A stretch of DNA of 64,000 bases from an uncultured virus (IMG/VR IMGVR_UViG_3300025789_000001) (lineage: Duplodnaviria > Heunggongvirae > Uroviricota > Caudoviricetes). Within the stretch, counting starts at the first letter, position 1, and each line of letters starts with the position of its first letter. Shown piece by piece: positions 1 through 64,000 of this stretch. A program made the translations under genes and the position numbers. Location of the stretch: the IMG/VR virus record IMGVR_UViG_3300025789_000001. The stretch is one strand, 5' to 3'. The notes beneath the pieces are model-generated. The model made no database searches. It was not told the origin of the DNA and worked only from the letters and a program-made list of their open reading frames with translations.

Positions 1-2
1 AT

Positions 3-470
3 TCAAGCGCATTTACAGGAACAGGCAACTTTAGCCTTGCAAATGCTGGTTATATTTATACAAATGGCGGTGATTTAGCACTTGGAACTTACAGCGCTAA
101 TGGTATCCATTTTATTGTAAATAATGGCGCTACTGATGCCATGACTATTAGTTCTGCTGGTGTTGTTTCTTTGGGAACAGCACTTGCAGTTGGCTCTGGC
201 GGTACAGGATTGGCATCTTTAACAGCCAACTATATTCCTTATGGTAATGGTACAAGTGCTTTCCAGTCGCTTTCTACGTTTACTTTTGATGGGACAACCC
301 AAGCAGCTCCTGTTCAAAGAGCAAGCCAAGGATTTTTTGTTAATGCTAATACCAATACAGCATCTTATTCTCTTGCTGCTGGGTCCAATATGGTAAGTGC
401 TGGGCCATTTACTGTAGCTACAAGTACAACTATTACTATAGCTACTGGTTCTCGTTGGGTGGTTGTGTAA
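3..470 (+). CDS. Tail fibre protein, C-terminal part (5'-truncated at window edge)
   Basis: Frame is open from base 3; G/T/S/A-rich; ends SAGPFTVATSTTITIATGSRWVVV, a motif shared with 1379..2710. Confidence 0.75.
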   Translation, partial: SSAFTGTGNFSLANAGYIYTNGGDLALGTYSANGIHFIVNNGATDAMTISSAGVVSLGTALAVGSGGTGLASLTANYIPYGNGTSAFQSLSTFTFDGTTQAAPVQRASQGFFVNANTNTASYSLAAGSNMVSAGPFTVATSTTITIATGSRWVVV

Positions 471-1375
471 TGTTTGGTTTATCTACCTTTGCTCAAACGC
501 CTTTTGCTGCATTAGGTGGCGGAAATCAATTTGTTTTTTCAATTACAGAAAATTTTGGAGCAGCAGATAGCAATACACAAACCTGGTCGTTTTTACAATC
601 TTTAACCGAACCGTTTACTGCTGGCGATGTTAATTCTGAAGCTGGATTATTTTTTGAAAGCATAGTAGAAACCCTAACTTCAAATGATTCTAGTACTCAG
701 CTAAGTGCTTTTTTACAAACCCTTACTGAAAACTTAAATCCAGCAGATACTCCTACTATTGCAGCACAGTTTTCCGTCAATGATACCGAAAACATAGGGG
801 CTGGAGATTCTAGCGTTCAATACTTTGCAGCCAAGCAGACTGACACAGAAAATGTTAATTTAGGGGATTCAAATACCCAACAGTCAGCATTTTTACAAAC
901 CAAAACTGAAAATTTTATACCTGCAGATACGGTTTCAATTGCTGCTCAATTTAATTCCGCTATTACCGAAAATTTTGTGGCAGCCGAAATAGATTCAATT
1001 GCTGCTCAATTTAAGTCCGCTATTACCGAAAATAGCACGGTGGCCGATATAGCAGCTATTTTTAGTGTTTTCTATTTAAGTATTGTAGAAGATTCTAAAC
1101 CCGCAGACTCTGCTATAGCTATAAATCATTTTGCATTAGCTATTACAGAAACCTTTAGTCTTTTAGATTCTAGTTCACAGCAATCAGCGTTTTTAGAGTC
1201 AATTCTTGAAAATTCTTACCTTTTAGATGCATTAGTCACTCGTGGTTGGGTAAAAATTAATGACAACGGATTGTCTACATGGAACAATATTAACAATACA
1301 GGAAGCGTTAATTGGACTATAATTAATGACACTCAAACCCCTGTATGGACCCCTATTAACAATTCTCAAGGGTAG
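470..1375 (+). CDS. Putative tail/virion structural protein with ~20-aa acidic repeats
   Basis: ATG overlaps upstream stop (TAATG); MFGLSTFAQTPFA start; repeated F..S.TE...AD units; Trp-spaced C-terminus. Confidence 0.6.
   Translation: MFGLSTFAQTPFAALGGGNQFVFSITENFGAADSNTQTWSFLQSLTEPFTAGDVNSEAGLFFESIVETLTSNDSSTQLSAFLQTLTENLNPADTPTIAAQFSVNDTENIGAGDSSVQYFAAKQTDTENVNLGDSNTQQSAFLQTKTENFIPADTVSIAAQFNSAITENFVAAEIDSIAAQFKSAITENSTVADIAAIFSVFYLSIVEDSKPADSAIAINHFALAITETFSLLDSSSQQSAFLESILENSYLLDALVTRGWVKINDNGLSTWNNINNTGSVNWTIINDTQTPVWTPINNSQG
934..1033 (+). repeat. Intragenic tandem repeat, 60-nt period
   Basis: TTCAATTGCTGCTCAATTTAA(T/G)TCCGCTATTACCGAAAAT at 934-973 and 994-1033. Confidence 0.85.
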
Positions 1376-1378
1376 TTT

Positions 1379-2710
1379 ATGGCATCACAATATACAACCA
1401 GCTTAAAAATACAAGAAATTGGTAATGGTGAACAGTCTGGCACCTGGGGATCAACCACAAATACAAACTGGACGTTAATAGAACAAGCCGTAGCTGGAGT
1501 GGCATCTATTACGATGTCCAATGCTAACTTTACATTACAGACCCTAAATGGCGTTTCTCAGTCTCCAGATGGCAGAAGTGCAGTTTTAATAGTAACTGGA
1601 ACAAATTCCGCAGTTTATCAAGTAATAACTCCATTAGTTTCAAAGACTTACATTGTATCTAATCAAACTACAGGAGGATATGCTATTACCATTGGAGGCG
1701 CTACGGGATCGACAGTTACTATTCCAAATGGTACTACAACATTAGTTTATTGTGATGGGACAAACTTTTATTCTGCTTTGTCTGGATCTACTGGAAACTT
1801 TATTGTAGGCGGCAATTTAACCGTTCAAGGTAATTCTTCTCTTTCTAACGCAATTTATACATATCCAGTAGCAACTAGCACTTCATCTACTATATCTGGA
1901 ACTGTATTGACAATTGGTGGAACGGTAACTGGAACTTATTTTGTAGGCCAAATATTGTATGGAACAGGCATTACATCAGGAACCTATATTACTTCTTTGG
2001 GTACTGGAACTGGACAGGCTGGAACATATAATATCAGTGTTTCTCAAACCATTTCTTCAGGACAAGCCATCAATGGATATGCTGGTTCTTCACTAATAAA
2101 TCCATATGTTTCAAACAACTTAAGTGTATATGGAGCAGCTAAAATTGGTGGTGTATTAACTGTTGCTAGTGATGCTTTGTTTACTGGTACTGGTGAAATT
2201 GCACTTCCTTCAGGAACTTCTGCCCAGAGATCTGTATTACCTAATTATGGTATGTTCCGATATAACACAACAACCAATCAGTTTGAAGGATATAACGCTC
2301 AAGCTGGTTCTGCTATTTCCAGCATTACTTTTGTTACCACAACGGCTACTTTAACTACATCCACAAGTCATGGACTATCTACGGGTGCTGTAGTTACTAT
2401 TTCGGGGGCATCCCCAGCCGCTTATAACGGTACATTTAGTATTACAGTTACAGGAACTACAACATTTACTTACACAATGGCTTCAAACCCAGGGGCAAAT
2501 GCATCTCCAGTAGGTAGCTATACAACTGGATATTGGGGTCAAGTAGGTGGCGGGGCACAGGCTCAAGGCGTTGTCTACGAAAATGGACAGACCATTACTT
2601 CTAACTATACAATGACATCTGGAAATAATGGTGAATCTGCTGGACCAATTACGGTAGCAACAGGTATCACAGTTACTATACCAACTGGCTCACGTTGGGT
2701 AATCGTTTAA
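1379..2710 (+). CDS. Tail fibre/tail structural protein
   Basis: MASQYTTSLKIQEIGNGEQSGTWG N-terminus, GMFRYNTTTNQFEGY motif, C-terminal GSRWVIV motif. Confidence 0.75.
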   Translation: MASQYTTSLKIQEIGNGEQSGTWGSTTNTNWTLIEQAVAGVASITMSNANFTLQTLNGVSQSPDGRSAVLIVTGTNSAVYQVITPLVSKTYIVSNQTTGGYAITIGGATGSTVTIPNGTTTLVYCDGTNFYSALSGSTGNFIVGGNLTVQGNSSLSNAIYTYPVATSTSSTISGTVLTIGGTVTGTYFVGQILYGTGITSGTYITSLGTGTGQAGTYNISVSQTISSGQAINGYAGSSLINPYVSNNLSVYGAAKIGGVLTVASDALFTGTGEIALPSGTSAQRSVLPNYGMFRYNTTTNQFEGYNAQAGSAISSITFVTTTATLTTSTSHGLSTGAVVTISGASPAAYNGTFSITVTGTTTFTYTMASNPGANASPVGSYTTGYWGQVGGGAQAQGVVYENGQTITSNYTMTSGNNGESAGPITVATGITVTIPTGSRWVIV

Positions 2711-2719
2711 GGAAAAATT

Positions 2720-3109
2720 ATGGCAGGCACACTAGTCGCAAACACAATTAACACCGATACAGGTCTATTTAGCACCAATAATGCTTATGCTGGTATTGCT
2801 AAAGCATGGGTAATGTATGGGGTAAGTGGTACAACACCCACAATTACTCAATCTTTTAATGTAAGTTCAGTTACTTATGTATCTACTGGAGTTTTTACAG
2901 TTACATTTGCCACAGCCATGCCTAATGCAAATTACGCCCCAATTGCAACAGCATCAATTAATTCAGCATCAAATTCTGTTATTTATAGTTGGCTATTTGG
3001 AAATGGGTATAACGCCCCTTCAACAACATCATTTAATATTAGTTATTTGAATCAAGGTCAAAGTTTAGATAACCCGAAATATGCTTCTGTTGCAGTATTC
3101 AGTTCATAA
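2720..3109 (+). CDS. Small tail-fibre/receptor-binding-like protein (paralogue of 3120..3509)
   Basis: RBS AAGGA; AKAWV...SFNVSSVT...F..ANY beta-rich motif. Confidence 0.6.
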   Translation: MAGTLVANTINTDTGLFSTNNAYAGIAKAWVMYGVSGTTPTITQSFNVSSVTYVSTGVFTVTFATAMPNANYAPIATASINSASNSVIYSWLFGNGYNAPSTTSFNISYLNQGQSLDNPKYASVAVFSS

Positions 3110-3119
3110 AGGATAAATC

Positions 3120-3509
3120 ATGGCAGGAACAATAGTCGCAGATACAATTCAAGATGGTGCTGGTAATAGCACAGCAATGGATAATGCCATTTATGGTAGT
3201 GCAAAGGCTTGGGTTACATATAGTTTAACAACTCAAACTATATTGGCATCTTATAATGTAGGTTCAGTTACCTATAACAGCACAGGAAATTTTACAATTA
3301 ATTTTACTAATGCTTTAGCTGATGCCAATTATTGTGTTACAGCTTGTGCTACTTCTTATAACCCAAGCGATATTAATAGAGAATTAATGATTTGTGGTTC
3401 AAACGGTTCTCCTTTTCAAAAAACAGCATCAGCATTAAGAATGATTCAAGGTTATGGTAGCAATCCTGGAAACGATGTTCAACCCGCTTGTGTAGCAGTA
3501 TTCAGATAA
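3120..3509 (+). CDS. Small tail-fibre/receptor-binding-like protein
   Basis: MAGTIVADTI...AKAWV...SYNVGSVT...ANY; paralogue of the upstream gene. Confidence 0.6.
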   Translation: MAGTIVADTIQDGAGNSTAMDNAIYGSAKAWVTYSLTTQTILASYNVGSVTYNSTGNFTINFTNALADANYCVTACATSYNPSDINRELMICGSNGSPFQKTASALRMIQGYGSNPGNDVQPACVAVFR

Positions 3510-3522
3510 AAAAGGAAAAAAA

Positions 3523-3927
3523 ATGACCCAAGTAATAATTTTTAAAAATGATAATGGCAATGTTTCTGTAACAACACCAACAGGTGAATTGCCTATTGGT
3601 GAAGTATTAACAAAAGATTGCCCTGCTGGTGCAATTATTGTTGATGATTCTGTATTGCCTACTGGCTCAGATGCTCAATTCTTTGATGCTTGGGAATTAT
3701 CAGGCTCAACAGTAACAGTAAACTTTACTAAAGCACAAGCTATTAAACTAGCCCAATTCAATGCTGCTGCGGTTCAAGTAGCCCAAAAGCGTCAATTAAA
3801 TACATTAGCTGGTATTGCTAATGCTGTATCTGATGCTGACTTTACTGCGGAACTAACGGCTGGTCGGGCAAGCATTGCATCTGCTACAACGACTGCACAA
3901 CTCGTTGCAATCGCTAATCCTGTTTAA
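3523..3927 (+). CDS. Putative tail fibre assembly chaperone
   Basis: Follows RBP-like genes; IIVDDSVLP...FFDAWE motif plus helical C-terminus. Confidence 0.5.
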   Translation: MTQVIIFKNDNGNVSVTTPTGELPIGEVLTKDCPAGAIIVDDSVLPTGSDAQFFDAWELSGSTVTVNFTKAQAIKLAQFNAAAVQVAQKRQLNTLAGIANAVSDADFTAELTAGRASIASATTTAQLVAIANPV

Positions 3928-3936
3928 GGAATAATT

Positions 3937-4368
3937 ATGTCAGTATCTTTATATGGTAGTGGTCAGACAGTATTGCAGGTAGTTTCGTCTACTTATACAT
4001 CTTCTTTTGGAACAAGTAGCACATCTTTTGTTTCAACAGGATATTCTGCATCTATTACCCCTCAATCCACCACAAGCAAAATTTTAGTTTTAGTTACAGG
4101 TGGCATGGTATCAACTGCATCTGGTCAAACCATGACAGGAACAATTTATAGAGGCTCTACAAATCTTGGAGATTCCACAAGAGGTTTAGTTGAATACTAT
4201 GTAAGCGGAACTTTGCAAGCTCCAGCAAATATGGGAATTGTTGATTCTCCTTCAACAACTTCTTCAACTACATATACTATTTATGCAAAAACTGGAGGCG
4301 GTACTGCAACATGGAATATTGACCCATGCGTAGGTTCTATTATATTAATTGAAATTTCAGGAAGCTAA
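3937..4368 (+). CDS. Small tail-fibre/receptor-binding-like protein
   Basis: VLQVV...ASITPQSTTSKILV...DSPSTTSSTTYTIY...IEISG pattern. Confidence 0.6.
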   Translation: MSVSLYGSGQTVLQVVSSTYTSSFGTSSTSFVSTGYSASITPQSTTSKILVLVTGGMVSTASGQTMTGTIYRGSTNLGDSTRGLVEYYVSGTLQAPANMGIVDSPSTTSSTTYTIYAKTGGGTATWNIDPCVGSIILIEISGS

Positions 4369-4369
4369 T

Positions 4370-4618
4370 ATGGCAACAATTATTGACGCAATTTTTGCTT
4401 TAAATTCAACTATTGTTACTGTGCGTGGTAATGTCGCATACGACAAAAACGAACAAGTAGTTCAATACGACCTAGCTGCTGCACAAGCTAAATTGGTAGA
4501 ACTACAAGCTGCCGAAGCAAAAGCTGAACAAGCTGCTAAAGACGCAAAGGCTTCTGCACTAGCTAAACTAACAGCATTAGGACTAACACAAGCTGAAGTA
4601 ACTGCACTTTTAGGATAA
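4370..4618 (+). CDS. Putative tail fibre chaperone
   Basis: Follows RBP-like gene; C-terminal KASALAKLTALGLTQAEVTALLG helix. Confidence 0.5.
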   Translation: MATIIDAIFALNSTIVTVRGNVAYDKNEQVVQYDLAAAQAKLVELQAAEAKAEQAAKDAKASALAKLTALGLTQAEVTALLG

Positions 4619-4620
4619 CT

Positions 4621-4800
4621 ATGAACTTTACATTTACTTGGATTATGGACAAATTAGGCTATATGCCTAAGATTGATATGGAAATTGGTAAAGTGGTTGA
4701 GCCTTGGTCTTTTCCTGTGGAAAAAGAAACTATTAAAAAACAGGTAAAAAAGAAACCAACCGTACAAAAAGCTACTACCCGCAAAGCCAAAAAAGTGTAA
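4621..4800 (+). CDS. Hypothetical protein, 59 aa, Lys-rich C-terminus (not in ORF track)
   Basis: ATG 4621 after AGGA, TAA at 4798-4800; exactly fills the gap in the operon. Confidence 0.6.
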   Translation: MNFTFTWIMDKLGYMPKIDMEIGKVVEPWSFPVEKETIKKQVKKKPTVQKATTRKAKKV

Positions 4801-4801
4801 T

Positions 4802-5038
4802 ATGGAATGGCTAAAACAGTTAGTAACAGGAAAAGATAATAAGACCCACGATATTGCTCGTTGGTCTTGGGTTACTACTACTATTGCCACAATCATAGGT
4901 GCTGCCTGGAATGCTGTTCATGGTGGTGTTATGGATTTAATGCAATTTGCACAAGCAATAGGAATCATTTCTGGAGCACATGGAGCATCGGTAATGATGA
5001 AGCAAAACTCAGAACCTGATGCATCGGATTCAAAATGA
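4802..5038 (+). CDS. Putative holin / small membrane protein
   Basis: Two hydrophobic segments; lies in the lysis cluster. Confidence 0.55.
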   Translation: MEWLKQLVTGKDNKTHDIARWSWVTTTIATIIGAAWNAVHGGVMDLMQFAQAIGIISGAHGASVMMKQNSEPDASDSK

Positions 5039-5442
5039 TTTATGGAAATTACATCAAAATTCTATTACTTATTGGTCTTGTATGCGGTGTGTTTTTCGCT
5101 GGCTGGCATACTAGGGATCGTGATTTTACTATTTACAAAGATCAAGTTCGCATTGCATCCGAAAAACAACAAGCGGAAAACGAATCAATCCAGAAACAAC
5201 AAGCATTAGTTACCAAAGGAATACAAGATGAATATGATGCGAAACTTAGTCTTTTGCGCCAGTATTATGCTAACGGGGTGCGGAACAACAATGGTTCCAG
5301 TCCAGTGTCCAGCATTTCCTCAACCTCCAAGCTCTCTGATGCAATCACCGCCTACAATCAACTTGCTTCAGATTGCGCAGCCACAACCCTCCAAGTAGTT
5401 ACGCTCCAGCAATGGGTTAACGAACAATTAGGTATTAAATGA
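5035..5442 (+). CDS. Rz-like spanin
   Basis: N-terminal TM helix, coiled coil, C-terminal C...LQQWV motif; next to endolysin. Confidence 0.6.
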   Translation: MIYGNYIKILLLIGLVCGVFFAGWHTRDRDFTIYKDQVRIASEKQQAENESIQKQQALVTKGIQDEYDAKLSLLRQYYANGVRNNNGSSPVSSISSTSKLSDAITAYNQLASDCAATTLQVVTLQQWVNEQLGIK

Positions 5443-5654
5443 GAAAAGAGCAATTAGCCGCTTGGGTTACTTTGATTGCTACTTTTACTTTATGTGTAAC
5501 GGTAGTAGCTATGGTAAGCGTGTTTATGATGGGTTTTTTTGACCCTCAAGTAGATAACAATAAGTTATTTGAAATAGTCGGACCAGCTTTTCAAACTATT
5601 GTAGGTGGCTTTATTGGATTAATTACAGGTATTAAAATAGGTTCAGACGAATGA
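5439..5654 (+). CDS. Small two-TM membrane protein (holin candidate)
   Basis: Two hydrophobic helices; GPAFQTIVGGFIGL. Confidence 0.5.
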   Translation: MRKEQLAAWVTLIATFTLCVTVVAMVSVFMMGFFDPQVDNNKLFEIVGPAFQTIVGGFIGLITGIKIGSDE

Positions 5655-6247
5655 AACCAGAACAATTAACACAGCTTGGTATTGATGCGGCCAAATGGTA
5701 TACGCCATTAATAGATATGTTTGCTCGCTACAACATTAATACCGTTCAACGCCAAGCATCTTTTATAGGACAGTGCCAACATGAGTCAAACAATTTCAGA
5801 ACTTTGGAAGAGAACCTTCATTACTCTGCCGATGGACTTATGCGTACATGGCCCTCAAGATTTCCTAGTCGAGATGTGGCTGAACAATATGCAGAAAATC
5901 CAGAAAAAATCGCTAACAAAGTATACGCAGGACGTATGGGAAATGGCACAGAAGAATCTGGAGACGGCTGGAAATATCATGGGCGTGGTGTAATTCAATT
6001 AACGGGTAAAGAAAACTATGTCAATTTTGGATCTGCTGTTGGTATTGACCTTACTGGCAACCCAGACTGCCTTGTTGATCCTCGCTATGCAGCTTTAAGT
6101 GCTGGTTGGTTTTGGAATAAAAAAGGTTTGAATGACTTAGCAGATAAACAAGATTACAAAACCATGACAGAAAGAATTAATGGTGGATTACTTGGATTAG
6201 AAGATAGAAAATTAAAGATATCTAAAGCACAAGAAGTTTTATCATGA
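5651..6247 (+). CDS. Endolysin, glycoside hydrolase family 19
   Basis: QCQHES, ENLHYS, YHGRGVIQLTGKENY, SAGWFW, INGG..GLEDR motifs. Confidence 0.9.
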   Translation: MKPEQLTQLGIDAAKWYTPLIDMFARYNINTVQRQASFIGQCQHESNNFRTLEENLHYSADGLMRTWPSRFPSRDVAEQYAENPEKIANKVYAGRMGNGTEESGDGWKYHGRGVIQLTGKENYVNFGSAVGIDLTGNPDCLVDPRYAALSAGWFWNKKGLNDLADKQDYKTMTERINGGLLGLEDRKLKISKAQEVLS

Positions 6248-9060
6248 CATTGAAAAAATTATCACTTAAACCAGGAATAAACCGTGAAGGTACTTCTTAC
6301 AGTACTTCTGGCACCTGGTTTGATGGTGATAAAGTGCGCTTTCGTTCTGGTTTGCCAGAAAAAATTGGTGGTTGGGGACAGTTTTCACCAAATCAATATA
6401 TTGGAACTTGCCGTTCATTATGGGTTTGGCTTGATGGTGATTCTGGTGTGGGTAATCTGTATGTTGGACTTGGAACCAGTTCAAAATATTATATTTACAA
6501 TGGCGGCACATACAATGACATTACTCCAATTTCGCAAACTAGTTCATTAACTAATCCTTTTTCGGCAACATCAGGTTCTAAAACTATTACAGTAACTGAT
6601 GCCACATATGCACCAAATGTTGGTGACTATGTTATTTTTACTAGCACAACAACTGTTGGTGGTTTAACCATTTCTGGCGAATATGTTATTGCTTCAATTT
6701 CTGGCCCAACAACTTATACAATTACAGCAAACACCGCAGCAGGATCTACTGGAACTGGCGGTGGTACAGTAACGGCATCTTATGAATATCCAACTGGTGG
6801 TAATTCTTATTCAAGCGGTCTTGGGTGGGGCGCTGGCCCTTGGGGTGGTCCATTAACTCCAATTACTTATTCTTTAAATATTAATCCATTTGCTATTACT
6901 TCTAGCAGCAGCACAGTAACCGTTACACAAGCTGCTCATGGTATGCCAAATGGAACTTATGTGGCATTTTCTGGTTCCTCTAGTGTTGGGAACATTAATG
7001 CTACTGTTTTAAATTCTACTTATCAAATTTCAGGCGTTACAACTAATACCTATAACATTACATTACCAAGTGGTTTGACAGCCACATCAACAACTACTGG
7101 TGGTGGAGGTAATGTGAAGGTCACTGAACAAAGCCCATTGCCTGTTTCTGCGGGTTCATTTGTTGTTGGAAAACAATATATTATTGAATATGTTGGAACA
7201 ACTGACTTTACTTTAATTGGCGCATCATCAAATACTATAGGGGTCACTTTTACTGCTACTGGTGTTGGATCTGGAACAGGCCAAGCTTCTTTAACAACAA
7301 ACCGTCCTTGGGGAACACCTTACTCTTCTGGGGTAGCGGTTCAATTACGTTTATGGTCTAATGATAACTATGGTGCTGATCTATTATTAGCACCCCGTGG
7401 TGGTTCAATTTTTTATTGGCAAGATCAAAATACTGTTAGTACTCGTGCACAATATTTATCAACATTAGCTAATAACACCACTTTAATAAGCGGTGATACC
7501 ACTAGTTTTAGTTCTGGATCTACCTCGATAACAGTAAGTTCTGCTAATGCTCCATATATCTATCCATTTTCATACATAACTGGTACAGGCATACCAGCTA
7601 ATACTTATATCGTAACTATTAATAACGTCACTGGCGTTGCAACTATTAGCCAGTCTACTACTGCAGCAAGTACAGGAACATATAGTTATTCTTATTCTGG
7701 TGCGTTTGTGCCATCACAGACTTATCAAGTGATATCGTCTGAAGTGCAGCAATTTGTTTTAACATTTGGGTCAAACCCCTATGTTCCTAATTATGCTTCT
7801 GGAACAGGTATAAGTACTTTTAATCCTTTATTGGTTCGCTGGTCAGACCAAGGAAACGCTTATCAGTGGGTTCCAGAACAAACCAATCAAGCTGGTGAAT
7901 ATACTCTTACTAATGGTTCATTTATCATGGGTGCTCGTGCTACCCGTCAGGAAATATTAGTTTGGACTGATTCTGCCATCTATTCTATGCAGTATATTGG
8001 TGCTCCATATGTTTGGGGATTCCAATTACTAATGGACAATATTTCTATTATGTCTCCAAACTGTATGATTACAGTCAACAATGTAACTTACTGGATGGGT
8101 AGAGACCGATTCTACTTGTATGACGGCACAGTAAAAACATTACCATGTGCATTAAAACAATACATTTATGATGACATTAACCAGTCACAAAATTACCAAA
8201 TTTTTGCTGGGGCTAATGAAGGGTTTAATGAAATCTGGTGGTTCTACGTTAGCAATGAAAGCACGACTAATATTGTAGACAGATATGTTGTTTACAATTA
8301 TTTAGAAAATATTTGGTATTATGGCTCAATGTCTAGAAATGCTTGGTACCAAACAGGCGTTCAGCAATACCCAATTGCATCAACTTATTACACTAATGCC
8401 TTATTTACTGGGTCAATTACTGGCAATACATTAACAGTGAGCTCAATGAATACAGGGTCTTTAGCAGTTGGGCAAATACTTTTAGCTCCAGGAATTGTGC
8501 CAAATACTACTATTACGGCTTTAGGAACAGGTACTGGTGGAGTTGGAACTTATACTATTAGCAATAGTAATATGATCTCGTCCCAATCTATGTCTACTAC
8601 AAATGGTAATGGTGTTCTTTTAAATCATGAATTTGGAACAGATGATCTTTCCACCAATTATGCTTTGCCAATAAACTCCTATATCACTTCTTCTGATATA
8701 GAAATCAGTCCAGAAGATGCAGGACAACATTTTGGTTTTGTTTGGAGAATGTTGCCTGACGTAAACTTTACAGGATCAAACACCTATAACACTCAATCTA
8801 ATCCACAAGTTACGATTAAGCTGTTACCTCGCCAAAACTCAGGATCCCCTTATACATCTGCTGATGCCCCTAATGTACTTAGTTCACAGGCTTATGGAAC
8901 ACCAAGCCCATCTGAATATGTAGTCCAAGAGTTTACTGGTCAAGTCTATACCCGTTTACGAGGCCGTCAAATGGCGTTTACCATTAGTTCAAACCAATTG
9001 GGAGTTGCTTGGCAGCTTGGAACCCCACGTTTTGATATCAGACCAGATGGACGTAGATAA
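6244..9060 (+). CDS. Tail stabilisation/nozzle protein (P22 gp10-like) with inserted beta-domains
   Basis: PGINRE...DKVRFR.G.PEKIGGW N-terminus, VRWSDQ, FNEIWWFY, C-terminal RLRGRQ...WQLG.PRFDIRPDGRR. Confidence 0.75.
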   Translation: MTLKKLSLKPGINREGTSYSTSGTWFDGDKVRFRSGLPEKIGGWGQFSPNQYIGTCRSLWVWLDGDSGVGNLYVGLGTSSKYYIYNGGTYNDITPISQTSSLTNPFSATSGSKTITVTDATYAPNVGDYVIFTSTTTVGGLTISGEYVIASISGPTTYTITANTAAGSTGTGGGTVTASYEYPTGGNSYSSGLGWGAGPWGGPLTPITYSLNINPFAITSSSSTVTVTQAAHGMPNGTYVAFSGSSSVGNINATVLNSTYQISGVTTNTYNITLPSGLTATSTTTGGGGNVKVTEQSPLPVSAGSFVVGKQYIIEYVGTTDFTLIGASSNTIGVTFTATGVGSGTGQASLTTNRPWGTPYSSGVAVQLRLWSNDNYGADLLLAPRGGSIFYWQDQNTVSTRAQYLSTLANNTTLISGDTTSFSSGSTSITVSSANAPYIYPFSYITGTGIPANTYIVTINNVTGVATISQSTTAASTGTYSYSYSGAFVPSQTYQVISSEVQQFVLTFGSNPYVPNYASGTGISTFNPLLVRWSDQGNAYQWVPEQTNQAGEYTLTNGSFIMGARATRQEILVWTDSAIYSMQYIGAPYVWGFQLLMDNISIMSPNCMITVNNVTYWMGRDRFYLYDGTVKTLPCALKQYIYDDINQSQNYQIFAGANEGFNEIWWFYVSNESTTNIVDRYVVYNYLENIWYYGSMSRNAWYQTGVQQYPIASTYYTNALFTGSITGNTLTVSSMNTGSLAVGQILLAPGIVPNTTITALGTGTGGVGTYTISNSNMISSQSMSTTNGNGVLLNHEFGTDDLSTNYALPINSYITSSDIEISPEDAGQHFGFVWRMLPDVNFTGSNTYNTQSNPQVTIKLLPRQNSGSPYTSADAPNVLSSQAYGTPSPSEYVVQEFTGQVYTRLRGRQMAFTISSNQLGVAWQLGTPRFDIRPDGRR

Positions 9061-9362
9061 TGGCTAACCCTATTTATTTAAACTATAACGGGTCAGCTTT
9101 AGTCCCCTCTCCTCCAAATCTACCAAATGCACCAGCGGAATATAGCCAGCAAATAGAGAGTCAATTTTTAAACGTCCTGCGTCTTTACTTTAATCAACTT
9201 AATAACTTCTCCCAAGCTATTTCTACACCAAATTACGGCACAAAAGTAAACAGGCCTACTCAGGGTTTGCAGACTGGTCAGTTTTACTTTGATACCACCT
9301 TAGGTTATCCTATTTGGTATAACGGTTCCAAATGGGTAAATGCTAGTGGAACTGCAGTTTAA
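9060..9362 (+). CDS. Small tail-associated protein
   Basis: LRLYFNQL motif and GQFYFDTTLGYPIWYNGSKWV; coupled to the gp10-like gene. Confidence 0.55.
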   Translation: MANPIYLNYNGSALVPSPPNLPNAPAEYSQQIESQFLNVLRLYFNQLNNFSQAISTPNYGTKVNRPTQGLQTGQFYFDTTLGYPIWYNGSKWVNASGTAV

Positions 9363-9400
9363 ATGGTAAAATTATCTCCAAATAACCTCGTAGGACAGAT

Positions 9401-11425
9401 ATGAGTCTACCCCTAATAGCTAAACATTTAGAATCACATGGTCGTGGTGATGACACTCATTTAGTCCATATGACCACTGGTGAGCTAAATGCCATGCAAA
9501 ATCTGGCTAAAAGTAAGGGTGGCTCATTAACCATTAACCCATCTACGGGTTTACCCGAAGCAGGATTTTTAAGTTCTATTTTGCCTATGGCTATTGGTGC
9601 GGCTACAGCTGCATTTGCGCCTGAATTATTGCCACTTGTAGCAGGTGGAGTAGGTATTGCCGATTATGCCTTAACAGGCAGTCTCACCCAAGGTTTAATG
9701 GCTGGTTTAGGTGCTTGGGGAGGTGGTAATTTGGCTGGTGGTCTTGAGGCCGCTGGCACTCAATCATTAACACAAGCGGGTGGTGATGTAGGAAATGCTG
9801 CCTTTAATGCTTCACAATCTGAAATTGCAAGTCAATTCCCAACCGCAACTACAGAAAGTGTAAATCAAGTTGCTGCCCAACAAGCTCTTACGCCAAGTAA
9901 TTTCCCTAATTTATCTCCAGATCAATTAAGTCAAATGCAAGGCTCAGTATTAAATGCTGCAAACCCATCAAGCATAGTTAATGCGGCAGGACAAGCCAAC
10001 GCTTCACTAGCAAGCAATGTAGTTAATCCAACATTTGCCCAAAATTTATCTAATATGGGATCAGGTTTAAGTAGCATAGGATCTGTAATCTCAGCAAATC
10101 CTGGGGCTACTGCAGCAGTTGCTGCTCCGCTTTTAACTGGTATGTTGAATAAACAAAGGACAGCGGTCCCATCAGCTTCATCTACGGCTACAGATAATGC
10201 TAATCCTATGGGATTAAGAACTATTCCAAGAAATCCTGATGGCACCCCTAACTTTGCTGCATCTAATCCAACCGTACCAAACCCACATTACCAAGCTTCG
10301 TTTCCAAATTACACACAAGTTCCATATAACCCAATGACTGGCACACCAGCCGTACAGTCTCCAGGAGCAACTATTTATGCTGCTGGTGGTGGTCTAATGG
10401 ATATTCCTAAATATTCTGGAGCAGATTACGGAAGTATGGTTACTGGTGCAAATGAATTACAGCAAGGAATTGCTTCTGCCACAATGCCTACACAACTTTC
10501 TGAATCCCAGCTTCAACAAATTGCTGCTGGTCAAGACAGTTCTAAAAATGGTGTGTATCAATTGAGTGATACTGAATATGCCAAAATGTCCCCAACCGCA
10601 TTGATGAAAGCTCATAAGATTGCCGTAGCAAAAGGTCTGCAGCCTATTGGTCAACTTGGTGATTTTGAAACAACCACCGCTGCACAACAGGCGGCAGAGG
10701 CTGCAGCACAGCAAGATATTGCAGACAATTCAAAAAAGACTTCCGCTAAAGAAGGTGGTTTAATGGCTATGGCTGATGGTGGTTCACCCATATATCACCC
10801 ACAATACCAAGATTATCGTCAGAATCCATACCAAGCAACTGCCATGAGCCCATCACAGTTGCAGGCAGCTATGGCTCAATATAACTCTCACATTCCTACT
10901 GCTGGAGGTGGTTTATCTACCATTAGTCAAGGCCAACCAATTGGTCAAAGTGCAGGCTCATATACTGGGACTGGTCCTGCTAGTACACAAACGGCTGGAT
11001 ATGCTATCGATCCATTGCAAATGCAAGGATCTCCAGCTTACAACGCACAACAAGCTCAACAAGCACTATTGGATCAAATAGCACAAGCTGCCTTACCTTC
11101 TTTTGGAATGGCTTCTGGCGGTGTAGCTGATGGCGGTATAAAAGATGGTCATTTAGGTTCTTATTCTGATGGTGGACGTTTACTTAAAGGTCCTGGTGAT
11201 GGAGTAAGCGATGGCATTCCAGCTACGATTGGTGGCAAACAACCAGCAAGGTTAGCTGATGGTGAGTTTGTCATCCCAGCAAGAATAGTATCTGAACTGG
11301 GTAACGGATCCACAGATGCAGGCGCAAAAAGACTATATGCCATGATGGATAGAATTAAAGCAGCAAGAGTTAAAACTAAAGACATTGCAAAAGATACAAA
11401 GGCTTATAAGTACCTACCAGCATGA
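9401..11425 (+). CDS. Internal virion / DNA ejection protein
   Basis: GRGDDTHLVHM...TINPSTGLPEA N-terminus, hydrophobic G/A-rich segment, GPGDGVSDGIPA...LADGEFVIPA C-terminus. Confidence 0.7.
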   Translation: MSLPLIAKHLESHGRGDDTHLVHMTTGELNAMQNLAKSKGGSLTINPSTGLPEAGFLSSILPMAIGAATAAFAPELLPLVAGGVGIADYALTGSLTQGLMAGLGAWGGGNLAGGLEAAGTQSLTQAGGDVGNAAFNASQSEIASQFPTATTESVNQVAAQQALTPSNFPNLSPDQLSQMQGSVLNAANPSSIVNAAGQANASLASNVVNPTFAQNLSNMGSGLSSIGSVISANPGATAAVAAPLLTGMLNKQRTAVPSASSTATDNANPMGLRTIPRNPDGTPNFAASNPTVPNPHYQASFPNYTQVPYNPMTGTPAVQSPGATIYAAGGGLMDIPKYSGADYGSMVTGANELQQGIASATMPTQLSESQLQQIAAGQDSSKNGVYQLSDTEYAKMSPTALMKAHKIAVAKGLQPIGQLGDFETTTAAQQAAEAAAQQDIADNSKKTSAKEGGLMAMADGGSPIYHPQYQDYRQNPYQATAMSPSQLQAAMAQYNSHIPTAGGGLSTISQGQPIGQSAGSYTGTGPASTQTAGYAIDPLQMQGSPAYNAQQAQQALLDQIAQAALPSFGMASGGVADGGIKDGHLGSYSDGGRLLKGPGDGVSDGIPATIGGKQPARLADGEFVIPARIVSELGNGSTDAGAKRLYAMMDRIKAARVKTKDIAKDTKAYKYLPA

Positions 11426-11871
11426 TTATCTACGAAGATGTTGATGGATTTAAGTTTGTTGATGAGTTTGAAAGACTCTTCCCAGAGCATTATGAAGAGT
11501 TATGTGTAACAAAAGAATTTCCATATGAGCCAGATTATGAGGCTTATAAAAGATGTGCAGCAGCTGGAATGTTGCGTTGTATTACTTGTAGGAATGATGC
11601 AGAGCTAATTGGCTACATTATATTTTTTGTAAGTCCACACTTACATTACAAGTCATGTATTACGGCAACAGAAGATTTATATTTTGTGAAAAAAGAATTT
11701 CGCAAAGGTAGGGTAGGAATTAAATTATTTCAATATGCTGAAAAGGTATTGAAAGATAGAGGAGTACAACGGATTGTGATGCACACTAAAGTGCATTTAG
11801 ACAATACCAAGTTATTTGAGTATTTAGGATATAAACAGACGGACAAAGTATTTTCAAAGATATTAGGATAA
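11422..11871 (+). CDS. GNAT-family acetyltransferase
   Basis: LYFVKKEFRKGRVGIKL acetyl-CoA motif A and LFEYLGY. Confidence 0.8.
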   Translation: MIIYEDVDGFKFVDEFERLFPEHYEELCVTKEFPYEPDYEAYKRCAAAGMLRCITCRNDAELIGYIIFFVSPHLHYKSCITATEDLYFVKKEFRKGRVGIKLFQYAEKVLKDRGVQRIVMHTKVHLDNTKLFEYLGYKQTDKVFSKILG

Positions 11872-11873
11872 AT

Positions 11874-14144
11874 ATGTATTATTCAAAACGCCAACTATAT
11901 GCTTTAGGTGAACCCCTAGGGGAATCTGTTACTCAGCGTAAAGCTGGCGGTGGAATGATTTATGGTGGCGGTGGATCTGCTCCAGCCCCATCAGGACCCA
12001 CTAATACAACAGTAACAAATACCAATATTCCTGACTATGCACAGCCATATGTTACGAATATGCTCAATGCTGCACAGGCTCAAATTTATAACCCATCAAT
12101 GACTGGGTTTAATGCTTATGTTCCTTATAGCCAAAATCCTTCTGACTATGTAGCTGGCTTTAGTCCACTGCAACAACAAGCCCAATCTACTGCAGCTAAT
12201 ATGCAAGTTCCAGGTCAGTATGGTGCTGCCTCTAATCAAACAATGCAAGACATTAATCAGTTTGGACGTTTAGGCAGACAGATGGGTCAAGCGGGCAATC
12301 AATATAACCAAGCAGCAACTAATGGTTCTATTGGTGCGTATATGAACCCTTATATTCAACAATCTTTAGCTCCACAGCTCCAGTTGCTAGGACAACAGAC
12401 TGGCATTCAAAGTGCTGCTGAACAAGCGGCTGCAACTTCTAGAGGTGCTTTTGGTGGATCTCGTGAAGCTTTAGCTAACTCTTTAGCACAACAAAACGGC
12501 CAACTGGCTGCTCAACAAGCTATTGCACAAGGCTATAACACTGCATTTGGTAATGCACAACAAGCCCAACAGTTTGGGGCTAACCTAGGGTTACAAGGTC
12601 AGCAAGCTCAAGCAGGGGCTCTTGCTTCTCAAATGGGTGGTGCTAATCAATTGGCGGGTATCGGTGGTCAACAGTTAGCTGCACAGCAAGGTATTGCTAA
12701 TATGCAAAACCAATATGGTGCACAGCAACAGGGTCAGCAACAACAAATTATTAATCAAGCTGTTCAAAACTACGCTACAGCACAGCAGTATCCCTATATG
12801 CAATTGGGTCAGCTCAATGCGATGCTCCGTGGTTTACCAATGCAACAGTCCTCAACATCTATGTACCAAGCGGCTCCAAATGCGGCTACGCAAGCAGCTG
12901 GTTTAGGAATTGCGGGTCTGGGCGCAGCAGGTATGTATAACGCTGCTACAAAAGTAGCCAAAGGCGGTAAAGTAAAAGCTATGGCTATGGGCGGTTCAGC
13001 CGTGCCTATGAATATGATGAGCGACCAACAATTAAACCAAGTTCAACAAAACCCAGCATCTAGTCCAATGGCAAAGATTAATGCTCAAGGACTAGAGCAG
13101 ATGCATGGTTACATCAAGAATAATCCACAAGCGGGTGCTATGTTATCACAGCCTTTGCCACAACAAACGGCTCAGGCTCCAATGGATCGTAATGGTGTAG
13201 GAGCTATTGCTACTCCTCCTAATATGACCCAGATGGCTGGTGGTGGAATTATTGCTTTTGCCGAAGGTGACGAAGTCAAAAGTAACGAAATTCCCCGTGG
13301 TAAAAAAGGTGAGTTAGATTTAGCTTCTATTTTGGCTGATCGTTTATCAGAAAAAAAGTCTGGTAAAGGCACTGTATCTGAGGCCATTAAGCCTTACATG
13401 GAAGAGCAAAAATCAGCATTAGCACAACAAAGATCATTGTTAATTCCTGAGTTTTTGACCCATTTAGGCGTAGGTATGGCGCAGGCTAAACCAGGTCAAC
13501 CAGGAAGTGGATTTAACCAGTTTGCTACTGCATTGGGCTCTTCTGCTGAGAACGCATTAAATAAATCTGCTCAAAGAATGGGCGATATTTCTGCCTTACA
13601 AAAAGCTACTGGACAGTCTGGATTGGAAGCCGCTAAAGCAGACCAAGCCCGCAGAGATGCTCTTACACAAACTATGGCACAAGTATATGGCACACAAGAA
13701 GCTAAGAAAATTGGCCTTGCTCAAGCTGCTGCTACCCGCCAAGCTGGTATTGATGCCAAGATGGCTGCTCTGTCTGCTGCTGCCCGTGAGAAGTATTCTA
13801 AGACGGTTGGGGATGCTTATAGAGCCATTGTCCAAAACAATAAGAATACCTTTAACTTTGATGCTAATTCTCCAGATGTTTGGAATCAGGCCAGATTGGA
13901 AGCATGGAACAATATGGCTCCAGATGAAAGAACATTGGTTGGTTTAGCTAAACCAGATGTCCAAGCTGCTCCAGTTGTTCCAGCACCCGCAGGATCTGCT
14001 GCCCCAGCTGCTGCATCAGCCCCTGTAAATGTGACTGTAGCGGGTAAGACTATTTCTTTCCCAACACAAGCACAAGCAAACGCATTCATAGCTTCACCAC
14101 AATATAAAGCATTAGCAGGGCAGGCAGCACCTATAACACCGTAG
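11874..14144 (+). CDS. Internal virion / DNA ejection (pilot-like) protein
   Basis: Q/A/G-rich; VAGFSPLQQQA, YMNPYIQQ, GAFGGSRE motifs; position in the ejectosome block. Confidence 0.7.
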   Translation: MYYSKRQLYALGEPLGESVTQRKAGGGMIYGGGGSAPAPSGPTNTTVTNTNIPDYAQPYVTNMLNAAQAQIYNPSMTGFNAYVPYSQNPSDYVAGFSPLQQQAQSTAANMQVPGQYGAASNQTMQDINQFGRLGRQMGQAGNQYNQAATNGSIGAYMNPYIQQSLAPQLQLLGQQTGIQSAAEQAAATSRGAFGGSREALANSLAQQNGQLAAQQAIAQGYNTAFGNAQQAQQFGANLGLQGQQAQAGALASQMGGANQLAGIGGQQLAAQQGIANMQNQYGAQQQGQQQQIINQAVQNYATAQQYPYMQLGQLNAMLRGLPMQQSSTSMYQAAPNAATQAAGLGIAGLGAAGMYNAATKVAKGGKVKAMAMGGSAVPMNMMSDQQLNQVQQNPASSPMAKINAQGLEQMHGYIKNNPQAGAMLSQPLPQQTAQAPMDRNGVGAIATPPNMTQMAGGGIIAFAEGDEVKSNEIPRGKKGELDLASILADRLSEKKSGKGTVSEAIKPYMEEQKSALAQQRSLLIPEFLTHLGVGMAQAKPGQPGSGFNQFATALGSSAENALNKSAQRMGDISALQKATGQSGLEAAKADQARRDALTQTMAQVYGTQEAKKIGLAQAAATRQAGIDAKMAALSAAAREKYSKTVGDAYRAIVQNNKNTFNFDANSPDVWNQARLEAWNNMAPDERTLVGLAKPDVQAAPVVPAPAGSAAPAAASAPVNVTVAGKTISFPTQAQANAFIASPQYKALAGQAAPITP

Positions 14145-14174
14145 TAAAATAGCAGTACTCAAGGATAAAATTTG

Positions 14175-17100
14175 ATGGATGATCTGCAAAAACTGGCATC
14201 GCAGTACGGTGGAACCGTGGTTCCAGAACAAGCTCCTGCAGAGAAAACAGAAGACCTATCAAAATTAGTTGAGCAATTTGGTGGCACAGTAGTTCCTTAT
14301 ACCCCAGTTACAGCCTTAAAGGATGTAGGTAAAGAAGCCGCTGCTGGTGCTCTCCCAGGTATTTACGGAACTCCTGAGGCTCTTCAAACTGGCCTCATGC
14401 AATCCCAAAGAAGCACATTTAACCTTCCAACAGAAGCTTTAAATGTTATTGCTAATCCAGAAAAACTAATCAATGCCATTCCTACTAGCTTAGGTTTGCC
14501 TCCAATCTTTGCTGGTAAAGAAGCTAAGACTGAATTAATTCCAACTAAGCCAGCCGAACTTGCATTAGATGAAGTCATTGCTAGAGGTAAGTCAAAGACT
14601 TTGCGTGAGCTTACTGAAGCTGGTATTAAAAAAGCTTCTCAGATTCGCAGCACTGAATCTGGAGAAATGCAAAAGGCTTTAGAAGACTTTCAACCCACTT
14701 TAGATTTGGCTAAGGTTGCCAAAGGCGATTTATCTGGTATCAGTTTTGGTAAAAACCCTACCGCCTTAGGAGTAGCTGGTCAGTTTGCCCAAGTGTTTGG
14801 ATCTTCTTTCCCTGCGATGGTAGCTACGGTAGCTACAAAGAATCCAATTTACATGACATCGATGGGCTTTGGTCAGGGTGCTAGTGAAGCCACAGGTAAC
14901 GCCATACAGTATATCGATGGCATGAATGACCAAAAGCTGGCAGAAAACAGTCCATACTTTAAAGACTTATTAGCCCGTGGCTACGAACCTAAGTTGGCTA
15001 GGGCGATGACTAAAGAGAAGGCGGTTGACCTTGCTGGAACATTTGAAGGCATAACTGATACTCTGGGTGGTGCATTTACAGGTAACTTATTAGCAGGCCG
15101 TTTTGATAAAGCCTTGCTGTCCTCTGCTAAGAATCGTGCTGCCAGAATCATTTCTCAGATGGGCAAAGGTGTTTTAGCCGAATCCACAGAACAAGGTTTA
15201 AATGAAGTAGCCGATGGCATTGCCAGTGACTTAGGTATTGACAAGACAGTTCGTAAAGAAATCGGTACAGATGCGTTTGCTAACTTTGTTTATGGTGCAT
15301 TAGGTGGCGCTCCTGGCGGTGCATTCTCTGGTGCTAGAGCCAAAGCAGAACCTATTGTTGCTCCACAAGCCCCACAAGCTCCGCAAGCTCCAAATGCGCC
15401 ACAAGCTGCTGCACCAGTAGCCTCAACAGCCCCTGTAGTTCCAGAGGCAGTACAAAAGGGTTTAGTGTCTCCAGAAGATTTAGAAGAGCCTGTTGCTCCC
15501 AAAGCTCCATCTGTTGCTCCAGAGGCAACACCACAGGAAATTGAGCCAGAACTTCATGCTCGTGCTTCAATGAAGCTTGAAGATCTTGTAAATCAAGCTG
15601 ATCAAACAGGAAATATTAATGTTAAAGAGTTAAATAAATTAGCTCGTGATTTGGATATTAAACCAAGCAAAGATGTGCAAGAAACAACAATGGCAATCTT
15701 TGAAAAGTTAAATCCAAGACCCGTGGAAGAAGAGGTTGCTCCATATGATCCTCAAGAATTAGTACAAAAGGCACAACAGGATTTCAAGGGCGTAGTTACT
15801 ACAAACAATGAACAAACAGCAGAATCTATTCGTAGAAATATAGGCGAAGATGCTGCTAATATTTATTTAAATGAATTAAATCGTTTAAGCGAGCAGGCTT
15901 TAGAAAAGAAGTTAGAAGAAAAAAATAAAGCACAGGAAGAAGCACCAGTACCTAAAGCCGAAGAAAAAGCTGCGGAAGCTGCGCCTGAAGAAGTATCTGA
16001 ACAAGCCCCTGAACCAGCTGAAGAAAAGACACAAGCTCAAATAAACCAAGAGCGCCAAGAGAAACAAAAAGCAGAAGCACAGCTAAAGGCTCCTGAAGAT
16101 CCAGATGCCATGATTAAACGGCAAGAGGGTTACGAAGAAGCTAAAGCAAAATACGCTGATGACATCGATCCACGCCTTGCATTTTCAGCATTAAAGTCTG
16201 CTGGAAAAGATGTTGAAATGAATCCAGAAGCCCTTCCAGAACTTAAAAAGCTGGAAGAAATGGGACTGATTCAACTTAAAACTGGTAAAAGAAAATCTTT
16301 CTATCGTGGCAAAGGTGCAGACGAAGCTGGATTAAATAGCGAATCTACCTATCAAGAATTAGTTAATTACTTACGTCCCAAAGAAAAGGTTGAGCTTTCT
16401 GCAGAAGCAAAAGCCAAACAGGACTTAGAAGATGCATTAGCAGACCTCGCATGGTTGGCAAGTAAAGATACTCGTATGAATATGATGCCAGAGGACGAAC
16501 AACGTCTTCTGCCTATCCTTACCCGTTTAATGGATGCTGCTTTCCGTCTGGGCTATCACAAGTTCAAGGCGGCAGCCAAGTTTGTCAGGGACACAATCCG
16601 TGAGAAGTTTGGTAAAGAAGCAGCAGACAAGATTAACCTTAATCACTTACAGGGTGCTTATATTGGAATGTCTGGTAACTATCCAGATCAAGCGACCCCA
16701 ATTGCTGAAGTAGCTGGTGTTCAGAAATTAGAAGAGCTAGAAGAAGAAGCTCCTAAAGCTGAAGTTAAGGTTGACTTAGCTACACCAGATGGCAAGTTCA
16801 AGATTGCAGAAGCTATTTCCCAGCATTTTCTATATGGCAACAGCTTTGGGACTATCGTAGAAGCCCGTAAGTTTATTTCTGATATGACTGGCCAGAAGAT
16901 TGAAGCTGGTACACAGGCTGCTAAACAGGCTGATGAAGCGGTAGAGGTAGGTGTAGTTCTTGCTGCACAGAAGATTGCCCATAAAGATCGCAAGCCAGCA
17001 GAAATCTATCAAGGGTTGGTTAATTTATACAATCAGCAACCCAATCTGGCTGTTCGGTCTTCGACCAGTGTTCGTGAGCAGGCTTACTCTACCCCAGCTC

Positions 17101-20100
17101 CATTGGCTTACATTGCATCACAACTAGCTGGCATTACTGATAAGACAACCGTGTACGAACCAACAGCTGGTAACGGTATGTTGTTGCTGGCAGCCAATCC
17201 TAAAAATGTAATTGCCAATGAATTAAACAGCACACGCTATGAAATGCTCAAAAAGGTGCTTCCAGGTGCAAAAGTATCTAATGAAAATGCAGTTCTTAAA
17301 TCCATAAATCCTGTCGATGTAGTCATTGCCAACCCTCCTTTTGGTTCTATTGGCGAAGAATTTCATGTTTACGGAAAAACCACTAGAGAAATAGATCATG
17401 CTATTTCATACAAAGCTTTAAATGATATGCCAGCTAATGGCAGAGCCGTATTGATCTTAGGCGGTGTTCGTGCTGAAGGCGAAGATGCAAGGCGTGAAGG
17501 ATATCGTCAAAAAGCAAAACGAGAGTTTTATTACAACCTCTACAAAGATTACAACGTAGTTGACCATTTCTCCGTAGCTGGGGATATGTACAGTAAACAG
17601 GGAGCTTCTTACCCTGTAGATGTCATTGTTATTGATGGAAAAGGTCAGTCACAAAGAGCCTTACCAGCTGCGGAACTCCCACAGCAAATTACTACATACG
17701 AAGAACTCAAGGAGAAGTTAAATGAACCTAGCGTGGTATCCAGAGAAAATGTCGTGCCCACCAGAGCTGACATCGGTGAACGTCCCACAGGGGAACCTAA
17801 ACCAGAAGCAGTGGGTGAACGCACTGGCAGACCGAGTGGTGAGCCTAGTGTTCAAGGAGCAAAACCCGCAGAAGGCGGCAGACGAGGCGTGTCTGAGAAT
17901 GAGCCTAGCAAACGTGGAGCACCCGAACCAACTGGGGCAGGCGTTAGTGCAGGACAACCTGGATTTGCTAACGAACCTGAACGTGGCAGCAATCGAGGAC
18001 CCGTTCCCAGCGAAGGTGGAGAAAAGCGACCCAGTGGCAGAGAAGGCGCTGCAAGAAACGAGCCTAGCCCAGTGGGTGGCCCTAGCGTTGTCTCAGGTAC
18101 ACGAGTCGAGTCTGGATTAGCAGACCGCAGAGGCCAAGAGACTGAAACAGGACATCAAGTAGGATACGAGCCACATTCACAAGCAGCTTCTGTTGGAACA
18201 TTAGTTCCTAAAGCGATGGCTCAATCAATTGATGAATCAATCTCTAAGGTAGAGGACGAAGTAGGTAATGTTGATGAATATGTGGCAGAAGCCTTGCACA
18301 TGGATCCTGAGACCCTTAAAGAGAAGTTTTCAGCTGAGCAAGTTGATGCTTTAACATTAGCCATTCGTAATGCCGAGGCTGGTAAAGGATTTATTATTGG
18401 TGACCAAACAGGTATTGGTAAAGGTCGTGTTGTGGCTGCGATGATTAAGTATGCTATCGAAAACGACAAAGTGCCTATCTTTGTTACTGAAAAGCCAAAC
18501 CTTTACTCCGATATGATCCGTGATATGGATGATATCGGCATGACCAAAGAACTTGGATTAGACACTGCCAAGCCAAGAATTTTAATTACCAACTCTAGTG
18601 AAGCTATTCCTTATACCTTATACCGCAAAGTTGGTAATGAGGTAACAGAAAATCATCTTACGTTAAGAGCTCCAAAGTCTGGCAAAGCTTTAGATGACAT
18701 ATTAAAGGCTATGCGAGAAAAAGAAAGCCTTGGCGATTACAAGGTAATCTTTACAACTTATAGCCAGCTGCAAAGTGTTAAGGGTAAAGAAACAGAACGT
18801 CAACGCTTTATCAAAGAGTTTGGCCTTGGCAATTACATGATCTTTGACGAAAGTCATAATGCTGGCGGTGCTGGTGAAACTCAAGCCCGTAGCAAAGAAC
18901 AGCGGGCTAACGAATCTGAAGGCAAGAGCTTGGCTACTGGCCGTGCTGCTTTTGTTCGTGACTTGGTTGATAACGCTTACGGCACATTCTTCTCTTCTGC
19001 TACTTATGCTAAACGCCCAGATGTGATGGATTTATATTCCAGCACAGACATGAAGTTAGCAGTCAATAACATCAATGAACTGGCTGATGCAATTAAGCTA
19101 GGTGGCATTCCAATGCAACAGATCGTTGCCAATATGTTGACTAAGGTGGGTCAATATATTCGCAGAGAAAGAACTTTTGCTGGTGTTACTTATCAGACAC
19201 AAGAGACTAAAGTAGATAAGCAGACGGCTGAAAACATGGCTACCTCTATGCGGGACATTCTGGCTTTCTCCCGTGCTAAAGAAGGGGCTGTTAAAGATCT
19301 ACAAAAGTCATTAGATCAGACTGGTGGTAGAGCCAGCATGGAAGGCGAGAAGACCCAGGTTCAACAGGCTAACTTTGGTTCAGTCATGCACAACTTGATT
19401 GACCAAATGTTGTTGTCTTTGAAAGCCCAAGATTCTGTCAAACACGCCATAGAAAGCCTTAAAAATGGCGAGAAGGTTGTATTGACTGTTTCCAATACGA
19501 TGGGCTCATTCTTGCAAAGTTATGCCGATGAGATGGGAATCAATGTTGGAGATCCAGTAAATCTGTCGTTCAAAGACTTATACCTAAAGTATCTTGAAAA
19601 ACAGCGGATGCTTACCATCAAGACTCCACAGGGCAAACAACAGTATCGTCTGACTGATGAAGACCTGGGCCCAGTCATGGTAGCTCAATATAAAAAGATT
19701 CAAGAGTTTATTGAGAATGCTGGCTTCGGTTCTGCTCCAATATCCCCAATCGACTATATGCACAATGAGCTGCGTAAAGCTGGATACAAGACAGAAGAGA
19801 TCACTGGTCGTACTTCAACTTTGAACTATGAAAGCGGCATTCCAATCCTGACATCTCGTTCTGCCAATATCAAGCAGCGGGTTAATGCAGTTGATGCATT
19901 TAATACTGGAAAAGCCGATGTCATTATTTTGAACCAAGCTGGATCTACTGGCTTGTCCTTACACGCCTCTAGCAAATTCAAAGATCAACGCAAACGCCAT
20001 ATGATCATTGTTCAACCAGAAAAGAACATTGATACCCATATGCAAATGCTAGGCCGTGTTCATAGAACAGGTCAAGTGGTAGCCCCAGCTTACTCTCAGA

Positions 20101-23100
20101 TGATGGCTGATATTCCAGCTGAGATGCGCCCAGCTGCGGTCTTGCTCAAAAAGATGGCATCTTTAAATGCGAATACAACAGCTTCTCGTAAGTCTGCTGT
20201 GACAGCCGAAGGAGCCGTAGACTTTATGAATGACTACGGTGGCCAGATTGCTCAAGAGTATCTACGGGATAACCCTGAGGTTCATGAAGCCCTTGGTGGT
20301 AAACGGGTAGTTGATCTGATTGAAGATCCAACCGATGCCAAAGAAGATGATATTCGTAGACTGACTGGCTACATTCCTATGTTGCCAATTAAAGAACAAG
20401 AAGAGATCTACAAAGACTTGATTGATCGCTATAACGATTTAGTAGATCGTGAAAATAGCATGGGAACTAACAAGCTTGAAGCTAAAGCTGCTGACCTAGA
20501 TGCTGAGACTTTGTCTTCCCAGCCGATTACTGAAGACAAAGGTGAGCAATCTTTGTTTGCCCAGCCAGCTTATATGGAAAAGGTCGATGTCAAGCGGACA
20601 GTTAAACCTTATTCTTCCCAAGAGGTAAATGAAAAGATTGCTGAGCGTGTTGGCAGCAATATGTCAGAAGACCGTTATAGAATCACCAATGAATTACTGA
20701 ATGGTGTTAAAGAACGAGCAGCTGAATACGGGCAAGCTCAACTGGCAGCTTTGCAAGAAAAGGGTGCAGACCAAGTCAAGATTGATACTTATAAAGGTCA
20801 ATTAAACCTTCAGTATCAGCATATTAAGTCTATTTTAGGAAACTATCCAATTGGTACACCAATCTCTATTAAGAACAATCAGGGCATATTTGTCTATGGT
20901 GTTGTAACCGATTTAGAGAATAAAAAGAAGACAGCCAATCCTGTTGCGGGCTCTGACTGGAAGATGCATATTGCTTTGGCTAACGGTGATGCTAAAGCTA
21001 TTACGATTAACTTCTCCCAGATTGGTAGCACATACCAGTTAAATAAAGAAGACTATATCAACTGGTATAACCCAGAAACTCAAAAAGCAGAGATGATCCG
21101 TCTCATAGATCTATTTGATAAAGGATCTAATGTCAGACGTGAGAAACGCTGGATGGTGACAGGTAACATTTTGGCTGGTTTTGCTTCTGATGCGGTTAAG
21201 AATCAAGGACAGATTATGTCCTACACCAAATCTGATGGCACGACTGGTCAAGGTATTCTCATGCCACGCACCTATGACTTTGAGAAAGCTCAAAGAGAAG
21301 CCCCTATTCGTATTACCAATGCTGATAATGCTATGCGGTTTATGAATGAAGTCAATGGCGTAGTGACTTCTGGTGACAATGTATTACGCATATCTAAGCA
21401 TGGCAACCAGTATCAGTTTAATGTCCCCAGCTCCAAAAAAGAGGGTGGCACATTCTTCTTAGATCCTGGACTATTAAAGTTTACTGGTGACTTCTACAAG
21501 TCTGGCAATACCATGTACACACGAGTCTACGATGAGTCCAAGGCTAAAGCAGCCATCGATTACATCCTCAATGACCGTGGAGATACCCTGATTGCCTCTA
21601 GCCCTAAAGACAAAGCTAGAGAGATGTTTGCTCCACCAAAAGCAACGGTTACTCCAAGCGTTATTATTCCTAAGGAAATGAAGGAGCGTATTGCTCGGAT
21701 TCATGAGAATAAAGTAAAAGAACACGCAGAAGCTAGACGTGGAATCACTGCTGAAAAACGCAAAATTATTAAAGGCGAAATTGGTATTGATGTTCAGCGG
21801 AGATTGACTGAACTTGAGCAACTGGCCAAAGAGCTATCTGAAGATAAGAAGTTAACTGCAGAGCGTAAAGATTCTCCAGAGCGTTTCATGGCTAAGGCTT
21901 TAGATGAATATGATAAAGGTAACATCAGTAAAGATGTCCTAGATGTCATTAAATACATTTATAACAATACGCCTGCCCTGCTTAGCGGTTTGAAAATGTC
22001 TGTCAAATCCTTTAAAGATAAGCAAGGATTTACTGCAGCTGGTCTGTTTGATGCTGCCGATAGATTAATTACCCTGTATAAAACGACAGGTGCTGTCAAT
22101 GCTGGCACTATTCGCCATGAGCTCATGCACACATTAGAGCAGATGATGGATCCGCAGACCCAGCAAAATCTCATTGAAGCATGGAGAGCTAGTTTAGAAA
22201 AGGCTATTAAGAAGAACACCGATACCAAATCGCAAGATTATTTCAAGGCTATCCTTGACTATGTTGATAGGCCTTCAGAGGAGAACTTTGCTCATGCTAT
22301 GAGAATCCTGCCTTCTCAGGATATGTATCAATACATTAATCCTTCTGAGTTCTGGGCGGTCAATGCTGAGAAGCTGATGGCTGCTAAGCTAGGAACTCCT
22401 TGGCATCGCTTTACTATGGCTATCAAACAAGTCATGGAAGCTTTGAAAAAGCTCTTTGGCTTTGATAATACTTATACCATTTACAAGACCTTTAATGATT
22501 TAATCAAAGGTGAAACACCAAGAGACCATAAGAAGATGCTGGTTGACTTCATCGGCTCTGGTAAATATAAAACAGAGTTCTTGTTTAGCGTTGAAAAGAC
22601 CGATGAGCTATTGGCGAAACATGAGCGTAATGATGCCCCTATCCACCTTTCTAACACCGTAGTAGATCGATTGCTGGGTGGATATCAGGATGCTAAGAAT
22701 ACCGTAGCCAAGATGAAGGAGTCACCCCGCATGGCTGTCAATAACATGGTTGGTAACGTAGACCGTGCTCTGCTGACTACCCGTGTCAATATGACTGACT
22801 TTACAGCTGGCTTGACTGCAGCTGATGCAGATCGCTATGGTCGTATGCTAGAAGATGGCGAAGGCCGTGCTATTGCCTCTGTAGCGATGAACCAGGCTCT
22901 GAAGGCTGCCCGTATTGGTACGCAAGTCATTATGCTGGGTAAACTGTATTTTGATCCTAATCTGCAGATGTATCGTGCCGTCAAAGATAAGTTCTCGATG
23001 GCCAACATCCTGACTATCAAACATCAATTAGAAAAACAGATTGGTGTGCAACGGGCTGCGAATGTCATTCAGGCTTACTTTGAAGCTAAGCGTTCTAAGA

Positions 23101-25439
23101 GCATCGTCCAAGAATACTTAGACCGTGAAGCAGAACTGGAGAACCTCAAAGCCGAGCAGTTGGATCCAAGCACTCCTCCTGATCGCCAGCTCAATCTATT
23201 GGCAGAAATTGAAGAAGCCCAGCAGGACTTTAAGAATATCTCTATTGCTCTGCAAAAAGTTAACATGACTGATGAGGCTATTGAAGACTTTATTAATTTA
23301 GATAAAGAGTATCCAGAGCTCAAAGAGATGATGAAAAACTGGTCTGCTGTCAATAAGAACATGATTGACATGATGGAGCACTCTAGAATCATCAGCAAGA
23401 AGCGGGCTGATACCCTTCGGGCTATCAAGGATTATGTTCCTTGGCAGCGTATTCAAGATGAGCAGACTGATCCCCATGCACCGATCTATGGCTCTAAAGG
23501 TGTTAGAAACGTAGCCAGAGAGCATCGTTTCAAAGAAGGAAAGGTAACGGCTGATATTGATGACATCGTAGACAATATGTTGCATAACGTCATGGTTACT
23601 ACCCGTAATTCAATTAAGAACTACGCAGCCAACCGTATTGCTCAAGAGTATGGAACCCGTAATGAGAAGGGCAAGCTCAAAGTATTTCCTAAGGAAGACT
23701 TCTCTAAAGGGATTGTCCGCATCCTGGTCAACGGCAGAAAAATCCATATTCAGATTGCTGACCCATTAGTTGCTCGTTCTGTTATTGGTATTGAGAACAT
23801 TCAGATTCCAATGAATGAAGTCTTGGCTTTCTTTGCCAATGGCTTGCGTAGATCGATTACCTTCTCTGGCGTATTCCAAATCAAACAGCTATTTATGGAT
23901 GCTCCTACAGCTGCGCTGGTATCTGGCGTGAAGAACCCAGCTGCCTTGTTTGGCCGTGTGTTTACTTCGTTTGCTGCAGGCTTAACTCAAAATGATGACA
24001 TTGTAGAGTTGCTCAAGGCTCATGGTATCGGTGGATATCACTCAGCCGCTAGAACAGCTGAACACCAATACAAACAAGAGATTGGTTTGATTAACCAGTC
24101 TAAGATGGCAAAGATAGCCAACATCCTCGATAAGATCTCTGATGCCTCTGATATTGCTCAGCGTAGAGCAGTCTATATTCAAGTCATGAAAGAAACTGGC
24201 GGGGATCAGCGTAAAGCAATTTTGGCTGCAACCAACATTATTGACTTTGATAAACGGGGTCATGCTAGAACAGCCCAGTTCCTTAATCGTACTATTGCCT
24301 TCATGAATGCCTATGCCCAGCAGATTGATGTCTTAGCACAAGCTTTGGCCGAACCAGTGGCTGGCGGTATTGAAGCCCTAACAGGCGCTAAAGTAACTAG
24401 CGTTAGCGGTGGTCTTCGTGGTATTGACCGTCAACAAGCCATGACCCGTTTAGCTGTTTCAGCTGGCCTCTTAGCCTCTACTTGCCTGCTTTACTCTATG
24501 GCGGTAGGGGACGATGATGAATACAAGAAGATGGATGACCAGACCAAGATGCGCAACTTCGTCATTCCTAAGTCATTGATGCAAACTATTGGATATGAAC
24601 ATTCATTGTTAATTCCTATGCATACATCGGCTAGTTATTTCTTTAAAACGATTCCTGAATTGCTTTATAACAAGATCACTAAGGAGGGGACAAAAGATGC
24701 CATCGATAATGCAAGGTTACGGAAAGTACTCAAAGAAGGTGCAGTGGATGCGTTACTTGGCCCATTGGGGTCTGCCCCAGTCCCAACGGGTATCAAACCT
24801 TTCCTTGAGATAGCAATTAACCATGACTTCTATACAGGCGGCACAGTAACCCCAGAAGGTATGAAGAATCTGGCTGCCTTTAAACAGTTCCGTGGCAGCA
24901 CTTCAGAGCTCGGTAAGTGGATGAGTGCAGTAAGCGGTCTAGGAACAGATCACCGTCTTTTGAACCCTATGGAAGCTGACCATATTATGCGTGGTCTGGG
25001 TGGCTCTGTGGCTGCTATTGCAATGTGGGGATCTAACCTATTTAATGGTAACAAGGCAAGCCCTCAGGAAAGGGATAATATCCTCTATGGCTCGTTTGTA
25101 GCCCCTGAGGTGGGCAGAGGTAGGGAAGACCTATTCTATGACCTTAAACAACGTGCTGACGTGGCTATGGGGACTTATAAGAACCTGATGCAGCATGGCC
25201 ATAAAGAAGAAGGCAAGGAATGGTTTAATGACCATAAAGGCGAGATTACAGCCTATGGATTTACTGAGTCGGCTAACCAGAGCCTGGTCAACGTCAATGC
25301 CGAGATCCGTAGAATCGAAGACTTGCCAGCCTCTAAGATGACCCCAGAGTTAAAACGTCAAAAGATTGACGAATACAAGCGGATTAAAGAAAACATCCTA
25401 GAGCAAACTATTCAGTTCCGTCTAAAAGCTGGACTCTAA
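14175..25439 (+). CDS. Giant polyvalent virion protein (DarB-like): amino-methyltransferase + Strawberry-notch-type SF2 helicase + HExxH segment + LPD38-like C-terminus
   Basis: EPTAGNG (~17157), NPPF (~17331), GDQTGIGKGR (~18399), DESHN (~18846), QAGSTGLSLHAS and QMLGRVHRTGQ (~20043), HELMH (~22116). Confidence 0.85.
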   Translation: MDDLQKLASQYGGTVVPEQAPAEKTEDLSKLVEQFGGTVVPYTPVTALKDVGKEAAAGALPGIYGTPEALQTGLMQSQRSTFNLPTEALNVIANPEKLINAIPTSLGLPPIFAGKEAKTELIPTKPAELALDEVIARGKSKTLRELTEAGIKKASQIRSTESGEMQKALEDFQPTLDLAKVAKGDLSGISFGKNPTALGVAGQFAQVFGSSFPAMVATVATKNPIYMTSMGFGQGASEATGNAIQYIDGMNDQKLAENSPYFKDLLARGYEPKLARAMTKEKAVDLAGTFEGITDTLGGAFTGNLLAGRFDKALLSSAKNRAARIISQMGKGVLAESTEQGLNEVADGIASDLGIDKTVRKEIGTDAFANFVYGALGGAPGGAFSGARAKAEPIVAPQAPQAPQAPNAPQAAAPVASTAPVVPEAVQKGLVSPEDLEEPVAPKAPSVAPEATPQEIEPELHARASMKLEDLVNQADQTGNINVKELNKLARDLDIKPSKDVQETTMAIFEKLNPRPVEEEVAPYDPQELVQKAQQDFKGVVTTNNEQTAESIRRNIGEDAANIYLNELNRLSEQALEKKLEEKNKAQEEAPVPKAEEKAAEAAPEEVSEQAPEPAEEKTQAQINQERQEKQKAEAQLKAPEDPDAMIKRQEGYEEAKAKYADDIDPRLAFSALKSAGKDVEMNPEALPELKKLEEMGLIQLKTGKRKSFYRGKGADEAGLNSESTYQELVNYLRPKEKVELSAEAKAKQDLEDALADLAWLASKDTRMNMMPEDEQRLLPILTRLMDAAFRLGYHKFKAAAKFVRDTIREKFGKEAADKINLNHLQGAYIGMSGNYPDQATPIAEVAGVQKLEELEEEAPKAEVKVDLATPDGKFKIAEAISQHFLYGNSFGTIVEARKFISDMTGQKIEAGTQAAKQADEAVEVGVVLAAQKIAHKDRKPAEIYQGLVNLYNQQPNLAVRSSTSVREQAYSTPAPLAYIASQLAGITDKTTVYEPTAGNGMLLLAANPKNVIANELNSTRYEMLKKVLPGAKVSNENAVLKSINPVDVVIANPPFGSIGEEFHVYGKTTREIDHAISYKALNDMPANGRAVLILGGVRAEGEDARREGYRQKAKREFYYNLYKDYNVVDHFSVAGDMYSKQGASYPVDVIVIDGKGQSQRALPAAELPQQITTYEELKEKLNEPSVVSRENVVPTRADIGERPTGEPKPEAVGERTGRPSGEPSVQGAKPAEGGRRGVSENEPSKRGAPEPTGAGVSAGQPGFANEPERGSNRGPVPSEGGEKRPSGREGAARNEPSPVGGPSVVSGTRVESGLADRRGQETETGHQVGYEPHSQAASVGTLVPKAMAQSIDESISKVEDEVGNVDEYVAEALHMDPETLKEKFSAEQVDALTLAIRNAEAGKGFIIGDQTGIGKGRVVAAMIKYAIENDKVPIFVTEKPNLYSDMIRDMDDIGMTKELGLDTAKPRILITNSSEAIPYTLYRKVGNEVTENHLTLRAPKSGKALDDILKAMREKESLGDYKVIFTTYSQLQSVKGKETERQRFIKEFGLGNYMIFDESHNAGGAGETQARSKEQRANESEGKSLATGRAAFVRDLVDNAYGTFFSSATYAKRPDVMDLYSSTDMKLAVNNINELADAIKLGGIPMQQIVANMLTKVGQYIRRERTFAGVTYQTQETKVDKQTAENMATSMRDILAFSRAKEGAVKDLQKSLDQTGGRASMEGEKTQVQQANFGSVMHNLIDQMLLSLKAQDSVKHAIESLKNGEKVVLTVSNTMGSFLQSYADEMGINVGDPVNLSFKDLYLKYLEKQRMLTIKTPQGKQQYRLTDEDLGPVMVAQYKKIQEFIENAGFGSAPISPIDYMHNELRKAGYKTEEITGRTSTLNYESGIPILTSRSANIKQRVNAVDAFNTGKADVIILNQAGSTGLSLHASSKFKDQRKRHMIIVQPEKNIDTHMQMLGRVHRTGQVVAPAYSQMMADIPAEMRPAAVLLKKMASLNANTTASRKSAVTAEGAVDFMNDYGGQIAQEYLRDNPEVHEALGGKRVVDLIEDPTDAKEDDIRRLTGYIPMLPIKEQEEIYKDLIDRYNDLVDRENSMGTNKLEAKAADLDAETLSSQPITEDKGEQSLFAQPAYMEKVDVKRTVKPYSSQEVNEKIAERVGSNMSEDRYRITNELLNGVKERAAEYGQAQLAALQEKGADQVKIDTYKGQLNLQYQHIKSILGNYPIGTPISIKNNQGIFVYGVVTDLENKKKTANPVAGSDWKMHIALANGDAKAITINFSQIGSTYQLNKEDYINWYNPETQKAEMIRLIDLFDKGSNVRREKRWMVTGNILAGFASDAVKNQGQIMSYTKSDGTTGQGILMPRTYDFEKAQREAPIRITNADNAMRFMNEVNGVVTSGDNVLRISKHGNQYQFNVPSSKKEGGTFFLDPGLLKFTGDFYKSGNTMYTRVYDESKAKAAIDYILNDRGDTLIASSPKDKAREMFAPPKATVTPSVIIPKEMKERIARIHENKVKEHAEARRGITAEKRKIIKGEIGIDVQRRLTELEQLAKELSEDKKLTAERKDSPERFMAKALDEYDKGNISKDVLDVIKYIYNNTPALLSGLKMSVKSFKDKQGFTAAGLFDAADRLITLYKTTGAVNAGTIRHELMHTLEQMMDPQTQQNLIEAWRASLEKAIKKNTDTKSQDYFKAILDYVDRPSEENFAHAMRILPSQDMYQYINPSEFWAVNAEKLMAAKLGTPWHRFTMAIKQVMEALKKLFGFDNTYTIYKTFNDLIKGETPRDHKKMLVDFIGSGKYKTEFLFSVEKTDELLAKHERNDAPIHLSNTVVDRLLGGYQDAKNTVAKMKESPRMAVNNMVGNVDRALLTTRVNMTDFTAGLTAADADRYGRMLEDGEGRAIASVAMNQALKAARIGTQVIMLGKLYFDPNLQMYRAVKDKFSMANILTIKHQLEKQIGVQRAANVIQAYFEAKRSKSIVQEYLDREAELENLKAEQLDPSTPPDRQLNLLAEIEEAQQDFKNISIALQKVNMTDEAIEDFINLDKEYPELKEMMKNWSAVNKNMIDMMEHSRIISKKRADTLRAIKDYVPWQRIQDEQTDPHAPIYGSKGVRNVAREHRFKEGKVTADIDDIVDNMLHNVMVTTRNSIKNYAANRIAQEYGTRNEKGKLKVFPKEDFSKGIVRILVNGRKIHIQIADPLVARSVIGIENIQIPMNEVLAFFANGLRRSITFSGVFQIKQLFMDAPTAALVSGVKNPAALFGRVFTSFAAGLTQNDDIVELLKAHGIGGYHSAARTAEHQYKQEIGLINQSKMAKIANILDKISDASDIAQRRAVYIQVMKETGGDQRKAILAATNIIDFDKRGHARTAQFLNRTIAFMNAYAQQIDVLAQALAEPVAGGIEALTGAKVTSVSGGLRGIDRQQAMTRLAVSAGLLASTCLLYSMAVGDDDEYKKMDDQTKMRNFVIPKSLMQTIGYEHSLLIPMHTSASYFFKTIPELLYNKITKEGTKDAIDNARLRKVLKEGAVDALLGPLGSAPVPTGIKPFLEIAINHDFYTGGTVTPEGMKNLAAFKQFRGSTSELGKWMSAVSGLGTDHRLLNPMEADHIMRGLGGSVAAIAMWGSNLFNGNKASPQERDNILYGSFVAPEVGRGREDLFYDLKQRADVAMGTYKNLMQHGHKEEGKEWFNDHKGEITAYGFTESANQSLVNVNAEIRRIEDLPASKMTPELKRQKIDEYKRIKENILEQTIQFRLKAGL

Positions 25440-25758
25440 CCATCCCCATTACTTCTTCTGAGAAGACGAAAGTGGGTAGAAACTGTTTGTCATTGACTTT
25501 CAGGGCATCTGCCAGCCCATCTAACCCTGATTTAATTGAGGCAACCATGTTGTCGGCATCCCTGTGCCGTCTATCTGGCGGGTAAAAAGTAATTTTCATA
25601 GGGATTTTCCCTAATTTCTCACATCCTAGCTTGGCTTCTAATGCCAACGCCCAGCAAGCCTGCCGATACATCTTTTTGTATTTAGCCTTCTTAGCCCAGT
25701 GAATAGCGGCATTGGGGGAGAGTTCTTTGGGTGGCCAAGGAAAAACAACAGTTTTCAT
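25408..25758 (-). CDS. rusA: RusA-like Holliday junction resolvase
   Basis: FPWPP..LSPN, PPDRRHRDADNM...KSGLDGLADAL..ND motif. Confidence 0.8.
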   Translation of the reverse strand: MKTVVFPWPPKELSPNAAIHWAKKAKYKKMYRQACWALALEAKLGCEKLGKIPMKITFYPPDRRHRDADNMVASIKSGLDGLADALKVNDKQFLPTFVFSEEVMGMVRVQLLDGTE

Positions 25759-25787
25759 AGTAGATGAATTAATATGGGTACAACCTA

Positions 25788-25816
25788 TTGACATGGGTTA
25801 GTATATCAGCCAAACT
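25788..25816 (+). promoter_or_regulatory. Sigma70-like promoter for the recombination/accessory operon
   Basis: TTGACA-17 nt-CAAACT upstream of ATG 25846. Confidence 0.55.
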
Positions 25817-25829
25817 ACAGTCTGATTTA

Positions 25830-25838
25830 CTGCTAGGA
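25830..25838 (+). promoter_or_regulatory. CTGCTAGGA box overlapping SD
   Basis: Exact motif 7 nt before ATG 25846. Confidence 0.7.
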
Positions 25839-25845
25839 AAACAAA

Positions 25846-26067
25846 ATGCACATACCTTATACAACCATTTCGGGTTTGAAGATTGGTTCTCGTTACCAGG
25901 AGAATGGTATCACATCCCCAATCACAGACCCCGATATGTTATTGATTCAAGAGGCTTTACTGGCCACACCAGACTACATTCGTAGCAAGAAGATGTACGA
26001 TAGAAGTATTGTAGTAAGCATGGCTACAGGCATATTTGTAGCCTTTTATTTTTTATTATTCCGATAG
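25846..26067 (+). CDS. Hypothetical protein with C-terminal TM helix
   Basis: PYTT.SGLKIGSRY motif; hydrophobic C-terminus. Confidence 0.65.
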   Translation: MHIPYTTISGLKIGSRYQENGITSPITDPDMLLIQEALLATPDYIRSKKMYDRSIVVSMATGIFVAFYFLLFR

Positions 26068-26075
26068 GGGGATTT

Positions 26076-26237
26076 ATGGAAGACGATGTATTTACACCAA
26101 TCCAAAACGAGATTCTAAGGGCTGTGTTTCGGTCTATGGATCAAGAACTTGGCATCCGTCCTTTGACTGAAGAACAGCTCAAAGCCTTCAACATCAAACT
26201 GGATGCTAAAGAACGTGAAATTAACCAACAAGTTTAA
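26076..26237 (+). CDS. Hypothetical protein, 53 aa (not in ORF track)
   Basis: SD GGGGA, ATG 26076, TAA 26235-26237. Confidence 0.55.
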   Translation: MEDDVFTPIQNEILRAVFRSMDQELGIRPLTEEQLKAFNIKLDAKEREINQQV

Positions 26238-27084
26238 TATTCCTCAGACAATCATTAATGTCTTGGAGCGCCCTCATTACAACAAGGGCAAGGCTCATCT
26301 GTCAGTTACCCAGCTGATCAATAGCCCAAAGATCGTTAGCTTGACCAAGAAATACGATGAAGAGATTGAGCAAGATGCTTCTTCAATGATCTGGGCTTTG
26401 TTTGGTTCTGCTATGCACAATGTAGTCGAGCATGGCAAAGGAGAGCACGACATTGTTGAAGAACGCTTACACGCTGAGCTCGATGGCTGGAACATTAGTG
26501 GGGCTATTGACTTACAAATCCCCAATCCAAACGGCATGACAATCAAAGACTACAAAGTAACCAGTGTCTGGTCTGTCATGAATGAGAAGATTGATTGGGA
26601 ATACCAGTTAAATATTTACGCATGGCTGGTCGAGCACGTCAAAAAGGTTCCCGTAACTGATTTAGGTATTGTTGCATTTCTACGCAATTGGTCAGAGAAG
26701 GAGTCTGAGAAAGAGGGTTACCCACAGGCTCCAATCGTAGAGTTACCCATCACTTTATGGTCGATACAAGAGAGAGAGGATTTCATAAAAGCCCGCATCT
26801 CAGCACATTCTGAATGTGACTTCGCCTTGGAAACTGCTGGATCCCTACCCAATTGTACTCCAGAGGAAATGTGGGAAAAGCCTGCTGTTTGGGCCATTAA
26901 GAAGGTTGGCGGTAAGAGAGCTCACTCGTTATATGACACCCCTGAGAAGGCCTTATCAGCATTGGCTGATCTAGGGGAAAACTATGACATTGAGGAGCGT
27001 AAGGGAGAACGTACTCGTTGTGAGAGTTACTGTCTCGTTAATAAGTGGTGTAAACAGTATCAAGACTATAAGGAGCAGCAATGA
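26203..27084 (+). CDS. PD-(D/E)XK exonuclease (Cas4/RecB-like); likely start GTG 26215
   Basis: LSVTQL, GSAMH, ISGAIDL...IKDYK, YQLNIY, C-terminal RCESYC...C. Confidence 0.8.
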   Translation: MLKNVKLTNKFNIPQTIINVLERPHYNKGKAHLSVTQLINSPKIVSLTKKYDEEIEQDASSMIWALFGSAMHNVVEHGKGEHDIVEERLHAELDGWNISGAIDLQIPNPNGMTIKDYKVTSVWSVMNEKIDWEYQLNIYAWLVEHVKKVPVTDLGIVAFLRNWSEKESEKEGYPQAPIVELPITLWSIQEREDFIKARISAHSECDFALETAGSLPNCTPEEMWEKPAVWAIKKVGGKRAHSLYDTPEKALSALADLGENYDIEERKGERTRCESYCLVNKWCKQYQDYKEQQ

Positions 27085-27293
27085 TCGCATCAGAAATCGC
27101 AAGAGAATTAGAGCGCATAGTAGCACCAGCAACTCAAGCATTAAAAGTTCAGGAAGACCAAATTGAGGGTTTATTGGTAGCACAATACAACTTCACAATT
27201 ACTATTTCTAAGCTGGAAGCAGAGATTGCTGATTTACGCCAGAAGAATGATTCTTTATGGAAAGAACTTAATTGGAAGAAAGAAACAGCATGA
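27081..27293 (+). CDS. Hypothetical coiled-coil protein
   Basis: SD AAGGAG, ATGA coupling. Confidence 0.6.
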   Translation: MIASEIARELERIVAPATQALKVQEDQIEGLLVAQYNFTITISKLEAEIADLRQKNDSLWKELNWKKETA

Positions 27294-27967
27294 AAACGTA
27301 TGCAGAATTAAGAAAGATCAATGTCAATGAACATACAGAAAAGAAAGGTAACCTTACCTATTTATCGTGGGCTTGGGCTGTTGACAAGCTATTGGAGAAT
27401 GACCCAACAGCAACCTGGATATTTGGAACTCCGATGGGTTATGCAGACACCGTAATGGTCTGCTGTAAAGTCACCGCCTTTGGCAAGACTATGGAGATGC
27501 AATTGCCTGTTATGGATAACCGTAACAACGCCATTAAGAATCCAGATGCCCGTAGGATTTCAGATGCTCAGATGCGCTGCTTAACAAAGTGTATTGCCTG
27601 CTTCGGGATTGCATTGTATTTGTATGCTGGTGAAGATTTGCCCCAAGAGGACGAAGAGCCTGTAAAGGCCACTCCATCCCCAAAGCCAGTCGCTAAGCCA
27701 GCTGAGAAGATTGCTGGTCATCGTGGCGAGTTTCAGATCGTCATTGACCCTCTACCAGCTGGAGACAATACAAACTGGCTAAAACTGGTCAAAGAATCAT
27801 CCCATATGTTGCTAGACCTATGTGCTAGTGATGCCGATGTTATGACAATATTTAAGAAGAACAAGGTTCTATTTGATACTGTCAAAGCAGCTGATCCTCT
27901 TTTCTTTAAGGAAATGATGATCAAATTTACTGAAACCAAAGCTAAATTTACTAAGGAAGAAAAATGA
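27290..27967 (+). CDS. Sak3-like (DUF1071) single-strand annealing recombinase
   Basis: EKKGNLTYLSWAWA, LPVMDNRNNAI, QMRCLTKCIA.FGI.LYLYAGEDLP. Confidence 0.85.
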   Translation: MKTYAELRKINVNEHTEKKGNLTYLSWAWAVDKLLENDPTATWIFGTPMGYADTVMVCCKVTAFGKTMEMQLPVMDNRNNAIKNPDARRISDAQMRCLTKCIACFGIALYLYAGEDLPQEDEEPVKATPSPKPVAKPAEKIAGHRGEFQIVIDPLPAGDNTNWLKLVKESSHMLLDLCASDADVMTIFKKNKVLFDTVKAADPLFFKEMMIKFTETKAKFTKEEK

Positions 27968-28221
27968 GCTACGAACAAAAGCCCAATACTGGGGCGCTAT
28001 TCCCAAACCAAAAGAAGTCAGAAAATCACCCTGATAAACGGGGAGATTTATTCTTAGACAAGACTTTCTTAATTGACCAGATGGATAAATCCAAAGGAGC
28101 ATTGGTTAAGATTTCTATTGCTGGCTGGGAGAATACTTCCAAGAATGGCATGAATTATCTATCACTCAAAGCATCTGAGCCATACGAAGCACCAGCCACT
28201 ACTGGCAATCCTTGGGAGTAA
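27964..28221 (+). CDS. Putative ssDNA-binding protein (DUF736-like)
   Basis: GALF.N.KK.ENHPD..G, IAGW, YLSLK; follows the recombinase. Confidence 0.6.
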   Translation: MSYEQKPNTGALFPNQKKSENHPDKRGDLFLDKTFLIDQMDKSKGALVKISIAGWENTSKNGMNYLSLKASEPYEAPATTGNPWE

Positions 28222-28223
28222 TC

Positions 28224-28556
28224 ATGAAACTATTAAAGCGTGGCAGACCTAGTAAAAAGTTTAGCCCTGAACTGATGCAACAAGCAGCTCAGAATGTCAT
28301 GGATCGAGCCAAAGAAGAAGCTATCAGCGAACTAGAAAAGAAAGAGGCTCACGAGGCCAATATTCAACGATTGATTGCTGAAAGAGCTACTGTTCACTGG
28401 GAAGAAGTGGCTCAAAAGCAAGAAGTTGAGCTCGGTGTATTACGCATGGAAAACGATGAATTAGCCCGTATCTGTATGAATCGTTACGAAGAAATTGAGC
28501 GTTGGAAGTTTGTCATCAAATATTTGGAGAAGCGGATTGAAGACCTTGCAGTTTGA
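28224..28556 (+). CDS. Hypothetical protein (KRGRPS motif, coiled coil)
   Basis: ORF in operon with SD GGAG. Confidence 0.55.
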   Translation: MKLLKRGRPSKKFSPELMQQAAQNVMDRAKEEAISELEKKEAHEANIQRLIAERATVHWEEVAQKQEVELGVLRMENDELARICMNRYEEIERWKFVIKYLEKRIEDLAV

Positions 28557-28956
28557 AGGCGTTAAGGTCGCTCTTAAACAAGACAAGACTGGCTATGTAC
28601 TAACCCTGTCTATTCACCCAGACGATGCCCCTGAGGACTTACTCAGGGCGTTTGTAGGGGCTAGATATCAGGTTGTCATGGTCAGGATTGGAGAGAACGA
28701 GCAACCTACGGATCAATCACAGTATGCAGGCGATAGGGCTATTCGTATTGCTGGCCTACTGTGCCGTGATCCTAAATTTTGGAAGTTTCTGCACTCTGAT
28801 GACAGGATCTTTGACGAAGACATGGAAGAGGCTACAGAATGGCTGAGAAGCTATCTTGATATCCCATCTAGATCGGATTTAAAGACCAATCAAAAGGCTC
28901 AGATACTATTGGATAAACTACATAAAGAATACACATCATGGATTCAAAAAAACTAA
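28495..28956 (+). CDS. Hypothetical phage protein (start probably TTG ~28537)
   Basis: FEGVKVALKQDKTGYVLTLSIHPD, AGLLCRDPKFWKFL. Confidence 0.65.
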   Translation: MSVGSLSSNIWRSGLKTLQFEGVKVALKQDKTGYVLTLSIHPDDAPEDLLRAFVGARYQVVMVRIGENEQPTDQSQYAGDRAIRIAGLLCRDPKFWKFLHSDDRIFDEDMEEATEWLRSYLDIPSRSDLKTNQKAQILLDKLHKEYTSWIQKN

Positions 28957-29222
28957 TACCGTATTCTGTCTATCTTCCTGAGGAGCATCATCTCAAACTC
29001 AAGGATTTTGCTAAAGATCGCAAAGCTTCTGAGTTGATACGCAACGCCATTGGTATGCTGGTAGATGGAACCGATGTCTACACTTCAGGATTTAATGCTG
29101 GAATCAAAGCGGCTGCAAAAGTTATTTATGACTGCGAAGAAGCCCAGATGATTGCCGTCAAAGGCCGTGATTTGGGAGCAGTGCTGTCCGACAAAATAAC
29201 CAATTTGGAGATTACCAAATGA
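28938..29222 (+). CDS. Putative ribbon-helix-helix DNA-binding protein
   Basis: YSVYLPEE....LK......ASELIRNAI pattern. Confidence 0.55.
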   Translation: MDSKKLIPYSVYLPEEHHLKLKDFAKDRKASELIRNAIGMLVDGTDVYTSGFNAGIKAAAKVIYDCEEAQMIAVKGRDLGAVLSDKITNLEITK

Positions 29223-29596
29223 TTGAAACTGGGGGAGTGCACAAGATTAAGAAGCAGGATTGGATTATTTTGCGTTTGCTATTCTTGACGCTGACTTTAG
29301 ATCCAACAATGGCAAAGGTAGAGGATGTTAAATTGACAATGGATTACTTGCGTAAACGCTATAAACATTGGGATCAGGATATTATTTTGCATTCATTCCC
29401 AGCCCTTAGTTATGAGCACGGGCAGCGGAAAACATTTATGGATAAATATAAAGATGTCCATTCTTTTAGAGCTTTTGCCAAAACTTTAGAGGTGGATTAC
29501 AACTACCCAGACGAAGAAGCCCGTGAGAACGCACAACGCAGAACTTTTGGCGTACAAGATTACACAATAAGACCAGGAAACCCAAATGGATACTAA
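29219..29596 (+). CDS. Hypothetical protein
   Basis: SD GGAG, ATGA coupling. Confidence 0.55.
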   Translation: MIETGGVHKIKKQDWIILRLLFLTLTLDPTMAKVEDVKLTMDYLRKRYKHWDQDIILHSFPALSYEHGQRKTFMDKYKDVHSFRAFAKTLEVDYNYPDEEARENAQRRTFGVQDYTIRPGNPNGY

Positions 29597-29816
29597 AGAA
29601 CAAGACCCATCAAGATTGATTGCATTAGAAATCTTTCAATTGCTGGCGCCTAAAGCAGATACCGATGTCAAAGTCATCATGGCTGCGGTTTCAATGGTGC
29701 TCTCTACCATAGCGGTAGAGACAGGCTTAGAGGAAGAGAAGGCTGTTTATGCGTTTACAAGGTCATATAGAAACGCTAAGAGCCGTTTAAAACACGTTAT
29801 GAAGCAGGTACACTAA
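29586..29816 (+). CDS. Hypothetical protein
   Basis: ORF tightly packed in operon. Confidence 0.55.
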   Translation: MDTKEQDPSRLIALEIFQLLAPKADTDVKVIMAAVSMVLSTIAVETGLEEEKAVYAFTRSYRNAKSRLKHVMKQVH

Positions 29817-30001
29817 TGAATGAACAAGATCTCAGGGACTGTTTTGCCATGTTTATATTAAATGGCCTGCTGTCCCGCCTGCCCTCTGAAGAAATAGATC
29901 CTGCCAATGTTTGGTATTTAGCAGATTCTATGGTGGAATCTAGAGATGTTAAGCCTGCTGGGTTGCCCCCCATCAAACGGAGAAGAAAGAGTGAAGCTTA
30001 A
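29816..30001 (+). CDS. Hypothetical phage protein
   Basis: DLRDCFAM...ADSM motif; TAATG coupling. Confidence 0.6.
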   Translation: MNEQDLRDCFAMFILNGLLSRLPSEEIDPANVWYLADSMVESRDVKPAGLPPIKRRRKSEA

Positions 30002-30146
30002 GTATTGTTCATCTTGTATGTTGTTTCAGCCAGAACAAAGTGGAAAAATAGTTCAAACTGCAAACAAAAAATTAAAACGCTTTAAATGTGGTGGTTGTTT
30101 AAAAAAAATTAGTGAACGTAAATTTCAAGGGAAAGGCACAAAATGA
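29991..30146 (+). CDS. Small zinc-finger-like protein
   Basis: CSSC...FKCGGC; GTG start. Confidence 0.5.
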   Translation: MKLKYCSSCMLFQPEQSGKIVQTANKKLKRFKCGGCLKKISERKFQGKGTK

Positions 30147-30295
30147 CTACTTTTACTACTGAAGACCGATTAGAAGCTGAAAAGGACTGGAAACAAGAAT
30201 ATGATAAGCTCCAAGAAGATTACAACAATCTCAAGGATTTATTTGATAAAGCATTAAATTCTTGGGCTAAAGACATGGAGAGGCAGAAAAAATGA
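30143..30295 (+). CDS. Hypothetical protein, 50 aa (not in ORF track)
   Basis: MTTFTTEDR...; ATGA overlaps at both ends. Confidence 0.55.
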   Translation: MTTFTTEDRLEAEKDWKQEYDKLQEDYNNLKDLFDKALNSWAKDMERQKK

Positions 30296-30522
30296 CTTGG
30301 AACCTACGGCTTGTAGACATGAAAGATCCCGAATACCCAGATCAGAATTATGTAGAAATTAGGGAAGTGTTTTATGACACTATGGGCAAGCCGATGGGTC
30401 ATACCACTGCCACATTTGGCGGTGAGAACAAGCAAGACATTAAACAATATTTAGAATGGGCTTTAGAAGCATTAGAAAAGCCTGTTTTATTCTTTAGGGA
30501 AAAGACATGGACATCAAAGTAA
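30292..30522 (+). CDS. Hypothetical phage protein
   Basis: MTWNLRLV...EIREVFYD..GKP...ALEKPVL. Confidence 0.65.
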   Translation: MTWNLRLVDMKDPEYPDQNYVEIREVFYDTMGKPMGHTTATFGGENKQDIKQYLEWALEALEKPVLFFREKTWTSK

Positions 30523-30731
30523 AAATCGAAAAGGAAAATAAAGATGGCTCGGCTGATGCTAAAGTTAGTTTCGATAAAGAAGGACTTGAAGTCCTCGTTC
30601 AATGGGGACTTGTCGCTATGCTTACCGAAGCAGTTGGTCGATATGCCACTAGACCCGATGAAAATACGCCAGTTATTACTGGACGGCCTAAAAAGAAGAA
30701 GAAAGAATTAGATATTGATGGGAGATGTTGA
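30507..30731 (+). CDS. Hypothetical protein
   Basis: ENKDGSAD motif; packed in operon. Confidence 0.55.
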   Translation: MDIKVKIEKENKDGSADAKVSFDKEGLEVLVQWGLVAMLTEAVGRYATRPDENTPVITGRPKKKKKELDIDGRC

Positions 30732-30910
30732 TGAGAGATGGTGGAAAAGGTGATGCACAACGCCCATTAGGCATTCCTATGGAAGAGTTTGATGCTAAAT
30801 GGGATGAGATATTTAACAAAGACAAAGAAAAAGATAGTAATTTAAGCATTACTGTCGATGTTGAACCAGGAGAGGCCACAGTCACAGTTAATAAGACTTG
30901 GAGCTTCTAA
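30725..30910 (+). CDS. Hypothetical phage protein
   Basis: DGGKGD..RP....F...WD.IF motif. Confidence 0.6.
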   Translation: MLMRDGGKGDAQRPLGIPMEEFDAKWDEIFNKDKEKDSNLSITVDVEPGEATVTVNKTWSF

Positions 30911-31398
30911 TGAACGCAAATGAACTAGCTGATGACATGGAAAACAGTAGATTCAATGACATCAATTACAACAAAAAGAAAGCTGCAGACTTTGTACGCC
31001 AGCAACAAGAAAAGCTGACCAAGTACGAACTGCGCCATGTTGCACAGCGTGACAGAATTGCAATACTAGAAATGCAACATAAACAGCAACAAGCTGAAAT
31101 AGAGGCGTTGAAACTGCAATTACATACCACTTTAACTAATCGTGACTTACGAACCTATGACGGCAAACTAAATATGAACAATGAACCAGTAGCGTGGTTT
31201 GAGCAAGACCCTGATATGAAGTCAGTTTGGTATCAGGCTGACCAAGACAGCCCTAATGCTATTCCACTCTACACCCATCCAGCAAAGACACTAACAGATG
31301 AGGAAATAATTGAAATTTGGAGTGGCATGGAAACTGACACAGGCGAACAAAACATTATTTTTGCTAGAGCAATACTAAGAAAGGCACAAGAGAAATGA
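30910..31398 (+). CDS. Modular hypothetical protein (internal MNNEPVAW, LTDEEI, FARAILRKAQEK blocks)
   Basis: TAATG coupling; shares DNA blocks with 31607..31924. Confidence 0.65.
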   Translation: MNANELADDMENSRFNDINYNKKKAADFVRQQQEKLTKYELRHVAQRDRIAILEMQHKQQQAEIEALKLQLHTTLTNRDLRTYDGKLNMNNEPVAWFEQDPDMKSVWYQADQDSPNAIPLYTHPAKTLTDEEIIEIWSGMETDTGEQNIIFARAILRKAQEK

Positions 31399-31610
31399 AT
31401 GGTAACGATTTAACAATCAACCGAGATATGAGCCAATACACAATTTTGGCATCTCCTGAACCGATTGGATATTGGCAGATTACACCTGAGGTAAAAGGTG
31501 GTTGGTCTACAAGGTTTGCTGTGTATGCGCCACTAAATCCAACGCATATTAAAAACACAGAAGAATTGCTTGGTTGGAAATGGATTGATGGAAAGGCACA
31601 AGAGAGATGA
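31395..31610 (+). CDS. Hypothetical protein
   Basis: ATGA-coupled at both ends; ends GKAQER. Confidence 0.6.
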   Translation: MNGNDLTINRDMSQYTILASPEPIGYWQITPEVKGGWSTRFAVYAPLNPTHIKNTEELLGWKWIDGKAQER

Positions 31611-31924
31611 ACAATGAACCAGTAGCGTGGATGGATAAAGAAAGCAATATCACCATGATTGGTGGTATTTACCCAAAAAAGCTAGAGCAATATTTAAGCG
31701 TATTAGAATCTAGGATTATTGCTTTGGAATCCCATCCAGCAAAGACACTAACAGATGACCCATTGGTTAATTTCAAACCTGTATGGCAAGAAAAGTCTGA
31801 ACTGACACTAACAGATGAGGAAATACGGAAGGTAGCAGATGAAGTGTTTAAAGACTACAAGAATTGGCATCACTACCAAATAGATTTTGCTAGAGCAATA
31901 CTAAGAAAGGCACAAGAGAAATGA
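31607..31924 (+). CDS. Modular hypothetical protein (MNNEPVAW...LTDEEI...FARAILRKAQEK)
   Basis: Shares identical DNA blocks with 30910..31398. Confidence 0.65.
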   Translation: MNNEPVAWMDKESNITMIGGIYPKKLEQYLSVLESRIIALESHPAKTLTDDPLVNFKPVWQEKSELTLTDEEIRKVADEVFKDYKNWHHYQIDFARAILRKAQEK

Positions 31925-32064
31925 GCTCTTGGCTAATTATCGTTACAGGTCTTATTTATCTTTATATTGGCTGTGAACAAGGGTTTAAAGGCAATATTGC
32001 TTTGTGTATTACTTATGTTAGTTATGCTGCTGCTAACGTAGGTCTTTACTTAATGGCCAAATGA
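31921..32064 (+). CDS. Small membrane protein, 47 aa (not in ORF track)
   Basis: MSSWLIIVTGLIYLYIG...YAAANVGLYLMAK; ATGA-coupled. Confidence 0.6.
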   Translation: MSSWLIIVTGLIYLYIGCEQGFKGNIALCITYVSYAAANVGLYLMAK

Positions 32065-32648
32065 CTGCCGTTCACTTACCAGCTCATGGGCTGACCTTCG
32101 TCCATATCCCTAAAAATGCAGGCAATTCTGTATTAAAGTGGTTTCATAATCATCGGGATCATTTAGGGCAAGTTATGTTTTTGGAATACCACCAAAGCTT
32201 GACCCAGATGGCCTGTTATCTTCCTATTATGCTAACCTTTGCCATAGTTAGAAATCCGTATGCCAGAGTTGTTAGTGGCTACTTATATGCCAGAGATGGG
32301 CAATCAGACTGGTGCAAGCACTATCGGGCTAAGAATGGGCTAGATAAAGACTTTCCTGACTTTGCTACTTTTGTAGATCGGCTTGAGACTTATAAGACTA
32401 TGCACTGGTTTGACTCGGCCACAAATCAATATGAATGGATAGCCAACGGGGTTAATTTTCTGCTTCGGTTAGAAACCTTAGACGAAGATTTCAAGATTAT
32501 TCAAGATTTATTAGGAATTTATACGCCTTTGGGTAAAGAAAACCATATTGATCAAGGGCGTTACCAGGACTACTACACCGATAAAGAGATAAAAAAGATA
32601 TCTAAGGTCTTTGAGCATGACCTAGACTTCTTTAAATACTCATACTAG
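32061..32648 (+). CDS. Sulfotransferase family protein
   Basis: FVHIPKNAG (5'-PSB), VRNPYARVVSGY (3'-PB), D...F.Y C-terminus. Confidence 0.85.
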   Translation: MTAVHLPAHGLTFVHIPKNAGNSVLKWFHNHRDHLGQVMFLEYHQSLTQMACYLPIMLTFAIVRNPYARVVSGYLYARDGQSDWCKHYRAKNGLDKDFPDFATFVDRLETYKTMHWFDSATNQYEWIANGVNFLLRLETLDEDFKIIQDLLGIYTPLGKENHIDQGRYQDYYTDKEIKKISKVFEHDLDFFKYSY

Positions 32649-33245
32649 CTTTACTATCCCCATTCTTTTTATGTCTTCGTCAGATAGATCGGGGACAAAT
32701 CTAAATCCACAGATGATTCTATTTGGCTGTTGGGCGTTGCCCTTGTGCAAGATGGTGGTATTGACCAGCGCAGCCCGTTTATCGTAATAAAGACGGCATA
32801 TTTCTTTTGTCTTTTCTACTTCAATAAAAGCAAAGTTGCGGTCTGGAACCATCCCGAACTGGGCTGTGTCATGTAACACTTTGATATCGGTGCTATGCCA
32901 TGAAGTGTAAGAACCCTCATAATCAATCAGGCCAATATTCAAGGACTGGGTTAGGTATTTAGGATCATAAGTATCAACATGAACCATGCCATCAGCTTCT
33001 GCCGTAGTTTTCTTGGTTATTAACAATCTATCGAACTTGTCTAATAACTGCATTTTTTTGAGATATTTCACAACTTCTTGGCAGTTTTCTATGACATCTT
33101 CTTTTGAAATGTTATAGGCCGTAGGATTTGTCCTGACTCCTGATTCGCCAGCATTAACCAAATCAATCAGCTCTTGCCTAATCACTTCTAAATTAGGAAT
33201 ATCAACGTAGCTGTAGAACCAGTTGGGATGAACGGGTTTATACAA
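32640..33245 (-). CDS. Putative 2OG-Fe(II) oxygenase-like protein
   Basis: HVD...SLNI...LVNTTILH......R..CGFRF jelly-roll pattern. Confidence 0.55.
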   Translation of the reverse strand: MYKPVHPNWFYSYVDIPNLEVIRQELIDLVNAGESGVRTNPTAYNISKEDVIENCQEVVKYLKKMQLLDKFDRLLITKKTTAEADGMVHVDTYDPKYLTQSLNIGLIDYEGSYTSWHSTDIKVLHDTAQFGMVPDRNFAFIEVEKTKEICRLYYDKRAALVNTTILHKGNAQQPNRIICGFRFVPDLSDEDIKRMGIVKLV

Positions 33246-33708
33246 CAGGCTTTTTCCAAATGATGGGTTGATCTGATCCTGCCGTATAAACCTTAACGGG
33301 CTCTCCTGAATACAGATCGCTTTGACACGCTGCCCAGCAAGCTTCTTCTGCTTTATGACCTAATGCCATGACTGCTAGGGCTGCTGCCGTGCCACTGCCG
33401 ATAGCATCGACATCCGTATGCTCCCAAAACTCTAGGTCTTTTCCAGCCACAAACAGCCCATCGTTGGATAACAGCATAAAGTCGGCATCGTTTTCAATCT
33501 TAATGACGGGTGGTTTACCCTTTTTGCCGTCTCTAAACCACTCTACGACCTTCTGAACACTCATGAGATCACCAGCTCCTGCCAGCCAGCCCTGAGGAAC
33601 TTTAAATACCTTAGGCAGGTTAAAGGCTTTGGTATCGGAATCATCATCCGAAGTCTGGCTATCTGAGACAAGGATCTTGCGTTTAGCATCACCGATAATG
33701 GTTGTCAT
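33238..33708 (-). CDS. Ntn-hydrolase (HslV/proteasome beta-like) protein
   Basis: Starts MTTII (N-terminal Thr nucleophile), SDSQ, AGAG, AIGSG, D.YSG. Confidence 0.75.
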   Translation of the reverse strand: MTTIIGDAKRKILVSDSQTSDDDSDTKAFNLPKVFKVPQGWLAGAGDLMSVQKVVEWFRDGKKGKPPVIKIENDADFMLLSNDGLFVAGKDLEFWEHTDVDAIGSGTAAALAVMALGHKAEEACWAACQSDLYSGEPVKVYTAGSDQPIIWKKPVV

Positions 33709-34673
33709 ATTTCTAAAATCTCCCCACGAAACTCTACTTTATCTTCGCCACAGACCATAATTAGCTCGGGTTGTAGCATTCGGCCTTCATCAAAGGATAG
33801 CATGACAAACCCAGACCGCCAGTCTTTGGGGCCATCTTCACAGTATTCAAAGGTAGGGCTCATAGGATCGGCTAAACAGCCCGTTTGAACGCCCCAAAAG
33901 GTATTCTGTTGATAGCCGTTTATAGGGCTTGCACAGAGCACATGGGTGTGTCCTGTGACGATGTTACAAAAAGCCGCCTGGACGTTGCCATAGCCCGCTG
34001 TACGGCCTCCTTTGAGGCGATGCTTGATAACGGTATCCTCGCCCACCCAAAAGCTCCAACAAGTCTCCCAATTCGGGAAATGGTATTTCAGGCTGAACCC
34101 GTCAACACCGCTATATTCAGGAACTTTGTTGACCAGCCAAGATTCATACCGCATATCGTGGTTACCCAGTGTCCATATGAGTCGGCAACCAGCTGGCCTG
34201 ACCTTTTCAATTTCGTTTAAATGCCAACGACAGGCTTCTAATTCTTCTAAAACTGTGGGTTTGGCATCGTAATTGATGGAAGGAAAGCGAGAGAGAACTT
34301 GTCCGTCAAACGCATCACCGTTACAAACGATGACTTGGGGCTTAAAATGTTTGATAAATTTGATTAGGGCTTTGAAGGCGGTGGTGGTTTCATCTGTGAA
34401 ATGGGCATCAGAAAAGACAATTACCCGTTTGCATTTGTCAATTTCTATGCCCCGTCTAACATTATGGGCAGCCAATTCAACTTTGGTGGGCTTCTTTTGA
34501 TCCCGCTGGGAATTATGGGTAGGAAGCTCAATTCCATAGCGTATTTCTAAGTTTCTTCGCCTAGCTAAAGTGCTTCTAGGGTTTATACCTAGTTTTTTAC
34601 CTACTAATGTGGGGCTTCCCAATTCTTTCCAGACCTTGATAAACTCTTTATCCGACTCTGTTATTATCTTCAT
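33705..34673 (-). CDS. Calcineurin-like metallophosphoesterase with N-terminal HTH-like region
   Basis: SDAH, NGDAFD, GNHD, GHTH motifs. Confidence 0.85.
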   Translation of the reverse strand: MKIITESDKEFIKVWKELGSPTLVGKKLGINPRSTLARRRNLEIRYGIELPTHNSQRDQKKPTKVELAAHNVRRGIEIDKCKRVIVFSDAHFTDETTTAFKALIKFIKHFKPQVIVCNGDAFDGQVLSRFPSINYDAKPTVLEELEACRWHLNEIEKVRPAGCRLIWTLGNHDMRYESWLVNKVPEYSGVDGFSLKYHFPNWETCWSFWVGEDTVIKHRLKGGRTAGYGNVQAAFCNIVTGHTHVLCASPINGYQQNTFWGVQTGCLADPMSPTFEYCEDGPKDWRSGFVMLSFDEGRMLQPELIMVCGEDKVEFRGEILEI

Positions 34674-34678
34674 ATGCT

Positions 34679-34687
34679 CCCTAGCAA
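34679..34687 (-). promoter_or_regulatory. Variant box (TTGCTAGGG) overlapping SD of the phosphoesterase gene
   Basis: 5 nt before ATG 34673; both changes remain G-U-compatible with the sRNA seed. Confidence 0.5.
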
Positions 34688-34759
34688 GATGTTGATGGGT
34701 ACGGCAATAGTAGGTTAGTAGTATTTCACTTTTGTTAAACCCATGAATAATAACAGATT

Positions 34760-35050
34760 ATGTATAGAAACAGGAAGCTTTTAGATGTCTTACGAAAATC
34801 CCCATGCCAACACTGTGGTAGCTCTGACGGCACAGTCGTGGCTGCCCACGCCAACTTGCTCAGACTTGGAAAAGGAAAAGGAATTAAATGTCCCGACTTT
34901 TACACAGCTGCCCTATGCTTTCGCTGTCACACAGAGCTGGATCAAGGCAAGAACCTATCCAAGATACAGCGGGAAGAAATGTGGATAGAAGCCTATCTCA
35001 AGACCCAAGCATGGCTGTGGGAAAATGGCCACATAAATACTAGCAGTTGA
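34760..35050 (+). CDS. HNH/Zn-finger nuclease-like protein (DUF1364/Ref-like)
   Basis: PCQHCG...VAAHAN...GKG.GIK...LCFRCH. Confidence 0.7.
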   Translation: MYRNRKLLDVLRKSPCQHCGSSDGTVVAAHANLLRLGKGKGIKCPDFYTAALCFRCHTELDQGKNLSKIQREEMWIEAYLKTQAWLWENGHINTSS

Positions 35051-35076
35051 CACATTTTCCATATATGTGCTATATT
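35047..35076 (+). promoter_or_regulatory. Sigma70-like promoter of the sRNA
   Basis: TTGACA-18 nt-TATATT with extended -10 TGn. Confidence 0.7.
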
Positions 35077-35082
35077 TAGTAT

Positions 35083-35212
35083 TGTCTACCCTGTAGACCG
35101 CACCCGTCACTCATATCCTAGCAGAATGATACTTGTGCAACGCAAGCCCCAGCGGATCCACGATCCCCTTAGAGCCCTTAGATTTCCCCTGATCTAAGGG
35201 CTCTTCCTTTTG
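35083..35212 (+). ncRNA. Putative trans-acting sRNA (~125-130 nt) carrying the anti-CTGCTAGGA seed
   Basis: Lies between a promoter and a terminator; no convincing ORF; hairpins GTCTAC/GTAGAC, GCAC/GTGC, GGATC/GATCC; TCCTAGCAG at 35116-35124. Confidence 0.65.
35171..35212 (+). terminator. Intrinsic terminator
   Basis: 13-bp perfect stem AGAGCCCTTAGAT/ATCTAAGGGCTCT followed by TCCTTTTG. Confidence 0.7.
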
Positions 35213-35214
35213 TA

Positions 35215-35243
35215 CTTGCAGAAAATATTTTTTACGCTATACT
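35215..35243 (+). promoter_or_regulatory. Sigma70-like promoter of the long structured RNA
   Basis: (C)TTGCA...TATACT at 35238-35243; spacer contains the palindrome AAAATATTTT. Confidence 0.6.
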
Positions 35244-35247
35244 AAAA

Positions 35248-35550
35248 GGGCTAGGATATAAGACGGGGACAAACGATTAAATTCGTCTGTCTGCCTCTTT
35301 ATATCTTTGCCTAGCCCGTACTCATTGGTGTTGCTACGGTAAAGGCTGTAAATACCCCTAGAAGAAACTATGGCAAAATGCCCCCAGCTTACCGTGATTG
35401 CTTGGTAAGATATGGGAACCGTCCTGTATATGGATAGACCGATGAGTGATAATGACAGACCTAGGCACGACAAAGACATCGAAGCAATTATGTAAGAAAG
35501 AACTCAGCAAGACTGAAAGCACCTATTCCTCATAGTAGGGATAGGTGTAT
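35248..35550 (+). ncRNA. Putative ~300-nt structured RNA / leader (or origin region)
   Basis: Helices 35248-55/35310-17, 35320-29/35438-47, 35336-48/35385-95, 35519-30/35537-48, several with G-U pairs. Confidence 0.5.
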
Positions 35551-35576
35551 CCTGAATCTAGCAATCCTGAACGAAT

Positions 35577-36005
35577 ATGAAGACAGCCAAATTTATACAA
35601 GAAATACATGATCTCTGTGATCCTCCAGCGAGAGAAGCAATCATTAAGTATGTTAAAGATGAATGGAATCTACTAGCAGAAGATTATGAGAAATACAAGG
35701 TAGATCTCTTAATTAAAAATCAATCAGGTAAATCAATTGGTTATGCTGAGTTGGAGCTGCGCAACTGGGAGTCGTGCCCGTATCCGACTATTCATATTCC
35801 ACAGCGTAAGAAAAAGTTATTTGATAACGATATGCCTACTGTCTACTTCGTAGTGAACCGCCCACTGACGATGGCATACTACATCAATACAAACAAGATC
35901 TTAGAACAACCGCTTAGAGAAATTGCCAATAAACGATTAACAGATGGTGAGTATTTTTACGATGTGCCAAAAGAAATGTTCAGCGTAATCCACTTGAAGT
36001 CTTAA
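35577..36005 (+). CDS. Putative PD-(D/E)XK-fold nuclease-like protein
   Basis: YKVDL...YAELELRNW...IHIPQRK. Confidence 0.55.
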   Translation: MKTAKFIQEIHDLCDPPAREAIIKYVKDEWNLLAEDYEKYKVDLLIKNQSGKSIGYAELELRNWESCPYPTIHIPQRKKKLFDNDMPTVYFVVNRPLTMAYYINTNKILEQPLREIANKRLTDGEYFYDVPKEMFSVIHLKS

Positions 36006-36022
36006 TCTCTTTTTGATAAAAT
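35994..36022 (+). promoter_or_regulatory. Sigma70-like promoter of the replication genes
   Basis: TTGAAG-17 nt-TAAAAT with extended TGn. Confidence 0.6.
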
Positions 36023-36033
36023 AATAGCTCCAA

Positions 36034-36042
36034 CTGCTAGGA
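36034..36042 (+). promoter_or_regulatory. CTGCTAGGA box overlapping SD
   Basis: AACTGCTAGGAGA, 7 nt before ATG 36050. Confidence 0.75.
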
Positions 36043-36049
36043 GATTTAG

Positions 36050-36319
36050 ATGGACTTTTACAACGAACAGATCGTAGAACTCACTGACACTGTAGTATCC
36101 TTAGACCAAGAATTAACATTAGCAAAAGACATCATCGCAGCCCATAGATGGGATGCTACCGAGATTGAAGTAGATTGGATTCATGACCTTGTCACCGAGC
36201 TTCGGGAACAAGTTAGGATTCAAGAAATTGAAATTGAAGCTCTCAAAGATTCCCGCAATATGTTTCAAGAAAGAAACGCAGAACTAATCCGTCAAGTAAA
36301 AGCGCTCAAGAAAAAATAA
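36050..36319 (+). CDS. Hypothetical coiled-coil protein
   Basis: Strong SD; TAATG-coupled to the helicase gene. Confidence 0.65.
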   Translation: MDFYNEQIVELTDTVVSLDQELTLAKDIIAAHRWDATEIEVDWIHDLVTELREQVRIQEIEIEALKDSRNMFQERNAELIRQVKALKKK

Positions 36320-37818
36320 TGGAGCTCTTATTACGGGAACACCAAGAAGGTGTTGTGGAGAAACTTCGTCAAGGGTTTCGAGAAGGCCATCGTTGCCAGC
36401 TTTTGTATGCACCCACTGGCTTTGGCAAAACAGAAGTAGCAATCTATTTAATGAAGGCTACGGCTGATAATTATCATAAAGCAGCGATGATTCTTGATCG
36501 TATTGTATTGATTGATCAGACCTCTAAACGCTTAGATAAATACTCGATTGCTCATGGCGTATTACAGGCTCAACATAAACGCCAAGATAAGACCAGGCGC
36601 ATTCAAATATGTTCGTCACAAACTATCGAGAGAAGAAATAACTTCCCCGATATTGATCTATTGATCGTAGACGAATGCCATATCACTCGGTCAGAAATTA
36701 CCAAGATCATCAAGAACAATGACAAGATTAAAGTCATTGGCTTGACCGCCACCCCGTTTACTAAAGGGCTAGGTTCTATCTATTCCAATGTGGTCTGTGC
36801 TTCGACAACTGAATCTTTAGTCGATGGTGAATGGCTATGTCCTCTCAAAGTCTACATCTCCAAAGAGATTGACATGGCTGGGGTCAAAAAGATTGCTGGT
36901 GAATGGAGTCCTGATCAAGTCACTGAACGGGGGATGCAGATCACTGGTGATATTGTGGCTGAATGGGCAAAGAAGACTTATGAAGTCTTTGGCAAACCCA
37001 TGAAGACTATTGTATTTTGTGCTGGTGTAAAGCATGGAGAAGATTTAGTAGAACAATTTGCCCGCAAGGGTTTTAACTTTGTCAGCATATCCTACAAGGA
37101 TAGTGGTGAATACAAACAGGAGGTAATTGATGACTTCGCTAGACTCGATACAAACATTCATGGGCTTATTGCTACTGATATTCTTACTCGTGGCTTCGAT
37201 GTTCCTGATGTATGTATTGGTATATCAGCTCGTCCTTTTAGTAAATCACTTAGCTCCCATGTTCAGCAGATGGGTCGGGTTATGCGATCTCACCCTACTA
37301 AACAGTTTGGTTTGTGGTTAGACCATTCAGGAAATTACATTCGTTTTAGAGATGACTGGGAAAGAATTTATTCTGAAGGTGTCAAGAATTTGGATGACAC
37401 TGGCGAGAAGACCAAAAGAGAACCAACAGAAAAGGAAAAGAAAGAACAGAAATGCCCAGCGTGTTCGGCACTCTGGCCTAGATCGTCTTCGTCATGTGCT
37501 TCGTGTGGCTATGTTAGACCGAAAAAGCAGATTGAGACCGTGTCAGGTGAATTAGTCGAGCTTGGCTTTGACAAAAATGCCAAGAAAGACGATAAACAAA
37601 AGTTCTATTCAGAGCTGATATACATCGCCAATGAAAAGAATTACAACATTAACTGGGCATCGCATATCTATAAACAGAAATTCGGAGTCTGGCCTCGTGG
37701 TTTACAAGAGTATCCCCGCATAGCCAGCTTAGAAACACAGAAGTATGTCAAACACAGAACCATCGCTTTTAGTAAACGCTTAAAGAAAATGAAGGTAAAC
37801 AATGCAGGAGTTCGTTAA
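36319..37818 (+). CDS. Superfamily 2 DNA helicase (SSL2/RadD-like) with C-terminal Zn finger
   Basis: APTGFGKT, DECH, GLTATP, RGFDVPD, QQMGRVMR, CPAC...CASCG. Confidence 0.92.
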   Translation: MELLLREHQEGVVEKLRQGFREGHRCQLLYAPTGFGKTEVAIYLMKATADNYHKAAMILDRIVLIDQTSKRLDKYSIAHGVLQAQHKRQDKTRRIQICSSQTIERRNNFPDIDLLIVDECHITRSEITKIIKNNDKIKVIGLTATPFTKGLGSIYSNVVCASTTESLVDGEWLCPLKVYISKEIDMAGVKKIAGEWSPDQVTERGMQITGDIVAEWAKKTYEVFGKPMKTIVFCAGVKHGEDLVEQFARKGFNFVSISYKDSGEYKQEVIDDFARLDTNIHGLIATDILTRGFDVPDVCIGISARPFSKSLSSHVQQMGRVMRSHPTKQFGLWLDHSGNYIRFRDDWERIYSEGVKNLDDTGEKTKREPTEKEKKEQKCPACSALWPRSSSSCASCGYVRPKKQIETVSGELVELGFDKNAKKDDKQKFYSELIYIANEKNYNINWASHIYKQKFGVWPRGLQEYPRIASLETQKYVKHRTIAFSKRLKKMKVNNAGVR

Positions 37819-38620
37819 TTTCGCAAGAGAACATGGCTTGATTATGAATAACAATCTTGTCATGGACAGATGGGTAGCCACCCCAACAGAAGATCATCCA
37901 AGATCCACAAACGGTAGATATAAATTCTTAGGCAATGTCGGCTGGGCTATCAACTGGGCAACAATGGATAAACCCGCCACCTGGTTTGCTGAAGGTGTCA
38001 GCAAGACCGAAATCAAAAAACAAATGTCTTCGTCAAACGATTCAAGGAAAAAAGAGGCACAGGCTGCAGCAGAAAAAGCACAGTGGATTTTGTCTCAATG
38101 CAGTTTGGAATCGCATCCATACCTTGAACGCAAGGGATTTAAAAACGAACAGGGAAATGTCTTCGTCAAAGGGCTCGACAAACTGTTAGTTATTCCCATG
38201 CGGATACAGGGCTCTGTGGTGGGATGCCAGCTCATCGACCACGAGGGGAACAAAAAGTTCTTGCATGGTCAGACGAGCAAGGGGGCAACTTTTACGATTG
38301 GGACACGAGGCACTGCAATATTCTGCGAAGGGTATGCCACTGGCCTCAGTGTCAGGGATATCATGACCAAAATGAATCTCCCTTATACGATCCACATCTG
38401 CTTCTCCGCAAACAACATGGAGCTCATAGCAAGGAACATCGGGAAGGGGCTGATTATCGCTGATAACGATAGCAGTGGTGTTGGAGAGATGGTGGCCAAA
38501 AAGACACAAAAGCCGTATTGGATCTCCCCAGCAACTGGGGAGGATTTTAATGACTACCATATGAGAGTCGGCAATTTCAAGGCTTCTCAGGATTTAAAGA
38601 GGTTGCTACTTTCCTTATAA
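37802..38620 (+). CDS. TOPRIM-domain DNA primase
   Basis: HPYLERKG, CEGYATG, IIADND, DFND. Confidence 0.85.
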   Translation: MQEFVNFAREHGLIMNNNLVMDRWVATPTEDHPRSTNGRYKFLGNVGWAINWATMDKPATWFAEGVSKTEIKKQMSSSNDSRKKEAQAAAEKAQWILSQCSLESHPYLERKGFKNEQGNVFVKGLDKLLVIPMRIQGSVVGCQLIDHEGNKKFLHGQTSKGATFTIGTRGTAIFCEGYATGLSVRDIMTKMNLPYTIHICFSANNMELIARNIGKGLIIADNDSSGVGEMVAKKTQKPYWISPATGEDFNDYHMRVGNFKASQDLKRLLLSL

Positions 38621-38927
38621 ACCTAGCTTCAATCTGCCTGATCCTTTCACGATTAAGAACAAAAGTATTACCCACTGATTGTAGCGTATGACCTTCTGCC
38701 CTCATCTTCAGGATATTCCAGTATTTTTCCCGTAGGGTTTTATTATTGGATTTAAAGAGTATGTCAAACTTCTCACGACTGGGAAAGTCCACCAGCTTGT
38801 AAGGGGCATCGCCCCCTACAAACACTGGCACTTTACCCTTGCACTTGCTTAGGTTCATCCTGTCCTTTCTCAATGATGACATAGCCTGTTTCATCAATGT
38901 AGTATTGCTGGCCTGATTCTTTGGCAC
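38577..38927 (-). CDS. Sigma70 region-4-like HTH protein
   Basis: TLQSVGNTFVLNRERIRQIEAR. Confidence 0.7.
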   Translation of the reverse strand: MPKNQASNTTLMKQAMSSLRKDRMNLSKCKGKVPVFVGGDAPYKLVDFPSREKFDILFKSNNKTLREKYWNILKMRAEGHTLQSVGNTFVLNRERIRQIEARFIRKVATSLNPEKP

Positions 38928-39290
38928 TAATCAATCTTTTCTGTTGCCATTTAGAATTGGCTTCCATCCATTGCTGGGCATCTTTATCGGCTTGATTCAT
39001 TGTTAATCTCCTTTATTTTTTCCAATGCTTCTTTCTTTGTTACAAAAACCAAGTTATCGCCAACATGATCTACATATTCATCATAATTATTTTTATCCTG
39101 AATAATCCAATAATTTTCTTGCAATTCTACTGGTCTCCAATTCATGTTGATACCTCCATCAAAAATTTATGAACAGATGCTTCAAACTCAGAAAATTCTT
39201 TCTGATCAACTTGGCAATAATCTTTTGGATTCTCGATATCAATTACCATTAAAGAATCCCCGCAAAGAACATATTCGTTGTCATCGTCCA

Positions 39291-39518
39291 TTACTCTAAC
39301 CATTTTGACCATCCTTCAGAAAAATAAATTTCACCTTTAAATTCTGCTGGGATCAAGTAACCGCTATATCCATGTTTGACCATGAAATCATCGGCATCTG
39401 TTTCGTCCATCAGCAACTGGCATTTAATTTCGTGGATGACTGCACAGGGGAATGTATCTCTTCCTTTGCAAAAGTCCCCAAACTCGATATCACCAAACAA
39501 TACTAAATTTTTAGGCAT
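39291..39518 (-). CDS. Hypothetical early protein
   Basis: ATGA/TAATG-coupled small ORF. Confidence 0.55.
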   Translation of the reverse strand: MPKNLVLFGDIEFGDFCKGRDTFPCAVIHEIKCQLLMDETDADDFMVKHGYSGYLIPAEFKGEIYFSEGWSKWLE

Positions 39519-39738
39519 GATCTAACTCCATTATTCTAAATTCATCCAATTCATACAAAGAATCAATATTGCCAGCGTTGTATTCCATGAGCTCATCCTC
39601 AAGAAATTCATTGAGGGCATCTAAGGCTTCTTTGTATGTTCTATAAATGGACGGGATCATTACCCCGTCCTCATTCTCTTCACTCCAGCAATTTATCCAT
39701 CCATCGCATAGCGTGTAATGTTGAACTTCAAACATCAA
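39511..39738 (-). CDS. Hypothetical early protein (acidic)
   Basis: FEVQHYTLCDGWINCWS; SD AGGAG. Confidence 0.65.
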   Translation of the reverse strand: MMFEVQHYTLCDGWINCWSEENEDGVMIPSIYRTYKEALDALNEFLEDELMEYNAGNIDSLYELDEFRIMELDHA

Positions 39739-39908
39739 TCTATCTCCTGATTGTCAAAAGCCCCATGATCCCCTTGCACTATTGCCAATGCTTCTGCAAT
39801 ATTGCCGATAGCTTCATCCAAATCAACCAGTGGATATTCGTCTTGCATCTCATCATTTAAAAACTTGTAAGTGTCTACAAGCAATTTTTCTACTCTTGCA
39901 ATATTCAT
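39735..39908 (-). CDS. Hypothetical early protein, 57 aa (not in ORF track)
   Basis: MNIARVEKLLVDTYKFL...; overlaps neighbours at both ends. Confidence 0.5.
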   Translation of the reverse strand: MNIARVEKLLVDTYKFLNDEMQDEYPLVDLDEAIGNIAEALAIVQGDHGAFDNQEID

Positions 39909-40090
39909 TCGATTTCCTCATCGTCATCAGTTTGTTCAACATCGTAAACAACATGGTCATATTCACCGACACAGTGAAAGTCGCACTCAGGTATGGCTTT
40001 ACCCTTTTCCCAAGCATCGGCTTCACTGTCGGCTTCTATCACCTTCTCATACATCACATTGGTCTTTGCCCTGATAATCCATTTAGGCAT
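39905..40090 (-). CDS. Hypothetical early protein
   Basis: MPKWIIRAK...IEADSEADAWEK; SD GGAGGAG. Confidence 0.55.
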   Translation of the reverse strand: MPKWIIRAKTNVMYEKVIEADSEADAWEKGKAIPECDFHCVGEYDHVVYDVEQTDDDEEIE

Positions 40091-40283
40091 GACTAAACTC
40101 CTCCAATGTAAGTGGCTCAACTTCAACAAACTCATCACCACTGTCCAAAATATCTTTCGATATATGGCTCTCTATCTTTTTTGCATATGCTTCTGCTTTT
40201 GATTCAGAATCAAATGCTATAAGGTTTGTATAGCCGTTATATGCACCATACGATTTCACGATATATATTGTTTTCATTGTCAA
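40083..40283 (-). CDS. Hypothetical early protein
   Basis: IYIVK...AFDSESKAEAY motif. Confidence 0.55.
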   Translation of the reverse strand: MTMKTIYIVKSYGAYNGYTNLIAFDSESKAEAYAKKIESHISKDILDSGDEFVEVEPLTLEEFSHA

Positions 40284-40287
40284 ATCC

Positions 40288-40734
40288 TTACCAGCTTGAC
40301 TGGTAGTAAAAGTCCCAGTTAACGGCAGACGGGTTTGTCAAAATCTCCGACAATCTGTCCCTAGTCTCAGTAATGCTCTGCCAGTAGTATTCATCCTTTT
40401 CAGTGCTGCCGAAAAAAAATCCCGATACTGGCTTAAGAATATCTTCATCACGATTTACCAATGCTTCGTTGCATAGTGCAACCAGCTCGTCCAACTGGGC
40501 AGAATCGACCCAGTATTCCCCGCAGTCATCAAGTCCCTCCTGAACATTATCGACAAACCAATTATGGATAGCGTTGCACTTTCTCCAATACATCACATCA
40601 AAGGATACCGACTTGGCATCGTAGGCCGTAACCCCCAACACCTTCGCCACATCCTTGCGTAAATGTTGCTCTTCTTCTTTGTGATTCCACAAATATTGCT
40701 TTGCGGTCAAATACATATCTAAACCCATGATCAC
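40288..40734 (-). CDS. Conserved phage early protein
   Basis: MGLDMYL...YWRKCNAIHNWFV...GFFFG...YYQSSW. Confidence 0.75.
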   Translation of the reverse strand: MIMGLDMYLTAKQYLWNHKEEEQHLRKDVAKVLGVTAYDAKSVSFDVMYWRKCNAIHNWFVDNVQEGLDDCGEYWVDSAQLDELVALCNEALVNRDEDILKPVSGFFFGSTEKDEYYWQSITETRDRLSEILTNPSAVNWDFYYQSSW

Positions 40735-40910
40735 TCCTCCTCAGTCATGTAAAACTGCCCAACACGATTACCATTGGTATCCCTGATAGTCCCCGATTTT
40801 TGCTGAGAATCAATCATATTTGAGACCAGCTCTAAATTGGCAACCAATTCGTCATACAGTGATTCTTCATACACTGCGTTATCAGTGCGTATTTCCAGTT
40901 TGAACATCAT
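40731..40910 (-). CDS. Hypothetical early protein, 59 aa, immediately downstream of hammerhead 1 (not in ORF track)
   Basis: MMFKLEIRTDNAVYEE...IRDTNGNRVG; SD AGGAG. Confidence 0.7.
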   Translation of the reverse strand: MMFKLEIRTDNAVYEESLYDELVANLELVSNMIDSQQKSGTIRDTNGNRVGQFYMTEEE

Positions 40911-40917
40911 TTCAATC

Positions 40918-40926
40918 TCCTAGCAG
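40918..40926 (-). promoter_or_regulatory. CTGCTAGGA box overlapping SD
   Basis: TTAACTGCTAGGAGA, 7 nt before ATG 40910. Confidence 0.75.
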
Positions 40927-40929
40927 TTA

Positions 40930-40980
40930 ATCAAAGACTGGATCACTCCAGTTTCGTCCTTACAGACTCATCAGTTTGAT
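40930..40980 (-). ncRNA. Type I hammerhead ribozyme (HH1)
   Basis: AUCAAA CUGAUGA GUCU-GUAA-GGAC GAAA CUGGA-GUGA-UCCAG UC^UUUGAU; full core, three stems; cut between 40936 and 40935. Confidence 0.93.
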
Positions 40981-41333
40981 AGGCACTTCTCACGCCATTT
41001 ACGGGCATTGTCATTCAATGCTGGGTAAAGCTCATCCAGCTTATGTATCAGCTTCTTTGGTGCGTTGAAGTAGTAAGGCATCATATCTTCTGTCATTTCT
41101 TTCATGACCCATTCTTTTGCAGAACACTCAAGCAATATGACCATGCCAAACCCAGTCTTAGTGCCATCGGCTTTAACGACATTCAGAATGCCGTATGCTT
41201 CCCGTCCCTTGATGCTGATATCAGTCAACTCAAAAGACGGGTTAGTGCCAATTTCACCAACTTGTTTAAATTCGTCTGCCAACCAGCGTTTTTTATCGCC
41301 ATGATAAGGCGGAGTCATTCCAGTCCATCCCAT
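40971..41333 (-). CDS. Hypothetical early protein (DUF6927-like)
   Basis: MGWT...KEMTEDMMPYYFNAP...A.KWREKC; its stop codon lies in the hammerhead core. Confidence 0.65.
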   Translation of the reverse strand: MGWTGMTPPYHGDKKRWLADEFKQVGEIGTNPSFELTDISIKGREAYGILNVVKADGTKTGFGMVILLECSAKEWVMKEMTEDMMPYYFNAPKKLIHKLDELYPALNDNARKWREKCLSN

Positions 41334-41557
41334 GTTATTGCTCCTCAGTAATGTTAAACAATGCTCTCATATGATTCTCAAGGTAATGTAATTTACTTAT
41401 CTGTTCGTCAATAAAATCACGCATATTGTCAAACTCCTGAAAACCAGCTACTGGCATCCCTTTCAAATAATTGGTTTTCCCTAAGTCCATTAGATCAAAA
41501 TACATTTCTTGAACAGTCGTATATAGGTTTGATTCAACTCCCATGTTATTGCTCCTC
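41328..41557 (-). repeat. 19-nt direct repeat flanking one small gene
   Basis: TCCCATGTTATTGCTCCTC at 41328-41346 and 41539-41557. Confidence 0.85.
41335..41544 (-). CDS. Hypothetical early protein
   Basis: SD GAGGAG; MGVESNLYTT...EEQ. Confidence 0.6.
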   Translation of the reverse strand: MGVESNLYTTVQEMYFDLMDLGKTNYLKGMPVAGFQEFDNMRDFIDEQISKLHYLENHMRALFNITEEQ

Positions 41558-41713
41558 GATTGATTCATCTACATCAGATTGTGAATAGCCCGACAAAATC
41601 TCAGGCCGATATTTGCTCAAGACTGCATCCACGCATTTATCGCAGACCCTTGCCAACGGGATACCTTGAGCATCGTATTCCCACCAGCTATCACCACTAT
41701 GTTCACAGATCAT
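41546..41713 (-). CDS. Small Cys/His-containing early protein
   Basis: MICEH...WWEYDAQGIPLARVCDKC. Confidence 0.6.
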   Translation of the reverse strand: MICEHSGDSWWEYDAQGIPLARVCDKCVDAVLSKYRPEILSGYSQSDVDESIEEQ

Positions 41714-41847
41714 ATGACTCTCCCCCATTTGAGAATTGCAGAAACTACTAACCATATGGCATAAAAGCCCGCCAATATCAGTCCGAAGGACAACAGCTCA
41801 GACCATACAACAGTCATCAACTGATACAGCTCTTTCAAAGTATCCAT
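41710..41847 (-). CDS. Small membrane protein, 45 aa (not in ORF track)
   Basis: MDTLKELYQLMTVVWSELLSFGLILAGFYAIWLVVSAILKWGRVI; SD GAGGAG. Confidence 0.55.
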   Translation of the reverse strand: MDTLKELYQLMTVVWSELLSFGLILAGFYAIWLVVSAILKWGRVI

Positions 41848-42221
41848 TATTCAAACTCCTCAGAATTAACATAAACCCCATTCTTACGAAGTAGGGCAAT
41901 CGCATGGTCATTCAATGACATGACCCCATCATATTCGACCAGACTCCGTTTGCCATCCCGATCAATGGAAAACCACAGACCAATATGCTCAAACAAGTCC
42001 AGCTCAGGAATATCCCATTCAATGAACCCAGTGCAGTCTTTGTGGTAGTAGAGCTCTAAGGTAGACTCATGAGTCCCCAAATCTCTCTGCCCCCAGCTCC
42101 CCTCCAGCATCAGAGGAGAGCTCACTGTCATGCTATCAATGAGCTCTGCCACGATCAATACTCCGAAGTCAACATAAAGACATTGTCGGCCAAGAAGAAG
42201 GTATAAATGCCCGAAGGGCAA
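41847..42221 (-). CDS. Hypothetical early protein (true start probably near 42152)
   Basis: IEWDIP...HIGLWF...L.EYDGVMSL. Confidence 0.6.
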   Translation of the reverse strand: MPFGHLYLLLGRQCLYVDFGVLIVAELIDSMTVSSPLMLEGSWGQRDLGTHESTLELYYHKDCTGFIEWDIPELDLFEHIGLWFSIDRDGKRSLVEYDGVMSLNDHAIALLRKNGVYVNSEEFE

Positions 42222-42514
42222 TCAGTCATAGCGATCTTCTTAATCTTCAAAGTATTCAAATCCCCATCATCAAAAGCAATAACGGCTTTACCATCAGCAA
42301 CTTCCATGTTGATAGACATAAAGGGATTCTTCTTATGGAGCTCATAGCCCTCAGTAGCCACGATATCCAAGAACCAGTAAGCCCCAGCAGTATCAGCAAA
42401 GTATTGAACCCCATCGGTATGAACCAGCTTCGGTGCAAACATAGGCTGAGTCCTCCAATACTGGGTAGTGCCAAAGAACTGGGTTAAATCGATTGTGTTG
42501 GTTTGTGTTTCCAA
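42155..42514 (-). CDS. DUF6876-like early protein
   Basis: LTQF.GT..YW...TDGVQYFA..AGAYWFLD...DDGD...TD.P...MLTSEY. Confidence 0.7.
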   Translation of the reverse strand: METQTNTIDLTQFFGTTQYWRTQPMFAPKLVHTDGVQYFADTAGAYWFLDIVATEGYELHKKNPFMSINMEVADGKAVIAFDDGDLNTLKIKKIAMTDCPSGIYTFFLADNVFMLTSEY

Positions 42515-42522
42515 TTTATTTC

Positions 42523-42531
42523 TCCTAGCAG
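42523..42531 (-). promoter_or_regulatory. CTGCTAGGA box overlapping SD
   Basis: TTAACTGCTAGGAGA, 8 nt before TTG 42514. Confidence 0.75.
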
Positions 42532-42543
42532 TTAATGATTACC

Positions 42544-42589
42544 GAATGGCAATCCCGATACCCCGAAGGGCATCAGGATTACAGCACTC
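42544..42589 (-). other. Long intergenic RNA hairpin (possible processing site)
   Basis: GAGUG-CU-GUAAUCCUGAUGCCC-UUCG-GGGUAUCGGGAUUGC-CAUUC: 20 bp with G-U pairs and a C(UUCG)G loop. Confidence 0.7.
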
Positions 42590-42719
42590 AAGACCGATTC
42601 AAGAACTCAGCTACCTTCAAGGCTTCGTCCATATACGCAAACAGTGCCATGATCTCTCCATTCTCATCCTCAATAGCGTATGGGAACTTAGGATCACTAC
42701 AGGCAATTACTCCAAACAT
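42588..42719 (-). CDS. Hypothetical early protein, 43 aa (not in ORF track)
   Basis: SD AAGGAG; MFGVIACSDPKFPYAIEDENGE...AEFLNRS. Confidence 0.6.
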   Translation of the reverse strand: MFGVIACSDPKFPYAIEDENGEIMALFAYMDEALKVAEFLNRS

Positions 42720-42730
42720 AATCAATCTCC

Positions 42731-42925
42731 TTAGAAAGTAAAACCAGTAAAAACAACACGATTACCCCTGATGAACTTCCCATGATTCATATCGTCAAAC
42801 TTATGAACCCAGTATTGACGGGAAGAACGGCAGTAGTAGTCGCAGACCCAAACAGGGGAAGTCTCAGTGCCTTTTAGCTTAAAGAACTCTCCCTTAGCTA
42901 TCTTCTTGAGTAGTGATGGTTGCAT
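42731..42925 (-). CDS. Hypothetical early protein, downstream of hammerhead 2
   Basis: LKK..KGEFFKL...VWV..YY.RS..Y...FDD.N...VFTGFTF. Confidence 0.7.
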   Translation of the reverse strand: MQPSLLKKIAKGEFFKLKGTETSPVWVCDYYCRSSRQYWVHKFDDMNHGKFIRGNRVVFTGFTF

Positions 42926-42932
42926 CGTTATC

Positions 42933-42941
42933 TCCTAGCAG
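42933..42941 (-). promoter_or_regulatory. CTGCTAGGA box overlapping SD
   Basis: CACTGCTAGGAGA, 7 nt before ATG 42925. Confidence 0.75.
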
Positions 42942-42945
42942 TGTT

Positions 42946-42993
42946 GTCAAAGACCCCGAAGGGTTTCGCCTATTGAAGGCTCATCAGTTTGAC
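42946..42993 (-). ncRNA. Type I hammerhead ribozyme (HH2)
   Basis: GUCAAA CUGAUGA GCCU-UCAAU-AGGC GAAA CCC-UUCG-GGG UC^UUUGAC; cut between 42952 and 42951. Confidence 0.93.
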
Positions 42994-42997
42994 TGGG

Positions 42998-43246
42998 TTA
43001 GAACTGGCAGTTATCAGACATCTCCTGACGAAGATCAATCCATTCCTGAATGGCTTTAAGCGTCTTAGCCATATCGAACTGGGATTCTGATAGATACTCA
43101 AGAATATCCCCATCCGACCATGCTTCTACTATCGCATCCCAACCTTCGTTGTATAAAGCTCCAGCGTATGCTCTTACAACTTGAATCATCTTCTCCTCAT
43201 CTATCTGCTTATCCCATATGGCGATTGTGTCTTGTAGTGTCTGCAT
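42998..43246 (-). CDS. First gene of the early operon, acidic hypothetical protein
   Basis: VRAYA...Y..GWD.IVEAWSD..I; SD AGGAG within the variant box CTACTAGGA. Confidence 0.65.
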   Translation of the reverse strand: MQTLQDTIAIWDKQIDEEKMIQVVRAYAGALYNEGWDAIVEAWSDGDILEYLSESQFDMAKTLKAIQEWIDLRQEMSDNCQF

Positions 43247-43298
43247 ATCTGCTCCTAGTAGGTGGTTTAAAAATCATTCATCTAGTGAATGAGATTAA

Positions 43299-43326
43299 AT
43301 GATAATCCAAAACACTTGACTTGCAA
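43299..43326 (-). promoter_or_regulatory. Sigma70-like promoter of the leftward early operon
   Basis: TTGCAA-16 nt-TATCAT on the minus strand; leader hairpin TCATTCA/TGAATGA. Confidence 0.6.
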
Positions 43327-43614
43327 CACTTTCTGCAAAATATTTTTAGACCCTTGCTGGATAAGGCTCTCAGGGCAGACCGCCCAGGTGATAATTGCCT
43401 TACTTGTGATGCAGTGTCCGTAAAAAAGGGAAGCAGAGCTCTGTAGCCCGCATGAGTGCCGCTAAAAGCCCGCCATAGCCGAAGGCGAACAGTGTTGATA
43501 CGGAAGAAGCAGTAAGAGATATAAGAGAGTATGTATATGCCCGTCCCCAACCATGAGATAGATAGTCTATACTTAGGGGTATTGATATACCTATGGAATA
43601 CTTAAAGCAGACCC

Positions 43615-44487
43615 ATGAAGAAGCTCACCCGTAAAGAGATCAAGGAAGGATTGAACACAGTCCCGATTGATACGATCATTCTTGGCTCTAGGAGCAAACA
43701 AACCCAGCTTACGAAGAAGGAGAAGGAGTTTGCTGAGCAACTGGTGAAGACGGGGAACAAGACTGAGGCTTATCGTAGGGCATATGATACGAAGGGTAAA
43801 GCGACTACTGCCCATCGGGATGCCCTCAAGGTGGCCAGTCGTCCCAATGTGAGCACCTACATACAGGCACTGGAAGCACAGAAAGAGGTGGAGGAATATC
43901 TTTTACCCACTCGTTTAAGGGCTCTCGCTATCCATAAGCTCTCTAGCATGGCATTAAATGATGACCTAAAGCCCACTGAGCAACTCAGGGCTCTTGAGCT
44001 GGTGGGGAAGATGACTGAGGTGGCACTGTTCACTGAGAGACGGGAGCTGGTGCATAGCGTTGACTCTGCCAGTTTGAAGGCCAAGCTCATGGATGCCGTC
44101 CAGCTTGCCATCGCTAATTCCAAATCCCTGAGAACTCAGACCAAGAGAACGGCTGAGGATCTACTCAGAGAGATACAGGATGTAGAAGCCCATGAGATAA
44201 CAGAGGTGAAGGATCAACCCAGCGATCAATCAGAACCATTGCAACTGGAATCCATCTCTGCGGATGGGGATACGGCCAGTGAAACGGCAAAAGTCGACCC
44301 CCCACCAAGTGCCACCACCCATTTTTTGGCCGAGTCCGTGGCGGGACATTTGCATAGTATTCCACACAATCAATCCCAACAGATAGGGGAGGGGGTATCA
44401 AATCCCCAGTGGGTAGAAGTGGGCACTGACTTACAAATGACCCCCATAGGTAAATCTATACAAAATGACGGGGGGGATATTTCTTGA
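43615..44487 (+). CDS. terS: Terminase small subunit (HTH) with long disordered C-terminus
   Basis: LT.KEKEFA.......N.TEAYRRAY; RALELVGK...ALFTER; upstream of TerL. Confidence 0.7.
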   Translation: MKKLTRKEIKEGLNTVPIDTIILGSRSKQTQLTKKEKEFAEQLVKTGNKTEAYRRAYDTKGKATTAHRDALKVASRPNVSTYIQALEAQKEVEEYLLPTRLRALAIHKLSSMALNDDLKPTEQLRALELVGKMTEVALFTERRELVHSVDSASLKAKLMDAVQLAIANSKSLRTQTKRTAEDLLREIQDVEAHEITEVKDQPSDQSEPLQLESISADGDTASETAKVDPPPSATTHFLAESVAGHLHSIPHNQSQQIGEGVSNPQWVEVGTDLQMTPIGKSIQNDGGDIS

Positions 44488-44644
44488 AAAAAACAATGTT
44501 AGCAAGTATTCACATACAAATCGAGGAAACAGGCGAAGTGACCATGCACACCAGTGGCGAAGACCTTGCCTTAGAGTTGGCTAATGAGATGGTCAACATG
44601 GCAATCAACGGTGGCATAGACGGGTTTATAGGTGAGGAGATTCA

Positions 44645-44875
44645 ATGTTTGCAATAGAAGACTACCCAGAGTTAGTGCAGGCTGACGGCTTAGAAGAAGC
44701 CATAGTCGGTGTAATCAACCGTTTAGGAACCCAGGCTTTATGCTATGACCTTGACAAGGTTATTAACATCCTCATGCGGGATATGAGCAAAGAAGAAGCT
44801 TGGGAGTATTTTTACTACAACATCGAAGGTTGCTATGTGGGTGAGAACACCCCTGTATATTTGACCTATCTATGA
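44645..44875 (+). CDS. Conserved hypothetical phage protein
   Basis: ADGLEEAIVG...YD..KVI..L...MS.EEA.EYF.YNIEG.YVGE.TP. Confidence 0.7.
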   Translation: MFAIEDYPELVQADGLEEAIVGVINRLGTQALCYDLDKVINILMRDMSKEEAWEYFYYNIEGCYVGENTPVYLTYL

Positions 44876-45099
44876 CACCTGTACAAAAAGAAATCTATCT
44901 AGTAATCGAAGAATGGTGGGCTAAATATGGCTTTGGACCAACTATAGACGATATTATGCACATCACTGGCGATAGGGGGCGGGGAAATGTAGCCCGCAAG
45001 ATGAGGACCTTAATTGAGCTAGGGATATGTAAAGGCGATACTAAAAGAACCAGATCTATTCGTCCCGCTTACTTGAAGTTGAGAAATATCAATGGATGA
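44872..45099 (+). CDS. LexA-N-like winged-helix DNA-binding protein
   Basis: MTP.QKEIY..I......YGFGPT..DI....G...RSIR. Confidence 0.7.
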   Translation: MTPVQKEIYLVIEEWWAKYGFGPTIDDIMHITGDRGRGNVARKMRTLIELGICKGDTKRTRSIRPAYLKLRNING

Positions 45100-46582
45100 T
45101 CTCTTAGAGATTATTAAGCTGCTTCCAGAGGATGAGCAGGCTCCACTGCTGCCGCTGGCTGCGGCTTATCAGGAGTCTTTAACCAGGGAATCAGGGCAAA
45201 TTGACTTTATGTCATTTGTCAAAACCATGTGGCCAAACTTTATTCATGGCCAACATCACGCATTAATGGCACAAAAATTCGAGGAGATAGCCAGTGGGAA
45301 AATCAAGCGACTTATCATTAATATGCCTCCTCGTCATACTAAGTCTGAGTTTGCTTCTTATTTGCTTCCTGCCTGGTTCTTAGGCAAATTCCCACAAAAG
45401 AAAATTATCCAATGTTCTAATACAGCGGAGCTTGCGGTTGGCTTTGGACGTAAAGTCCGTAACTTAGTCGATGGAGAAAACTATGCCAAAGTATTCCCTA
45501 ATGTATCTCTTAGATCGGATAGTAAAGCTGCTGGGCGTTGGAGTACTAATGCTAACGGGGAGTATTTTGCTATTGGTGTTGGCGGTACTGTTACTGGTAA
45601 AGGTGCTGATCTGCTCATTATTGATGACCCTCATTCCGAGCAAGAAGCTGCATTGGCAGCAGGGGATCCTAGCGTTTTTGATAAGGTGTACGAGTGGTAC
45701 ACTTCAGGTCCTCGCCAGCGTTTGCAGCCTGGAGGATCTATTGTAGTAGTGATGACCCGCTGGTCTAAGCGGGATTTGACGGGCAAAATTTGCCAAGCCA
45801 TGATAGATCGGGATGGGGACGAATGGGAGATCATTAGCCTTCCAGCCATCAAAAGAAACGAAAAACCACTCTGGCCTGAGTTTTGGTCTTATGACGAACT
45901 TTGTAAACTTCGCATAGAATTACCCCTAAGCAAATGGCAAGCCCAGTATCAACAAGACCCTACCAGTGAAGAAGGTGCGCTGGTCAAACGAGAATGGTGG
46001 CGGGTCTGGGAGGAAGAAAGACCGCCAGCCTGTGATTATTTAATTCAATCTTGGGATACGGCTTTTACCAAATCAGAACGGGCTGACTATTCAGCCTGCA
46101 CAACCTGGGGAGTGTTTTACCTCAATGAAGATAAACAGGATGCTAATATCATTCTATTGGATGCGTTTAAAGAGCGTATGGAGTTCCCAACGCTTAAAGA
46201 ACGAGCATATGAAATGTATAAGGACTGGCAGCCAGATTCGTTTATTGTCGAAGCTAAAGCTTCAGGTGCACCCCTTATTTTTGAATTGCGCAGGATGGGC
46301 ATTCCCGTGCAAGAGTTTACACCTACTCGTGGAAACGATAAAATATCTAGGGTTAATAGCGTATCAGACCTTTTTGCTTCTGGCAAAATCTGGGCACCCA
46401 GAAAACGATGGGCTGAAGAGGTCATCGAAGAATTAGCTGCGTTTCCCAATTCAGACCATGATGACTTGGTAGACTCAACCACACAAGCACTACTTCGTTT
46501 TAGGCGAGGTGGATTTATCACATTACAATCAGATGAACCAGACGAGCCACAAGAGTTTAGGCGCAAAAAAGGTTATTACTAA
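45092..46582 (+). CDS. terL: Terminase large subunit
   Basis: MPPRHTKS, LLIIDDP, VMTRW, QSWDTA, HDDLVDS. Confidence 0.95.
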   Translation: MDDLLEIIKLLPEDEQAPLLPLAAAYQESLTRESGQIDFMSFVKTMWPNFIHGQHHALMAQKFEEIASGKIKRLIINMPPRHTKSEFASYLLPAWFLGKFPQKKIIQCSNTAELAVGFGRKVRNLVDGENYAKVFPNVSLRSDSKAAGRWSTNANGEYFAIGVGGTVTGKGADLLIIDDPHSEQEAALAAGDPSVFDKVYEWYTSGPRQRLQPGGSIVVVMTRWSKRDLTGKICQAMIDRDGDEWEIISLPAIKRNEKPLWPEFWSYDELCKLRIELPLSKWQAQYQQDPTSEEGALVKREWWRVWEEERPPACDYLIQSWDTAFTKSERADYSACTTWGVFYLNEDKQDANIILLDAFKERMEFPTLKERAYEMYKDWQPDSFIVEAKASGAPLIFELRRMGIPVQEFTPTRGNDKISRVNSVSDLFASGKIWAPRKRWAEEVIEELAAFPNSDHDDLVDSTTQALLRFRRGGFITLQSDEPDEPQEFRRKKGYY

Positions 46583-46590
46583 GGATCCAT

Positions 46591-49119
46591 ATGTCAATTG
46601 AAAAAGCAATGTACGCAGCACCAGCGGGTTTACCCGATTTAGATGGTCCAGATGTTGAAATTGAGATTGTCGACCCAGAAGAAGTGGACCTTAAGATTGG
46701 GGACATAGAAATCCAAATGGGTGGCGATGACACAGAAGACTTTAATGCCAACTTAGCTGAGTACATTCCTGAATCCGTTTTATTACAAATTGGCAGTCAA
46801 CTCTTAGAAGACTTTCAAACTGACATTGATTCCCGTAGAGATTGGATCCAGACCTATGTCGATGGTCTAGAACTCCTAGGATTAAAAATTGAAGAACGCT
46901 CTGAGCCCTGGGAAGGGGCTTGCGGGGTCTATCACCCAGTATTAGCTGAAGCCGTAATTAAATTCCAATCAGAAACGATTATGGAAACTTTCCCAGCTGC
47001 TGGCCCAGTGAAGGGCGAAATCATAGGCAAAGAAACTCAAGACAAAAAAGATGCTTGTGAGCGTGTAGTTGATGATATGAACTACCAATTGACCGATGTC
47101 ATGCAAGAGTTCCGTCCAGAGCACGAAAGAATGCTTTGGGGCGTTGGTTTATCAGGTAACGGCTTTAAGAAAGTCTATGTAGACCCAGCTTTAGATCGCC
47201 AAGTATCGATGTATGTTCCTGCTGAAGACTTGGTTGTGCCTTATGGTTCAGCCAGTTTAGAAGCAGCAGAACGCATTACCCATGTGATGCGCAAAACTGA
47301 AAACGAACTACAACGCTTGATGTATGAGGGTTTTTACCGAGATATTAATCTTGGTTCGCCAGACAATGTGCTGGACGAGATTGAAAAGAAAATTGCGGAA
47401 AAACTGGGTTTTAGGGCAACCACAGATGACCGATTCAAAATCTTAGAAATGCACGTTCACCTTGATTTAGAAGGTTTTGAACATGAAGACAAGCACGGAA
47501 TGCCTACTGGCATCGCTTTGCCCTATGTTGTAACTATTGAAAAATCAAACGGAGCCATATTGGCTATTCGTAGAAACTGGGATCCAGATGATAAAACCTA
47601 CCAAAAGAGACAACACTTTGTACATTATGGCTATATTCCTGGCTTTGGTTTTTATCACTTTGGCCTTATCCATCTCATTGGCGCTTTCGCTAAATCGGGA
47701 ACTTCTATCCTCAGACAGTTGGTCGATGCAGGGTCATTATCGAATTTGCCTGGCGGCTTTAAGACCCGTGGGTTGCGAGTCAAGGGCGATGACACACCAA
47801 TAGCCCCAGGTGAGTTTAGGGACGTAGATGTCCCGTCTGGCACGATGAAAGATAACATCATGCCTTTGCCATACAAAGAGCCAAGCCAGACTCTCATGGC
47901 ATTACTCAATCAAATCGTAGAAGAAGGCCGTAGATTTGCTTCTAGTGGCGATTTAAAAGCTTCTGATATGTCTAGCCAGTCCCCAGTCGGTACGACTTTG
48001 GCTATTTTGGAACGCACTTTAAAAGTGATGTCGGCTATCCAAGCCCGTATTCACTTCTCCATGAAGCAAGAATTTAAGCTGTTAAAGAAAATTATTGCCG
48101 ATTACGCCCCAGAAGATTACTCTTACGAACCCTCTACAGGACACCAAGCAGCCCGCAGATCTGACTATGAGATGGTTAATATCATCCCTGTATCAGATCC
48201 AAACGCTGCAACAATGTCTCAAAAGGTAGTGCAGTATCAAGCGGCTTTGCAATTGTCGCAAACTGCACCCCAGTTGTATAACTTGCCTTATCTACACCGT
48301 CAAATGCTAGAAGTCATTGGCATTAAGAATCTGGAAAAGCTTGTTCCAATGCCAGAAGATATGACTCCTGTAGATCCTGTAACAGAGAATGTCAACGCTT
48401 TGAAACAAAAGCCGTTAAAGGCATTTATAGGTCAAGACCACCAAGCGCACATTCAAATCCACTTGGCCGCCATTAACGATCCAAAAATCAAACAAGTTAT
48501 TGGCCAAAACCCACAGGCTCCTTTGATTATGCAGACTTTGCAGGCTCATATTACTGAGCACGTTGGCATGGAGTATATGCGCCAAATGCAGCAAGCTATG
48601 GGCATTAATATCCCGTATCAGGACAATGACGATGATCAAGTTCATCTCACCCCAGATCAAGAAATGCAAATTGCTCGTCTGGCCGTACCAGCTGCTCAAA
48701 ATCTGTTGCAACAAAATCAAACAGCGGTTGCAGCGCAACAAGCCCAGCAGGCAGCGCAAGATCCAATTATTCAGATGCAGATGAAAGAATTGCAGCTTAA
48801 AGCGCAAGAAATTGACATTAAGCAGAAGAAAATTGCAATGGATGCCGCAGGCAAAGCAGACCAACTTGAAATTGAAAAGCTGCGTATTGCAGCCCAAAAA
48901 GAAATTGCTGGTATGCAAGTGGGCGCTAAGACTGCTTCTGATAAGGCCAATCTAGCTGCCAAACAAAAATTAGAAGGTATGAAATTAGGTCATCAAATTG
49001 GCAATGCCAAAGCGCAATTAAACCAGCAAAGACAGGGTCAAAAACTCCAAGTCACTGCGGATTTATATAAAACCGAGCAGCAATTAAAAAACAAATCACC
49101 AAAAAAGGAACCTAAATGA
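46591..49119 (+). CDS. Portal protein (P22-like, with Q-rich helical barrel)
   Basis: Follows TerL; PWEGACGVYHP, GFKKVY, FYHFGLIHLIG; long coiled-coil C-terminus. Confidence 0.88.
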   Translation: MSIEKAMYAAPAGLPDLDGPDVEIEIVDPEEVDLKIGDIEIQMGGDDTEDFNANLAEYIPESVLLQIGSQLLEDFQTDIDSRRDWIQTYVDGLELLGLKIEERSEPWEGACGVYHPVLAEAVIKFQSETIMETFPAAGPVKGEIIGKETQDKKDACERVVDDMNYQLTDVMQEFRPEHERMLWGVGLSGNGFKKVYVDPALDRQVSMYVPAEDLVVPYGSASLEAAERITHVMRKTENELQRLMYEGFYRDINLGSPDNVLDEIEKKIAEKLGFRATTDDRFKILEMHVHLDLEGFEHEDKHGMPTGIALPYVVTIEKSNGAILAIRRNWDPDDKTYQKRQHFVHYGYIPGFGFYHFGLIHLIGAFAKSGTSILRQLVDAGSLSNLPGGFKTRGLRVKGDDTPIAPGEFRDVDVPSGTMKDNIMPLPYKEPSQTLMALLNQIVEEGRRFASSGDLKASDMSSQSPVGTTLAILERTLKVMSAIQARIHFSMKQEFKLLKKIIADYAPEDYSYEPSTGHQAARRSDYEMVNIIPVSDPNAATMSQKVVQYQAALQLSQTAPQLYNLPYLHRQMLEVIGIKNLEKLVPMPEDMTPVDPVTENVNALKQKPLKAFIGQDHQAHIQIHLAAINDPKIKQVIGQNPQAPLIMQTLQAHITEHVGMEYMRQMQQAMGINIPYQDNDDDQVHLTPDQEMQIARLAVPAAQNLLQQNQTAVAAQQAQQAAQDPIIQMQMKELQLKAQEIDIKQKKIAMDAAGKADQLEIEKLRIAAQKEIAGMQVGAKTASDKANLAAKQKLEGMKLGHQIGNAKAQLNQQRQGQKLQVTADLYKTEQQLKNKSPKKEPK

Positions 49120-49310
49120 AAGAAAAAATACTTGACCATCTCCTCAAACAGGTAGATGCGAAGGTTAGGGGCTTGGAAGAGTCCCTTGGTACTGGAGTAG
49201 CCAAAGACTTCTCTGATTACCAAAAAACTTGCGGGCAGATTACAGGTCTTTTGTCCGTAAGGTTATACATCTCAGACCTTAAAAAGAACTTGGAGAATTT
49301 TGATGAGTGA
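49116..49310 (+). CDS. Hypothetical head-module protein
   Basis: G.AKDF.DY...CG.I.GL motif. Confidence 0.65.
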   Translation: MKEKILDHLLKQVDAKVRGLEESLGTGVAKDFSDYQKTCGQITGLLSVRLYISDLKKNLENFDE

Positions 49311-49713
49311 AATACTAATCGGCTCAAACCCCGATGATGTAACACAAGTAACAACCCTGCCTCAAACAGCAGAAGAAAAAGCAAAGCAATTACCACAACC
49401 ACAAGGCTATCGTATGCTTGTTGGTATTCCTGATGCAGAAACGACATATGCTAGTGGAATCGTTAAAGCCGATACTACTTTGCAGATGGAAGAAGTTCTT
49501 TCCACCGTTTTTTTTGTAATAAAAATGGGTCCAGATTGCTACCAAGACAAAAACCGTTTCCCAAACGGCCCTTGGTGTAAAGAAGGAGACTTTATTCTAG
49601 CCCGTCCAAACACTGGCACCAGACTAAAGATTCATGGACGTGAATTCCGTTTAATTAATGATGATTCTGTCGAGGCTGTAGTAGAAGATCCTCGTGGAAT
49701 TACTCGTGCATAA
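49300..49713 (+). CDS. GroES-like co-chaperonin
   Basis: PQPQGYRMLV, SGIV, MGPDCY, WCKEGDFI, FRLINDDSVEAVV. Confidence 0.8.
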   Translation: MMSEILIGSNPDDVTQVTTLPQTAEEKAKQLPQPQGYRMLVGIPDAETTYASGIVKADTTLQMEEVLSTVFFVIKMGPDCYQDKNRFPNGPWCKEGDFILARPNTGTRLKIHGREFRLINDDSVEAVVEDPRGITRA

Positions 49714-49723
49714 GGAGAACAAC

Positions 49724-50656
49724 ATGGCTGAATTTGAAAAACAAGACTTTTCTTTTTTAGAAGATGACGAAAAAACGCCTCAGGATGTAGAAATTGAAGT
49801 AATTGACGACACTCCAGAGGAAGATCGCATTAATGCTGCACCGCTTCCTAAGGAAATTGTTGAAGAGATTGACAATGATGACTTAGAATCATACTCAAAA
49901 GAGGCAAAACAACGCCTTTTGCAGATGAAAAAGCTAATTAACGATGAACGTAGAGCTAAAGAAGCTGCTTTGCGTGAAAACGAAGAAGCTATTCGGGTTG
50001 CCAATACAATTATCAATGAAAACAAGGCTTTAAAGGGCCGTTTATCCAATGGCGAAAAGGTTTATGTATCAACCGCCAAGGAAAAATTGGCATCTGATCT
50101 AGAACAAGCAAGACGGGCATACAAAGAAGCTTATGATTCTGGCGATGCAGACCGTTTAGTGGAAGCTCAAGAGCGATTGACTGAAGTTAAGTTCAAAGCT
50201 CAAGAGATGGATCGATATGTCCCACAATACGAAGAAAATGATTTACAATCATCACAAGAGGTCCAAACACCTCAGACCCAACCAACACGCCTGGACTCAA
50301 AAACCCAAGCATGGCTTGATAAAAACAAGTGGTATGGTCAAGATGAAGACATGAGTTTTCTTGCTATGGGCATCCATAAGCGGCTAGAAAGAGACGGAGT
50401 CCCGACAGGCTCTGACCACTACTGGAACACTATTGATGCAGAGATGAGAAAACGATTCCCAGAGAAATTTGGGGAGGTAGAAGCCAAACCTTCTACTACA
50501 ACTCGCAAAAGCACGGTGGTTGCACCAGCGACACGTTCAACATCCTCCAAAAAGATCACACTGAACACACGTCAAATGGAACTGGCTAAAAAATTCAAAA
50601 TTACGCCAGAGCAATATTACAACGAATTAGTTAAAACGGAGTCCCAAAATGGCTGA
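49724..50656 (+). CDS. Capsid scaffolding protein
   Basis: SD AAGGAG; acidic N-terminus, coiled coil, W...N.WYG; upstream of MCP. Confidence 0.7.
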   Translation: MAEFEKQDFSFLEDDEKTPQDVEIEVIDDTPEEDRINAAPLPKEIVEEIDNDDLESYSKEAKQRLLQMKKLINDERRAKEAALRENEEAIRVANTIINENKALKGRLSNGEKVYVSTAKEKLASDLEQARRAYKEAYDSGDADRLVEAQERLTEVKFKAQEMDRYVPQYEENDLQSSQEVQTPQTQPTRLDSKTQAWLDKNKWYGQDEDMSFLAMGIHKRLERDGVPTGSDHYWNTIDAEMRKRFPEKFGEVEAKPSTTTRKSTVVAPATRSTSSKKITLNTRQMELAKKFKITPEQYYNELVKTESQNG

Positions 50657-51101
50657 AAACAATCGTACCCCCCGTGAAGTAGCAACAAGACAACAGGCAG
50701 AACGCCCAAAAGCATGGTCTTTGCCCGAATTGTTACCTGAACCAGACAAGCAAGCAGGTTTTTCTTATCGATGGGTTAGGGTTTCGATGCTAAACAACGC
50801 TGACCCCCGTAATCTTTCATCAAAATTGAGAGAAGGCTGGGAACCAGTCAGAGCTGAAGAGCAACCGAAATATGGAATGTTAACCGATCCAGATAGTCGC
50901 TATAAGGACAATATCGAGATTGGTGGTTTATTACTCTGCAAGATTCCTGAGGAATTTGTGAAAGCAAGGATGGATTATGAGGCCAACCAAACCCAATCAA
51001 ATGCAGAGGCAGTAGATAATAGTTTTATGAGACAAAGTGACACTCGGATGCCTCTCTTCCAAGAGAGAAAATCTACAGTTAGCTTTGGAAAAGGTTCTTA
51101 A
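50649..51101 (+). CDS. Conserved head-module protein
   Basis: YRWVR...KLREGWEPV...IGGLLLCKIPEE. Confidence 0.7.
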   Translation: MAENNRTPREVATRQQAERPKAWSLPELLPEPDKQAGFSYRWVRVSMLNNADPRNLSSKLREGWEPVRAEEQPKYGMLTDPDSRYKDNIEIGGLLLCKIPEEFVKARMDYEANQTQSNAEAVDNSFMRQSDTRMPLFQERKSTVSFGKGS

Positions 51102-51120
51102 TTAATTTAGGAGATTTAAT

Positions 51121-51990
51121 ATGGCTTATCCTACAGTTTCGGCCCCTTACGGCCTAAAGCCAGTTAACCTGATCGGTGGTCGTGTATTTGCGGGTTCTAC
51201 CCGTATGTTCCCTATCGTGAATGGTTACAGTACTAGCTTGTTCAACGGTGACGTTGTAGCAATCGGTACTGGTGCAAACATTGGTAACTTAGTATCTTCA
51301 ACATTGGCATACAATGGCTCTTCAGCTGTTGCTGGAACAATCGGTGTATTTGTTGGTGCCGAGTATTCTACAACTGGTGGCCCAATCTACGGTAAAAACC
51401 GCTATCAATTCTGGCAAGCAAGCACTACTGCTCCAGATGCAATCGGTTATGTAGTAGATGATCCTCAAGCTGTGTTCCAAACAGTTGTATTGGCTAACCC
51501 AGCTGGTACAGGCGGTTCAACAACAATTCAGTACATTAACCCAGCTTTCGTTGGTTCTAATGCTTACTATATTGGTGCTGCTGCTGGTAACACTGGTTCT
51601 ACAACTACTGGTGATTCCGCTGCTGGTATTGCAGTTTCTGCATCAGCAACTGTTTCAACACCTATTACAACTTCAGCACCATTCCGTATTGTTGGTTTAG
51701 TTCCTGCTTCAGCTGTTACTGTGACCCAAAATGCTACATCTTCTAGCACAACGATCACTTTATCTGCTGCTAACACCGCTATCCAGCCTGGAATGGCAGT
51801 ATCTGGCCCTGGCATTACCCAAGGTTCAAATACTTATGTAACCGCTGTATCAGGTACTACTGTAACTATCAACAATGCTGTAACAACAGCACAGTCGACA
51901 GCTGCACAGTTTTCTTTCACTGGCTACCCAGAAGCATTAGTAACATGGAACTTCGGTTACCATAGCTACTTCAATGCCACTGGTGTTTAA
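51121..51990 (+). CDS. Capsid-associated (decoration/cement-like) protein
   Basis: MAYPTVSAPYGLKPVNLIGG...GVFVG...VVDDP; immediately before MCP. Confidence 0.65.
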   Translation: MAYPTVSAPYGLKPVNLIGGRVFAGSTRMFPIVNGYSTSLFNGDVVAIGTGANIGNLVSSTLAYNGSSAVAGTIGVFVGAEYSTTGGPIYGKNRYQFWQASTTAPDAIGYVVDDPQAVFQTVVLANPAGTGGSTTIQYINPAFVGSNAYYIGAAAGNTGSTTTGDSAAGIAVSASATVSTPITTSAPFRIVGLVPASAVTVTQNATSSSTTITLSAANTAIQPGMAVSGPGITQGSNTYVTAVSGTTVTINNAVTTAQSTAAQFSFTGYPEALVTWNFGYHSYFNATGV

Positions 51991-52005
51991 TTAAGGAGCA
52001 TTTAA

Positions 52006-52908
52006 ATGGCTATTTCTCGTGCACAACTACTAAAAGAGTTGCTTCCTGGATTAAACGCATTGTTTGGTCTTGAGTATGCTCGTTATGGTGAAGAACACAA
52101 AGAGATCTATGAAATCGAGACCTCTGAGCGTTCTTTTGAAGAAGAAACAAAACTGTCAGGCTTCTCAGCTGCTCCAGTCAAAAACGAAGGCCAAGCCATC
52201 GCTTATGACAACGGACAAGAAGCTTGGACAGCTCGTTACAACCACGAAACTATCGCTTTGGGCTTCAGCTTGACTGAAGAGGCAATCGAAGATAACTTGT
52301 ATGACTCGTTATCTGGTCGCTATACCAAGGCTTTGGCTCGTGCTATGGCTTACACCAAGCAAGTTAAAGGTGCTGCTGTATTGAATAACGGCTTTAATAG
52401 CTCTTTCACCTATGGTGATGGACAGCCTTTGTTCTCAACAGCTCATCCATTGATTTCTGGTGGAACCAACGCAAACACCCCATCTACTCCTGCTGACTTG
52501 AACGAAACCGCATTGGAAAATGCTGTTATTCAAATCGCTGCTTGGACTGATGAGCGTGGTCTGTTGATCGCTGCAAAACCTAAGAAATTGATTGTTCCAC
52601 CTGCACTCCAGTTCGTTGCTACTCGTTTGTTAGAGACAGAACTCCGTGTTGGTACAAACAACAATGACATCAACGCAATTAAGAACAACGGTTCTGTTCC
52701 AGAAGGTTACACAATTAACCACTTCTTGACCGCAACCAACGCATGGTTCTTGACCACTGATGTTCCAAACGGTTTGAAGATGTTTGTTCGTACCCCATTG
52801 CAAAACAGCATGGACGGTGACTTCGATACTGGTAACGTGAGATACAAATCTCGTGAGCGTTACAGCTTCGGTGTTTCTGACCCATTGGGCGTATACGGTT
52901 CATACTAA
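52006..52908 (+). CDS. Major capsid protein (Mu gpT-like, HK97 fold)
   Basis: MAISRAQLLKELLPGLNALFGLEY...DFDTGNVRYKSRERYSFG. Confidence 0.92.
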   Translation: MAISRAQLLKELLPGLNALFGLEYARYGEEHKEIYEIETSERSFEEETKLSGFSAAPVKNEGQAIAYDNGQEAWTARYNHETIALGFSLTEEAIEDNLYDSLSGRYTKALARAMAYTKQVKGAAVLNNGFNSSFTYGDGQPLFSTAHPLISGGTNANTPSTPADLNETALENAVIQIAAWTDERGLLIAAKPKKLIVPPALQFVATRLLETELRVGTNNNDINAIKNNGSVPEGYTINHFLTATNAWFLTTDVPNGLKMFVRTPLQNSMDGDFDTGNVRYKSRERYSFGVSDPLGVYGSY

Positions 52909-52930
52909 AATACTCTCGTGAGGAGTTTTG

Positions 52931-52959
52931 GCCCCGCCTTAAAAAAGCGGGGTTTTTTT
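52931..52959 (+). terminator. Intrinsic terminator after MCP
   Basis: GCCCCGC/GCGGGGT stem followed by a T run. Confidence 0.85.
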
Positions 52960-53006
52960 ATTTAAAAGCGTTGTTAATATTTAAAAATGTAGTAAAATCA
53001 TCATAT

Positions 53007-53081
53007 CTGGGTATTTCGCTTATGCCACCACTGCCCCAGCAGACGATGCAAAGATCGGCATAAGTACTTTTGCATAAGGAG
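53007..53081 (+). ncRNA. Structured, pseudoknotted RNA element downstream of MCP (possibly the Mu-gpT-DE motif)
   Basis: CTGGG/CCCAG, GCTTATGCC/GGCATAAGT and ATGCAAA/TTTGCAT interleaved pairings ending at the SD. Confidence 0.55.
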
Positions 53082-53087
53082 TCCATT

Positions 53088-53801
53088 ATGGGACGTAGTA
53101 CATTTGAAGGTCCAATTCTCTCTGGTGATAACCGTTTCGGTCCAGTTCGTGACGTTGGTTACGCAGATTTAATTCAATCAGCTTTACTAGATTTTTCAGT
53201 AACAACAGCTAATACTGCTAACTACGGTGGCGGTTCTAGAGTTTTTGTTGCTTCAAACAATATTCCTAATAGTGCTGCAACTATCTACACGCCACAAAAT
53301 GGTGTTTATAGCACTAACGGACCTACAGCTGCTACAGCTCCAACAGCTGATGCAACAACTACCGTGTACCGTGGCGTAGTATTTTATTTGCCATACGGTT
53401 CTAATATTACTGACGTTATTCTTGATATTGGCACAATTCCAAAAGATACTGCTGGTACTCCTTTGGCAGTAACAGCTATTCAACCATACGTTTCTAACAA
53501 CTTTGCAACTTCTACTGGTGTTTATGGCACATTTGCTAACATCTCTAGTCCAGCTACACAGCGTTACACAGCAACTTATGTTGGTACACAATTGCCAAAT
53601 GCAAGCTCTACATTACAAGATTTCCAAAATTTACAACCTGGTACACAACCTACATGGTTCTCACAAGTGGTTGTAACTTTGGCAATGACTACATCAACTG
53701 CTGGTTTATCTTCTGGTCAGATTGAAGTATCGTTACGTTATAACCAGCTTGATCTGAACATTGGTAACAGTACAACTTATCCATATGGTAACTTTGATTA
53801 A
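53088..53801 (+). CDS. Virion structural protein (head-associated)
   Basis: SD AAGGAG; MGRSTFEGPILSG N-terminus; T/S/A-rich. Confidence 0.65.
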   Translation: MGRSTFEGPILSGDNRFGPVRDVGYADLIQSALLDFSVTTANTANYGGGSRVFVASNNIPNSAATIYTPQNGVYSTNGPTAATAPTADATTTVYRGVVFYLPYGSNITDVILDIGTIPKDTAGTPLAVTAIQPYVSNNFATSTGVYGTFANISSPATQRYTATYVGTQLPNASSTLQDFQNLQPGTQPTWFSQVVVTLAMTTSTAGLSSGQIEVSLRYNQLDLNIGNSTTYPYGNFD

Positions 53802-53811
53802 TAGTCTGATT

Positions 53812-53833
53812 GGGGTCTTCGGACCCCTTTTTT
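53812..53833 (+). terminator. Intrinsic terminator
   Basis: GGGGTC-TTCG-GACCCC-TTTTTT. Confidence 0.9.
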
Positions 53834-53853
53834 AAAAAATCTAAGGAGCTAAT

Positions 53854-56421
53854 ATGGCGTGGGACTTACTAAATTTCTTTGCACCCCTAAATCAACAGGG
53901 TGGCAATGCACAAACTGGTGCTATGGGAACTCAAACTGCGAGTACCCCTTGGACTGGTATTGATGGTGCAGCTCAATTTGTAGCACCGCAACGTCTGCGT
54001 GACGTTGTAGGTAAGCTCAAAGTTTCACAATCGCAAAACATTTATGATGCCGACTTTGAGTATGGTGTTCAGCCTTTGCGTTGGGAACAATTCATTAATA
54101 ACGTCTCTGGACAAGCCTATATTGTTCAAAACCCAGGTTTAGGTGGCGTTTCAATGAACATTGGTGGAGGCAACACTCCAGGTGACATTACTATTCGTCA
54201 ATCACGCCCATATCACCGTTATCAGCCAGGTAAAACCATGTACATGGCTTCTAACGTCAACTTTGGTGCCTCTGTATCTGGTCAGACCCAGCGTGTTGGT
54301 ATTTTTGATGATTCCAATGGAATTTTCTTTATGCAAACTGGTCCGTCTGGTGGATCATTAAACCCTTATGCAATGAACGTAGTTATTCGTTCTGATGCTG
54401 GTGGATTGCCAACAGATCAAGTTATTCCAATGGATCAATGGAATGGTAATAAAAATATTATCAATGCAATTGACTGGACTAAAGTTCAGATGATTTGGAT
54501 GGAATACGCTTGGTATGGTGCTGGTGCACTTCGTTGGGGTGTAACAATCAATGGCGAGCCTTGGGTTCTGCATCAAATCGGTATAGCTAACGCTGTAGTT
54601 AATGGCGTTAAACAAGTTCAACCTTGGAGCCGTACTGGTAACTTGCCTGTTCGTTATGAACAGCGTGATAACGGCAGTTCTGCTGCATCTTTAATGACAC
54701 ACTATGGTGTTTCAGTATTGATTGAAGGTGGTATTGATAAACAACGTGGATTTACCTATTCATATGGTAATGATGCTAAAACTCAAAACCGTACTGTTCC
54801 TGCATCCGCAGTTCGTTATCCAGCTTTATCATTCCGCATGAGAGCTGTTGGTACAGATATTTTTGATCAAACTAACGCAGCAGCAACTGGCGGTAGCCCA
54901 ACTACTTTGTCTATTAGTGCAGCAACTCCAGCTATTAGTTCTGTTGTTGGTCAGCCTAATGGCGGTCAATCTTTGGTTACTTTTGCTTCAGCACACGGTT
55001 ATACAGTAACTAACCCAGCTAATGCAAACAGTGCTGCTCAATACATCACTTTAAGTTCATTTACTGAAACAGCTACTATTGCTTCTGGTAACTATGCGTT
55101 TTCTGGCACTACAAGCCCTATCGTAACTGTTACTACAGCAGTTGCTACTGGTGCATTGCAACCTGGCATGACATTATCTGGCACAGGTATTGTTGGTACA
55201 CCTACAATTGTTGCTCAGTTAACTGCTACCAGTTCAGCTGTTGGATCACAAGCTTACGCAAGTGGAGGTGCTGCTGGTTCTAGCGTTGTTGTATTAGCAG
55301 CTGGAACATCATTTGCAGTGGGCCAGTTAATTGCTGGTACAGGTATTGCTCCAAGTACTTATATTCAAGCTGTTAACGGTGCAACAATTACTGTAACTAA
55401 AGCATTTACAGCCCAAGTATCTGGCACTGTAACTTCTTATGCACCTGGTGGTCTTGGTACTTACTCTATAAGTGCTGCCCAATCTGGTGTAACAGGTACA
55501 TTAACAGCTACCACTACTTACGCTGCTCAAACATGGCTCATCCAGTCCGTTCCATCAACAACGACTATGGTTTTGCCAATCCAGTTAGTTAACGGAGCAA
55601 CATTGACTTCTACTCCAACAGCAACATATTGGGGTGCAAATCAATGGGTTGGTAAGTCTGTTTACTACTTGGCTAGTTTGCCAGCTATCAGTACTATCTC
55701 AAACCCAGCATTGACTACAGTTGCAGGTGTCAATAACTACTCATCTACTATTACATTTGCCTCAGTGCATAATTTAAAAACAGGTGATGTAATCGTTATT
55801 AGTGGCTCTACACCAGCGTATATGAACGGTCAGTACTCTGTTACTGTAACTTCAACTACAGCTGTGTCAGTAAGCTGGGGTTATTTTGCTTCTGCTCCTG
55901 CAAACTATACATCTGGAGCTAGTGCAGTAAGTCCTTATACAGGTCGTATTACATCCAATACAACCAGCACAATTACATTCCAAGATGTAGTTACTGGTTT
56001 GCCATTGGCTAATGGTCCTGCATCTGGAAACAGCTATCAGATTGGTTTGATTGATCGTGGTCAATTATTGCCAGCTACATTGCTATTGAACTCTTCTGCT
56101 ACTTGTTTGGTTGAGTTGATTTCTAGTACTCCTACTAACCAGCTGTCTTTAAGTCAAGCTAACTTTGTTCCATTAAGTACTTTGGGTTCATACAACTCAT
56201 TTGCTGAACAAGATTTGTCTGCTACGACATTGGCTGGTGGTGAGGTTGTATATGCGTTCTCTACTCCTCCTAACGGCTTGCAACAGCTTGATTTGAGTAA
56301 CTTCTTCCCTGTATTGACAAACATTAAAGGTAACGTAGCTGACATTTTGACAGTTGCTGTGACTTCTTCTGCTGGTGCTACAGTCCAGGTAAACGTAGTT
56401 GCTCAGGAAGCGATGGCTTAA
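53854..56421 (+). CDS. Large virion structural protein (lectin-like N-domain with inserted beta-modules)
   Basis: RQSRPYHRYQPGK, QRVGIFDD.NGIFF, WYGAG.LRWG, NLPVRYE; T/S/A-rich middle. Confidence 0.65.
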   Translation: MAWDLLNFFAPLNQQGGNAQTGAMGTQTASTPWTGIDGAAQFVAPQRLRDVVGKLKVSQSQNIYDADFEYGVQPLRWEQFINNVSGQAYIVQNPGLGGVSMNIGGGNTPGDITIRQSRPYHRYQPGKTMYMASNVNFGASVSGQTQRVGIFDDSNGIFFMQTGPSGGSLNPYAMNVVIRSDAGGLPTDQVIPMDQWNGNKNIINAIDWTKVQMIWMEYAWYGAGALRWGVTINGEPWVLHQIGIANAVVNGVKQVQPWSRTGNLPVRYEQRDNGSSAASLMTHYGVSVLIEGGIDKQRGFTYSYGNDAKTQNRTVPASAVRYPALSFRMRAVGTDIFDQTNAAATGGSPTTLSISAATPAISSVVGQPNGGQSLVTFASAHGYTVTNPANANSAAQYITLSSFTETATIASGNYAFSGTTSPIVTVTTAVATGALQPGMTLSGTGIVGTPTIVAQLTATSSAVGSQAYASGGAAGSSVVVLAAGTSFAVGQLIAGTGIAPSTYIQAVNGATITVTKAFTAQVSGTVTSYAPGGLGTYSISAAQSGVTGTLTATTTYAAQTWLIQSVPSTTTMVLPIQLVNGATLTSTPTATYWGANQWVGKSVYYLASLPAISTISNPALTTVAGVNNYSSTITFASVHNLKTGDVIVISGSTPAYMNGQYSVTVTSTTAVSVSWGYFASAPANYTSGASAVSPYTGRITSNTTSTITFQDVVTGLPLANGPASGNSYQIGLIDRGQLLPATLLLNSSATCLVELISSTPTNQLSLSQANFVPLSTLGSYNSFAEQDLSATTLAGGEVVYAFSTPPNGLQQLDLSNFFPVLTNIKGNVADILTVAVTSSAGATVQVNVVAQEAMA

Positions 56422-56422
56422 T

Positions 56423-56668
56423 ATGAAAACTCCTGCTTGGCAACGCAAAGAGGGCAAAAACCCTAAGGGCGGTTTAAATACCAAGGGGAGAGCTTCTTAT
56501 AACAAGGAACATGGTGCTCATTTAAAAGCACCACAACCTGAAGGTGGTAGCCGTAAAAAATCTTTCTGTGCTCGCATGGAAGGCATGAAAAAGAGATTGA
56601 CCAGTGCGGAAATTGCTAATGATCCAAACAGCCGTATTAACAAATCATTACGCAAATGGAAATGCTAA
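56423..56668 (+). CDS. Small basic protein (DUF6321-like)
   Basis: PAWQRKEGKNPKGGLN.KGR...RKKSFCARM...SLRKWKC. Confidence 0.7.
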   Translation: MKTPAWQRKEGKNPKGGLNTKGRASYNKEHGAHLKAPQPEGGSRKKSFCARMEGMKKRLTSAEIANDPNSRINKSLRKWKC

Positions 56669-56669
56669 A

Positions 56670-56918
56670 ATGAGCGAGATTGACCCAATTAAAACTGCTA
56701 GAGAACTAGCTACTCATGCAAATGATATACAGCATCTTCAGGCAGATATGGATAAACTGGTTAAAGACATGGAAGAAGTTAAGCAGTCTTTAGCAGACAT
56801 TCAAAAGATGCTTGGAGAACAGGCCTCAGCCAAAAAAACTTTACACAATGTTTTAACTCTAGGCGCTGGTTTAGCAGGTGGTATCATAGTATGGATTCTT
56901 GATAGGTGGTTTAAATAA
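56670..56918 (+). CDS. Coiled-coil protein with C-terminal TM helix
   Basis: RELATH..DIQHLQ.DMD; hydrophobic C-terminus. Confidence 0.6.
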   Translation: MSEIDPIKTARELATHANDIQHLQADMDKLVKDMEEVKQSLADIQKMLGEQASAKKTLHNVLTLGAGLAGGIIVWILDRWFK

Positions 56919-57565
56919 TGCCTAGCAAAAGTAAAAAGCAACACAATTTTATGGAAGCAATCGCCCATAATAAAGCGTTTGCCAAAAAAGTAGGAGTGCC
57001 TCAATCAGTTGGTGAGGATTTTGTAGCAGCCGATAAAGGCAAACATTTTAAAAAAGGTGGAATTAACATGAAAAAACGTAGCGTAAACCCAGCGATGGCA
57101 ATGATGGCAGCTCGTGCTATGCCAACCCCTCCAGCTCCAGGGCCAGCTATGGCTCCTGCAGGCGCAATGCCAGGCGGCATGAAGCACGGTGGTTTGTCAA
57201 AAGAACACCATAAACATTTGGCTCATCACCATTTGGCAATGGCTGAACATCATATGAAAGAACATGAAGGACATCACAAAATGAAGAAAATGGCTTCTGG
57301 TGGTAAAGCAGAATCTATGGGACTACGTTCCATGAAGGAAGATGTTGAGAAGGGTTCTGACAAACACGGTAAATTTGGTGAAGCTAAAGTTCAAAAGACT
57401 GGCCACACTAAAGGTAAAAATCTTGGCGATGCAGGCAAAAAAGAGCCAATTGAATCAGAAAAAAACATGAAGTCATTTATGAAAAAAATGGCTAAAGGTG
57501 GTTCTACTTCTAGCCGTGCAGATGGCGCAGCTATTCGTGGCAAAACAAAAACCAAATATTGTTAA
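56918..57565 (+). CDS. Basic, His-rich small virion-associated protein
   Basis: MPSKSKKQHNFM.AIAH...FAKKVGVPQSVG; multiple xxxGG motifs. Confidence 0.65.
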   Translation: MPSKSKKQHNFMEAIAHNKAFAKKVGVPQSVGEDFVAADKGKHFKKGGINMKKRSVNPAMAMMAARAMPTPPAPGPAMAPAGAMPGGMKHGGLSKEHHKHLAHHHLAMAEHHMKEHEGHHKMKKMASGGKAESMGLRSMKEDVEKGSDKHGKFGEAKVQKTGHTKGKNLGDAGKKEPIESEKNMKSFMKKMAKGGSTSSRADGAAIRGKTKTKYC

Positions 57566-57578
57566 TTAGGAGAAGTAT

Positions 57579-57773
57579 ATGAAAAACATGGTTAAAGAGC
57601 ACATGGAGCCAGAATCAGGCCCAGACATGAAGCGTCATGATGAGTTCATTTCTGAGCATGAAACAGAAACCCATAAGCATCACAAACATCATTTCAAGAA
57701 ACACGCTGAAGGTCACAAGCATCACATGGATCATGTAGAAGCTATGTGCTACGGTGGTAAGGCTCACAAATGA
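57579..57773 (+). CDS. His-rich small protein
   Basis: SD AGGAG; HKHHKHHFKKH...MCYGG. Confidence 0.6.
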   Translation: MKNMVKEHMEPESGPDMKRHDEFISEHETETHKHHKHHFKKHAEGHKHHMDHVEAMCYGGKAHK

Positions 57774-58030
57774 GAGCCAGTCGTGGTATGGGTGCGGTAA
57801 ACCCATCCAAGATGCCGAAAAAGAAGGTTATCGTAAGACAAGATAACCCAGAAGATGTTGATGTGTATGCCAAAGGCGGCCAGGTTTGGGATAAACCTCG
57901 TCCTAAAGAATTAGGAAAGCCCAAGAAATTATCTTCTGCTAAAAAGTCAAAAGCAAAAGCAATGGCTAAAGCAGCTGGTAGACCTTACCCAAACCTAGTT
58001 GATAACATGAGAGCAGCAAGGAAAAAATAA
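57770..58030 (+). CDS. Small basic protein
   Basis: MRASRGMGAVNPSKMP...AGRPYPNLVDNMRAA. Confidence 0.65.
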   Translation: MRASRGMGAVNPSKMPKKKVIVRQDNPEDVDVYAKGGQVWDKPRPKELGKPKKLSSAKKSKAKAMAKAAGRPYPNLVDNMRAARKK

Positions 58031-58209
58031 TGGCTGAAAAATGGATACAAGGTGCTATTAAGAAAGCGGGAGCTCTTCGTAAAGCACTAGGCGTTAAGGA
58101 AGGTCACACCATTCCTGAAAAAAAACTTGCAGCAGCTGCTAAAAAACCTGGCAAGCTAGGTCAACGTGCTCGTTTGGCTGAAACCTTAAAAGGTTTTAAG
58201 CATAAATAA
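58030..58209 (+). CDS. Small basic protein, 59 aa (not in ORF track)
   Basis: MAEKWIQGAIKK.GALR...GQRARLAETLK; TAATG-coupled on both sides. Confidence 0.7.
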   Translation: MAEKWIQGAIKKAGALRKALGVKEGHTIPEKKLAAAAKKPGKLGQRARLAETLKGFKHK

Positions 58210-59168
58210 TGGCTACTACAGGGACATCCGTATTTGACCTAAGCATGAACGACCTCATTGAAGAGGCGTTTGAAAGGTGCGGTGTCGAACTTCGTACAGG
58301 TTATGATTTTAGAACTGCAAGACGGTCTCTTAATATTTTGACCGTTGAATGGGCCAACAGAGGTATCAATCTGTGGACCATCGAAGAAGGCCAGATCCCC
58401 ATGAATACGGGTCAAATTACCTACCCCCTGCCTGTTGATACCATTGATTTGTTAAGCCAAGTAATTCGTACTGGCACATTACAAAACCAGATTGATATCA
58501 ATATTAGCCGTATTTCCGAGGACACTTACTCGACTTTGCCTAACAAGCTGGCACAGGGCAGACCGATTCAGGTTTGGATTAACCGACAATCTGGTCAAAC
58601 TAACCCTACTAATTACACTTTATACGGTAATGGATCGACTACTGGAATTAGTGCTACAGATACGACTATTCAGCTAAATCAGTCCGATATGACGGGTTTG
58701 GCTGCAACAGGCTATATCCAGATAGACAATGAGATTATTTACTATCCAAACGTCTCTACAACTGCTCCACAGCTCTTAAATTGCTACAGGGGACAGAATG
58801 GTACAACCGCAGCTGCGCACACCACAGGGTCCTCTATTAGCGTTGTAAACCTGCCTTGTATTAATGTCTGGCCTACTCCAAATTCCCCAGGAAGCCAATA
58901 TACCTTTGTGTACTGGCGTATGCGCAGAATTCAAGATGCTGGCACTGGTATTAATACCAATGACATCCCATTCCGTTTTATCCCAGCTTTGGTTGCTGGA
59001 CTAGCCTATTACCTATCTTCTAAGATTCCTGGAGTTGATCCAAATCGCATTCCTATGCTAAAACAGGATTACATGGATCAATGGACTTTGGCCTCAGAAG
59101 AAGACCGTGAAAAGGCTTCTATTCGTTTTGTCCCCAGAATGTCATTTTATGGAGGTCATGGAAGATAA
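58209..59168 (+). CDS. Head-tail connector / neck protein
   Basis: DLIEEAFERCG...TARRSLN...EWANRGINLWT; PFRF.PALVAGLAYY. Confidence 0.7.
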   Translation: MATTGTSVFDLSMNDLIEEAFERCGVELRTGYDFRTARRSLNILTVEWANRGINLWTIEEGQIPMNTGQITYPLPVDTIDLLSQVIRTGTLQNQIDINISRISEDTYSTLPNKLAQGRPIQVWINRQSGQTNPTNYTLYGNGSTTGISATDTTIQLNQSDMTGLAATGYIQIDNEIIYYPNVSTTAPQLLNCYRGQNGTTAAAHTTGSSISVVNLPCINVWPTPNSPGSQYTFVYWRMRRIQDAGTGINTNDIPFRFIPALVAGLAYYLSSKIPGVDPNRIPMLKQDYMDQWTLASEEDREKASIRFVPRMSFYGGHGR

Positions 59169-59464
59169 TGGCTACCCCTGAAGAAGTACAAAAATCTAAA
59201 GATGAAGTATCTAGAATAGCCGAAGAACACAAGGCTAAAGTAGATGCTGAGCGCCCACGCACCTATGCTGAAAGGCTTCAGGATATGGGTTATTACGATA
59301 AGACTCCAAAAGGAAACACCCCTAAAGTTGGGGGAGGGGCTGGTTATGTCCCAGGAACAAATAATCCATTTAACCCAGATAGTCCATTGAACCGCAAAAA
59401 AGGCGGCATTATTCGTGGTCATGGCATAGAAAGTAAAGGTAGGACAAAAGGTAGGTTTGTCTAA
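59168..59464 (+). CDS. Small basic protein
   Basis: C-terminal KKGG..RGHG...KGRTKGRFV. Confidence 0.6.
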   Translation: MATPEEVQKSKDEVSRIAEEHKAKVDAERPRTYAERLQDMGYYDKTPKGNTPKVGGGAGYVPGTNNPFNPDSPLNRKKGGIIRGHGIESKGRTKGRFV

Positions 59465-59898
59465 TGCCAAATAAATACTCGTCAGGTAAATGGGCGATTG
59501 CCGAATGTGACCGATGTGGTCAGCGTTATAAGTTGTCTGAGTTAAAAAAAGAAGTAATTAAGACTAAGTTATATAACATTAAGGTATGCCCTGAGTGCTG
59601 GGATCCAGATCAGCCTCAGTTGAGTTTAGGTTTGTATCCTGTGAATGATCCTCAGGCGGTCAGAGAACCCCGCCCAGATGTGAGTTATCAGGTTGGTGGC
59701 ACATACGGTCTTATGACAAATCCATATGATCCAAATGTCAACAATATTGATAACCAAGGCTATTCCACAGATGGTAGTAGACAGATACAATGGGGGTGGA
59801 ACCCTGTAGGTGGTGCAAGTTATTTTGATAGTTACCTTACTCCAAATTCCTTGCTTCCTGTAATAACCATAGGTACAGTAACTATTTCAACGACTTAG
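59464..59898 (+). CDS. Zn-ribbon-containing structural-module protein
   Basis: CDRCG...VCPECWDPDQPQL...DPQAVREPRPD. Confidence 0.7.
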   Translation: MPNKYSSGKWAIAECDRCGQRYKLSELKKEVIKTKLYNIKVCPECWDPDQPQLSLGLYPVNDPQAVREPRPDVSYQVGGTYGLMTNPYDPNVNNIDNQGYSTDGSRQIQWGWNPVGGASYFDSYLTPNSLLPVITIGTVTISTT

Positions 59899-59908
59899 GA
59901 GTGATAAA

Positions 59909-60253
59909 ATGGCAATGCAAAAACAACGTGGCATTAAAACTGGCGATCCCTTTGAACCAAAAAATGCAGAAGACAATATGAAAAAAGGCGGTAAAGTTAT
60001 GGAAAAAGAATCTAAAGCAGAAATGCGTAAAGAAGAAAAAGCTGACAAAAAGCAAGATGTTAAGCTAATTAAGAAAGCTTTCAAAGAGCATGATGCTCAA
60101 GAACATCCTGGCAAACACACTAAACTGGCTTTGAAAAAAGGCGGTGACGTTAAAAAAATGGCTAAAGGTGGCGTAACTGGCAAAGAAATGAAAGCCGTTG
60201 GTCGCAATGTAGCCCGTGCTATGAACCAAAAATCCAGCTCAAGAGGTCGTTAA
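59909..60253 (+). CDS. Small basic protein
   Basis: DKKQD.KLIKKAFKEHDAQEH; three xxKGG motifs. Confidence 0.65.
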   Translation: MAMQKQRGIKTGDPFEPKNAEDNMKKGGKVMEKESKAEMRKEEKADKKQDVKLIKKAFKEHDAQEHPGKHTKLALKKGGDVKKMAKGGVTGKEMKAVGRNVARAMNQKSSSRGR

Positions 60254-60254
60254 T

Positions 60255-60566
60255 ATGGCAATCGCAAAAAATGTAAAACCTACTACCAAGAATAGCCCAA
60301 AGGTTACTATTGGTAAAAACAAATTTGCAGAACCAGCAGATGCTTACGCTAATCCGCACACCAATACTGAGAAACATATTACTGGTCAAGAAGTAATGGA
60401 TCGTGGTGAGTATGCTCATACCAAGGCCGCTAAAGATGTTACTTTGCAAGACCCAATTAAGAGTGGCGTTAGCTACGGTGAGTCCAAAGTCAAGACTTCT
60501 GGTATTGAGATGCGTGGAGCTGGAGCAGCTACCAAAGGCCGTATGTCCAGAGGACCAATGGCATGA
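60255..60566 (+). CDS. Small basic protein
   Basis: C-terminal KTSGIEMRGAGAATKG..SRGPMA. Confidence 0.65.
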   Translation: MAIAKNVKPTTKNSPKVTIGKNKFAEPADAYANPHTNTEKHITGQEVMDRGEYAHTKAAKDVTLQDPIKSGVSYGESKVKTSGIEMRGAGAATKGRMSRGPMA

Positions 60567-60751
60567 TTGAAATTAAAGATTTAACCCAATTAGAAATAGA
60601 AATTATTATTAATGGTCTTCGTAAGTCTTTTCCTATGGAATCTGTAGAAGAATTGGTTAATAAATTAAGAAATCAAGCCATTCCTCAGATTTTGGCAGCA
60701 AAAGCAATTGAAGAAGCAAATAAAAACGCCCAATCAGAAGAAGCTAAATAA
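60563..60751 (+). CDS. Hypothetical protein
   Basis: LT..EI..II.GL...P...V..LV.KLR.QA.PQ. Confidence 0.55.
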   Translation: MIEIKDLTQLEIEIIINGLRKSFPMESVEELVNKLRNQAIPQILAAKAIEEANKNAQSEEAK

Positions 60752-61707
60752 TGAACTATTCGCAGTTATGGGAAAACATACAGTCTTACGCTGAAAATAC
60801 TGAGGCTTTATTCGTTCAGAATATTCCAGTATTTGTGCAAGAAGCAGAAGAACGGATTTATAACTCTGTTCAGATTCCTGCTTTGCGTAAAAATGTTACT
60901 GGAACCGTAACTGCTGGTAATCAATATTTAGCTTTGCCAAATGATTATTTGTCTACTTTTTCATTTGCAGTTATTGATTCTTCAGGTAATTACAAGTATT
61001 TGTTAAATAAAGATGTTAACTATTTAAGAGAAGCATACCCAGGGTCAACAATAACTAACGGTACAAATCAAGGATCTCCACAAGGCCTTCCTTTGTACTA
61101 CGCTTTATTTGGTCCACAAAATGGATATGTAGGTGCTGATGTTACTTATTTGACGTATATGTTGGCTCCTACACCAGATCAAAATTACACAGTAGAAATG
61201 CATTATTTTTACTATCCTGTATCTATTGTTCAAGGTGTAGTTACTGCAGGCAACATTACGGCTGGCTCTGGTTATACCAATGGATTCTATCCAAATACAT
61301 ATTTAACTGGTGGATCTGGTGCTGGTTGTTTGGCTGACATTACTATTTCTAACCAATCTGTGTCAGCGATATCTATAAAAACTGGTGGAAATTTTTATGT
61401 AGTTGGTGATGTATTAACCCTACCATCATCTTTTTCTGGTGGAACAGGATCTTCTGCCGCCTCTTTTTCAATAACATCTGTAAATAATCCAAATGGTGTT
61501 TCTTGGCTAGGTGATAACTACGATCCAGTACTATTTTATGGTTCAATGCGGGAAGCTATGATTTTCATGAAAGGTGAACAAGATATGGTCACTTATTATG
61601 AAAAAATGTATCAAGAAGCCATTGGCCAATTGAATCGACTTGGAACTGGTCTTGAGCGTGGTGATGCTTATCGTAATGGTCAAGCAAGAATTATGGTGAA
61701 ACAATAA
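60751..61707 (+). CDS. Tail tubular / adaptor protein with inserted beta-domain
   Basis: MNYSQL...IPVFVQEAEERI, APTPD..Y.VEMHYFYYP, SWLGDN...LFYGS. Confidence 0.7.
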   Translation: MNYSQLWENIQSYAENTEALFVQNIPVFVQEAEERIYNSVQIPALRKNVTGTVTAGNQYLALPNDYLSTFSFAVIDSSGNYKYLLNKDVNYLREAYPGSTITNGTNQGSPQGLPLYYALFGPQNGYVGADVTYLTYMLAPTPDQNYTVEMHYFYYPVSIVQGVVTAGNITAGSGYTNGFYPNTYLTGGSGAGCLADITISNQSVSAISIKTGGNFYVVGDVLTLPSSFSGGTGSSAASFSITSVNNPNGVSWLGDNYDPVLFYGSMREAMIFMKGEQDMVTYYEKMYQEAIGQLNRLGTGLERGDAYRNGQARIMVKQ

Positions 61708-62165
61708 TGGCAATAGTTCAAGGCTCTTGTAATGTCTTTGCTCAAAACCTTTTAAATGGTAATGAGAACTTTACGACTGGCACTTACTATATTGCCTTAT
61801 ATAACGCCAATGCTAATTTAAATTCGGTAACATCTACTTATACCAGTGTAAATGAAGTAACTGGTACTGGGTATACCGCTGGGGGTCAACCTTTAGTAAT
61901 TACCACGGTTCCTACACTTAACCAACAATACAACACAGCTTATGTGTCTTTTGGCAACGCTGTTTGGAGTCCAGCATCGTTTACTTGTAGGGGTGCTTTA
62001 GTTTACAATTACACTACAAAAGCAGCCTGTTTTGTATTAAATTTTGGTTCAGATAAGACCTGCAACAATAGTTTTACAGTGCAGTTCCCAGCAGCGACTT
62101 ATTCGTCTGCTATTTTAACAATCAGTAGCTATACGGCTGCAAATGTAGTAAGTTCTGGAGATTAA
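61707..62165 (+). CDS. Tail/virion structural protein
   Basis: YIALY...NEV.GTGYTAGG..L...RGALVYN...VLNFGSDK. Confidence 0.65.
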   Translation: MAIVQGSCNVFAQNLLNGNENFTTGTYYIALYNANANLNSVTSTYTSVNEVTGTGYTAGGQPLVITTVPTLNQQYNTAYVSFGNAVWSPASFTCRGALVYNYTTKAACFVLNFGSDKTCNNSFTVQFPAATYSSAILTISSYTAANVVSSGD

Positions 62166-62167
62166 TT

Positions 62168-62776
62168 ATGCATAAAGAAATTGGAAGCTGTGGAGATAGT
62201 GCTATAGCAACATTACAGGCCAATGTGACCATTCCAGAAGGAATGGGAATTGAAGGATATTGGAAAGCTGAATGTCGTGATAAAAACGGCAATCTTAAAT
62301 GGGTAGAAGAATTTCCTAACTTGGTTGTAGCTGTAGGCAAGCAATTAATGCTTGATACTTTATTGCGTACTTCTGGTACATATACAACAACTGGACCATT
62401 CTTAGGATTGACTAATGCTACGTTAACTCCAGCTGCAACAGACACTATGACGACTTTAGTTGGTGGTGGTAAAGAGTTTACAGCTTATACGGTTGGTGGT
62501 TCAGCAGTGCGTGGTACAGCAGTATTTGCTGCTTCTTCATCATCTGGTTCTACTCCTTCTAACGTAACAACATCAACAGCAACTGCTATTACTTACACCA
62601 TTACTGGTGCTGGTGGTACTGTTTATGGTTGTTTCTTGGTATTGGGTTCTGGTGCAGTAAGTACTCAAAGTAATACAGGTGGTACTTTGTATTCTGAAGG
62701 AAACTTCTCTACAGCTAAAGTTACAACTGCTGGCGATACAGTAAGCGTTACATATAGCACAACCGCTACAAGTTAA
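62168..62776 (+). CDS. Tail/virion structural protein
   Basis: CRDKNGNLKW.EEFPNLVV..GK...GTLYS...GDTVSVTY. Confidence 0.65.
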   Translation: MHKEIGSCGDSAIATLQANVTIPEGMGIEGYWKAECRDKNGNLKWVEEFPNLVVAVGKQLMLDTLLRTSGTYTTTGPFLGLTNATLTPAATDTMTTLVGGGKEFTAYTVGGSAVRGTAVFAASSSSGSTPSNVTTSTATAITYTITGAGGTVYGCFLVLGSGAVSTQSNTGGTLYSEGNFSTAKVTTAGDTVSVTYSTTATS

Positions 62777-62786
62777 GGAGTCTTAA

Positions 62787-64000
62787 ATGGCTCTAGTCGT
62801 TTATGACCGAGTTCAGGAGACTACGGCAACCACTGGCACAGGGACAATAACCCTCGGTGGTGCTGTAGCTGGATATCAATCTTTTGCTGTTGTAGGAAAC
62901 GGAAACACTACTTTTTACTGTATTGTTAATGGATCTACATGGGAAGTTGGTATTGGAACTTATTCGACTACTGGACCAACTTTAGCTCGTACTACCGTTT
63001 TATCTAACTCTTCTGGTACAACTTCGCCAATTACTTTATCTGGTGCATCTAACGTATTTGTTACCTATCCATCTGAAAAGTCTGTAAACCTTGATGCTTC
63101 TGGCAATGTAAGCCCTTTAGGTACTATTGCTTCTGGTGTTTGGCAAGGATCCACAATACAGACTGCCTATGGCGGTACTGGCGTAACAACTTCTAGTGGT
63201 GCAAGTTCCAACGTATTGCGTGATGCTAATTCCAACATAACAGCCAATAACTTTTTAGCTGGATATACATCCACCACTTCAGCTGCTGGTACAACAGTTT
63301 TAACGGCTGCCTCTACTTATTATCAAAAATTAGCTGGCAGTACAACCCAGACATATCAACTTCCGATTGCAACTACGTTATCAAACGGTGCAGCATTTAT
63401 TTTTGATAATGATTCAACTGGTGTAATGACTATTGTTGATAGTGCTTCTGGTGCCGTAGATACTGTTCAGCCAGGTGCTTTAGATTATATTTTCTTAGAA
63501 GATAACAGCACATCAGCAGGTTCTTGGGGTAAATATTCTTTTATTCCTGGAACTTATGATTTTGCATTAACTACAGCATCATTTGGTAACGCTACTATTT
63601 CTAGTGCGGTTTGGAATGGTACAACAATTGCAACTGGTTATGGTGGCACAGGATTAACCACTTTTGCAGCTGCCAATAACGCTATTTATTCCACGTCAGC
63701 TTCTGCCCTAGCAGCTGGAACTTTACCTATTGCTGCTGGTGGTACTGCCGCTACAACATTTACAACCAATGGTGTTATTTACGGTAATAGTACAAGTGCA
63801 CTTGGTGTAACTGCTGCTGGTACCACTGGTCAAGTGCTGATTGCTACTACTGGTGCTGCTCCATCATGGGGTGCAATTCCATCTACAGCTGCGGTTACTT
63901 CCATTACTTTTGGAACTACTGGATTAACACCGTCTACGGCTAGTACTGGTGCAGTTAGTGTTGCAGGTACTTTAAGTGCAGCAAACGGTGGCACAGGTGT
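62787..64000 (+). CDS. Tail fibre protein, N-terminal part (runs off window; not in ORF track)
   Basis: SD AAGGAG, MALVVYDRVQETTATTGTGTITLGGAVAGYQSF...WEVGIGTY; repeated (Y/A/N)GGT(G/A) units; I saw no stop before 64000. Confidence 0.8.
   Translation, partial: MALVVYDRVQETTATTGTGTITLGGAVAGYQSFAVVGNGNTTFYCIVNGSTWEVGIGTYSTTGPTLARTTVLSNSSGTTSPITLSGASNVFVTYPSEKSVNLDASGNVSPLGTIASGVWQGSTIQTAYGGTGVTTSSGASSNVLRDANSNITANNFLAGYTSTTSAAGTTVLTAASTYYQKLAGSTTQTYQLPIATTLSNGAAFIFDNDSTGVMTIVDSASGAVDTVQPGALDYIFLEDNSTSAGSWGKYSFIPGTYDFALTTASFGNATISSAVWNGTTIATGYGGTGLTTFAAANNAIYSTSASALAAGTLPIAAGGTAATTFTTNGVIYGNSTSALGVTAAGTTGQVLIATTGAAPSWGAIPSTAAVTSITFGTTGLTPSTASTGAVSVAGTLSAANGGTG

Follow-up and report, generated by a model that had tools for sequence, protein, structure and literature searches.

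Why does one short leader motif recur in front of the early and middle genes of an uncultured tailed phage (IMG/VR record IMGVR_UViG_3300025789_000001), and does a small RNA (sRNA) carrying its complement act on it? We refer to the whole stretch of DNA analysed here (64,000 nucleotides) as the window. The motif, hereafter the box, is the 12-nt leader sequence AACUGCUAGGAG, which includes the Shine-Dalgarno (SD) sequence. The exact 9-mer CTGCTAGGA occurs six times in the window, whereas 100 shuffled sequences average 0.54 copies (maximum 3; none of the 100 reaches 6), and all six copies lie in the non-structural (early/middle) segment, at about 25.8-43 kb. With one mismatch allowed, the excess is not significant (20 copies for 14.1 expected; 8 of the 100 shuffles reach 20). 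Five exact copies are on the sense strand, each 7-8 nt upstream of a start codon (25830+, 36034+, 40918-, 42523-, and 42933-); the sixth, at 35116-35124, is the sole inverted copy and is found inside the sRNA unit. The first-pass annotation had placed the box at promoters at 25788 and 35994 and behind a hairpin at 42544, with variants at 34679 and 43253, and all of these were located (Table 1).

Table 1. Coordinates of the RNA elements and associated signals in the window.
Feature	Position	Strand	Remark
Promoter TTGACA-17-CAAACT, short leader, and box CUGCUAGGA (25830-25838)	25788..25838	+	Upstream of ATG 25846
Variant box CUUGCUAGGGAGC	34676..34689	-	Upstream of ATG 34673
sRNA promoter TTGACA, 18-nt spacer, TGcTATATT (extended -10)	35047..35076	+	Predicted by promoter scan
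sRNA gene, ~130 nt	35083..35212	+	Start predicted from the -10, end from the terminator
Variable 5' extension of the sRNA seed	35102-35115	+	
Seed UCCUAGCAG	35116..35124	+	Perfectly complementary to the box
Intrinsic terminator of the sRNA	35171..35212	+	14-pair stem plus T run
P2, second promoter: TTGCAG, 16-nt spacer, TATACT	35216..35243	+	Predicted from conservation
t2, ~330-nt folded non-coding leader of the replication operon	35248..35576	+	z -4.7
t2 5' hairpin	35248..35317	+	5' arm is the predicted sRNA target (folding)
t2 5' end GCUAGGAUAUAAGACGGGG	35250..35268	+	Complementary to sRNA seed plus extension
Promoter-like site, extended -10 (TGaTAAAAT), and box AACUGCUAGGAG (36032-36043)	35994..36043	+	Upstream of ATG 36050
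Box AACUGCUAGGAG	40917..40928	-	Upstream of ATG 40910 (59-aa gene)
Hammerhead 1 (type I)	40930..40980	-	Predicted cut between 40936 and 40935; relatives known
Box AACUGCUAGGAG	42522..42533	-	Upstream of TTG 42514 (DUF6876 gene)
Conserved double hairpin (13-bp and 7-bp stems)	42537..42589	-	Replaces hammerhead ahead of the box
Box CUGCUAGGAG	42932..42941	-	Upstream of ATG 42925 (64-aa gene)
Hammerhead 2 (type I)	42946..42993	-	Predicted cut between 42952 and 42951; relatives known
Variant box CCUACUAGGAG	43252..43262	-	Upstream of ATG 43246, first gene of the leftward early operon

The sRNA unit, the box, and the hammerheads were all found again in related viral contigs. Loci picked independently of the box yielded 230 unique AGGAG-plus-start contexts. 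CTGCT precedes 36 of these, against an expectation of about 0.2, and 7 have the CACCTACT-AGGAG form; these data support the box as a discrete motif on early/middle leaders. An orientation-independent DNA operator was also considered and is unlikely, the sense orientation and the distance to the start codon being fixed and the only inverted copy being that of the sRNA.

The first-pass annotation had described a stand-alone promoter-terminator unit at 35083-35212 displaying the exact complement of the box, and the seed is indeed there, flanked by the top promoter-like site (35047-35076; 11/12 plus TG) and the top terminator-like site (35171-35204; 14 pairs) of a scan of 25000-44500. The predicted RNA has a folding z of -5.9. 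We found 49 unique homologues with nhmmer, 51 with a pattern plus terminator, and matches in further loci with a covariance model; a search against Rfam gave no family matches. Relatives preserve the promoter (as TTGACA...TGnTAtATT ahead of TAGT), the hairpins, and the terminator, and 8 of the 15 predicted pairs, terminator stem included, carry compensatory changes, which supports a conserved non-coding gene for a structured RNA. Within this RNA, the CCUAGCAG segment is constant and its flanks are variable: CCUAGCAG is retained in 48 of the 49 nhmmer homologues and, in a scan anchored outside the seed (68 unique contexts), in 35 of 35 sRNA-like matches; L017 has CCUAGCAA as its seed although its boxes are unchanged. 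As for the co-occurrence in relatives raised by the first-pass annotation, the sRNA is present in 28 of 32 helicase-anchored loci (window counted), a count that is not one of independent cases, as these are kindred phages; three of the four loci without it are truncated upstream of the helicase, and L022 lacks both sRNA and box.

Immediately 3' of the sRNA terminator, relatives keep a second promoter, P2, as TTGCAA-N16/17-TAAnCT; the consensus promoter scan of 25000-44500 did not detect it, and P2 is thus proposed from conservation. It would serve the leader that we call t2, behind which lies the replication operon (142-aa ORF 35577, 89-aa ORF 36050, helicase 36319, and primase 37802). In type-A relatives, t2 has 80-100% nucleotide identity, and 7 and 24 gapped positions disrupt an opposite-strand ORF (35237-35479). 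At least four types of t2 bodies exist, including the orphan motif Betaproteobacteria-1 (Rfam RF02932; Weinberg et al. 2017, PMC5737381), matched by the t2 counterparts of L152, L221, L007, and L227 with 90-100 bits. Whereas Rfam lists RF02932 as an sRNA gene, the match here covers the central part of a longer leader, with the sRNA target ahead of it; the window t2 has a distinct body type, uncatalogued in Rfam. The first-pass annotation overlooked t2 as an sRNA partner.

Genome by genome, the sRNA seed and its variable extension are complementary to the first ~20 nt of t2; in the window, 35110-35122 and the t2 5' end form a 13-nt inverted repeat (92% complementary). With the invariant seed left out of the pairing energies, 30 unique extensions gave a mean of -12.8 kcal/mol with their cognate t2 versus -5.5 with non-cognate ones; the cognate t2 was the best partner for 21 of the 30, and 10,000 permutation rounds never reached the observed cognate mean. 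A single compensatory swap sets A with U in L227 and U with A in L031. The window and L004 share identical flanks, both promoters, the terminator, and 266 nt of t2 body sequence; their differences are confined to the loop of the sRNA and the 5' hairpin of t2 (same architecture, different sequence), both segments being swapped together between otherwise identical phages. Specificity is not absolute, since the window sRNA reaches -27.1 kcal/mol with the L004 t2 and -27.4 with its own; in L026, the extension mismatches its own t2. As far as sequence comparison goes, the t2 5' end is the only sRNA partner with covariation evidence, and the SD boxes are not. The proposal of the first-pass annotation, namely an RNA circuit in which one sRNA controls all box leaders, is therefore kept for the conserved sRNA, the discrete box, and the coupling of hammerheads to it, but the covarying partner is t2.

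Does the sRNA also act on the box mRNAs? When the 88 start regions of the window are ranked by their predicted duplex with the sRNA, the top 7 include all five genes with an exact box as well as the 34673 variant, which ranks third; the variant CCUACUAGGAG has an A-C mismatch against the seed. Seed and mRNA boxes show no covariation in relatives because both are invariant, which speaks neither for nor against a regulon. Occlusion of the SD of box genes is plausible. With its near-consensus promoter, the sRNA would be made from entry on, which sits uneasily with early genes simply being shut off late. It is possible, if rather doubtful, that the sRNA is instead a dedicated antisense control of t2 alone, the box being a standard strong ribosome-binding leader spread by descent or module exchange, which the seed fits only since the t2 start itself copies that leader. 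Covariation restricted to sRNA and t2 agrees with this, as does a window match to the mRNAs of 9 bp only; moreover, the sRNA does not account for the conserved AA of the box AACUG, which is paired by some sRNAs only, so that the box must be under an additional, unexplained constraint, and the box marks module junctions at which upstream genes and processing elements vary among close relatives. Control of t2 alone fits poorly, however, with the retention of CCUAGCAG up to its terminal AG, even though t2 often lacks the CU to pair with it and all other paired positions drift; this invariance fits additional CUG-containing targets. L015, which retains the sRNA without a complementary t2 start, and L022, without sRNA and box alike, argue in the same direction.

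Conversely, t2 could be a decoy (sponge) titrating the sRNA and timing the escape or repression of box genes, without being controlled by it. The strongest predicted duplex is indeed that with t2 (-27.4 kcal/mol, with box leaders at -16 to -20), the two RNAs are adjacent with a promoter each, and phage sponge RNAs such as AgvB are known (excerpts of PMC12197685); however, a target hidden in a stable hairpin with the t2 3' arm better suits a co-transcriptional switch, and the long conserved t2 body, of at least four types, suggests a function beyond a 20-nt bait, which makes a sponge improbable in our view.

The box is found behind three interchangeable devices, promoter, hammerhead, or conserved double hairpin, and its distance from the promoter-derived start, the cut, or the hairpins is always 4-13 nt; promoters, start sites, and cleavage are predictions here. 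The two complete hammerheads that the first-pass annotation had placed 25 and 26 nt ahead of start codons, each releasing a leader with the box over its SD, are borne out: both have the core CUGAUGAG...CGAAAC...GUC with three paired stems (40980->40930 and 42993->42946), and cutting after GUC would leave 25 nt (U40935 to 40911) ahead of ATG 40910 and 26 nt (U42951 to 42926) ahead of ATG 42925, with an exact box before each ATG. Their Rfam scores are under the curated cut-offs (28.1 bits versus 34, E 0.0033; 21.6 versus 52, E 0.29), and a search at gathering level returned neither. Among 72 hammerhead sequences anchored by core motifs alone, complete pairing is seen in 70 for stem I (20 distinct sequences), in 59 for stem II (19 distinct), and in 70 for stem III (19 distinct), with covariation in all three stems. 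In an unbiased search, the box follows 11 of 12 hammerheads (reversed-sequence control, 0), which supports their coupling in relatives. Hammerheads are one of the three devices placing a 5' end or structure near the box and show no direct tie to the sRNA. The layout of the 25788 promoter and its box is kept in six relatives (L007, L008, L009, L014, L015, and L031), and TGaTA(A/T)ACT plus box is kept in relatives ahead of the gene preceding the helicase. The double hairpin (31 unique variants; compensatory changes in 6 of 16 predicted pairs; no significant match in Rfam) gives way to a hammerhead ahead of the same downstream gene in L009 and L011.

These arrangements also bear on an action of the box at the DNA or protein level, in which case its copy in the sRNA would be incidental or have a protective role. 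Candidate roles of the box would then be those of an operator or part of a promoter, a module-recombination boundary, or a site for an RNA-binding protein or nuclease. The RegB-type nuclease of T4, for example, cuts GGAG in early SDs. Junctions of exchangeable modules, an exonuclease and a Sak-like annealing protein encoded by the phage (protein annotation), and the box AA hinting at another reader are in line with this; nevertheless, we judge it very improbable given the strict sense orientation and start-codon spacing, boxes within transcripts behind hammerhead cuts, where no promoter is needed, and an inverted copy that lies where a structured RNA is single-stranded and conserved, next to bases that covary with an RNA partner.

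Several known systems resemble parts of this one. The c4 RNA of phages P1 and P7 is cut out of its target transcript and has two pairing loops. Like this antisense RNA of the immI operon (Citron & Schuster 1990, as related in excerpts of PMC8198154 and PMC12197685), our sRNA would be a trans-acting phage RNA whose short exposed segments pair with a nearby downstream target including a ribosome-binding site, with matched changes of RNA and target in related phages. Unlike c4, it has its own predicted promoter and terminator and one seed plus extension, it would target the very start of a long folded replication leader, and the seed also fits a box on many genes; the Rfam C4 family does not match it, and we see no relation in sequence or structure. 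The CI RNA of satellite phage P4 (seqA/seqC) is processed from the same leader that it regulates and terminates transcription, resulting in lysogenic immunity. Here too, a small RNA would pair with the leader of an operon carrying a primase/helicase replication gene, but scans of 48 and 26 proteins of the phage turned up neither an integrase nor a repressor. In plasmid copy control (ColE1 RNA I/RNA II, R1 CopA/CopT, and pT181 attenuation), the antisense RNA comes from the opposite strand and is fully complementary to its target. As proposed here, the sRNA would likewise bind a nascent replication leader in its 5' part and choose between folds, the 5' arm of the leader having a rival partner within the same RNA, but the sRNA gene lies in tandem on the same strand, with ~20 nt of complementarity. 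As for the ribozymes, Perreault et al. 2011 (excerpts of PMC3088659) describe clustered hammerheads flanking single genes or short blocks in prophage polycistronic RNAs, proposed to trim long transcripts into gene-length mRNAs, as well as a haloviral one 13 nt upstream of a start codon. Our operons share such hammerheads by single genes or short blocks; those excerpts mention neither a fixed leader box behind the cut nor a matching sRNA, and the word "Shine" does not occur in the paper.

We consider it somewhat probable that the four linked parts, i.e., the box, the three 5'-end devices, the sRNA, and t2, form an RNA-level control system. In each early/middle expression unit, the box would lie within a few bases of the 5' end, this end or a structure being set just ahead of the box by sigma-70-type promoters, type I hammerheads (with cuts 8-13 nt ahead of the box; the window has two hammerheads and one double hairpin), or the double hairpin. 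From its own strong promoter and terminator, the ~130-nt sRNA would expose the invariant CCUAGCAG, complementary to the box. Transcription from P2, directly behind it, would start t2, the first ~20 nt of which may pair either with the sRNA, over a long, phage-specific contact, or with a downstream arm of t2 itself, the 3' arm of its hairpin (...GCCUAGCCC), which resembles the sRNA seed region. By competing with this 3' arm for the nascent 5' arm, the sRNA would refold the leader and set the output of the replication operon, which is the most likely working. By itself, the invariant seed, covering the SD with 9-12 bp, could also block ribosome binding on all box cistrons, resulting in a coordinated down-tuning of early and middle genes. 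Judged from their sequences, the sRNA, the box, and t2 are genuine, uncatalogued elements of a candidate phage antisense control, and the match of exposed sRNA bases to both early-gene leaders and a replication leader points to an uncatalogued RNA-based control circuit in these phages.

The window is a phage genome of 42% G+C, whose large terminase shares 55-59% identity with the terminases of phage 023Pt_psg01 and of Pelagibacter phages HTVC027P and HTVC023P. Megablast of nucleotides 34600-44000 against the phage collection returned zero nucleotide matches, and a tRNA search of the window found none. Scanning bacterial and archaeal genomes with the sRNA pattern yielded 17 places, none of them significant by the covariance model (best E 0.022), so that neither a host nor a prophage was identified. 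The non-structural block also holds many small ORFs and a sigma-70 region 4-like protein of 116 aa; the latter, a candidate late-transcription activator, is encoded by the final gene of the leftward early operon.

Coordinates of the features discussed, as numbered in the window
Feature	Position	Strand	Content
Structural and packaging genes	43615-64000 and 1-25439	+	Terminase, portal, head proteins, 3755-aa polyvalent protein
3755-aa virion-region protein	14172-25439	+	SNF2/Strawberry-notch-type helicase domains, methyltransferase-like stretch, LPD38 domain
Non-structural block	25.4-43.6 kb		RusA, exonuclease, Sak-like annealing protein, HNH endonuclease, helicase, primase
GCUAGGAUGUGAG in the RusA gene	25620-25632	-	13-nt complementarity to the window sRNA, extension included
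Small HNH endonuclease gene	34760-35050	+	
Seed variant TACTAGCAG	35038-35046 and 35671-35679	+	One change from the seed
sRNA	35083-35212	+	Predicted RNA gene, ~130 nt
Variable 5' extension of the sRNA	35102-35115	+	
Inverted exact box (sRNA seed)	35116-35124	+	
Promoter P2 (putative)	35216-35243	+	Counterpart of TTGCAA-N16/17-TAAnCT
t2 (predicted leader RNA)	35248-35576	+	
Gene-sense exact boxes	7-8 nt upstream of start codons 25846, 36050, 40910, 42514, 42925		
Gene of the 116-aa protein	38577-38927	-	Sigma-70 region 4 domain
Hammerheads	40980->40930 and 42993->42946	-	Full cores and three stems
Double hairpin	42589-42537	-	Class 3 sequence upstream of a box

The first-pass annotation had proposed that a common leader box overlaps the Shine-Dalgarno sequence of several early genes and that a small RNA carries its exact complement. 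Indeed, the exact box CTGCTAGGA occurs 6 times in the window against 0.54 expected, a count reached by 0 of 100 shuffles; the one-mismatch count is not significant (20 vs 14.1). Five of the copies stand in gene sense ahead of start codons, and the sixth is inverted and lies between the top promoter-like and the top terminator-like sites of a 19.5-kb scan. Among the related viral loci anchored on the helicase gene, CTGCT precedes 36 of 230 unique AGGAG-plus-start contexts, mostly as [C/T]AACTGCT, and a second box form, CACCTACT, occurs 7 times in these contexts. Three recurrent classes of sequence lie upstream of boxes: a hammerhead; a conserved promoter, either of the form TTGACA-17-CAAACT or with an extended -10, TGaTAAACT, from which the RNA would start a few bases ahead of the box; and a conserved double hairpin.

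Both hammerheads announced by the first-pass annotation are complete in sequence, with predicted cuts 25 and 26 nt upstream of their respective ATGs. Their core, CUGAUGAG...CGAAAC...GUC, has the type I arrangement CUGANGA ... GAAA ... UH at a three-helix junction; stem I is only 6 bp long, with no stem I/II tertiary contact, of the kind that serves activity at low Mg, identified. They score below the Rfam curated gathering thresholds (28.1 vs 34 bits for RF00163, 21.6 vs 52 bits for RF02275), and at gathering level Rfam returned nothing for the window. The 31 related loci were picked through their helicase, a choice blind to RNA features. Scanning them, together with the window, for the core plus stems gave 12 unique hammerheads, of which 11 have the box 8-10 nt past the cut; the reversed-sequence control gave 0. 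Collection-wide, the pattern CGAAAC..GTC..box is found in 119 places (92 unique contexts), with the CUGANGA half upstream in 72 of the 92. These 72 were anchored on core motifs only, and we consider them genuine hammerheads because their stems are paired across many distinct sequences: stem I is paired 6/6 in 70 of 72 (20 distinct sequences), stem II 4/4 in 59 (19 sequences) and stem III 4/4 in 70 (19 sequences), against 4/6 at most in the shifted control. Three covarying helices and an open stem I are, thus, found in these relatives. Hammerhead clusters in phage operons are already known (PMC3088659).

Several variations on the ribozyme were also seen. Upstream of boxes in L008, L009, L011 and L015, four of the related loci, some hammerheads carry a stem III insertion of ~60 nt containing a repeated GAG(A/U)CCGCAAA motif. 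A hammerhead in permuted order (GAAAC, stem, GUC, stem I loop, CUGAUGAG) stands ahead of CTGCTAGGG in L027; copies with altered cores (UUGAUAAG, CCGAUGAG), which may be inactive, occur in L027 and L030.

The double hairpin consists of stems of 9-13 bp and 7 bp with an invariant GGGAUU and a conserved GAGUG upstream, and variants of it are found in loci such as L018, L016, L007 and L221. Among 31 unique variants, 6 of the 16 predicted pairs show compensatory changes. The DUF6876 gene is preceded by the double hairpin in the window, L004 and L010, and by a hammerhead instead in L009 and L011. We regard the double hairpin as a candidate processing site or new self-cleaving RNA.

On comparative sequence grounds, the sRNA is a real family. 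It is present in 28 of the 32 helicase-anchored loci, window included, and its homologues occupy the same location upstream of the helicase; three of the four loci lacking it are truncated upstream, and the fourth, L022, has neither the sRNA nor the box. An nhmmer search recovered 49 unique sequences, 48 of them with the seed CCUAGCAG; a scan anchored on another part of the sRNA found 35 sRNA-like sequences among 68 unique contexts, all 35 with CCUAGCAG, and the covariance model added divergent members, one of them in a complete 67-kb record. The promoter, the terminator and two hairpins (the 5' one and GGAUC/GAUCC) are kept with compensatory changes, and neither frame nor length is conserved on either strand. 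The family, thus, has the predicted elements of a trans-encoded sRNA: its own promoter, an intrinsic terminator, a non-coding sequence and a conserved structure. An opposite-strand ORF at 34955-35110 was ruled out as a gene since it overlaps the HNH gene. The end of the latter coincides exactly with the -35 of the sRNA promoter, as it also does in the distant relative L015 (8300-8584).

The sRNA matches no Rfam family; with E values up to 10, the sRNA/t2 region and the double hairpin gave chance-level rows only, which were EGFOA (E 1.4), LPR17 (E 2.4) and freshwater-2 (E 8.5). Minimum free energy folds of 51 sRNAs showed no single consistent stem around the seed, at least 6 of whose 8 bases were unpaired in 33 of the 51; for this reason we propose no particular mode of seed display.

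The conserved TTGCAA-N16/17-TAAnCT comes immediately after the sRNA terminator and is followed downstream by a (nn)GCUAGG start and then by the complement of the variable 5' extension of the sRNA. This start belongs to t2, which in the window continues into a 142-aa ORF, an 89-aa ORF that bears a box, and the helicase and primase genes. The folding z score of t2 is -4.7, and no reading frame is conserved on either strand; an opposite-strand ORF at 35237-35479 was rejected as a gene, its frame being broken in relatives. The pairing segments in the window are 35250-35262 and 35110-35122 (13 nt, 92%; predicted duplex -27.4 kcal/mol). We compared cognate and non-cognate pairs for 30 unique extensions, excluding the invariant seed: mean pairing was -12.8 kcal/mol for cognate against -5.5 kcal/mol for non-cognate pairs, the cognate t2 was the best partner in 21 of the 30, and 0 of 10,000 permutations reached the observed cognate mean. 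Complementarity between the sRNA and the 5' end of t2 is, in other words, maintained through changes on both sides, and the proposed base pairing is supported by covariation. The seed and the mRNA box are each invariant in relatives.

The window and L004, whose t2 is of type A, have identical sequences in the promoter and terminator of the sRNA, in P2 and over 266 nt of downstream RNA. Two segments are wholly different, namely the loop of the sRNA that surrounds the seed and the initial ~70-120 nt of t2. The L004 sRNA is predicted to prefer its own t2 (-36.1 kcal/mol, against -20.4 kcal/mol for the cross pair); the predicted duplexes of the window sRNA with its own and with the L004 t2 are equal (-27.4 and -27.1). 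At least four unrelated t2 bodies occupy the same position in relatives. One of them is the Rfam motif Betaproteobacteria-1 (RF02932), which four of eight loci scanned (L152, L221, L007 and L227) match with scores of 90-100 bits, the cut-off being 49.4. The window is unmatched by this model at gathering score, and Rfam returned nothing for the type-A t2 of L004 or for the t2 of types C and D.

Other repeated or complementary sequences were noted around these RNAs. AT-rich short direct repeats (TTACT/GTTACT) downstream of t2 in L230, L200, L198 and L208 resemble origin iterons, and a conserved CTGCTAGGTAA(A)TC... without a start codon lies on the sRNA strand, 3.7-6.3 kb downstream of the sRNA, in L221, L152, L158, L198, L202, L208, L209 and L216. 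The second TACTAGCAG copy, inside the 142-aa ORF, is complementary at 12 of 13 positions to the box at 36034-36046. The complementarity of GCUAGGAUGUGAG to the sRNA may be due to chance.

We read the core function of the sRNA as a putative antisense control of the replication-operon leader. The 5' arm of t2, which is the sRNA target, is engaged in a long predicted hairpin, the 3' arm of which has CCUAGC at its end; since the same arm can pair with both, the sRNA would mimic the t2 3' arm, with which it probably competes during leader synthesis. The sign and timing of this regulation are what we infer. Two points, neither of them a test, argue that box mRNAs may also be targeted: CCUAGCAG is invariant over its full length, even at bases for which t2 often offers no partner, and the box genes come out on top of the start-region duplex scan. 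Targets were ranked with that scan, a loop-tolerant energy-model scan of the whole window being too noisy for ranking. One has to keep in mind, as evidence against, three exceptions (L015, with an sRNA and no complementary t2 start; L017, with an altered seed and unchanged boxes; L026, whose extension does not match its own t2), the unexplained AA of the box and an sRNA-box match of 9 bp in the window.

A broader reading may be considered, in which the whole early and middle programme would be run by RNA. Each expression unit would open with a box defined by a ribozyme or a promoter, and a single master antisense RNA would read it; the sRNA loop and the t2 5' hairpin would form a swappable specificity cassette tying this RNA to its phage's own replication leader, in a heteroimmunity-like manner. 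The double hairpin, which takes the place of hammerheads at the same junctions, would be a further processing device, possibly of a new self-cleaving class, and the orphan Betaproteobacteria-1 motif would serve the controlled leader as its sensor or effector domain. Taken jointly, we find these propositions conceivable and rather unlikely.

The likeness to P1 C4 and P4 CI suggested by the first-pass annotation holds for the logic, which is also similar to that of plasmid copy-control RNAs; the sRNA itself falls outside both phage families, and the system belongs to none of the three groups. P1/P7 c4 is processed from the transcript of its target operon, whereas the present sRNA has its own predicted promoter and terminator and no Rfam C4 match with E up to 10. 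Antisense RNAs of the RNA I/CopA type are encoded in cis on the strand opposite their target, with full complementarity; the present sRNA, in contrast, lies in tandem with t2 on the + strand and shares ~13-20 nt of complementarity with it. Literature searches over open-access text turned up no account of hammerhead leaders combined with a box and a matching sRNA, and neither did the consulted passages of a 2025 phage sRNA review (PMC12197685), where "hammerhead" and "ribozyme" have 0 occurrences.

If true, this would be a phage sRNA directed against genes of its own phage, having both a dedicated target that covaries with it and a leader box spread over the genome. The orphan motif Betaproteobacteria-1 would gain its first genomic context, though the supplement of Weinberg 2017 may describe one; judging from its position, it would be part of a replication-gene leader and the putative target of the neighbouring sRNA. 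All the parts are short RNAs, and the claims can therefore be tested without culturing the host. Synthetic biologists put ribozyme insulators and standard ribosome-binding sites before genes; the phage leaders would be a natural counterpart of these devices.

Follow-up and report, generated by a model that had tools for sequence, protein, structure and literature searches.

A small RNA (sRNA) encoded directly downstream of an HNH-like gene in an uncultured phage probably pairs in trans with a box at the ribosome-binding sites of the phage's own genes and with the 5' end of a neighbouring transcript, RNA2, and represses the box-bearing genes, a reading to which we assign a probability of roughly 0.6. 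The sRNA is a member of a previously undescribed family which, judged from the sequences compared, is restricted to uncultured, mostly freshwater phage contigs. It is also from sequence that we infer its transcription, its pairing in vivo, the sign of repression, its timing and that its target genes belong to the early class. The window referred to below is the whole stretch of DNA that was analysed, 64,000 nt in length.

The sRNA gene is bounded by signals of its own, listed here with the gene that precedes it:

34760-35050, plus strand: HNH/YbcO-like gene (96 aa), directly upstream, its stop codon overlapping the -35 element of the sRNA
35047-35076, plus strand: sRNA promoter, with TTGACA (35047-35052), an 18-nt spacer and the extended -10 element TGcTATATT (35068-35076)
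35084-35212, plus strand: predicted sRNA transcript of ~129 nt, its start placed 7-8 nt past the -10 element
35171-35212, plus strand: intrinsic terminator, a 14-bp stem (35171-35204) followed by UCCUUUUG

With TG at 35068-35069 and TATATT at 35071-35076, the promoter matches 11 of 12 sigma-70 positions and ranks best among the six promoter-like sites in 33500-37000. It is the TTGACA/TGnTATATT promoter that the original prediction had named, and it is kept in relatives, where the -10 element is present in all of 40 homologues, the TGn in 35 and a -35 element with at least four of six matches in 38. The tail after the terminator stem reads TCCTTTTG, and compensatory changes occur in 8 of 9 modelled pairs of the stem; the terminator claimed earlier is therefore upheld as a covarying helix, its stem having 14 pairs and not the 13 bp first counted. 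The stretch without a convincing ORF that was said to follow the promoter is found as well: over ~129 nt the only ORF is one of 23 aa (35126-35197), which lacks a Shine-Dalgarno sequence, is not conserved and has no ATG in the aligned relatives. Taken together, the promoter and the covarying terminator of the homologues argue for a stand-alone sRNA gene, as had been proposed.

The upstream gene matches the HNH endonuclease family phrog_131 (E = 4.3e-26) and, under the cut-off, Pfam YbcO (22.4 bits), and in 68 of 72 distinct pattern-derived loci the same strand carries an HNH-like homologue upstream. Two readings of the opposite strand were rejected. A minus-strand transcript would have neither promoter nor U-run, and the G-U pairs described below suit the plus strand, while the start codons and lengths of a candidate small ORF on the minus strand beneath the seed vary among relatives. 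A search for tRNA and tmRNA genes found none.

The predicted transcript is far more stable than expected from its composition, with a minimum free energy (MFE) of -41.7 kcal/mol compared with -22.5 +/- 3.0 kcal/mol for shuffled sequences (z = -6.45; none of 200 as stable). It is divided into the following elements:

35084-35098, plus strand: P1, the 5' hairpin GUCUAC-CCU-GUAGAC of the MFE fold
35100-35138, plus strand: P2, a long irregular hairpin in which GCAC (35100-35103) pairs with GUGC (35135-35138) and whose 5' arm is variable
35116-35124, plus strand: seed UCCUAGCAG, the exact reverse complement of the CUGCUAGGA box
35139-35153, plus strand: linker AACGCAAGCCCC, near-invariant columns in alignments A1 and A2
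35154-35166, plus strand: P3, the hairpin GGAUC-CAC-GAUCC of the MFE fold

In the MFE fold the tip of P2 is a CUAGCA hexaloop (35118-35123) closed by C35117-G35124. The original prediction of a hairpin that exposes most of the seed in its loop stands as to the hairpin, while the extent of the loop was overstated: only CUAGCA, six of the nine seed bases, is unpaired, U35116-A35125 and C35117-G35124 are paired, and there is no 11-nt loop. Across the family the C-G-closed hexaloop is found in 24 of 40 MFE folds, with a mean unpaired probability of CUAGCA of 0.64-0.89, and at least one of its bases is paired in 15 of 40. The linker may form an alternative small local hairpin with the preceding CUUGUGC, which is the arrangement favoured by RNAalifold. 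A k-mer complement scan for a second seed gave no other consistent peak. Most family members carry CUCCU, an anti-Shine-Dalgarno pentamer, so that some affinity for any strong Shine-Dalgarno sequence is to be expected.

Four helices, like promoter and terminator, are conserved in the family, and covariation is strong. Compensatory changes occur in all five modelled pairs of P1; P3 is replaced by GGUGA/UCACC in relatives, with double changes in four of its five pairs; and the closing stem of P2 appears as CCGUCA/UGACGG in one relative (L024) and as GCCAUCA/UGAUGGC in another (L010). In alignment A5, which was fitted to covariance model R1, contains one false row (a minus-strand match, L129) and also takes in pattern-derived sequences that bear the seed by construction, 96.8% of cells are paired, compared with 77.7% in shuffles (none of 500 reaches 96.8%), and compensatory changes are seen at 25 of the 27 pairs; for slid controls the paired fraction is 31-46%. 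The folding and covariance-model analyses proposed at the outset thus both speak for a structured RNA.

At least 40 distinct members of the family were found, all of them on uncultured phage or metagenome contigs. Nhmmer searches identified homologues downstream of the HNH-like gene in 37 loci, corresponding to 20 distinct sequences, and pattern scans added a further 46 viral and 52 metagenome stretches. Model R1 gave 49 matches, a single one of them in the window (35081-35211, 39.7 bits, E = 1.1e-6). No Rfam family matches the sRNA: the whole window has no match at gathering scores, and within 34950-35650 the sole match reported by cmscan at E <= 10, to EGFOA RNA (RF02955) at 35378-35479, is due to chance; it was rejected on its score (16.8 bits, E = 1.7, cut-off 37.7) and is missing from the loci of eight relatives at E <= 1. 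Nothing similar to the sRNA was found among GenBank phages (50,697 records). Blastn of the window locus and of two stretches of a relative (L036) against GenBank phages gave no homologue, and a further search of GenBank phages returned three short matches at chance level; in these searches no cultured relative proved to bear the gene. A pattern scan of bacterial genomes yielded two stretches, both without all other features of the family, and they therefore point neither to a prophage copy nor to a host.

All 20 protein-anchored homologues keep CCTAGCAG unchanged, as do all 34 members found through an anchor independent of the loop, and CCUAGCAG is invariant in every member examined, usually as the CUAGCA hexaloop with its C-G closure. 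Even very divergent minimal variants (L034, L043/L044 and L010) retain the seed. Loss of the loop among related phages, which would have spoken against the original prediction, is thus not what is seen.

What the seed could recognise is suggested by its complement. CTGCTAGGA occurs exactly six times in the window: five copies are in sense orientation, 7-9 nt before ATG or TTG starts, and the sixth is the antisense copy in the sRNA at 35116-35124. The claim that the sRNA carries the reverse complement of a box at five start sites is therefore exact. The boxes and two variants of them are as follows:

25830-25838, plus strand: box CUGCUAGGA, followed after 7 nt by the ATG of gene 25846-26067 (73 aa)
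36034-36042, plus strand: box CUGCUAGGA(G), preceding gene 36050-36319 (89 aa; start ATG)
40918-40926, minus strand: box preceding gene 40731-40910 (59 aa; start ATG), 9 nt past a predicted hammerhead cleavage site
42523-42531, minus strand: box preceding gene 42155-42514 (DUF6876; start TTG)
42933-42941, minus strand: box preceding gene 42731-42925 (64 aa; start ATG), 10 nt past a predicted hammerhead cleavage site
34679-34687, minus strand: variant box UUGCUAGGG, preceding the metallophosphoesterase gene 33705-34673 (start ATG)
43253-43261, minus strand: variant box CUACUAGGA, before the ATG of gene 42998-43246

The box at 36034-36042 lies ~5 nt past the start point predicted from a promoter at 35994-36022. 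Two hairpins (GGGAUUGCC-N4-GGUAAUC) precede the box at 42523-42531. In cofolding, the five boxes reach a ddG of -12.6 to -19.5 kcal/mol, with sRNA positions 35100-35130 used in pairing, and two of three control starts, at -12.6 and -12.7 kcal/mol, equal the weakest box. The variant at 34679-34687 (TTGCTAGGG), which had been put forward as a target with G-U wobbles, is present, and both of its differences from the box would yield G-U pairs with the sRNA; its ddG of -10.4 kcal/mol is weaker than that of the exact boxes. For the variant at 43253-43261 the ddG of -7.7 kcal/mol falls inside the control range.

A given 9-mer is expected ~0.5 times per 128 kb when both strands are counted. In 256.5 kb comprising the window and five relatives, the 8-mer core CTGCTAGG has 36 copies, compared with 7.1 +/- 2.8 expected (maximum 15 in 200 Markov-1 simulations), which makes chance an unlikely explanation. 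By script, these copies were labelled as 6 sRNA loops, 28 starts of ORFs of at least 35 aa and 2 'other'; read manually, they include ~26 real gene starts, 2 RNA2 5' ends and, inside genes of the window, 2 CTGCTAGGG copies, of which one had been scored by the script as a start. CUGCUAGG is ~5-fold enriched only in phages bearing the sRNA, is positioned 7-11 nt before start codons and near mRNA 5' ends, and the boxes follow gene orientation on both DNA strands. At least one box is present in 20 of 24 sRNA loci (33 boxes in 118 kb). Among 48 loci in which the sRNA was not detected by regular expression, 3 proved to hold variant sRNAs together with boxes, and the remaining 45 related loci without the sRNA contain only three CTGCTAGGG copies, all intragenic and none at a start site. 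Five related phages that are 98-100% complete and were counted as sRNA-free on the basis of no R1 match at E <= 1 hold four core copies in 310 kb. The invariance of the seed and the co-occurrence of box and sRNA support the RNA-RNA recognition of the boxes that had been suggested.

Ranking targets by energy with a 32-nt seed is too noisy and discriminates poorly. In the window, 28 start regions lie at or below -13 kcal/mol compared with 26.7 for shuffled seeds, and the non-box gene 53088 ranks second. The counts for two relatives are within the shuffles (G003, 46 compared with 40.5, maximum 57; G006, 22 compared with 15.7, maximum 30), and only those for G002, G004 and G005 are above every shuffle.

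The second putative partner is the 5' end of RNA2, whose features are read as follows:

35216-35243, plus strand: RNA2 promoter, TTGCAG, 16-nt spacer and TATACT, read from the sequence
35248-35317, plus strand: RNA2 5' hairpin H1, with the 5' arm GGGCUAGGAUAUAAG and a 3' arm ending in CCUAGCCC (35310-35317)
35318-35560, plus strand: conserved structured core of RNA2, whose long leader extends up to gene 35577-36005

The pattern TTGCAn, 16 or 17 nt, TAnnCT and then GCUAGG 5-12 nt further on is found in 40 of 40 homologous loci. In the window, GCUAGGAUAU in the 5' arm (35250-35259) is complementary to AUAUCCUAGC in the sRNA (35113-35122). RNA2 is complementary to the sRNA of its own locus over 9-21 nt, and over at least 12 nt in 30 of 40 loci. 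If the invariant core is left out and the variable arm considered alone, the arm finds its single best partner downstream in its own locus in 12 of 20 arm groups and, in a larger set, in 14 of 24, where ~1 is expected by chance. The window's own match past the core amounts to 10 + 2 nt only, with an arm-only score of 6, and is not the best partner. For the free 5' arm, cofolding with the sRNA gives a ddG of -26.0 kcal/mol, for closed H1 one of -1.8 kcal/mol; since closed H1 nearly equals the sRNA-RNA2 duplex in stability, the sRNA would have to bind within a co-transcriptional window. This second, better-matching target was absent from the original prediction.

The core of RNA2 has a fold z of -4.0, and in a 6-locus alignment 9 of its 69 predicted pairs show compensatory changes. 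Relatives carry other cores at this position, including the Rfam family Betaproteobacteria-1 (RF02932), which was found in 11 of 19 relatives scanned, at 89-98 bits and ~100 nt downstream of the sRNA terminator; it has no match in the window or in one of the genomes compared (G001) at its cut-off of 49.4 bits. Betaproteobacteria-1 is a different RNA, located inside the RNA2 of relatives, and the sRNA region has no match to it. The main text of PMC5737381 contains nothing on this family. No conserved ORF starts at the RNA2 5' end, and a candidate small ORF there was rejected because its start codons and lengths are not kept among relatives.

These properties of RNA2 could also be read to mean that the sRNA is a dedicated regulator of RNA2, taken as the long leader of a downstream replication-gene operon, and works as antisense RNAs do in plasmid copy control or P1/P7 heteroimmunity, with the variable arm setting specificity and the match to the boxes a by-product of the shared GCUAGG core. 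The sRNA-RNA2 tandem in all 40 loci and the best ddG, that of the free RNA2 5' arm, would fit this reading, as would the complementarity to RNA2, which is longer than that to the boxes (9-21 nt compared with 8-12 nt) and co-varies with the variable arm, an element without counterpart in the invariant boxes. However, the invariant CCUAGCAG reaches 2 nt past the GCUAGG of RNA2 and matches the full CUGCUAGG, the enrichment of boxes is limited to phages bearing the sRNA, and the match of the window's own RNA2 spans only 10 + 2 nt. Furthermore, the minimal sRNAs L034 and L043 retain loop and boxes, and in L034 a match to RNA2 is not recognisable. Exclusive control of RNA2 is on this balance unlikely, and pairing with both boxes and RNA2 is preferred.

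Two of the five boxes in the window lie downstream of predicted ribozymes, which the original prediction had not mentioned:

40930-40980, minus strand: type I hammerhead, AUCAAA-CUGAUGA-stem II-GAAA-stem III-GUC/UUUGAU (slash, predicted cut), core and three stems found by script
42943-42993, minus strand: second type I hammerhead, core and three stems found by script

Both possess the type I arrangement (CUGAnGA...GAAA...UH with stems I, II and III), and cleavage is predicted for both. Their Rfam scores are under the cut-offs: the first matches Hammerhead_1 (RF00163) over the full model length at 28.1 bits (cut-off 34; E = 3.5e-4), the second Hammerhead_HH9 at 21.6 bits (cut-off 52; E = 0.032). 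Nine hammerhead-like motifs were found in six genomes, each with a box 8-10 nt past the predicted cut. That the box is part of an extended stem I was rejected, as the flanks are not complementary.

This constant spacing, together with the location of boxes at extreme mRNA 5' ends, might indicate that the sRNA acts positively or on processing, either shielding box mRNAs from 5'-end-dependent decay or modulating the folding or cleavage of the adjacent ribozyme. Moreover, sRNAs of the CAGUUGA type are complementary to UCAA, overlapping the last bases of stem I in G003-type leaders. Yet the invariant duplex always lies over the AGG of the Shine-Dalgarno sequence and should block initiation, most family members do not reach stem I, the ribozymes are complete in cis, and ribozyme-free primary 5' ends also bear boxes (a -10-like element lies upstream of 5 of 28). 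A positive or processing role is thus quite improbable compared with repression through the box.

It is very improbable that the region merely forms part of longer transcripts, be it as the 3' UTR of the HNH-like mRNA or as a read-through cis switch formed by intramolecular pairing of the P2 arm with the 5' segment of RNA2. The overlap of the sRNA promoter with the HNH-like stop codon, the synteny in 68 of 72 loci and the location of the sRNA arm and its complement on the same strand, ~130 nt apart, would allow for it. Against this stand the strong promoter of the sRNA itself, the conserved covarying terminator with its U-run and a separate conserved promoter between sRNA and RNA2, both promoters being present in 40 of 40 loci, and a pure cis role leaves the 3-6 boxes dispersed over both DNA strands unexplained. 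That the C[CUAGCA]G hairpin is instead a protein-binding site, decoy or operator, its box complementarity having no RNA-RNA function, is likewise very improbable, for although loop and closing pair are as invariant as in protein-recognised hairpins and the loop contains the palindrome CUAG, the box complementarity of 8-12 nt extends beyond the loop and follows gene orientation, the co-variation of the variable arm with RNA2 is not predicted for a protein site, and no candidate RNA-binding protein was found nearby.

Under the preferred reading, in which boxes and RNA2 are both targets, the sRNA would be made as an independent unit of ~129 nt from a strong sigma-70-type promoter and end at an intrinsic terminator. 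In trans, it would pair with two kinds of site, using the invariant C[CUAGCA]G hexaloop together with the 5' arm of P2. The first would be the CUGCUAGGAG box, a Shine-Dalgarno sequence with a 5-nt upstream extension, which precedes 3-6 mostly small genes per phage in the predicted early/replication region and always lies near a predicted mRNA 5' end, either past a promoter or 8-10 nt past an intercistronic hammerhead cut. Since AGG(AG) of the Shine-Dalgarno sequence would be buried in the duplex, the most likely effect is that the 30S subunit is kept from binding; with accumulation of the sRNA, translation of the box-bearing genes would be shut off and their mRNA probably destabilised. The second kind of site would be the first 10-21 nt of RNA2, where complementarity reaches into the variable arm and co-varies with it. 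There, the nascent 5' arm would be bound before H1 closes, which would alter the fold or the stability of the leader. A more far-reaching possibility, less likely than not, is an all-RNA control layer, in which 5' ends made by promoter or hammerhead would carry a standardised box and one strongly expressed sRNA, reading it with the invariant hexaloop, would act as master off-switch for de novo-initiated genes, including those of superinfecting relatives, while the hypervariable arm would read only the phage's own RNA2.

To our knowledge, few phage sRNAs are understood, and most of those known belong to temperate phages, their target being a single gene or the host. The c4 RNA of phages P1/P7 and the related CI RNA of satellite P4 are cut from the operon transcript that they regulate and control antirepressor or immunity in temperate elements; their Rfam family is C4, whose model has no match in 34950-35650 even at E <= 10. 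Unlike c4 and CI, the sRNA has its own promoter and terminator and additional putative targets dispersed over 3-6 start sites, and the proteins scanned included none for lysogeny. Like c4, it is a phage sRNA encoded upstream of a putative target on the same strand (PMC12197685). C4 RNA pairs by its exposed sequences around the ribosome-binding site, and sequence differences set the specificity of heteroimmunity between related phages (PMC12197685).

Two further observations concern the genome around the locus. Its giant 3755-aa protein was considered as a virion RNA polymerase and rejected; its methyltransferase, Sno-type helicase and LPD38 domains are those of a polyvalent protein. The replication module differs in relatives by terminase, for instance in Pelagibacter phage HTVC027P.

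In T4, the translational repressor RegA and the GGAG-specific endoribonuclease RegB act on early mRNAs. The logic may be comparable here, a phage factor reading the ribosome-binding sites of many of its own early mRNAs and thereby shutting them off; unlike these proteins, however, the reader would be an RNA seed, and at its sites the Shine-Dalgarno sequence is extended by 5 dedicated nt. In the plasmid systems ColE1 RNA I/RNA II and R1 CopA/CopT, the target is a long structured RNA whose 5' region, while nascent, must be caught by a stem-loop antisense RNA in a kinetic window. Such copy-control RNAs, in which variation of arm or loop creates specificity groups, are encoded in cis on the opposite strand and fully complementary, whereas this sRNA is encoded in tandem with a complementarity of 9-21 nt. 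RNAIII and RsaE of Staphylococcus pair with the Shine-Dalgarno regions of several mRNAs through a CUCC-like hairpin loop or arm. They are host-encoded and their target sites degenerate, in contrast to the one invariant 8-mer of this family and the equally invariant box in the phage's own genes.

For prophage hammerheads between genes it has been proposed that they cut long transcripts into gene-length mRNAs, and a halovirus hammerhead lies 13 nt before an early gene start (PMC3088659). By analogy, the intergenic hammerheads described here, two in the window and nine in six genomes, should yield gene-length mRNAs. They differ in that each is accompanied by an sRNA-complementary box at a fixed 8-10 nt, a link that does not appear in the portion of PMC3088659 drawn upon.

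If the preferred reading is true, the phages carrying this family, apparently lytic and uncultured, would possess a conserved sRNA that addresses a whole set of their own genes through one dedicated box. The association of the box with hammerhead-made 5' ends would give phage ribozymes a testable role, and the placement of Betaproteobacteria-1 in a transcript whose 5' end matches the sRNA would be a first functional lead for this orphan family. The parts of the system, an 8-nt seed and a 10-nt box, are small and defined. Should the tentative all-RNA layer exist, it would amount to an RNA-based exclusion of superinfecting relatives, combined with a private specificity for each phage that would be comparable to heteroimmunity or plasmid incompatibility.

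At the level of sequence, the predicted RNA at 35084-35212 (+) has the features of a trans-acting base-pairing sRNA. The promoter proposed for it is present (TTGACA, 18 nt, TGcTATATT; 11 of 12 consensus positions) and is among the region's best consensus matches, a near-consensus quality that would fit an abundant sRNA. The expected terminator was also found, its 14-bp stem running into a U-rich tail, and the sRNA region indeed contains no conserved ORF. The seed UCCUAGCAG (35116-35124) is the exact reverse complement of CTGCTAGGA, a start-site box that, as originally noted, occurs five further times in the window, each time in gene orientation and 7-9 nt before a start codon. The RNA folds more stably than its shuffled versions (z = -6.45; 0 of 200 shuffles equally stable). 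The claim that the seed is presented in a hairpin loop holds as to position, but only six of its nine bases are exposed in the minimum free energy (MFE) fold, where the loop consists of CUAGCA (35118-35123) and the pair C35117-G35124 closes it. The features of the window referred to here are:

14172-25439 (+), 3755-aa polyvalent protein with DNA methyltransferase, Strawberry-notch-type helicase and LPD38 domains
34760-35050, HNH/YbcO-like gene, the 5' flank of the non-coding stretch
35051-35576, non-coding stretch of 526 nt between the HNH/YbcO-like gene and the 142-aa gene
35248-35317 (+), H1, a long hairpin whose 5' arm is the 5' segment of RNA2, the predicted next transcript, and whose 3' arm ends CCUAGC
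35318-35560 (+), RNA2 core, about 250 nt long, for which a multi-helix fold is predicted and which contains several CUAG motifs
35577-36005, 142-aa gene, the 3' flank of the non-coding stretch, ahead of helicase and primase genes
40930-40980 and 42943-42993 (-), predicted type I hammerheads with core and three stems intact, whose full-length Rfam matches lie below the cut-off
42532-42585 (-), two-hairpin module, with further copies in G005 (~3470-3522), G002 (~34183-34235, -) and G003 (~33055-33108), three related contigs

With a GC content of 42%, the window is a segment of a phage genome that carries terminase, portal and capsid genes, the polyvalent protein and a recombination/replication block, and the nearest record, G001, is identical to it across the sRNA locus. 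The large terminase (45092-46582, +) has its closest cultured relatives in the Pelagibacter phages HTVC027P (59% identity) and HTVC023P (55%), whose replication modules are unlike that of the window. The 3755-aa protein resembles injected anti-restriction proteins more than it does a virion RNA polymerase.

Relatives were fetched with two flanking proteins as anchors, which yielded 11 and 80 viral loci. A 166-nt nhmmer query matched 37 of 95 loci, always downstream of an HNH-like gene and amounting to 20 distinct sequences, while a pattern made from two conserved motifs retrieved 46 viral and 52 metagenome stretches. The same pattern returned only two stretches from bacterial genomes, both without any other family feature, and nothing resembling the sRNA was found among GenBank phages (50,697 records). 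Among 40 homologues the -10 element is kept in 40, the TGn in 35 and the -35 element in 38. R1, a covariance model built from two members and a hand-drawn four-helix structure, gave 49 matches, a single one of them in the window. Compensatory changes, one of the checks proposed for the RNA, occur in 25 of 27 pairs of the R1-fitted alignment. It was fitted to the model itself, has one false row and takes in some members retrieved by a pattern containing the seed; in it 96.8% of cells are paired, versus 77.7% for shuffled versions (none of 500 reaches that value) and 31-46% in slid controls. Loop conservation among relatives, on which the original prediction depended, is complete: CCTAGCAG is unchanged in all 20 protein-anchored sequences and in 34 of 34 distinct members obtained with an anchor excluding the loop, and it is retained in strongly reduced variants without other parts of the RNA (loci L034, L043/L044 and L010). 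Across 40 MFE folds, CUAGCA is a C-G-closed hexaloop in 24 and fully unpaired in one more, with at least one loop base paired in 15. Two unrelated viral contigs, L216 and L255, carry promoter-led short regions with the linker motif UUGUGCAAnGCAAGCCC and without the CUAGCA loop, and these may be another sRNA on the same module.

The boxes were counted in the window and five relatives taken as whole contigs (256.5 kb), where CTGCTAGG has 36 copies; Markov-1 simulations give 7.1 +/- 2.8, with a maximum of 15. The script labelled these copies as 6 sRNA loops, 28 starts of ORFs of at least 35 aa and 2 'other'; when their contexts were reread, about 26 were real gene starts whose start codon is separated from AGG by 7-11 nt, two were RNA2 5' ends (G003, G005) and two were copies of CTGCTAGGG inside genes of the window, one of which had been scored as the start of a spurious 55-aa ORF. 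Ordinary AGGA/GGAG sites precede most of the phage genes, so the box is a special extended Shine-Dalgarno sequence of a gene subset, consisting mainly of small genes from the predicted early region and of the gene that comes first after RNA2. Boxes accompany the sRNA. Of 72 distinct HNH-anchored loci, 24 contain the sRNA by regular expression, 20 of these with at least one box; among the remaining 48, three have divergent sRNAs plus boxes and the other 45 hold just three intragenic CTGCTAGGG copies. Five related phages (98-100% complete, no R1 match at E <= 1) have four copies in 310 kb. The neighbouring genes 40971-41333 (-) and 41335-41568 (-) share another repeated start-site sequence, GAGGAGCAATAACATG; it is without the CU insertion of the box and its cofold with the sRNA is weaker. 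Separately, three consecutive small genes at 31395-31610, 31607-31924 and 31921-32064 (window 31365-32064, +) have near-identical upstream/start regions (…aaaggcacaagaga[ag]ATG), a pattern that suggests tandem duplication.

Of 28 boxes, 18 are preceded by a stable hairpin, 5 by a -10-like element and 22 by either. Many of these hairpins are predicted hammerhead ribozymes of type I. A script search that demanded the catalytic core plus all three stems gave nine in six genomes, between small genes of the predicted early region, all nine with a CUGCUAGGAG box 8-10 nt past the predicted cut (besides the two in the window, in G002, G004 and G006; loci L097, L102, L106 and L107). Four boxes are preceded, in place of a hammerhead, by the two-hairpin module, which ends GGGAUUGCC-N4-GGUAAUC (or GGGAUUGCC-N4-GGUAAUCAU) and has no match in Rfam. 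Single prophage genes flanked by hammerheads and a halovirus hammerhead 13 nt before an early gene start have been reported (PMC3088659). With a promoter or a hammerhead cut just before the box, box mRNAs would start only a few nucleotides upstream of it, their 5' ends being either the promoter start or a ribozyme-made 5'-OH.

A second target would lie in tandem with the sRNA gene. All 40 loci have, after the terminator, a promoter-like TTGCAn, 16/17 nt, TAnnCT and, 5-12 nt on, GCUAGG at the predicted 5' end of RNA2. This 5' segment is complementary to the sRNA of its own locus over 9-21 nt (30 of the 40 loci reach at least 12 nt), and the complementarity extends from the loop into P2's variable 5' arm. 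Scored without the invariant core, the variable arm has its own downstream region as unique best partner for 12 of 20 arm groups; a larger set gives 14 of 24. The window's match consists of GCUAGGAUAU (35250-35259) and two more pairs, with a low arm-only score. The cofold ddG with the sRNA is -1.8 kcal/mol for closed H1 versus -26.0 for its free 5' arm; since closed H1 is nearly as stable as the sRNA duplex, binding would need nascent RNA. Beyond H1, RNA2 stays structured and conserved for about 300 nt, as far as the next gene. The window-type core is common to five relatives (L007, L045, L037, L029, L023), and a third, unrelated core (GUACUCCAAACGAUAUCAAGAACCUA...) stands at the same place in L025, L024, L010 and L034; neither has a match in Rfam. 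A scan of 19 relatives identified this part of RNA2 in 11 of them as the Betaproteobacteria-1 RNA (RF02932; L036 3593-3712, L031 1486-1605, L022 872-994 and eight more loci), which starts some 100 nt past the sRNA terminator, inside the transcript that matches the sRNA at its 5' end; the window's structured RNA at this position is a different one. In relatives a hydrophobic 51-aa ORF (L036 3829-3984) separates RF02932 from a box-led gene of roughly 270 aa, and the window has no counterpart of it.

At the boxes, CUGCUAGG and hence the AGG of the Shine-Dalgarno sequence always lies within the predicted sRNA duplex. In most members the arm is UCUCC and the whole AGGAG is covered; in others the 3' side, CAGUUGA, lengthens the duplex upstream instead. 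Because the duplex always covers AGG, pairing of the sRNA with the box would most likely block 30S binding. Ranking by energy separates targets poorly: the real seed stands above every shuffle in G002, G004 and G005 and is equalled by shuffled seeds in the window, G003 and G006, and two of three control starts reach the cofold ddG of the weakest box.

The sRNA is a new family. It would work like the c4/CI antisense RNAs but is not one of them, having no Rfam match and its own promoter and terminator; it is alike in logic to T4 RegA/RegB, with an RNA instead of a protein. Three things seem to be new, none of them found in the open-access literature text: one invariant seed matched to a standardised start-site box, a tie between this box and 5' ends made by hammerheads, and a tandem target that co-varies. 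The c4 RNA is described as conferring heteroimmunity (PMC12197685), to which, or to plasmid incompatibility, the variable arm and RNA2 are comparable. The co-variation of the two points to a phage-specific function, and the system might serve timed early-gene shut-off, exclusion of related superinfecting phages, or both.

Follow-up and report, generated by a model that had tools for sequence, protein, structure and literature searches.

Within a leftward block of small genes in the DNA of an uncultured virus, a 51-nt element on the minus strand (HH1) lies between two open reading frames (ORFs), and the stop codon of the upstream ORF lies inside what appears to be the catalytic core of a hammerhead ribozyme. 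This arrangement raises the questions of whether HH1 is a genuine hammerhead, what a hammerhead would do between two genes of a phage operon, and whether the stop codon in its core has a function of its own. The whole 64,000-nt stretch of DNA that was analyzed is referred to below as the window, and the coordinates of the features are given in Table 1.

Table 1. Features of the HH1 locus and of related elements in the window
Feature	Position	Strand	Basis or detail
HH1 (type I hammerhead, 51 nt)	40930..40980	minus	core and helices read from the sequence
HH1 stem I	5' strand 40980-40975, 3' strand 40935-40930	minus	6 bp, open
HH1 core CUGAUGA	40974-40968	minus	direct sequence reading
HH1 stem II and GUAA loop	40967-40956	minus	4 bp, closed by a U.G pair
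HH1 GAA	40955-40953	minus	direct sequence reading
HH1 stem III and GUGA loop	40952-40937	minus	6 bp including A15.1-U16.1
HH1 C17	40936	minus	predicted cleavage between 40936 and 40935
Upstream ORF, 120 aa	40971..41333	minus	PHROG phrog_21047, E 9e-6; 16 related loci in viral contigs
Leader of the predicted 3' cleavage product, 25 nt	40911..40935	minus	sequence; conserved after the hammerheads of many relatives
Conserved motif AACUGCUAGGAG	40928-40917	minus	inside the 25-nt leader
UAGGAG, likely Shine-Dalgarno	40922-40917	minus	6 nt before AUG
Downstream ORF, 59 aa	40731..40910	minus	phrog_9027; start 25 nt past the predicted cleavage site
Next ORF, 148 aa	40288..40734	minus	phrog_7971; ATGA overlap with the 59-aa ORF
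HH2 (type I hammerhead, 48 nt)	42946..42993	minus	HH9 21.6 bits; R2 67.4 bits
Long hairpin, UUCG loop	42542..42591, leader to 42522	minus	MFE -31.1 kcal/mol, z -4.46
Sigma-70-like promoter candidate (TTGCAA, 16 nt, TATCAT)	43299..43326	minus	consensus scan, 9/12 matches

Core, fold, and covariation of HH1

The initial annotation, which was made from the sequence alone, placed a hammerhead here, and both the place of the motif and the minus-strand sequence of positions 40930 to 40980 are as it stated. The hammerhead core set is present in HH1 (C3, U4, G5, A6, N7, G8, and A9, and then G12, A13, and A14), together with the A15.1-U16.1 pair, which is formed by A40952 and U40937, and with a nucleotide other than G at position 17 (H17), which is C40936. 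The full conserved core, the GUC cleavage site, and the GUAA and GUGA loops that had been described are seen in the sequence, and all of the core residues align to the consensus of RF00163, the Rfam family of type I hammerheads. HH1 shares with this family the core, the GUC triplet, the open stem I, and the closed stems II and III; with stem I open and the other two stems capped by loops, its topology is that of type I. It differs in that its stem I has only 6 bp and no internal loop and its stem III is longer than the Rfam consensus. The base next after stem I, U40929, faces another U and is left unpaired.

RF00163 matches HH1 end to end with 28.1 bits (E value of 3.1e-5 in a 201-nt stretch), but this is below the gathering score of 34 bits for this family (clan CL00010). 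At Rfam gathering thresholds, the whole 64-kb window gave no match, and HH1 was not listed in the whole-window Rfam scan by E value, in which only a second hammerhead, HH2, was listed, as HH9 (21.6 bits). The gathering score is a database cut-off and not a biological feature, and RF00163 under-scores HH1. A model (R2) was built from 26 relatives in other viral contigs, with the window sequence left out, and it scores HH1 at 63.3 bits (E value of 1.3e-15) and HH2 at 67.4 bits (E value of 8.5e-17), the best non-hammerhead match in 64 kb having 16.7 bits. For the exact 51 nt of HH1, the structure of minimum free energy (MFE) is the three-way-junction hammerhead fold (-11.8 kcal/mol). With 5-nt flanks, however, the MFE structure is another fold (-14.9 kcal/mol) that retains only stem III, and this competing fold, which is better by about 3 kcal/mol, is a point against the folding of HH1 as a hammerhead. 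Energy models leave out the non-canonical contacts of the hammerhead core.

Relatives of HH1 were collected with a subfamily pattern in which the fixed positions were limited to the core, the inner portion of stem I, and the opening pairs of the other two stems. It gave 57 matches at 56 loci, comprising 28 distinct sequences, all of them in viral contigs, and none in 185,579 reference genomes (genome_contigs). Each of the 28 distinct variants has an ORF upstream of the hammerhead and a start codon downstream of it, in most cases with a Shine-Dalgarno site. In an alignment of 28 sequences (26 relatives and the two window copies), standard pairing is found in 421/421 cells, and two-sided (compensatory) changes occur in 8 of the 16 pairs (stem I, 1; stem II, 3; stem III, 4). 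The compensatory cells number 67, against 17.7 ± 3.7 in shuffles, the covariation score was reached by 0/500 shuffles, and pairing drops to at most 47% of cells when the partner is slid by 1 to 3 columns. Eight of the 16 pairs could not vary, being fixed wholly or on one side by the search pattern, and are uninformative either way; all 8 pairs that the pattern left free show compensatory changes. The type I identity given to HH1 by the initial annotation is upheld by its core and topology, the covariation, and the held-out model, which agree with one another. A match of the family models at 40277-40302 on the minus strand (16.7 to 16.8 bits) was considered as a third hammerhead and rejected, as it has only a stem-I-like hairpin and is probably due to chance. 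This hairpin (GUCAA.../...UUGAC) spans the stop codon of the 148-aa ORF and the next start codon, and it could be a hammerhead relic.

The layout of HH1, with a 4-bp stem II bearing a GNRA loop that ends in A, a 6-bp stem I, and an unpaired U1.7, resembles that of minimal hammerheads studied by O'Rourke, Estell, and Scott in 2015, for which, according to the account in PMC11875169, the unpaired U1.7 was proposed to form a Hoogsteen pair with the fourth base of the GNRA stem II loop. As described in that account, their constructs were engineered and trans-cleaving, unlike HH1. In a set of 74 distinct type I hammerheads from phages, all with 6 bp in stem I, U1.7 accompanies a GNRA loop II in 5/5 cases, and A1.7 accompanies a UNAAU pentaloop in 29/29 cases and a UNRRU loop in 6/6 cases. 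In the same 74 hammerheads, U1.7 is also found with five other tetraloops (AUAA, AAAA, UGUA, AGAA, and AUGA), and six other tetraloops are found with A or C at 1.7. Two members that have a GUC-type stem I and the tetraloop AAAA or AGAA have U1.7, suggesting that the link between the loop and base 1.7 is not only a matter of shared descent. The hammerheads compared are related to one another, and the coupling between the type of loop II and base 1.7 is at most suggestive of a tertiary contact, and the U at 1.7 of HH1, which had been noted as compatible with a GNRA/U contact, is read directly in the layout and would fit the GNRA-U1.7 association.

Second hammerhead, shared leader, and long hairpin

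HH2 lies 2 kb from HH1, on the same minus strand and in the same leftward early operon, and both hammerheads are located between small ORFs. HH2 has stem I strands GUCAAA and UUUGAC, a stem II with a UCAAU pentaloop, a stem III with a UUCG loop, and C17 at 42952. Its upstream ORF (42998..43246) ends with a UAA at 43000-42998, 13 nt before C3, and its downstream ORF (42731..42925) starts 20 nt past stem I. In the nearest record, a 43-kb viral contig (G001), the sequence matches the window at 100% identity starting at the 5' edge of HH2 (42994). On the upstream side of this position, there is a diverged allele of the preceding gene, where the nearest record has no DNA-level match and where one alignment of 88.5% spans the junction. 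The identity of 100% that starts exactly at the first base of HH2 indicates a mosaic breakpoint at this position. The gene upstream of HH2, compared between the window and G001, L057, L049, L035, L007, and L008, occurs as two diverged alleles with differing C-termini and with stops at -13 or -8. In addition, a related viral contig (L023) has a 69-nt tandem duplication of the region corresponding to window positions 42942-42873, directly after HH2, which covers the leader and the start of a 64-aa gene.

Both hammerheads are followed by the motif AACUGCUAGGAG, which also follows the long hairpin and precedes one plus-strand gene. Its exact copies in the window are at 36032 (+), 40917 (-), and 42522 (-), and a copy with 1 mismatch is at 42932 (-). 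These 12-nt copies (36032-36043, 40917-40928, 42522-42533, and 42932-42943) lie just before start codons on both strands, and the motif, which is longer than Shine-Dalgarno function requires, is also present in many related phages. Homologs of the 59-aa gene downstream of HH1 are preceded at two other loci (L044 and L050) by different hammerhead variants, behind different upstream genes. Homologs of the 148-aa gene and of the DUF6876 gene have a hammerhead ahead of them in some phages and a long hairpin in others, and the 148-aa gene of the window has neither of the two ahead of it. Judged from these gene orders, the hammerhead stays together with the leader and gene that follow it and not with the gene that precedes it.

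The long hairpin at 42542-42591 has approximately 20 to 22 bp with a 2-nt bulge and is followed by the AACUGCUAGGAG leader, before the DUF6876 gene; the stop codon of ORF 42588..42725 lies within its lower stem. In relatives, a hammerhead occupies the slot of this hairpin, and conversely, one relative (L198) has a hairpin at the position of HH1. Viral contigs contain 19 related copies of the hairpin, and 1 of its 20 predicted pairs shows a compensatory change. The central base of the stop codon and the base opposite it covary, forming G-C in 3 and A-U in 3. An Rfam search with the hairpin gave nothing better than an E value of 4.6. It contains CUGAUG and was therefore considered as a core-deleted hammerhead, but it has neither A9 nor GAAA, and its CUGAU is taken up in a perfectly paired stem; an independent element is more likely than a dead hammerhead. 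The hairpin could serve for processing of the RNase III type or for stabilization, and the replacement of a hammerhead by a hairpin ahead of a shared leader at orthologous junctions fits a generic processing or stabilizing role.

The leftward block (43246 to 38577) comprises about 20 small ORFs in close succession, most of them without a known function. It is flanked by the small and large terminase subunit genes, on the plus strand from 43615, and by helicase and primase genes at 36319-38620, and these terminase, primase, and helicase genes place HH1 and HH2 in a tailed-phage context. The large terminase is 55 to 59% identical to those of the Pelagibacter phages HTVC027P and HTVC023P and of two uncultured aquatic phages. 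R2 gave no match in HTVC027P, HTVC023P, 023Pt_psg01, or DSL-LC04, the nearest phages by large terminase, although an empty answer of this kind proves no absence. Searches of the region against the phage collection by megablast and blastn also gave no match. DNA of the window was found in 24 sequencing runs, all of which are freshwater metagenome DNA.

Stop codons at the ribozyme core

The 120-aa ORF upstream of HH1 ends with UCA AAC UGA, so that its final Ser-Asn codons are formed by the 5' strand of stem I and C3, and its stop codon (40973-40971) coincides with the core residues U4-G5-A6. The next codon in this frame (40970-40968) is again UGA, which gives a tandem stop in the HH1 core. The sequence and the ORF reading agree on this point, and the first UGA of CUGAUGA is indeed the stop codon that the initial annotation had taken it to be.

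How common this overlap is was surveyed in matches to a generic hammerhead core pattern in viral contigs (at least 126 stretches) and in the subfamily loci, with a stem I of at least 5 bp, a stem II of at least 3 bp, and a stem III of at least 4 bp. The upstream ORF was defined by a crude rule as an open stretch of at least 40 codons that ends between -30 and +45 of C3. Among the matches listed, the 138 cases form 83 clusters, whose upstream C-terminal peptides are less than 40% identical; this sample is biased by the pattern, and the clustering removes relatedness only partly. Among these matches, the upstream ORF stops at the first UGA of the core in 25 of the 83 clusters (30%) and at a UAG at -8 in 13, and the stop lies within -15 to +12 of C3 in 77. 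With stops this close to C3, a terminating ribosome must melt stem I and the core in nearly all arrangements, which makes some interplay between translation and folding physically unavoidable, whether or not it has a regulatory effect. The frame of the tandem UGA is used in 46 clusters and the other two frames in 20 and 17 (chi-square P value of 1e-4 for the 83 clusters among the matches listed). Where the ORF enters the ribozyme, it stops at the core UGA in 25 of 34 clusters among the matches listed, against an expectation of one-third (binomial P value of 2e-6). The ORFs that end before the ribozyme have no significant frame preference among the matches listed (21, 17, and 11; P value of 0.21). 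Neither the frequency of stop codons in the core nor the frame bias was found in the literature searched, and the main text of PMC3088659 does not contain the term "stop codon."

Of the 39 distinct contexts in the HH1 subfamily, 13 use the core UGA as the stop, behind unrelated genes. All 13 of these proteins end with the ribozyme-encoded Ser-Asn, and by their C-terminal sequences they make up at least four or five dissimilar groups. In 8 more of the 39 contexts, the stop is the UAG at -8, which shares the frame of the core UGAs. In contexts with a GUC-type stem I, the two arrangements, UAG-UCA-AAC-UGA and CAG-UCA-AAC-UGA, are one base apart at that codon. The position of the stop also varies among homologs of the same upstream gene. 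For the 82-aa gene ahead of HH2 and its family, the window has the stop at -13, L034 and L036 have it at -8, and L015 and L040 have it at +1, provided that the last two are true homologs, which was judged by eye from a short C-terminal similarity. In L198, an orthologue of the 120-aa gene with 79% identity ends on its own UAA, which is followed by the long hairpin and the shared leader, without a hammerhead. More distant relatives of the 120-aa gene (58 to 61% identical, 177 to 182 aa) have no such element downstream. With homologs that stop at -13, -8, or +1 or that have a hairpin instead, the overlap looks optional and labile. As far as these comparisons go, the stop in the core of HH1 is genuine, but it is nothing unusual among type I hammerheads of phages. 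The overlap looks like an easily gained and lost by-product of flush packing, with selection seeming to favor the frame that halts ribosomes at once.

Probable role of HH1 in the operon

Taken as a type I hammerhead, HH1 is probably a processing site, which is predicted to cut a polycistronic early message into units. Once its 51 nt are transcribed, HH1 would fold into the three-way junction, with the unpaired U1.7 probably docking on the last A of the stem II GUAA loop, and would cut itself constitutively after C40936. The upstream piece would carry the whole 120-aa ORF with its stop codon and would have a 3' end made of the two ribozyme hairpins and bearing a 2',3'-cyclic phosphate. The downstream piece would start with a 5'-OH and a fixed 25-nt leader that includes the ribosome-binding site of the 59-aa gene. 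The resulting message units would have a stability and a translation start independent of the upstream gene, which would suit cassettes that are shuffled between phages. The core, with its two in-frame UGAs, would bring ribosomes to an immediate stop, and ORFs that enter the ribozyme would preferentially be kept in that frame. What the sequence shows for HH1 is the motif with its covariation and position and the overlap with the stop codon and how often it occurs, whereas self-cutting, the nature of the RNA ends, the docking of U1.7, and the insulation of the downstream gene are what we infer. The motif, its covariation, the occurrence of the same downstream genes behind different upstream genes, and the breakpoint at the edge of HH2 all count for the processing-site reading. 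The benefit of a 5'-OH end would hinge on the RNases of the host, which counts against it.

The overlap of stop and core could also mean, as the initial annotation proposed, that the ribozyme is gated by translation, i.e., that ribosomes terminating at the core UGA keep stem I and the core unfolded and that cleavage, and with it the release of the downstream cistron, depends on how heavily the upstream gene is translated. A ribosome terminating in the core must cover stem I and the core, the 77 of 83 stops at -15 to +12 among the matches listed imply a collision of ribosome and ribozyme nearly everywhere, and 25 of the 34 ORFs entering the ribozyme stop at the core UGA (P value of 2e-6 among the matches listed). 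Gating is nevertheless unlikely, as the exact overlap is optional: stops at -13, -8, and +1 are found among homologs of the upstream genes, the 79% identical orthologue of the 120-aa gene uses its own UAA before a hairpin, and the stop ahead of HH2, which belongs to this operon too, lies 13 nt before C3. Selection against deep read-in that adds junk tails would account for the frame bias just as well. An extension of the same idea, in which portable stop-ribozyme-leader cassettes give Ser-Asn and a tandem UGA-UGA to any gene that recombination puts upstream, terminating ribosomes briefly unfold the ribozyme, and the cleavage rate is set by upstream translation, is quite improbable; if true, such a cassette would be a natural translation-sensing ribozyme.

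The mosaic breakpoint that coincides with the 5' edge of HH2, with about 100% identity beyond it, the same downstream genes behind different upstream genes, and the AACUGCUAGGAG leader common to both hammerheads and the hairpin elements would also be expected if the ribozyme and leader served mainly as homology for cassette swaps, with RNA cleavage secondary or lost. We consider it doubtful, at best a minor prospect, that such a recombination linker is the main role, as stems II and III change in a compensatory manner around an invariant core, which points to selection on the RNA fold and the catalytic residues and not on DNA homology; a linker is, in any case, compatible with a processing role, and the two are not exclusive. 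It is very unlikely that HH1 is a weak intrinsic terminator or a plain stabilizing hairpin, consisting of stem III followed by CUUUGAUU, with the remainder incidental. A terminator scan flags 40952-40937 and the U-rich tail, but 3 of the 6 bp in the stem are G-C, 6 such sites occur in the region against 5.0 expected in shuffles, and a same-strand gene with its own Shine-Dalgarno site begins 25 nt further on; this reading also leaves the invariant CUGAUGA and GAAA and the covarying stems I and II unexplained. A chance resemblance to the hammerhead consensus in compact phage DNA might account for an RF00163 score below gathering, and a loose core pattern has many chance matches in the window, but the held-out R2 E value of 1.3e-15, the 28 distinct relatives with full pairing, and the presence of another copy on this strand, at a distance of 2 kb, make it extremely improbable.

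The processing-site reading has parallels in engineered and natural systems. RiboJ is a synthetic ribozyme insulator, and the early genes of phage T7 are separated by RNase III sites, which are cut by a host enzyme. Like HH1 in its predicted role, both are cut between the upstream context and the next ribosome-binding site, which gives a defined 5' end. Unlike the T7 sites, HH1 would cut itself, and the hairpin that takes its slot elsewhere may depend on an enzyme of the host. The substitution of hammerhead and hairpin ahead of a shared leader is a natural comparison for the purpose of the cut.

Hammerheads between the genes of phage operons have been known since 2011, and HH1 adds one well-supported case. 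In the study of Perreault et al. (2011; PMC3088659), as its text describes, clustered prophage hammerheads cleave polycistronic RNAs of about 2 kb in vitro and, for one set, in Escherichia coli, and the processing of polycistronic RNA was proposed as their role. HH1 and HH2 are likewise only a few kilobases apart, on the coding strand of a phage operon and between varying genes, and they form a cluster of the same kind, i.e., at least two hammerheads within a few kilobases, on the gene strand, and in intergenic slots. In contrast, the examples described in that study are from prophages of cultured bacteria and include types II and III, whereas the HH1 subfamily is found in viral contigs only, at 56 loci. 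The same source describes HHphage, a hammerhead of the haloviruses HF1 and HF2, for which a mapped transcript 5' end lies at most 3 nt from the cleavage site (PMC3088659). As described there, the core of HHphage carries an atypical insertion and its host is an archaeon, unlike HH1, whose core is canonical and which is known from sequence alone. A 2019 review (PMC6765202), in what it says of bacterial and phage hammerheads, still treats their function as unsettled. HH1 and HH2 provide a clean, covariation-supported instance of hammerhead punctuation in an early operon, in a freshwater phage lineage without a cultured close relative. The survey adds two modest points, namely, that about 30% of phage type I hammerheads use the core UGA as the stop of the upstream gene and that there is a strong frame bias, both among the matches listed.

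The co-transcription of the whole operon is assumed from its gene packing. The sigma-70-like promoter candidate precedes the first gene of the leftward operon that includes both hammerheads; the region has fewer sigma-70-like sites than its shuffles, and the promoter evidence at 43299..43326 is therefore weak. The TTGACA within "UUUGACAA" of the GUC-type stem I was considered as a -35 box and rejected, with no -10 element at 17 nt in the examples inspected. The last gene of the leftward block (38577-38927, minus strand) encodes a protein of 116 aa whose only domain is sigma-70 region 4 (PF04545; E value of 1.3e-6), and this protein may be a phage transcription factor. In addition, direct repeats of the GTAGTATGAGGCTAA type occur about 100 nt upstream of homologs of the 120-aa gene in viral contigs (L199-L205) and may be operator or promoter repeats.
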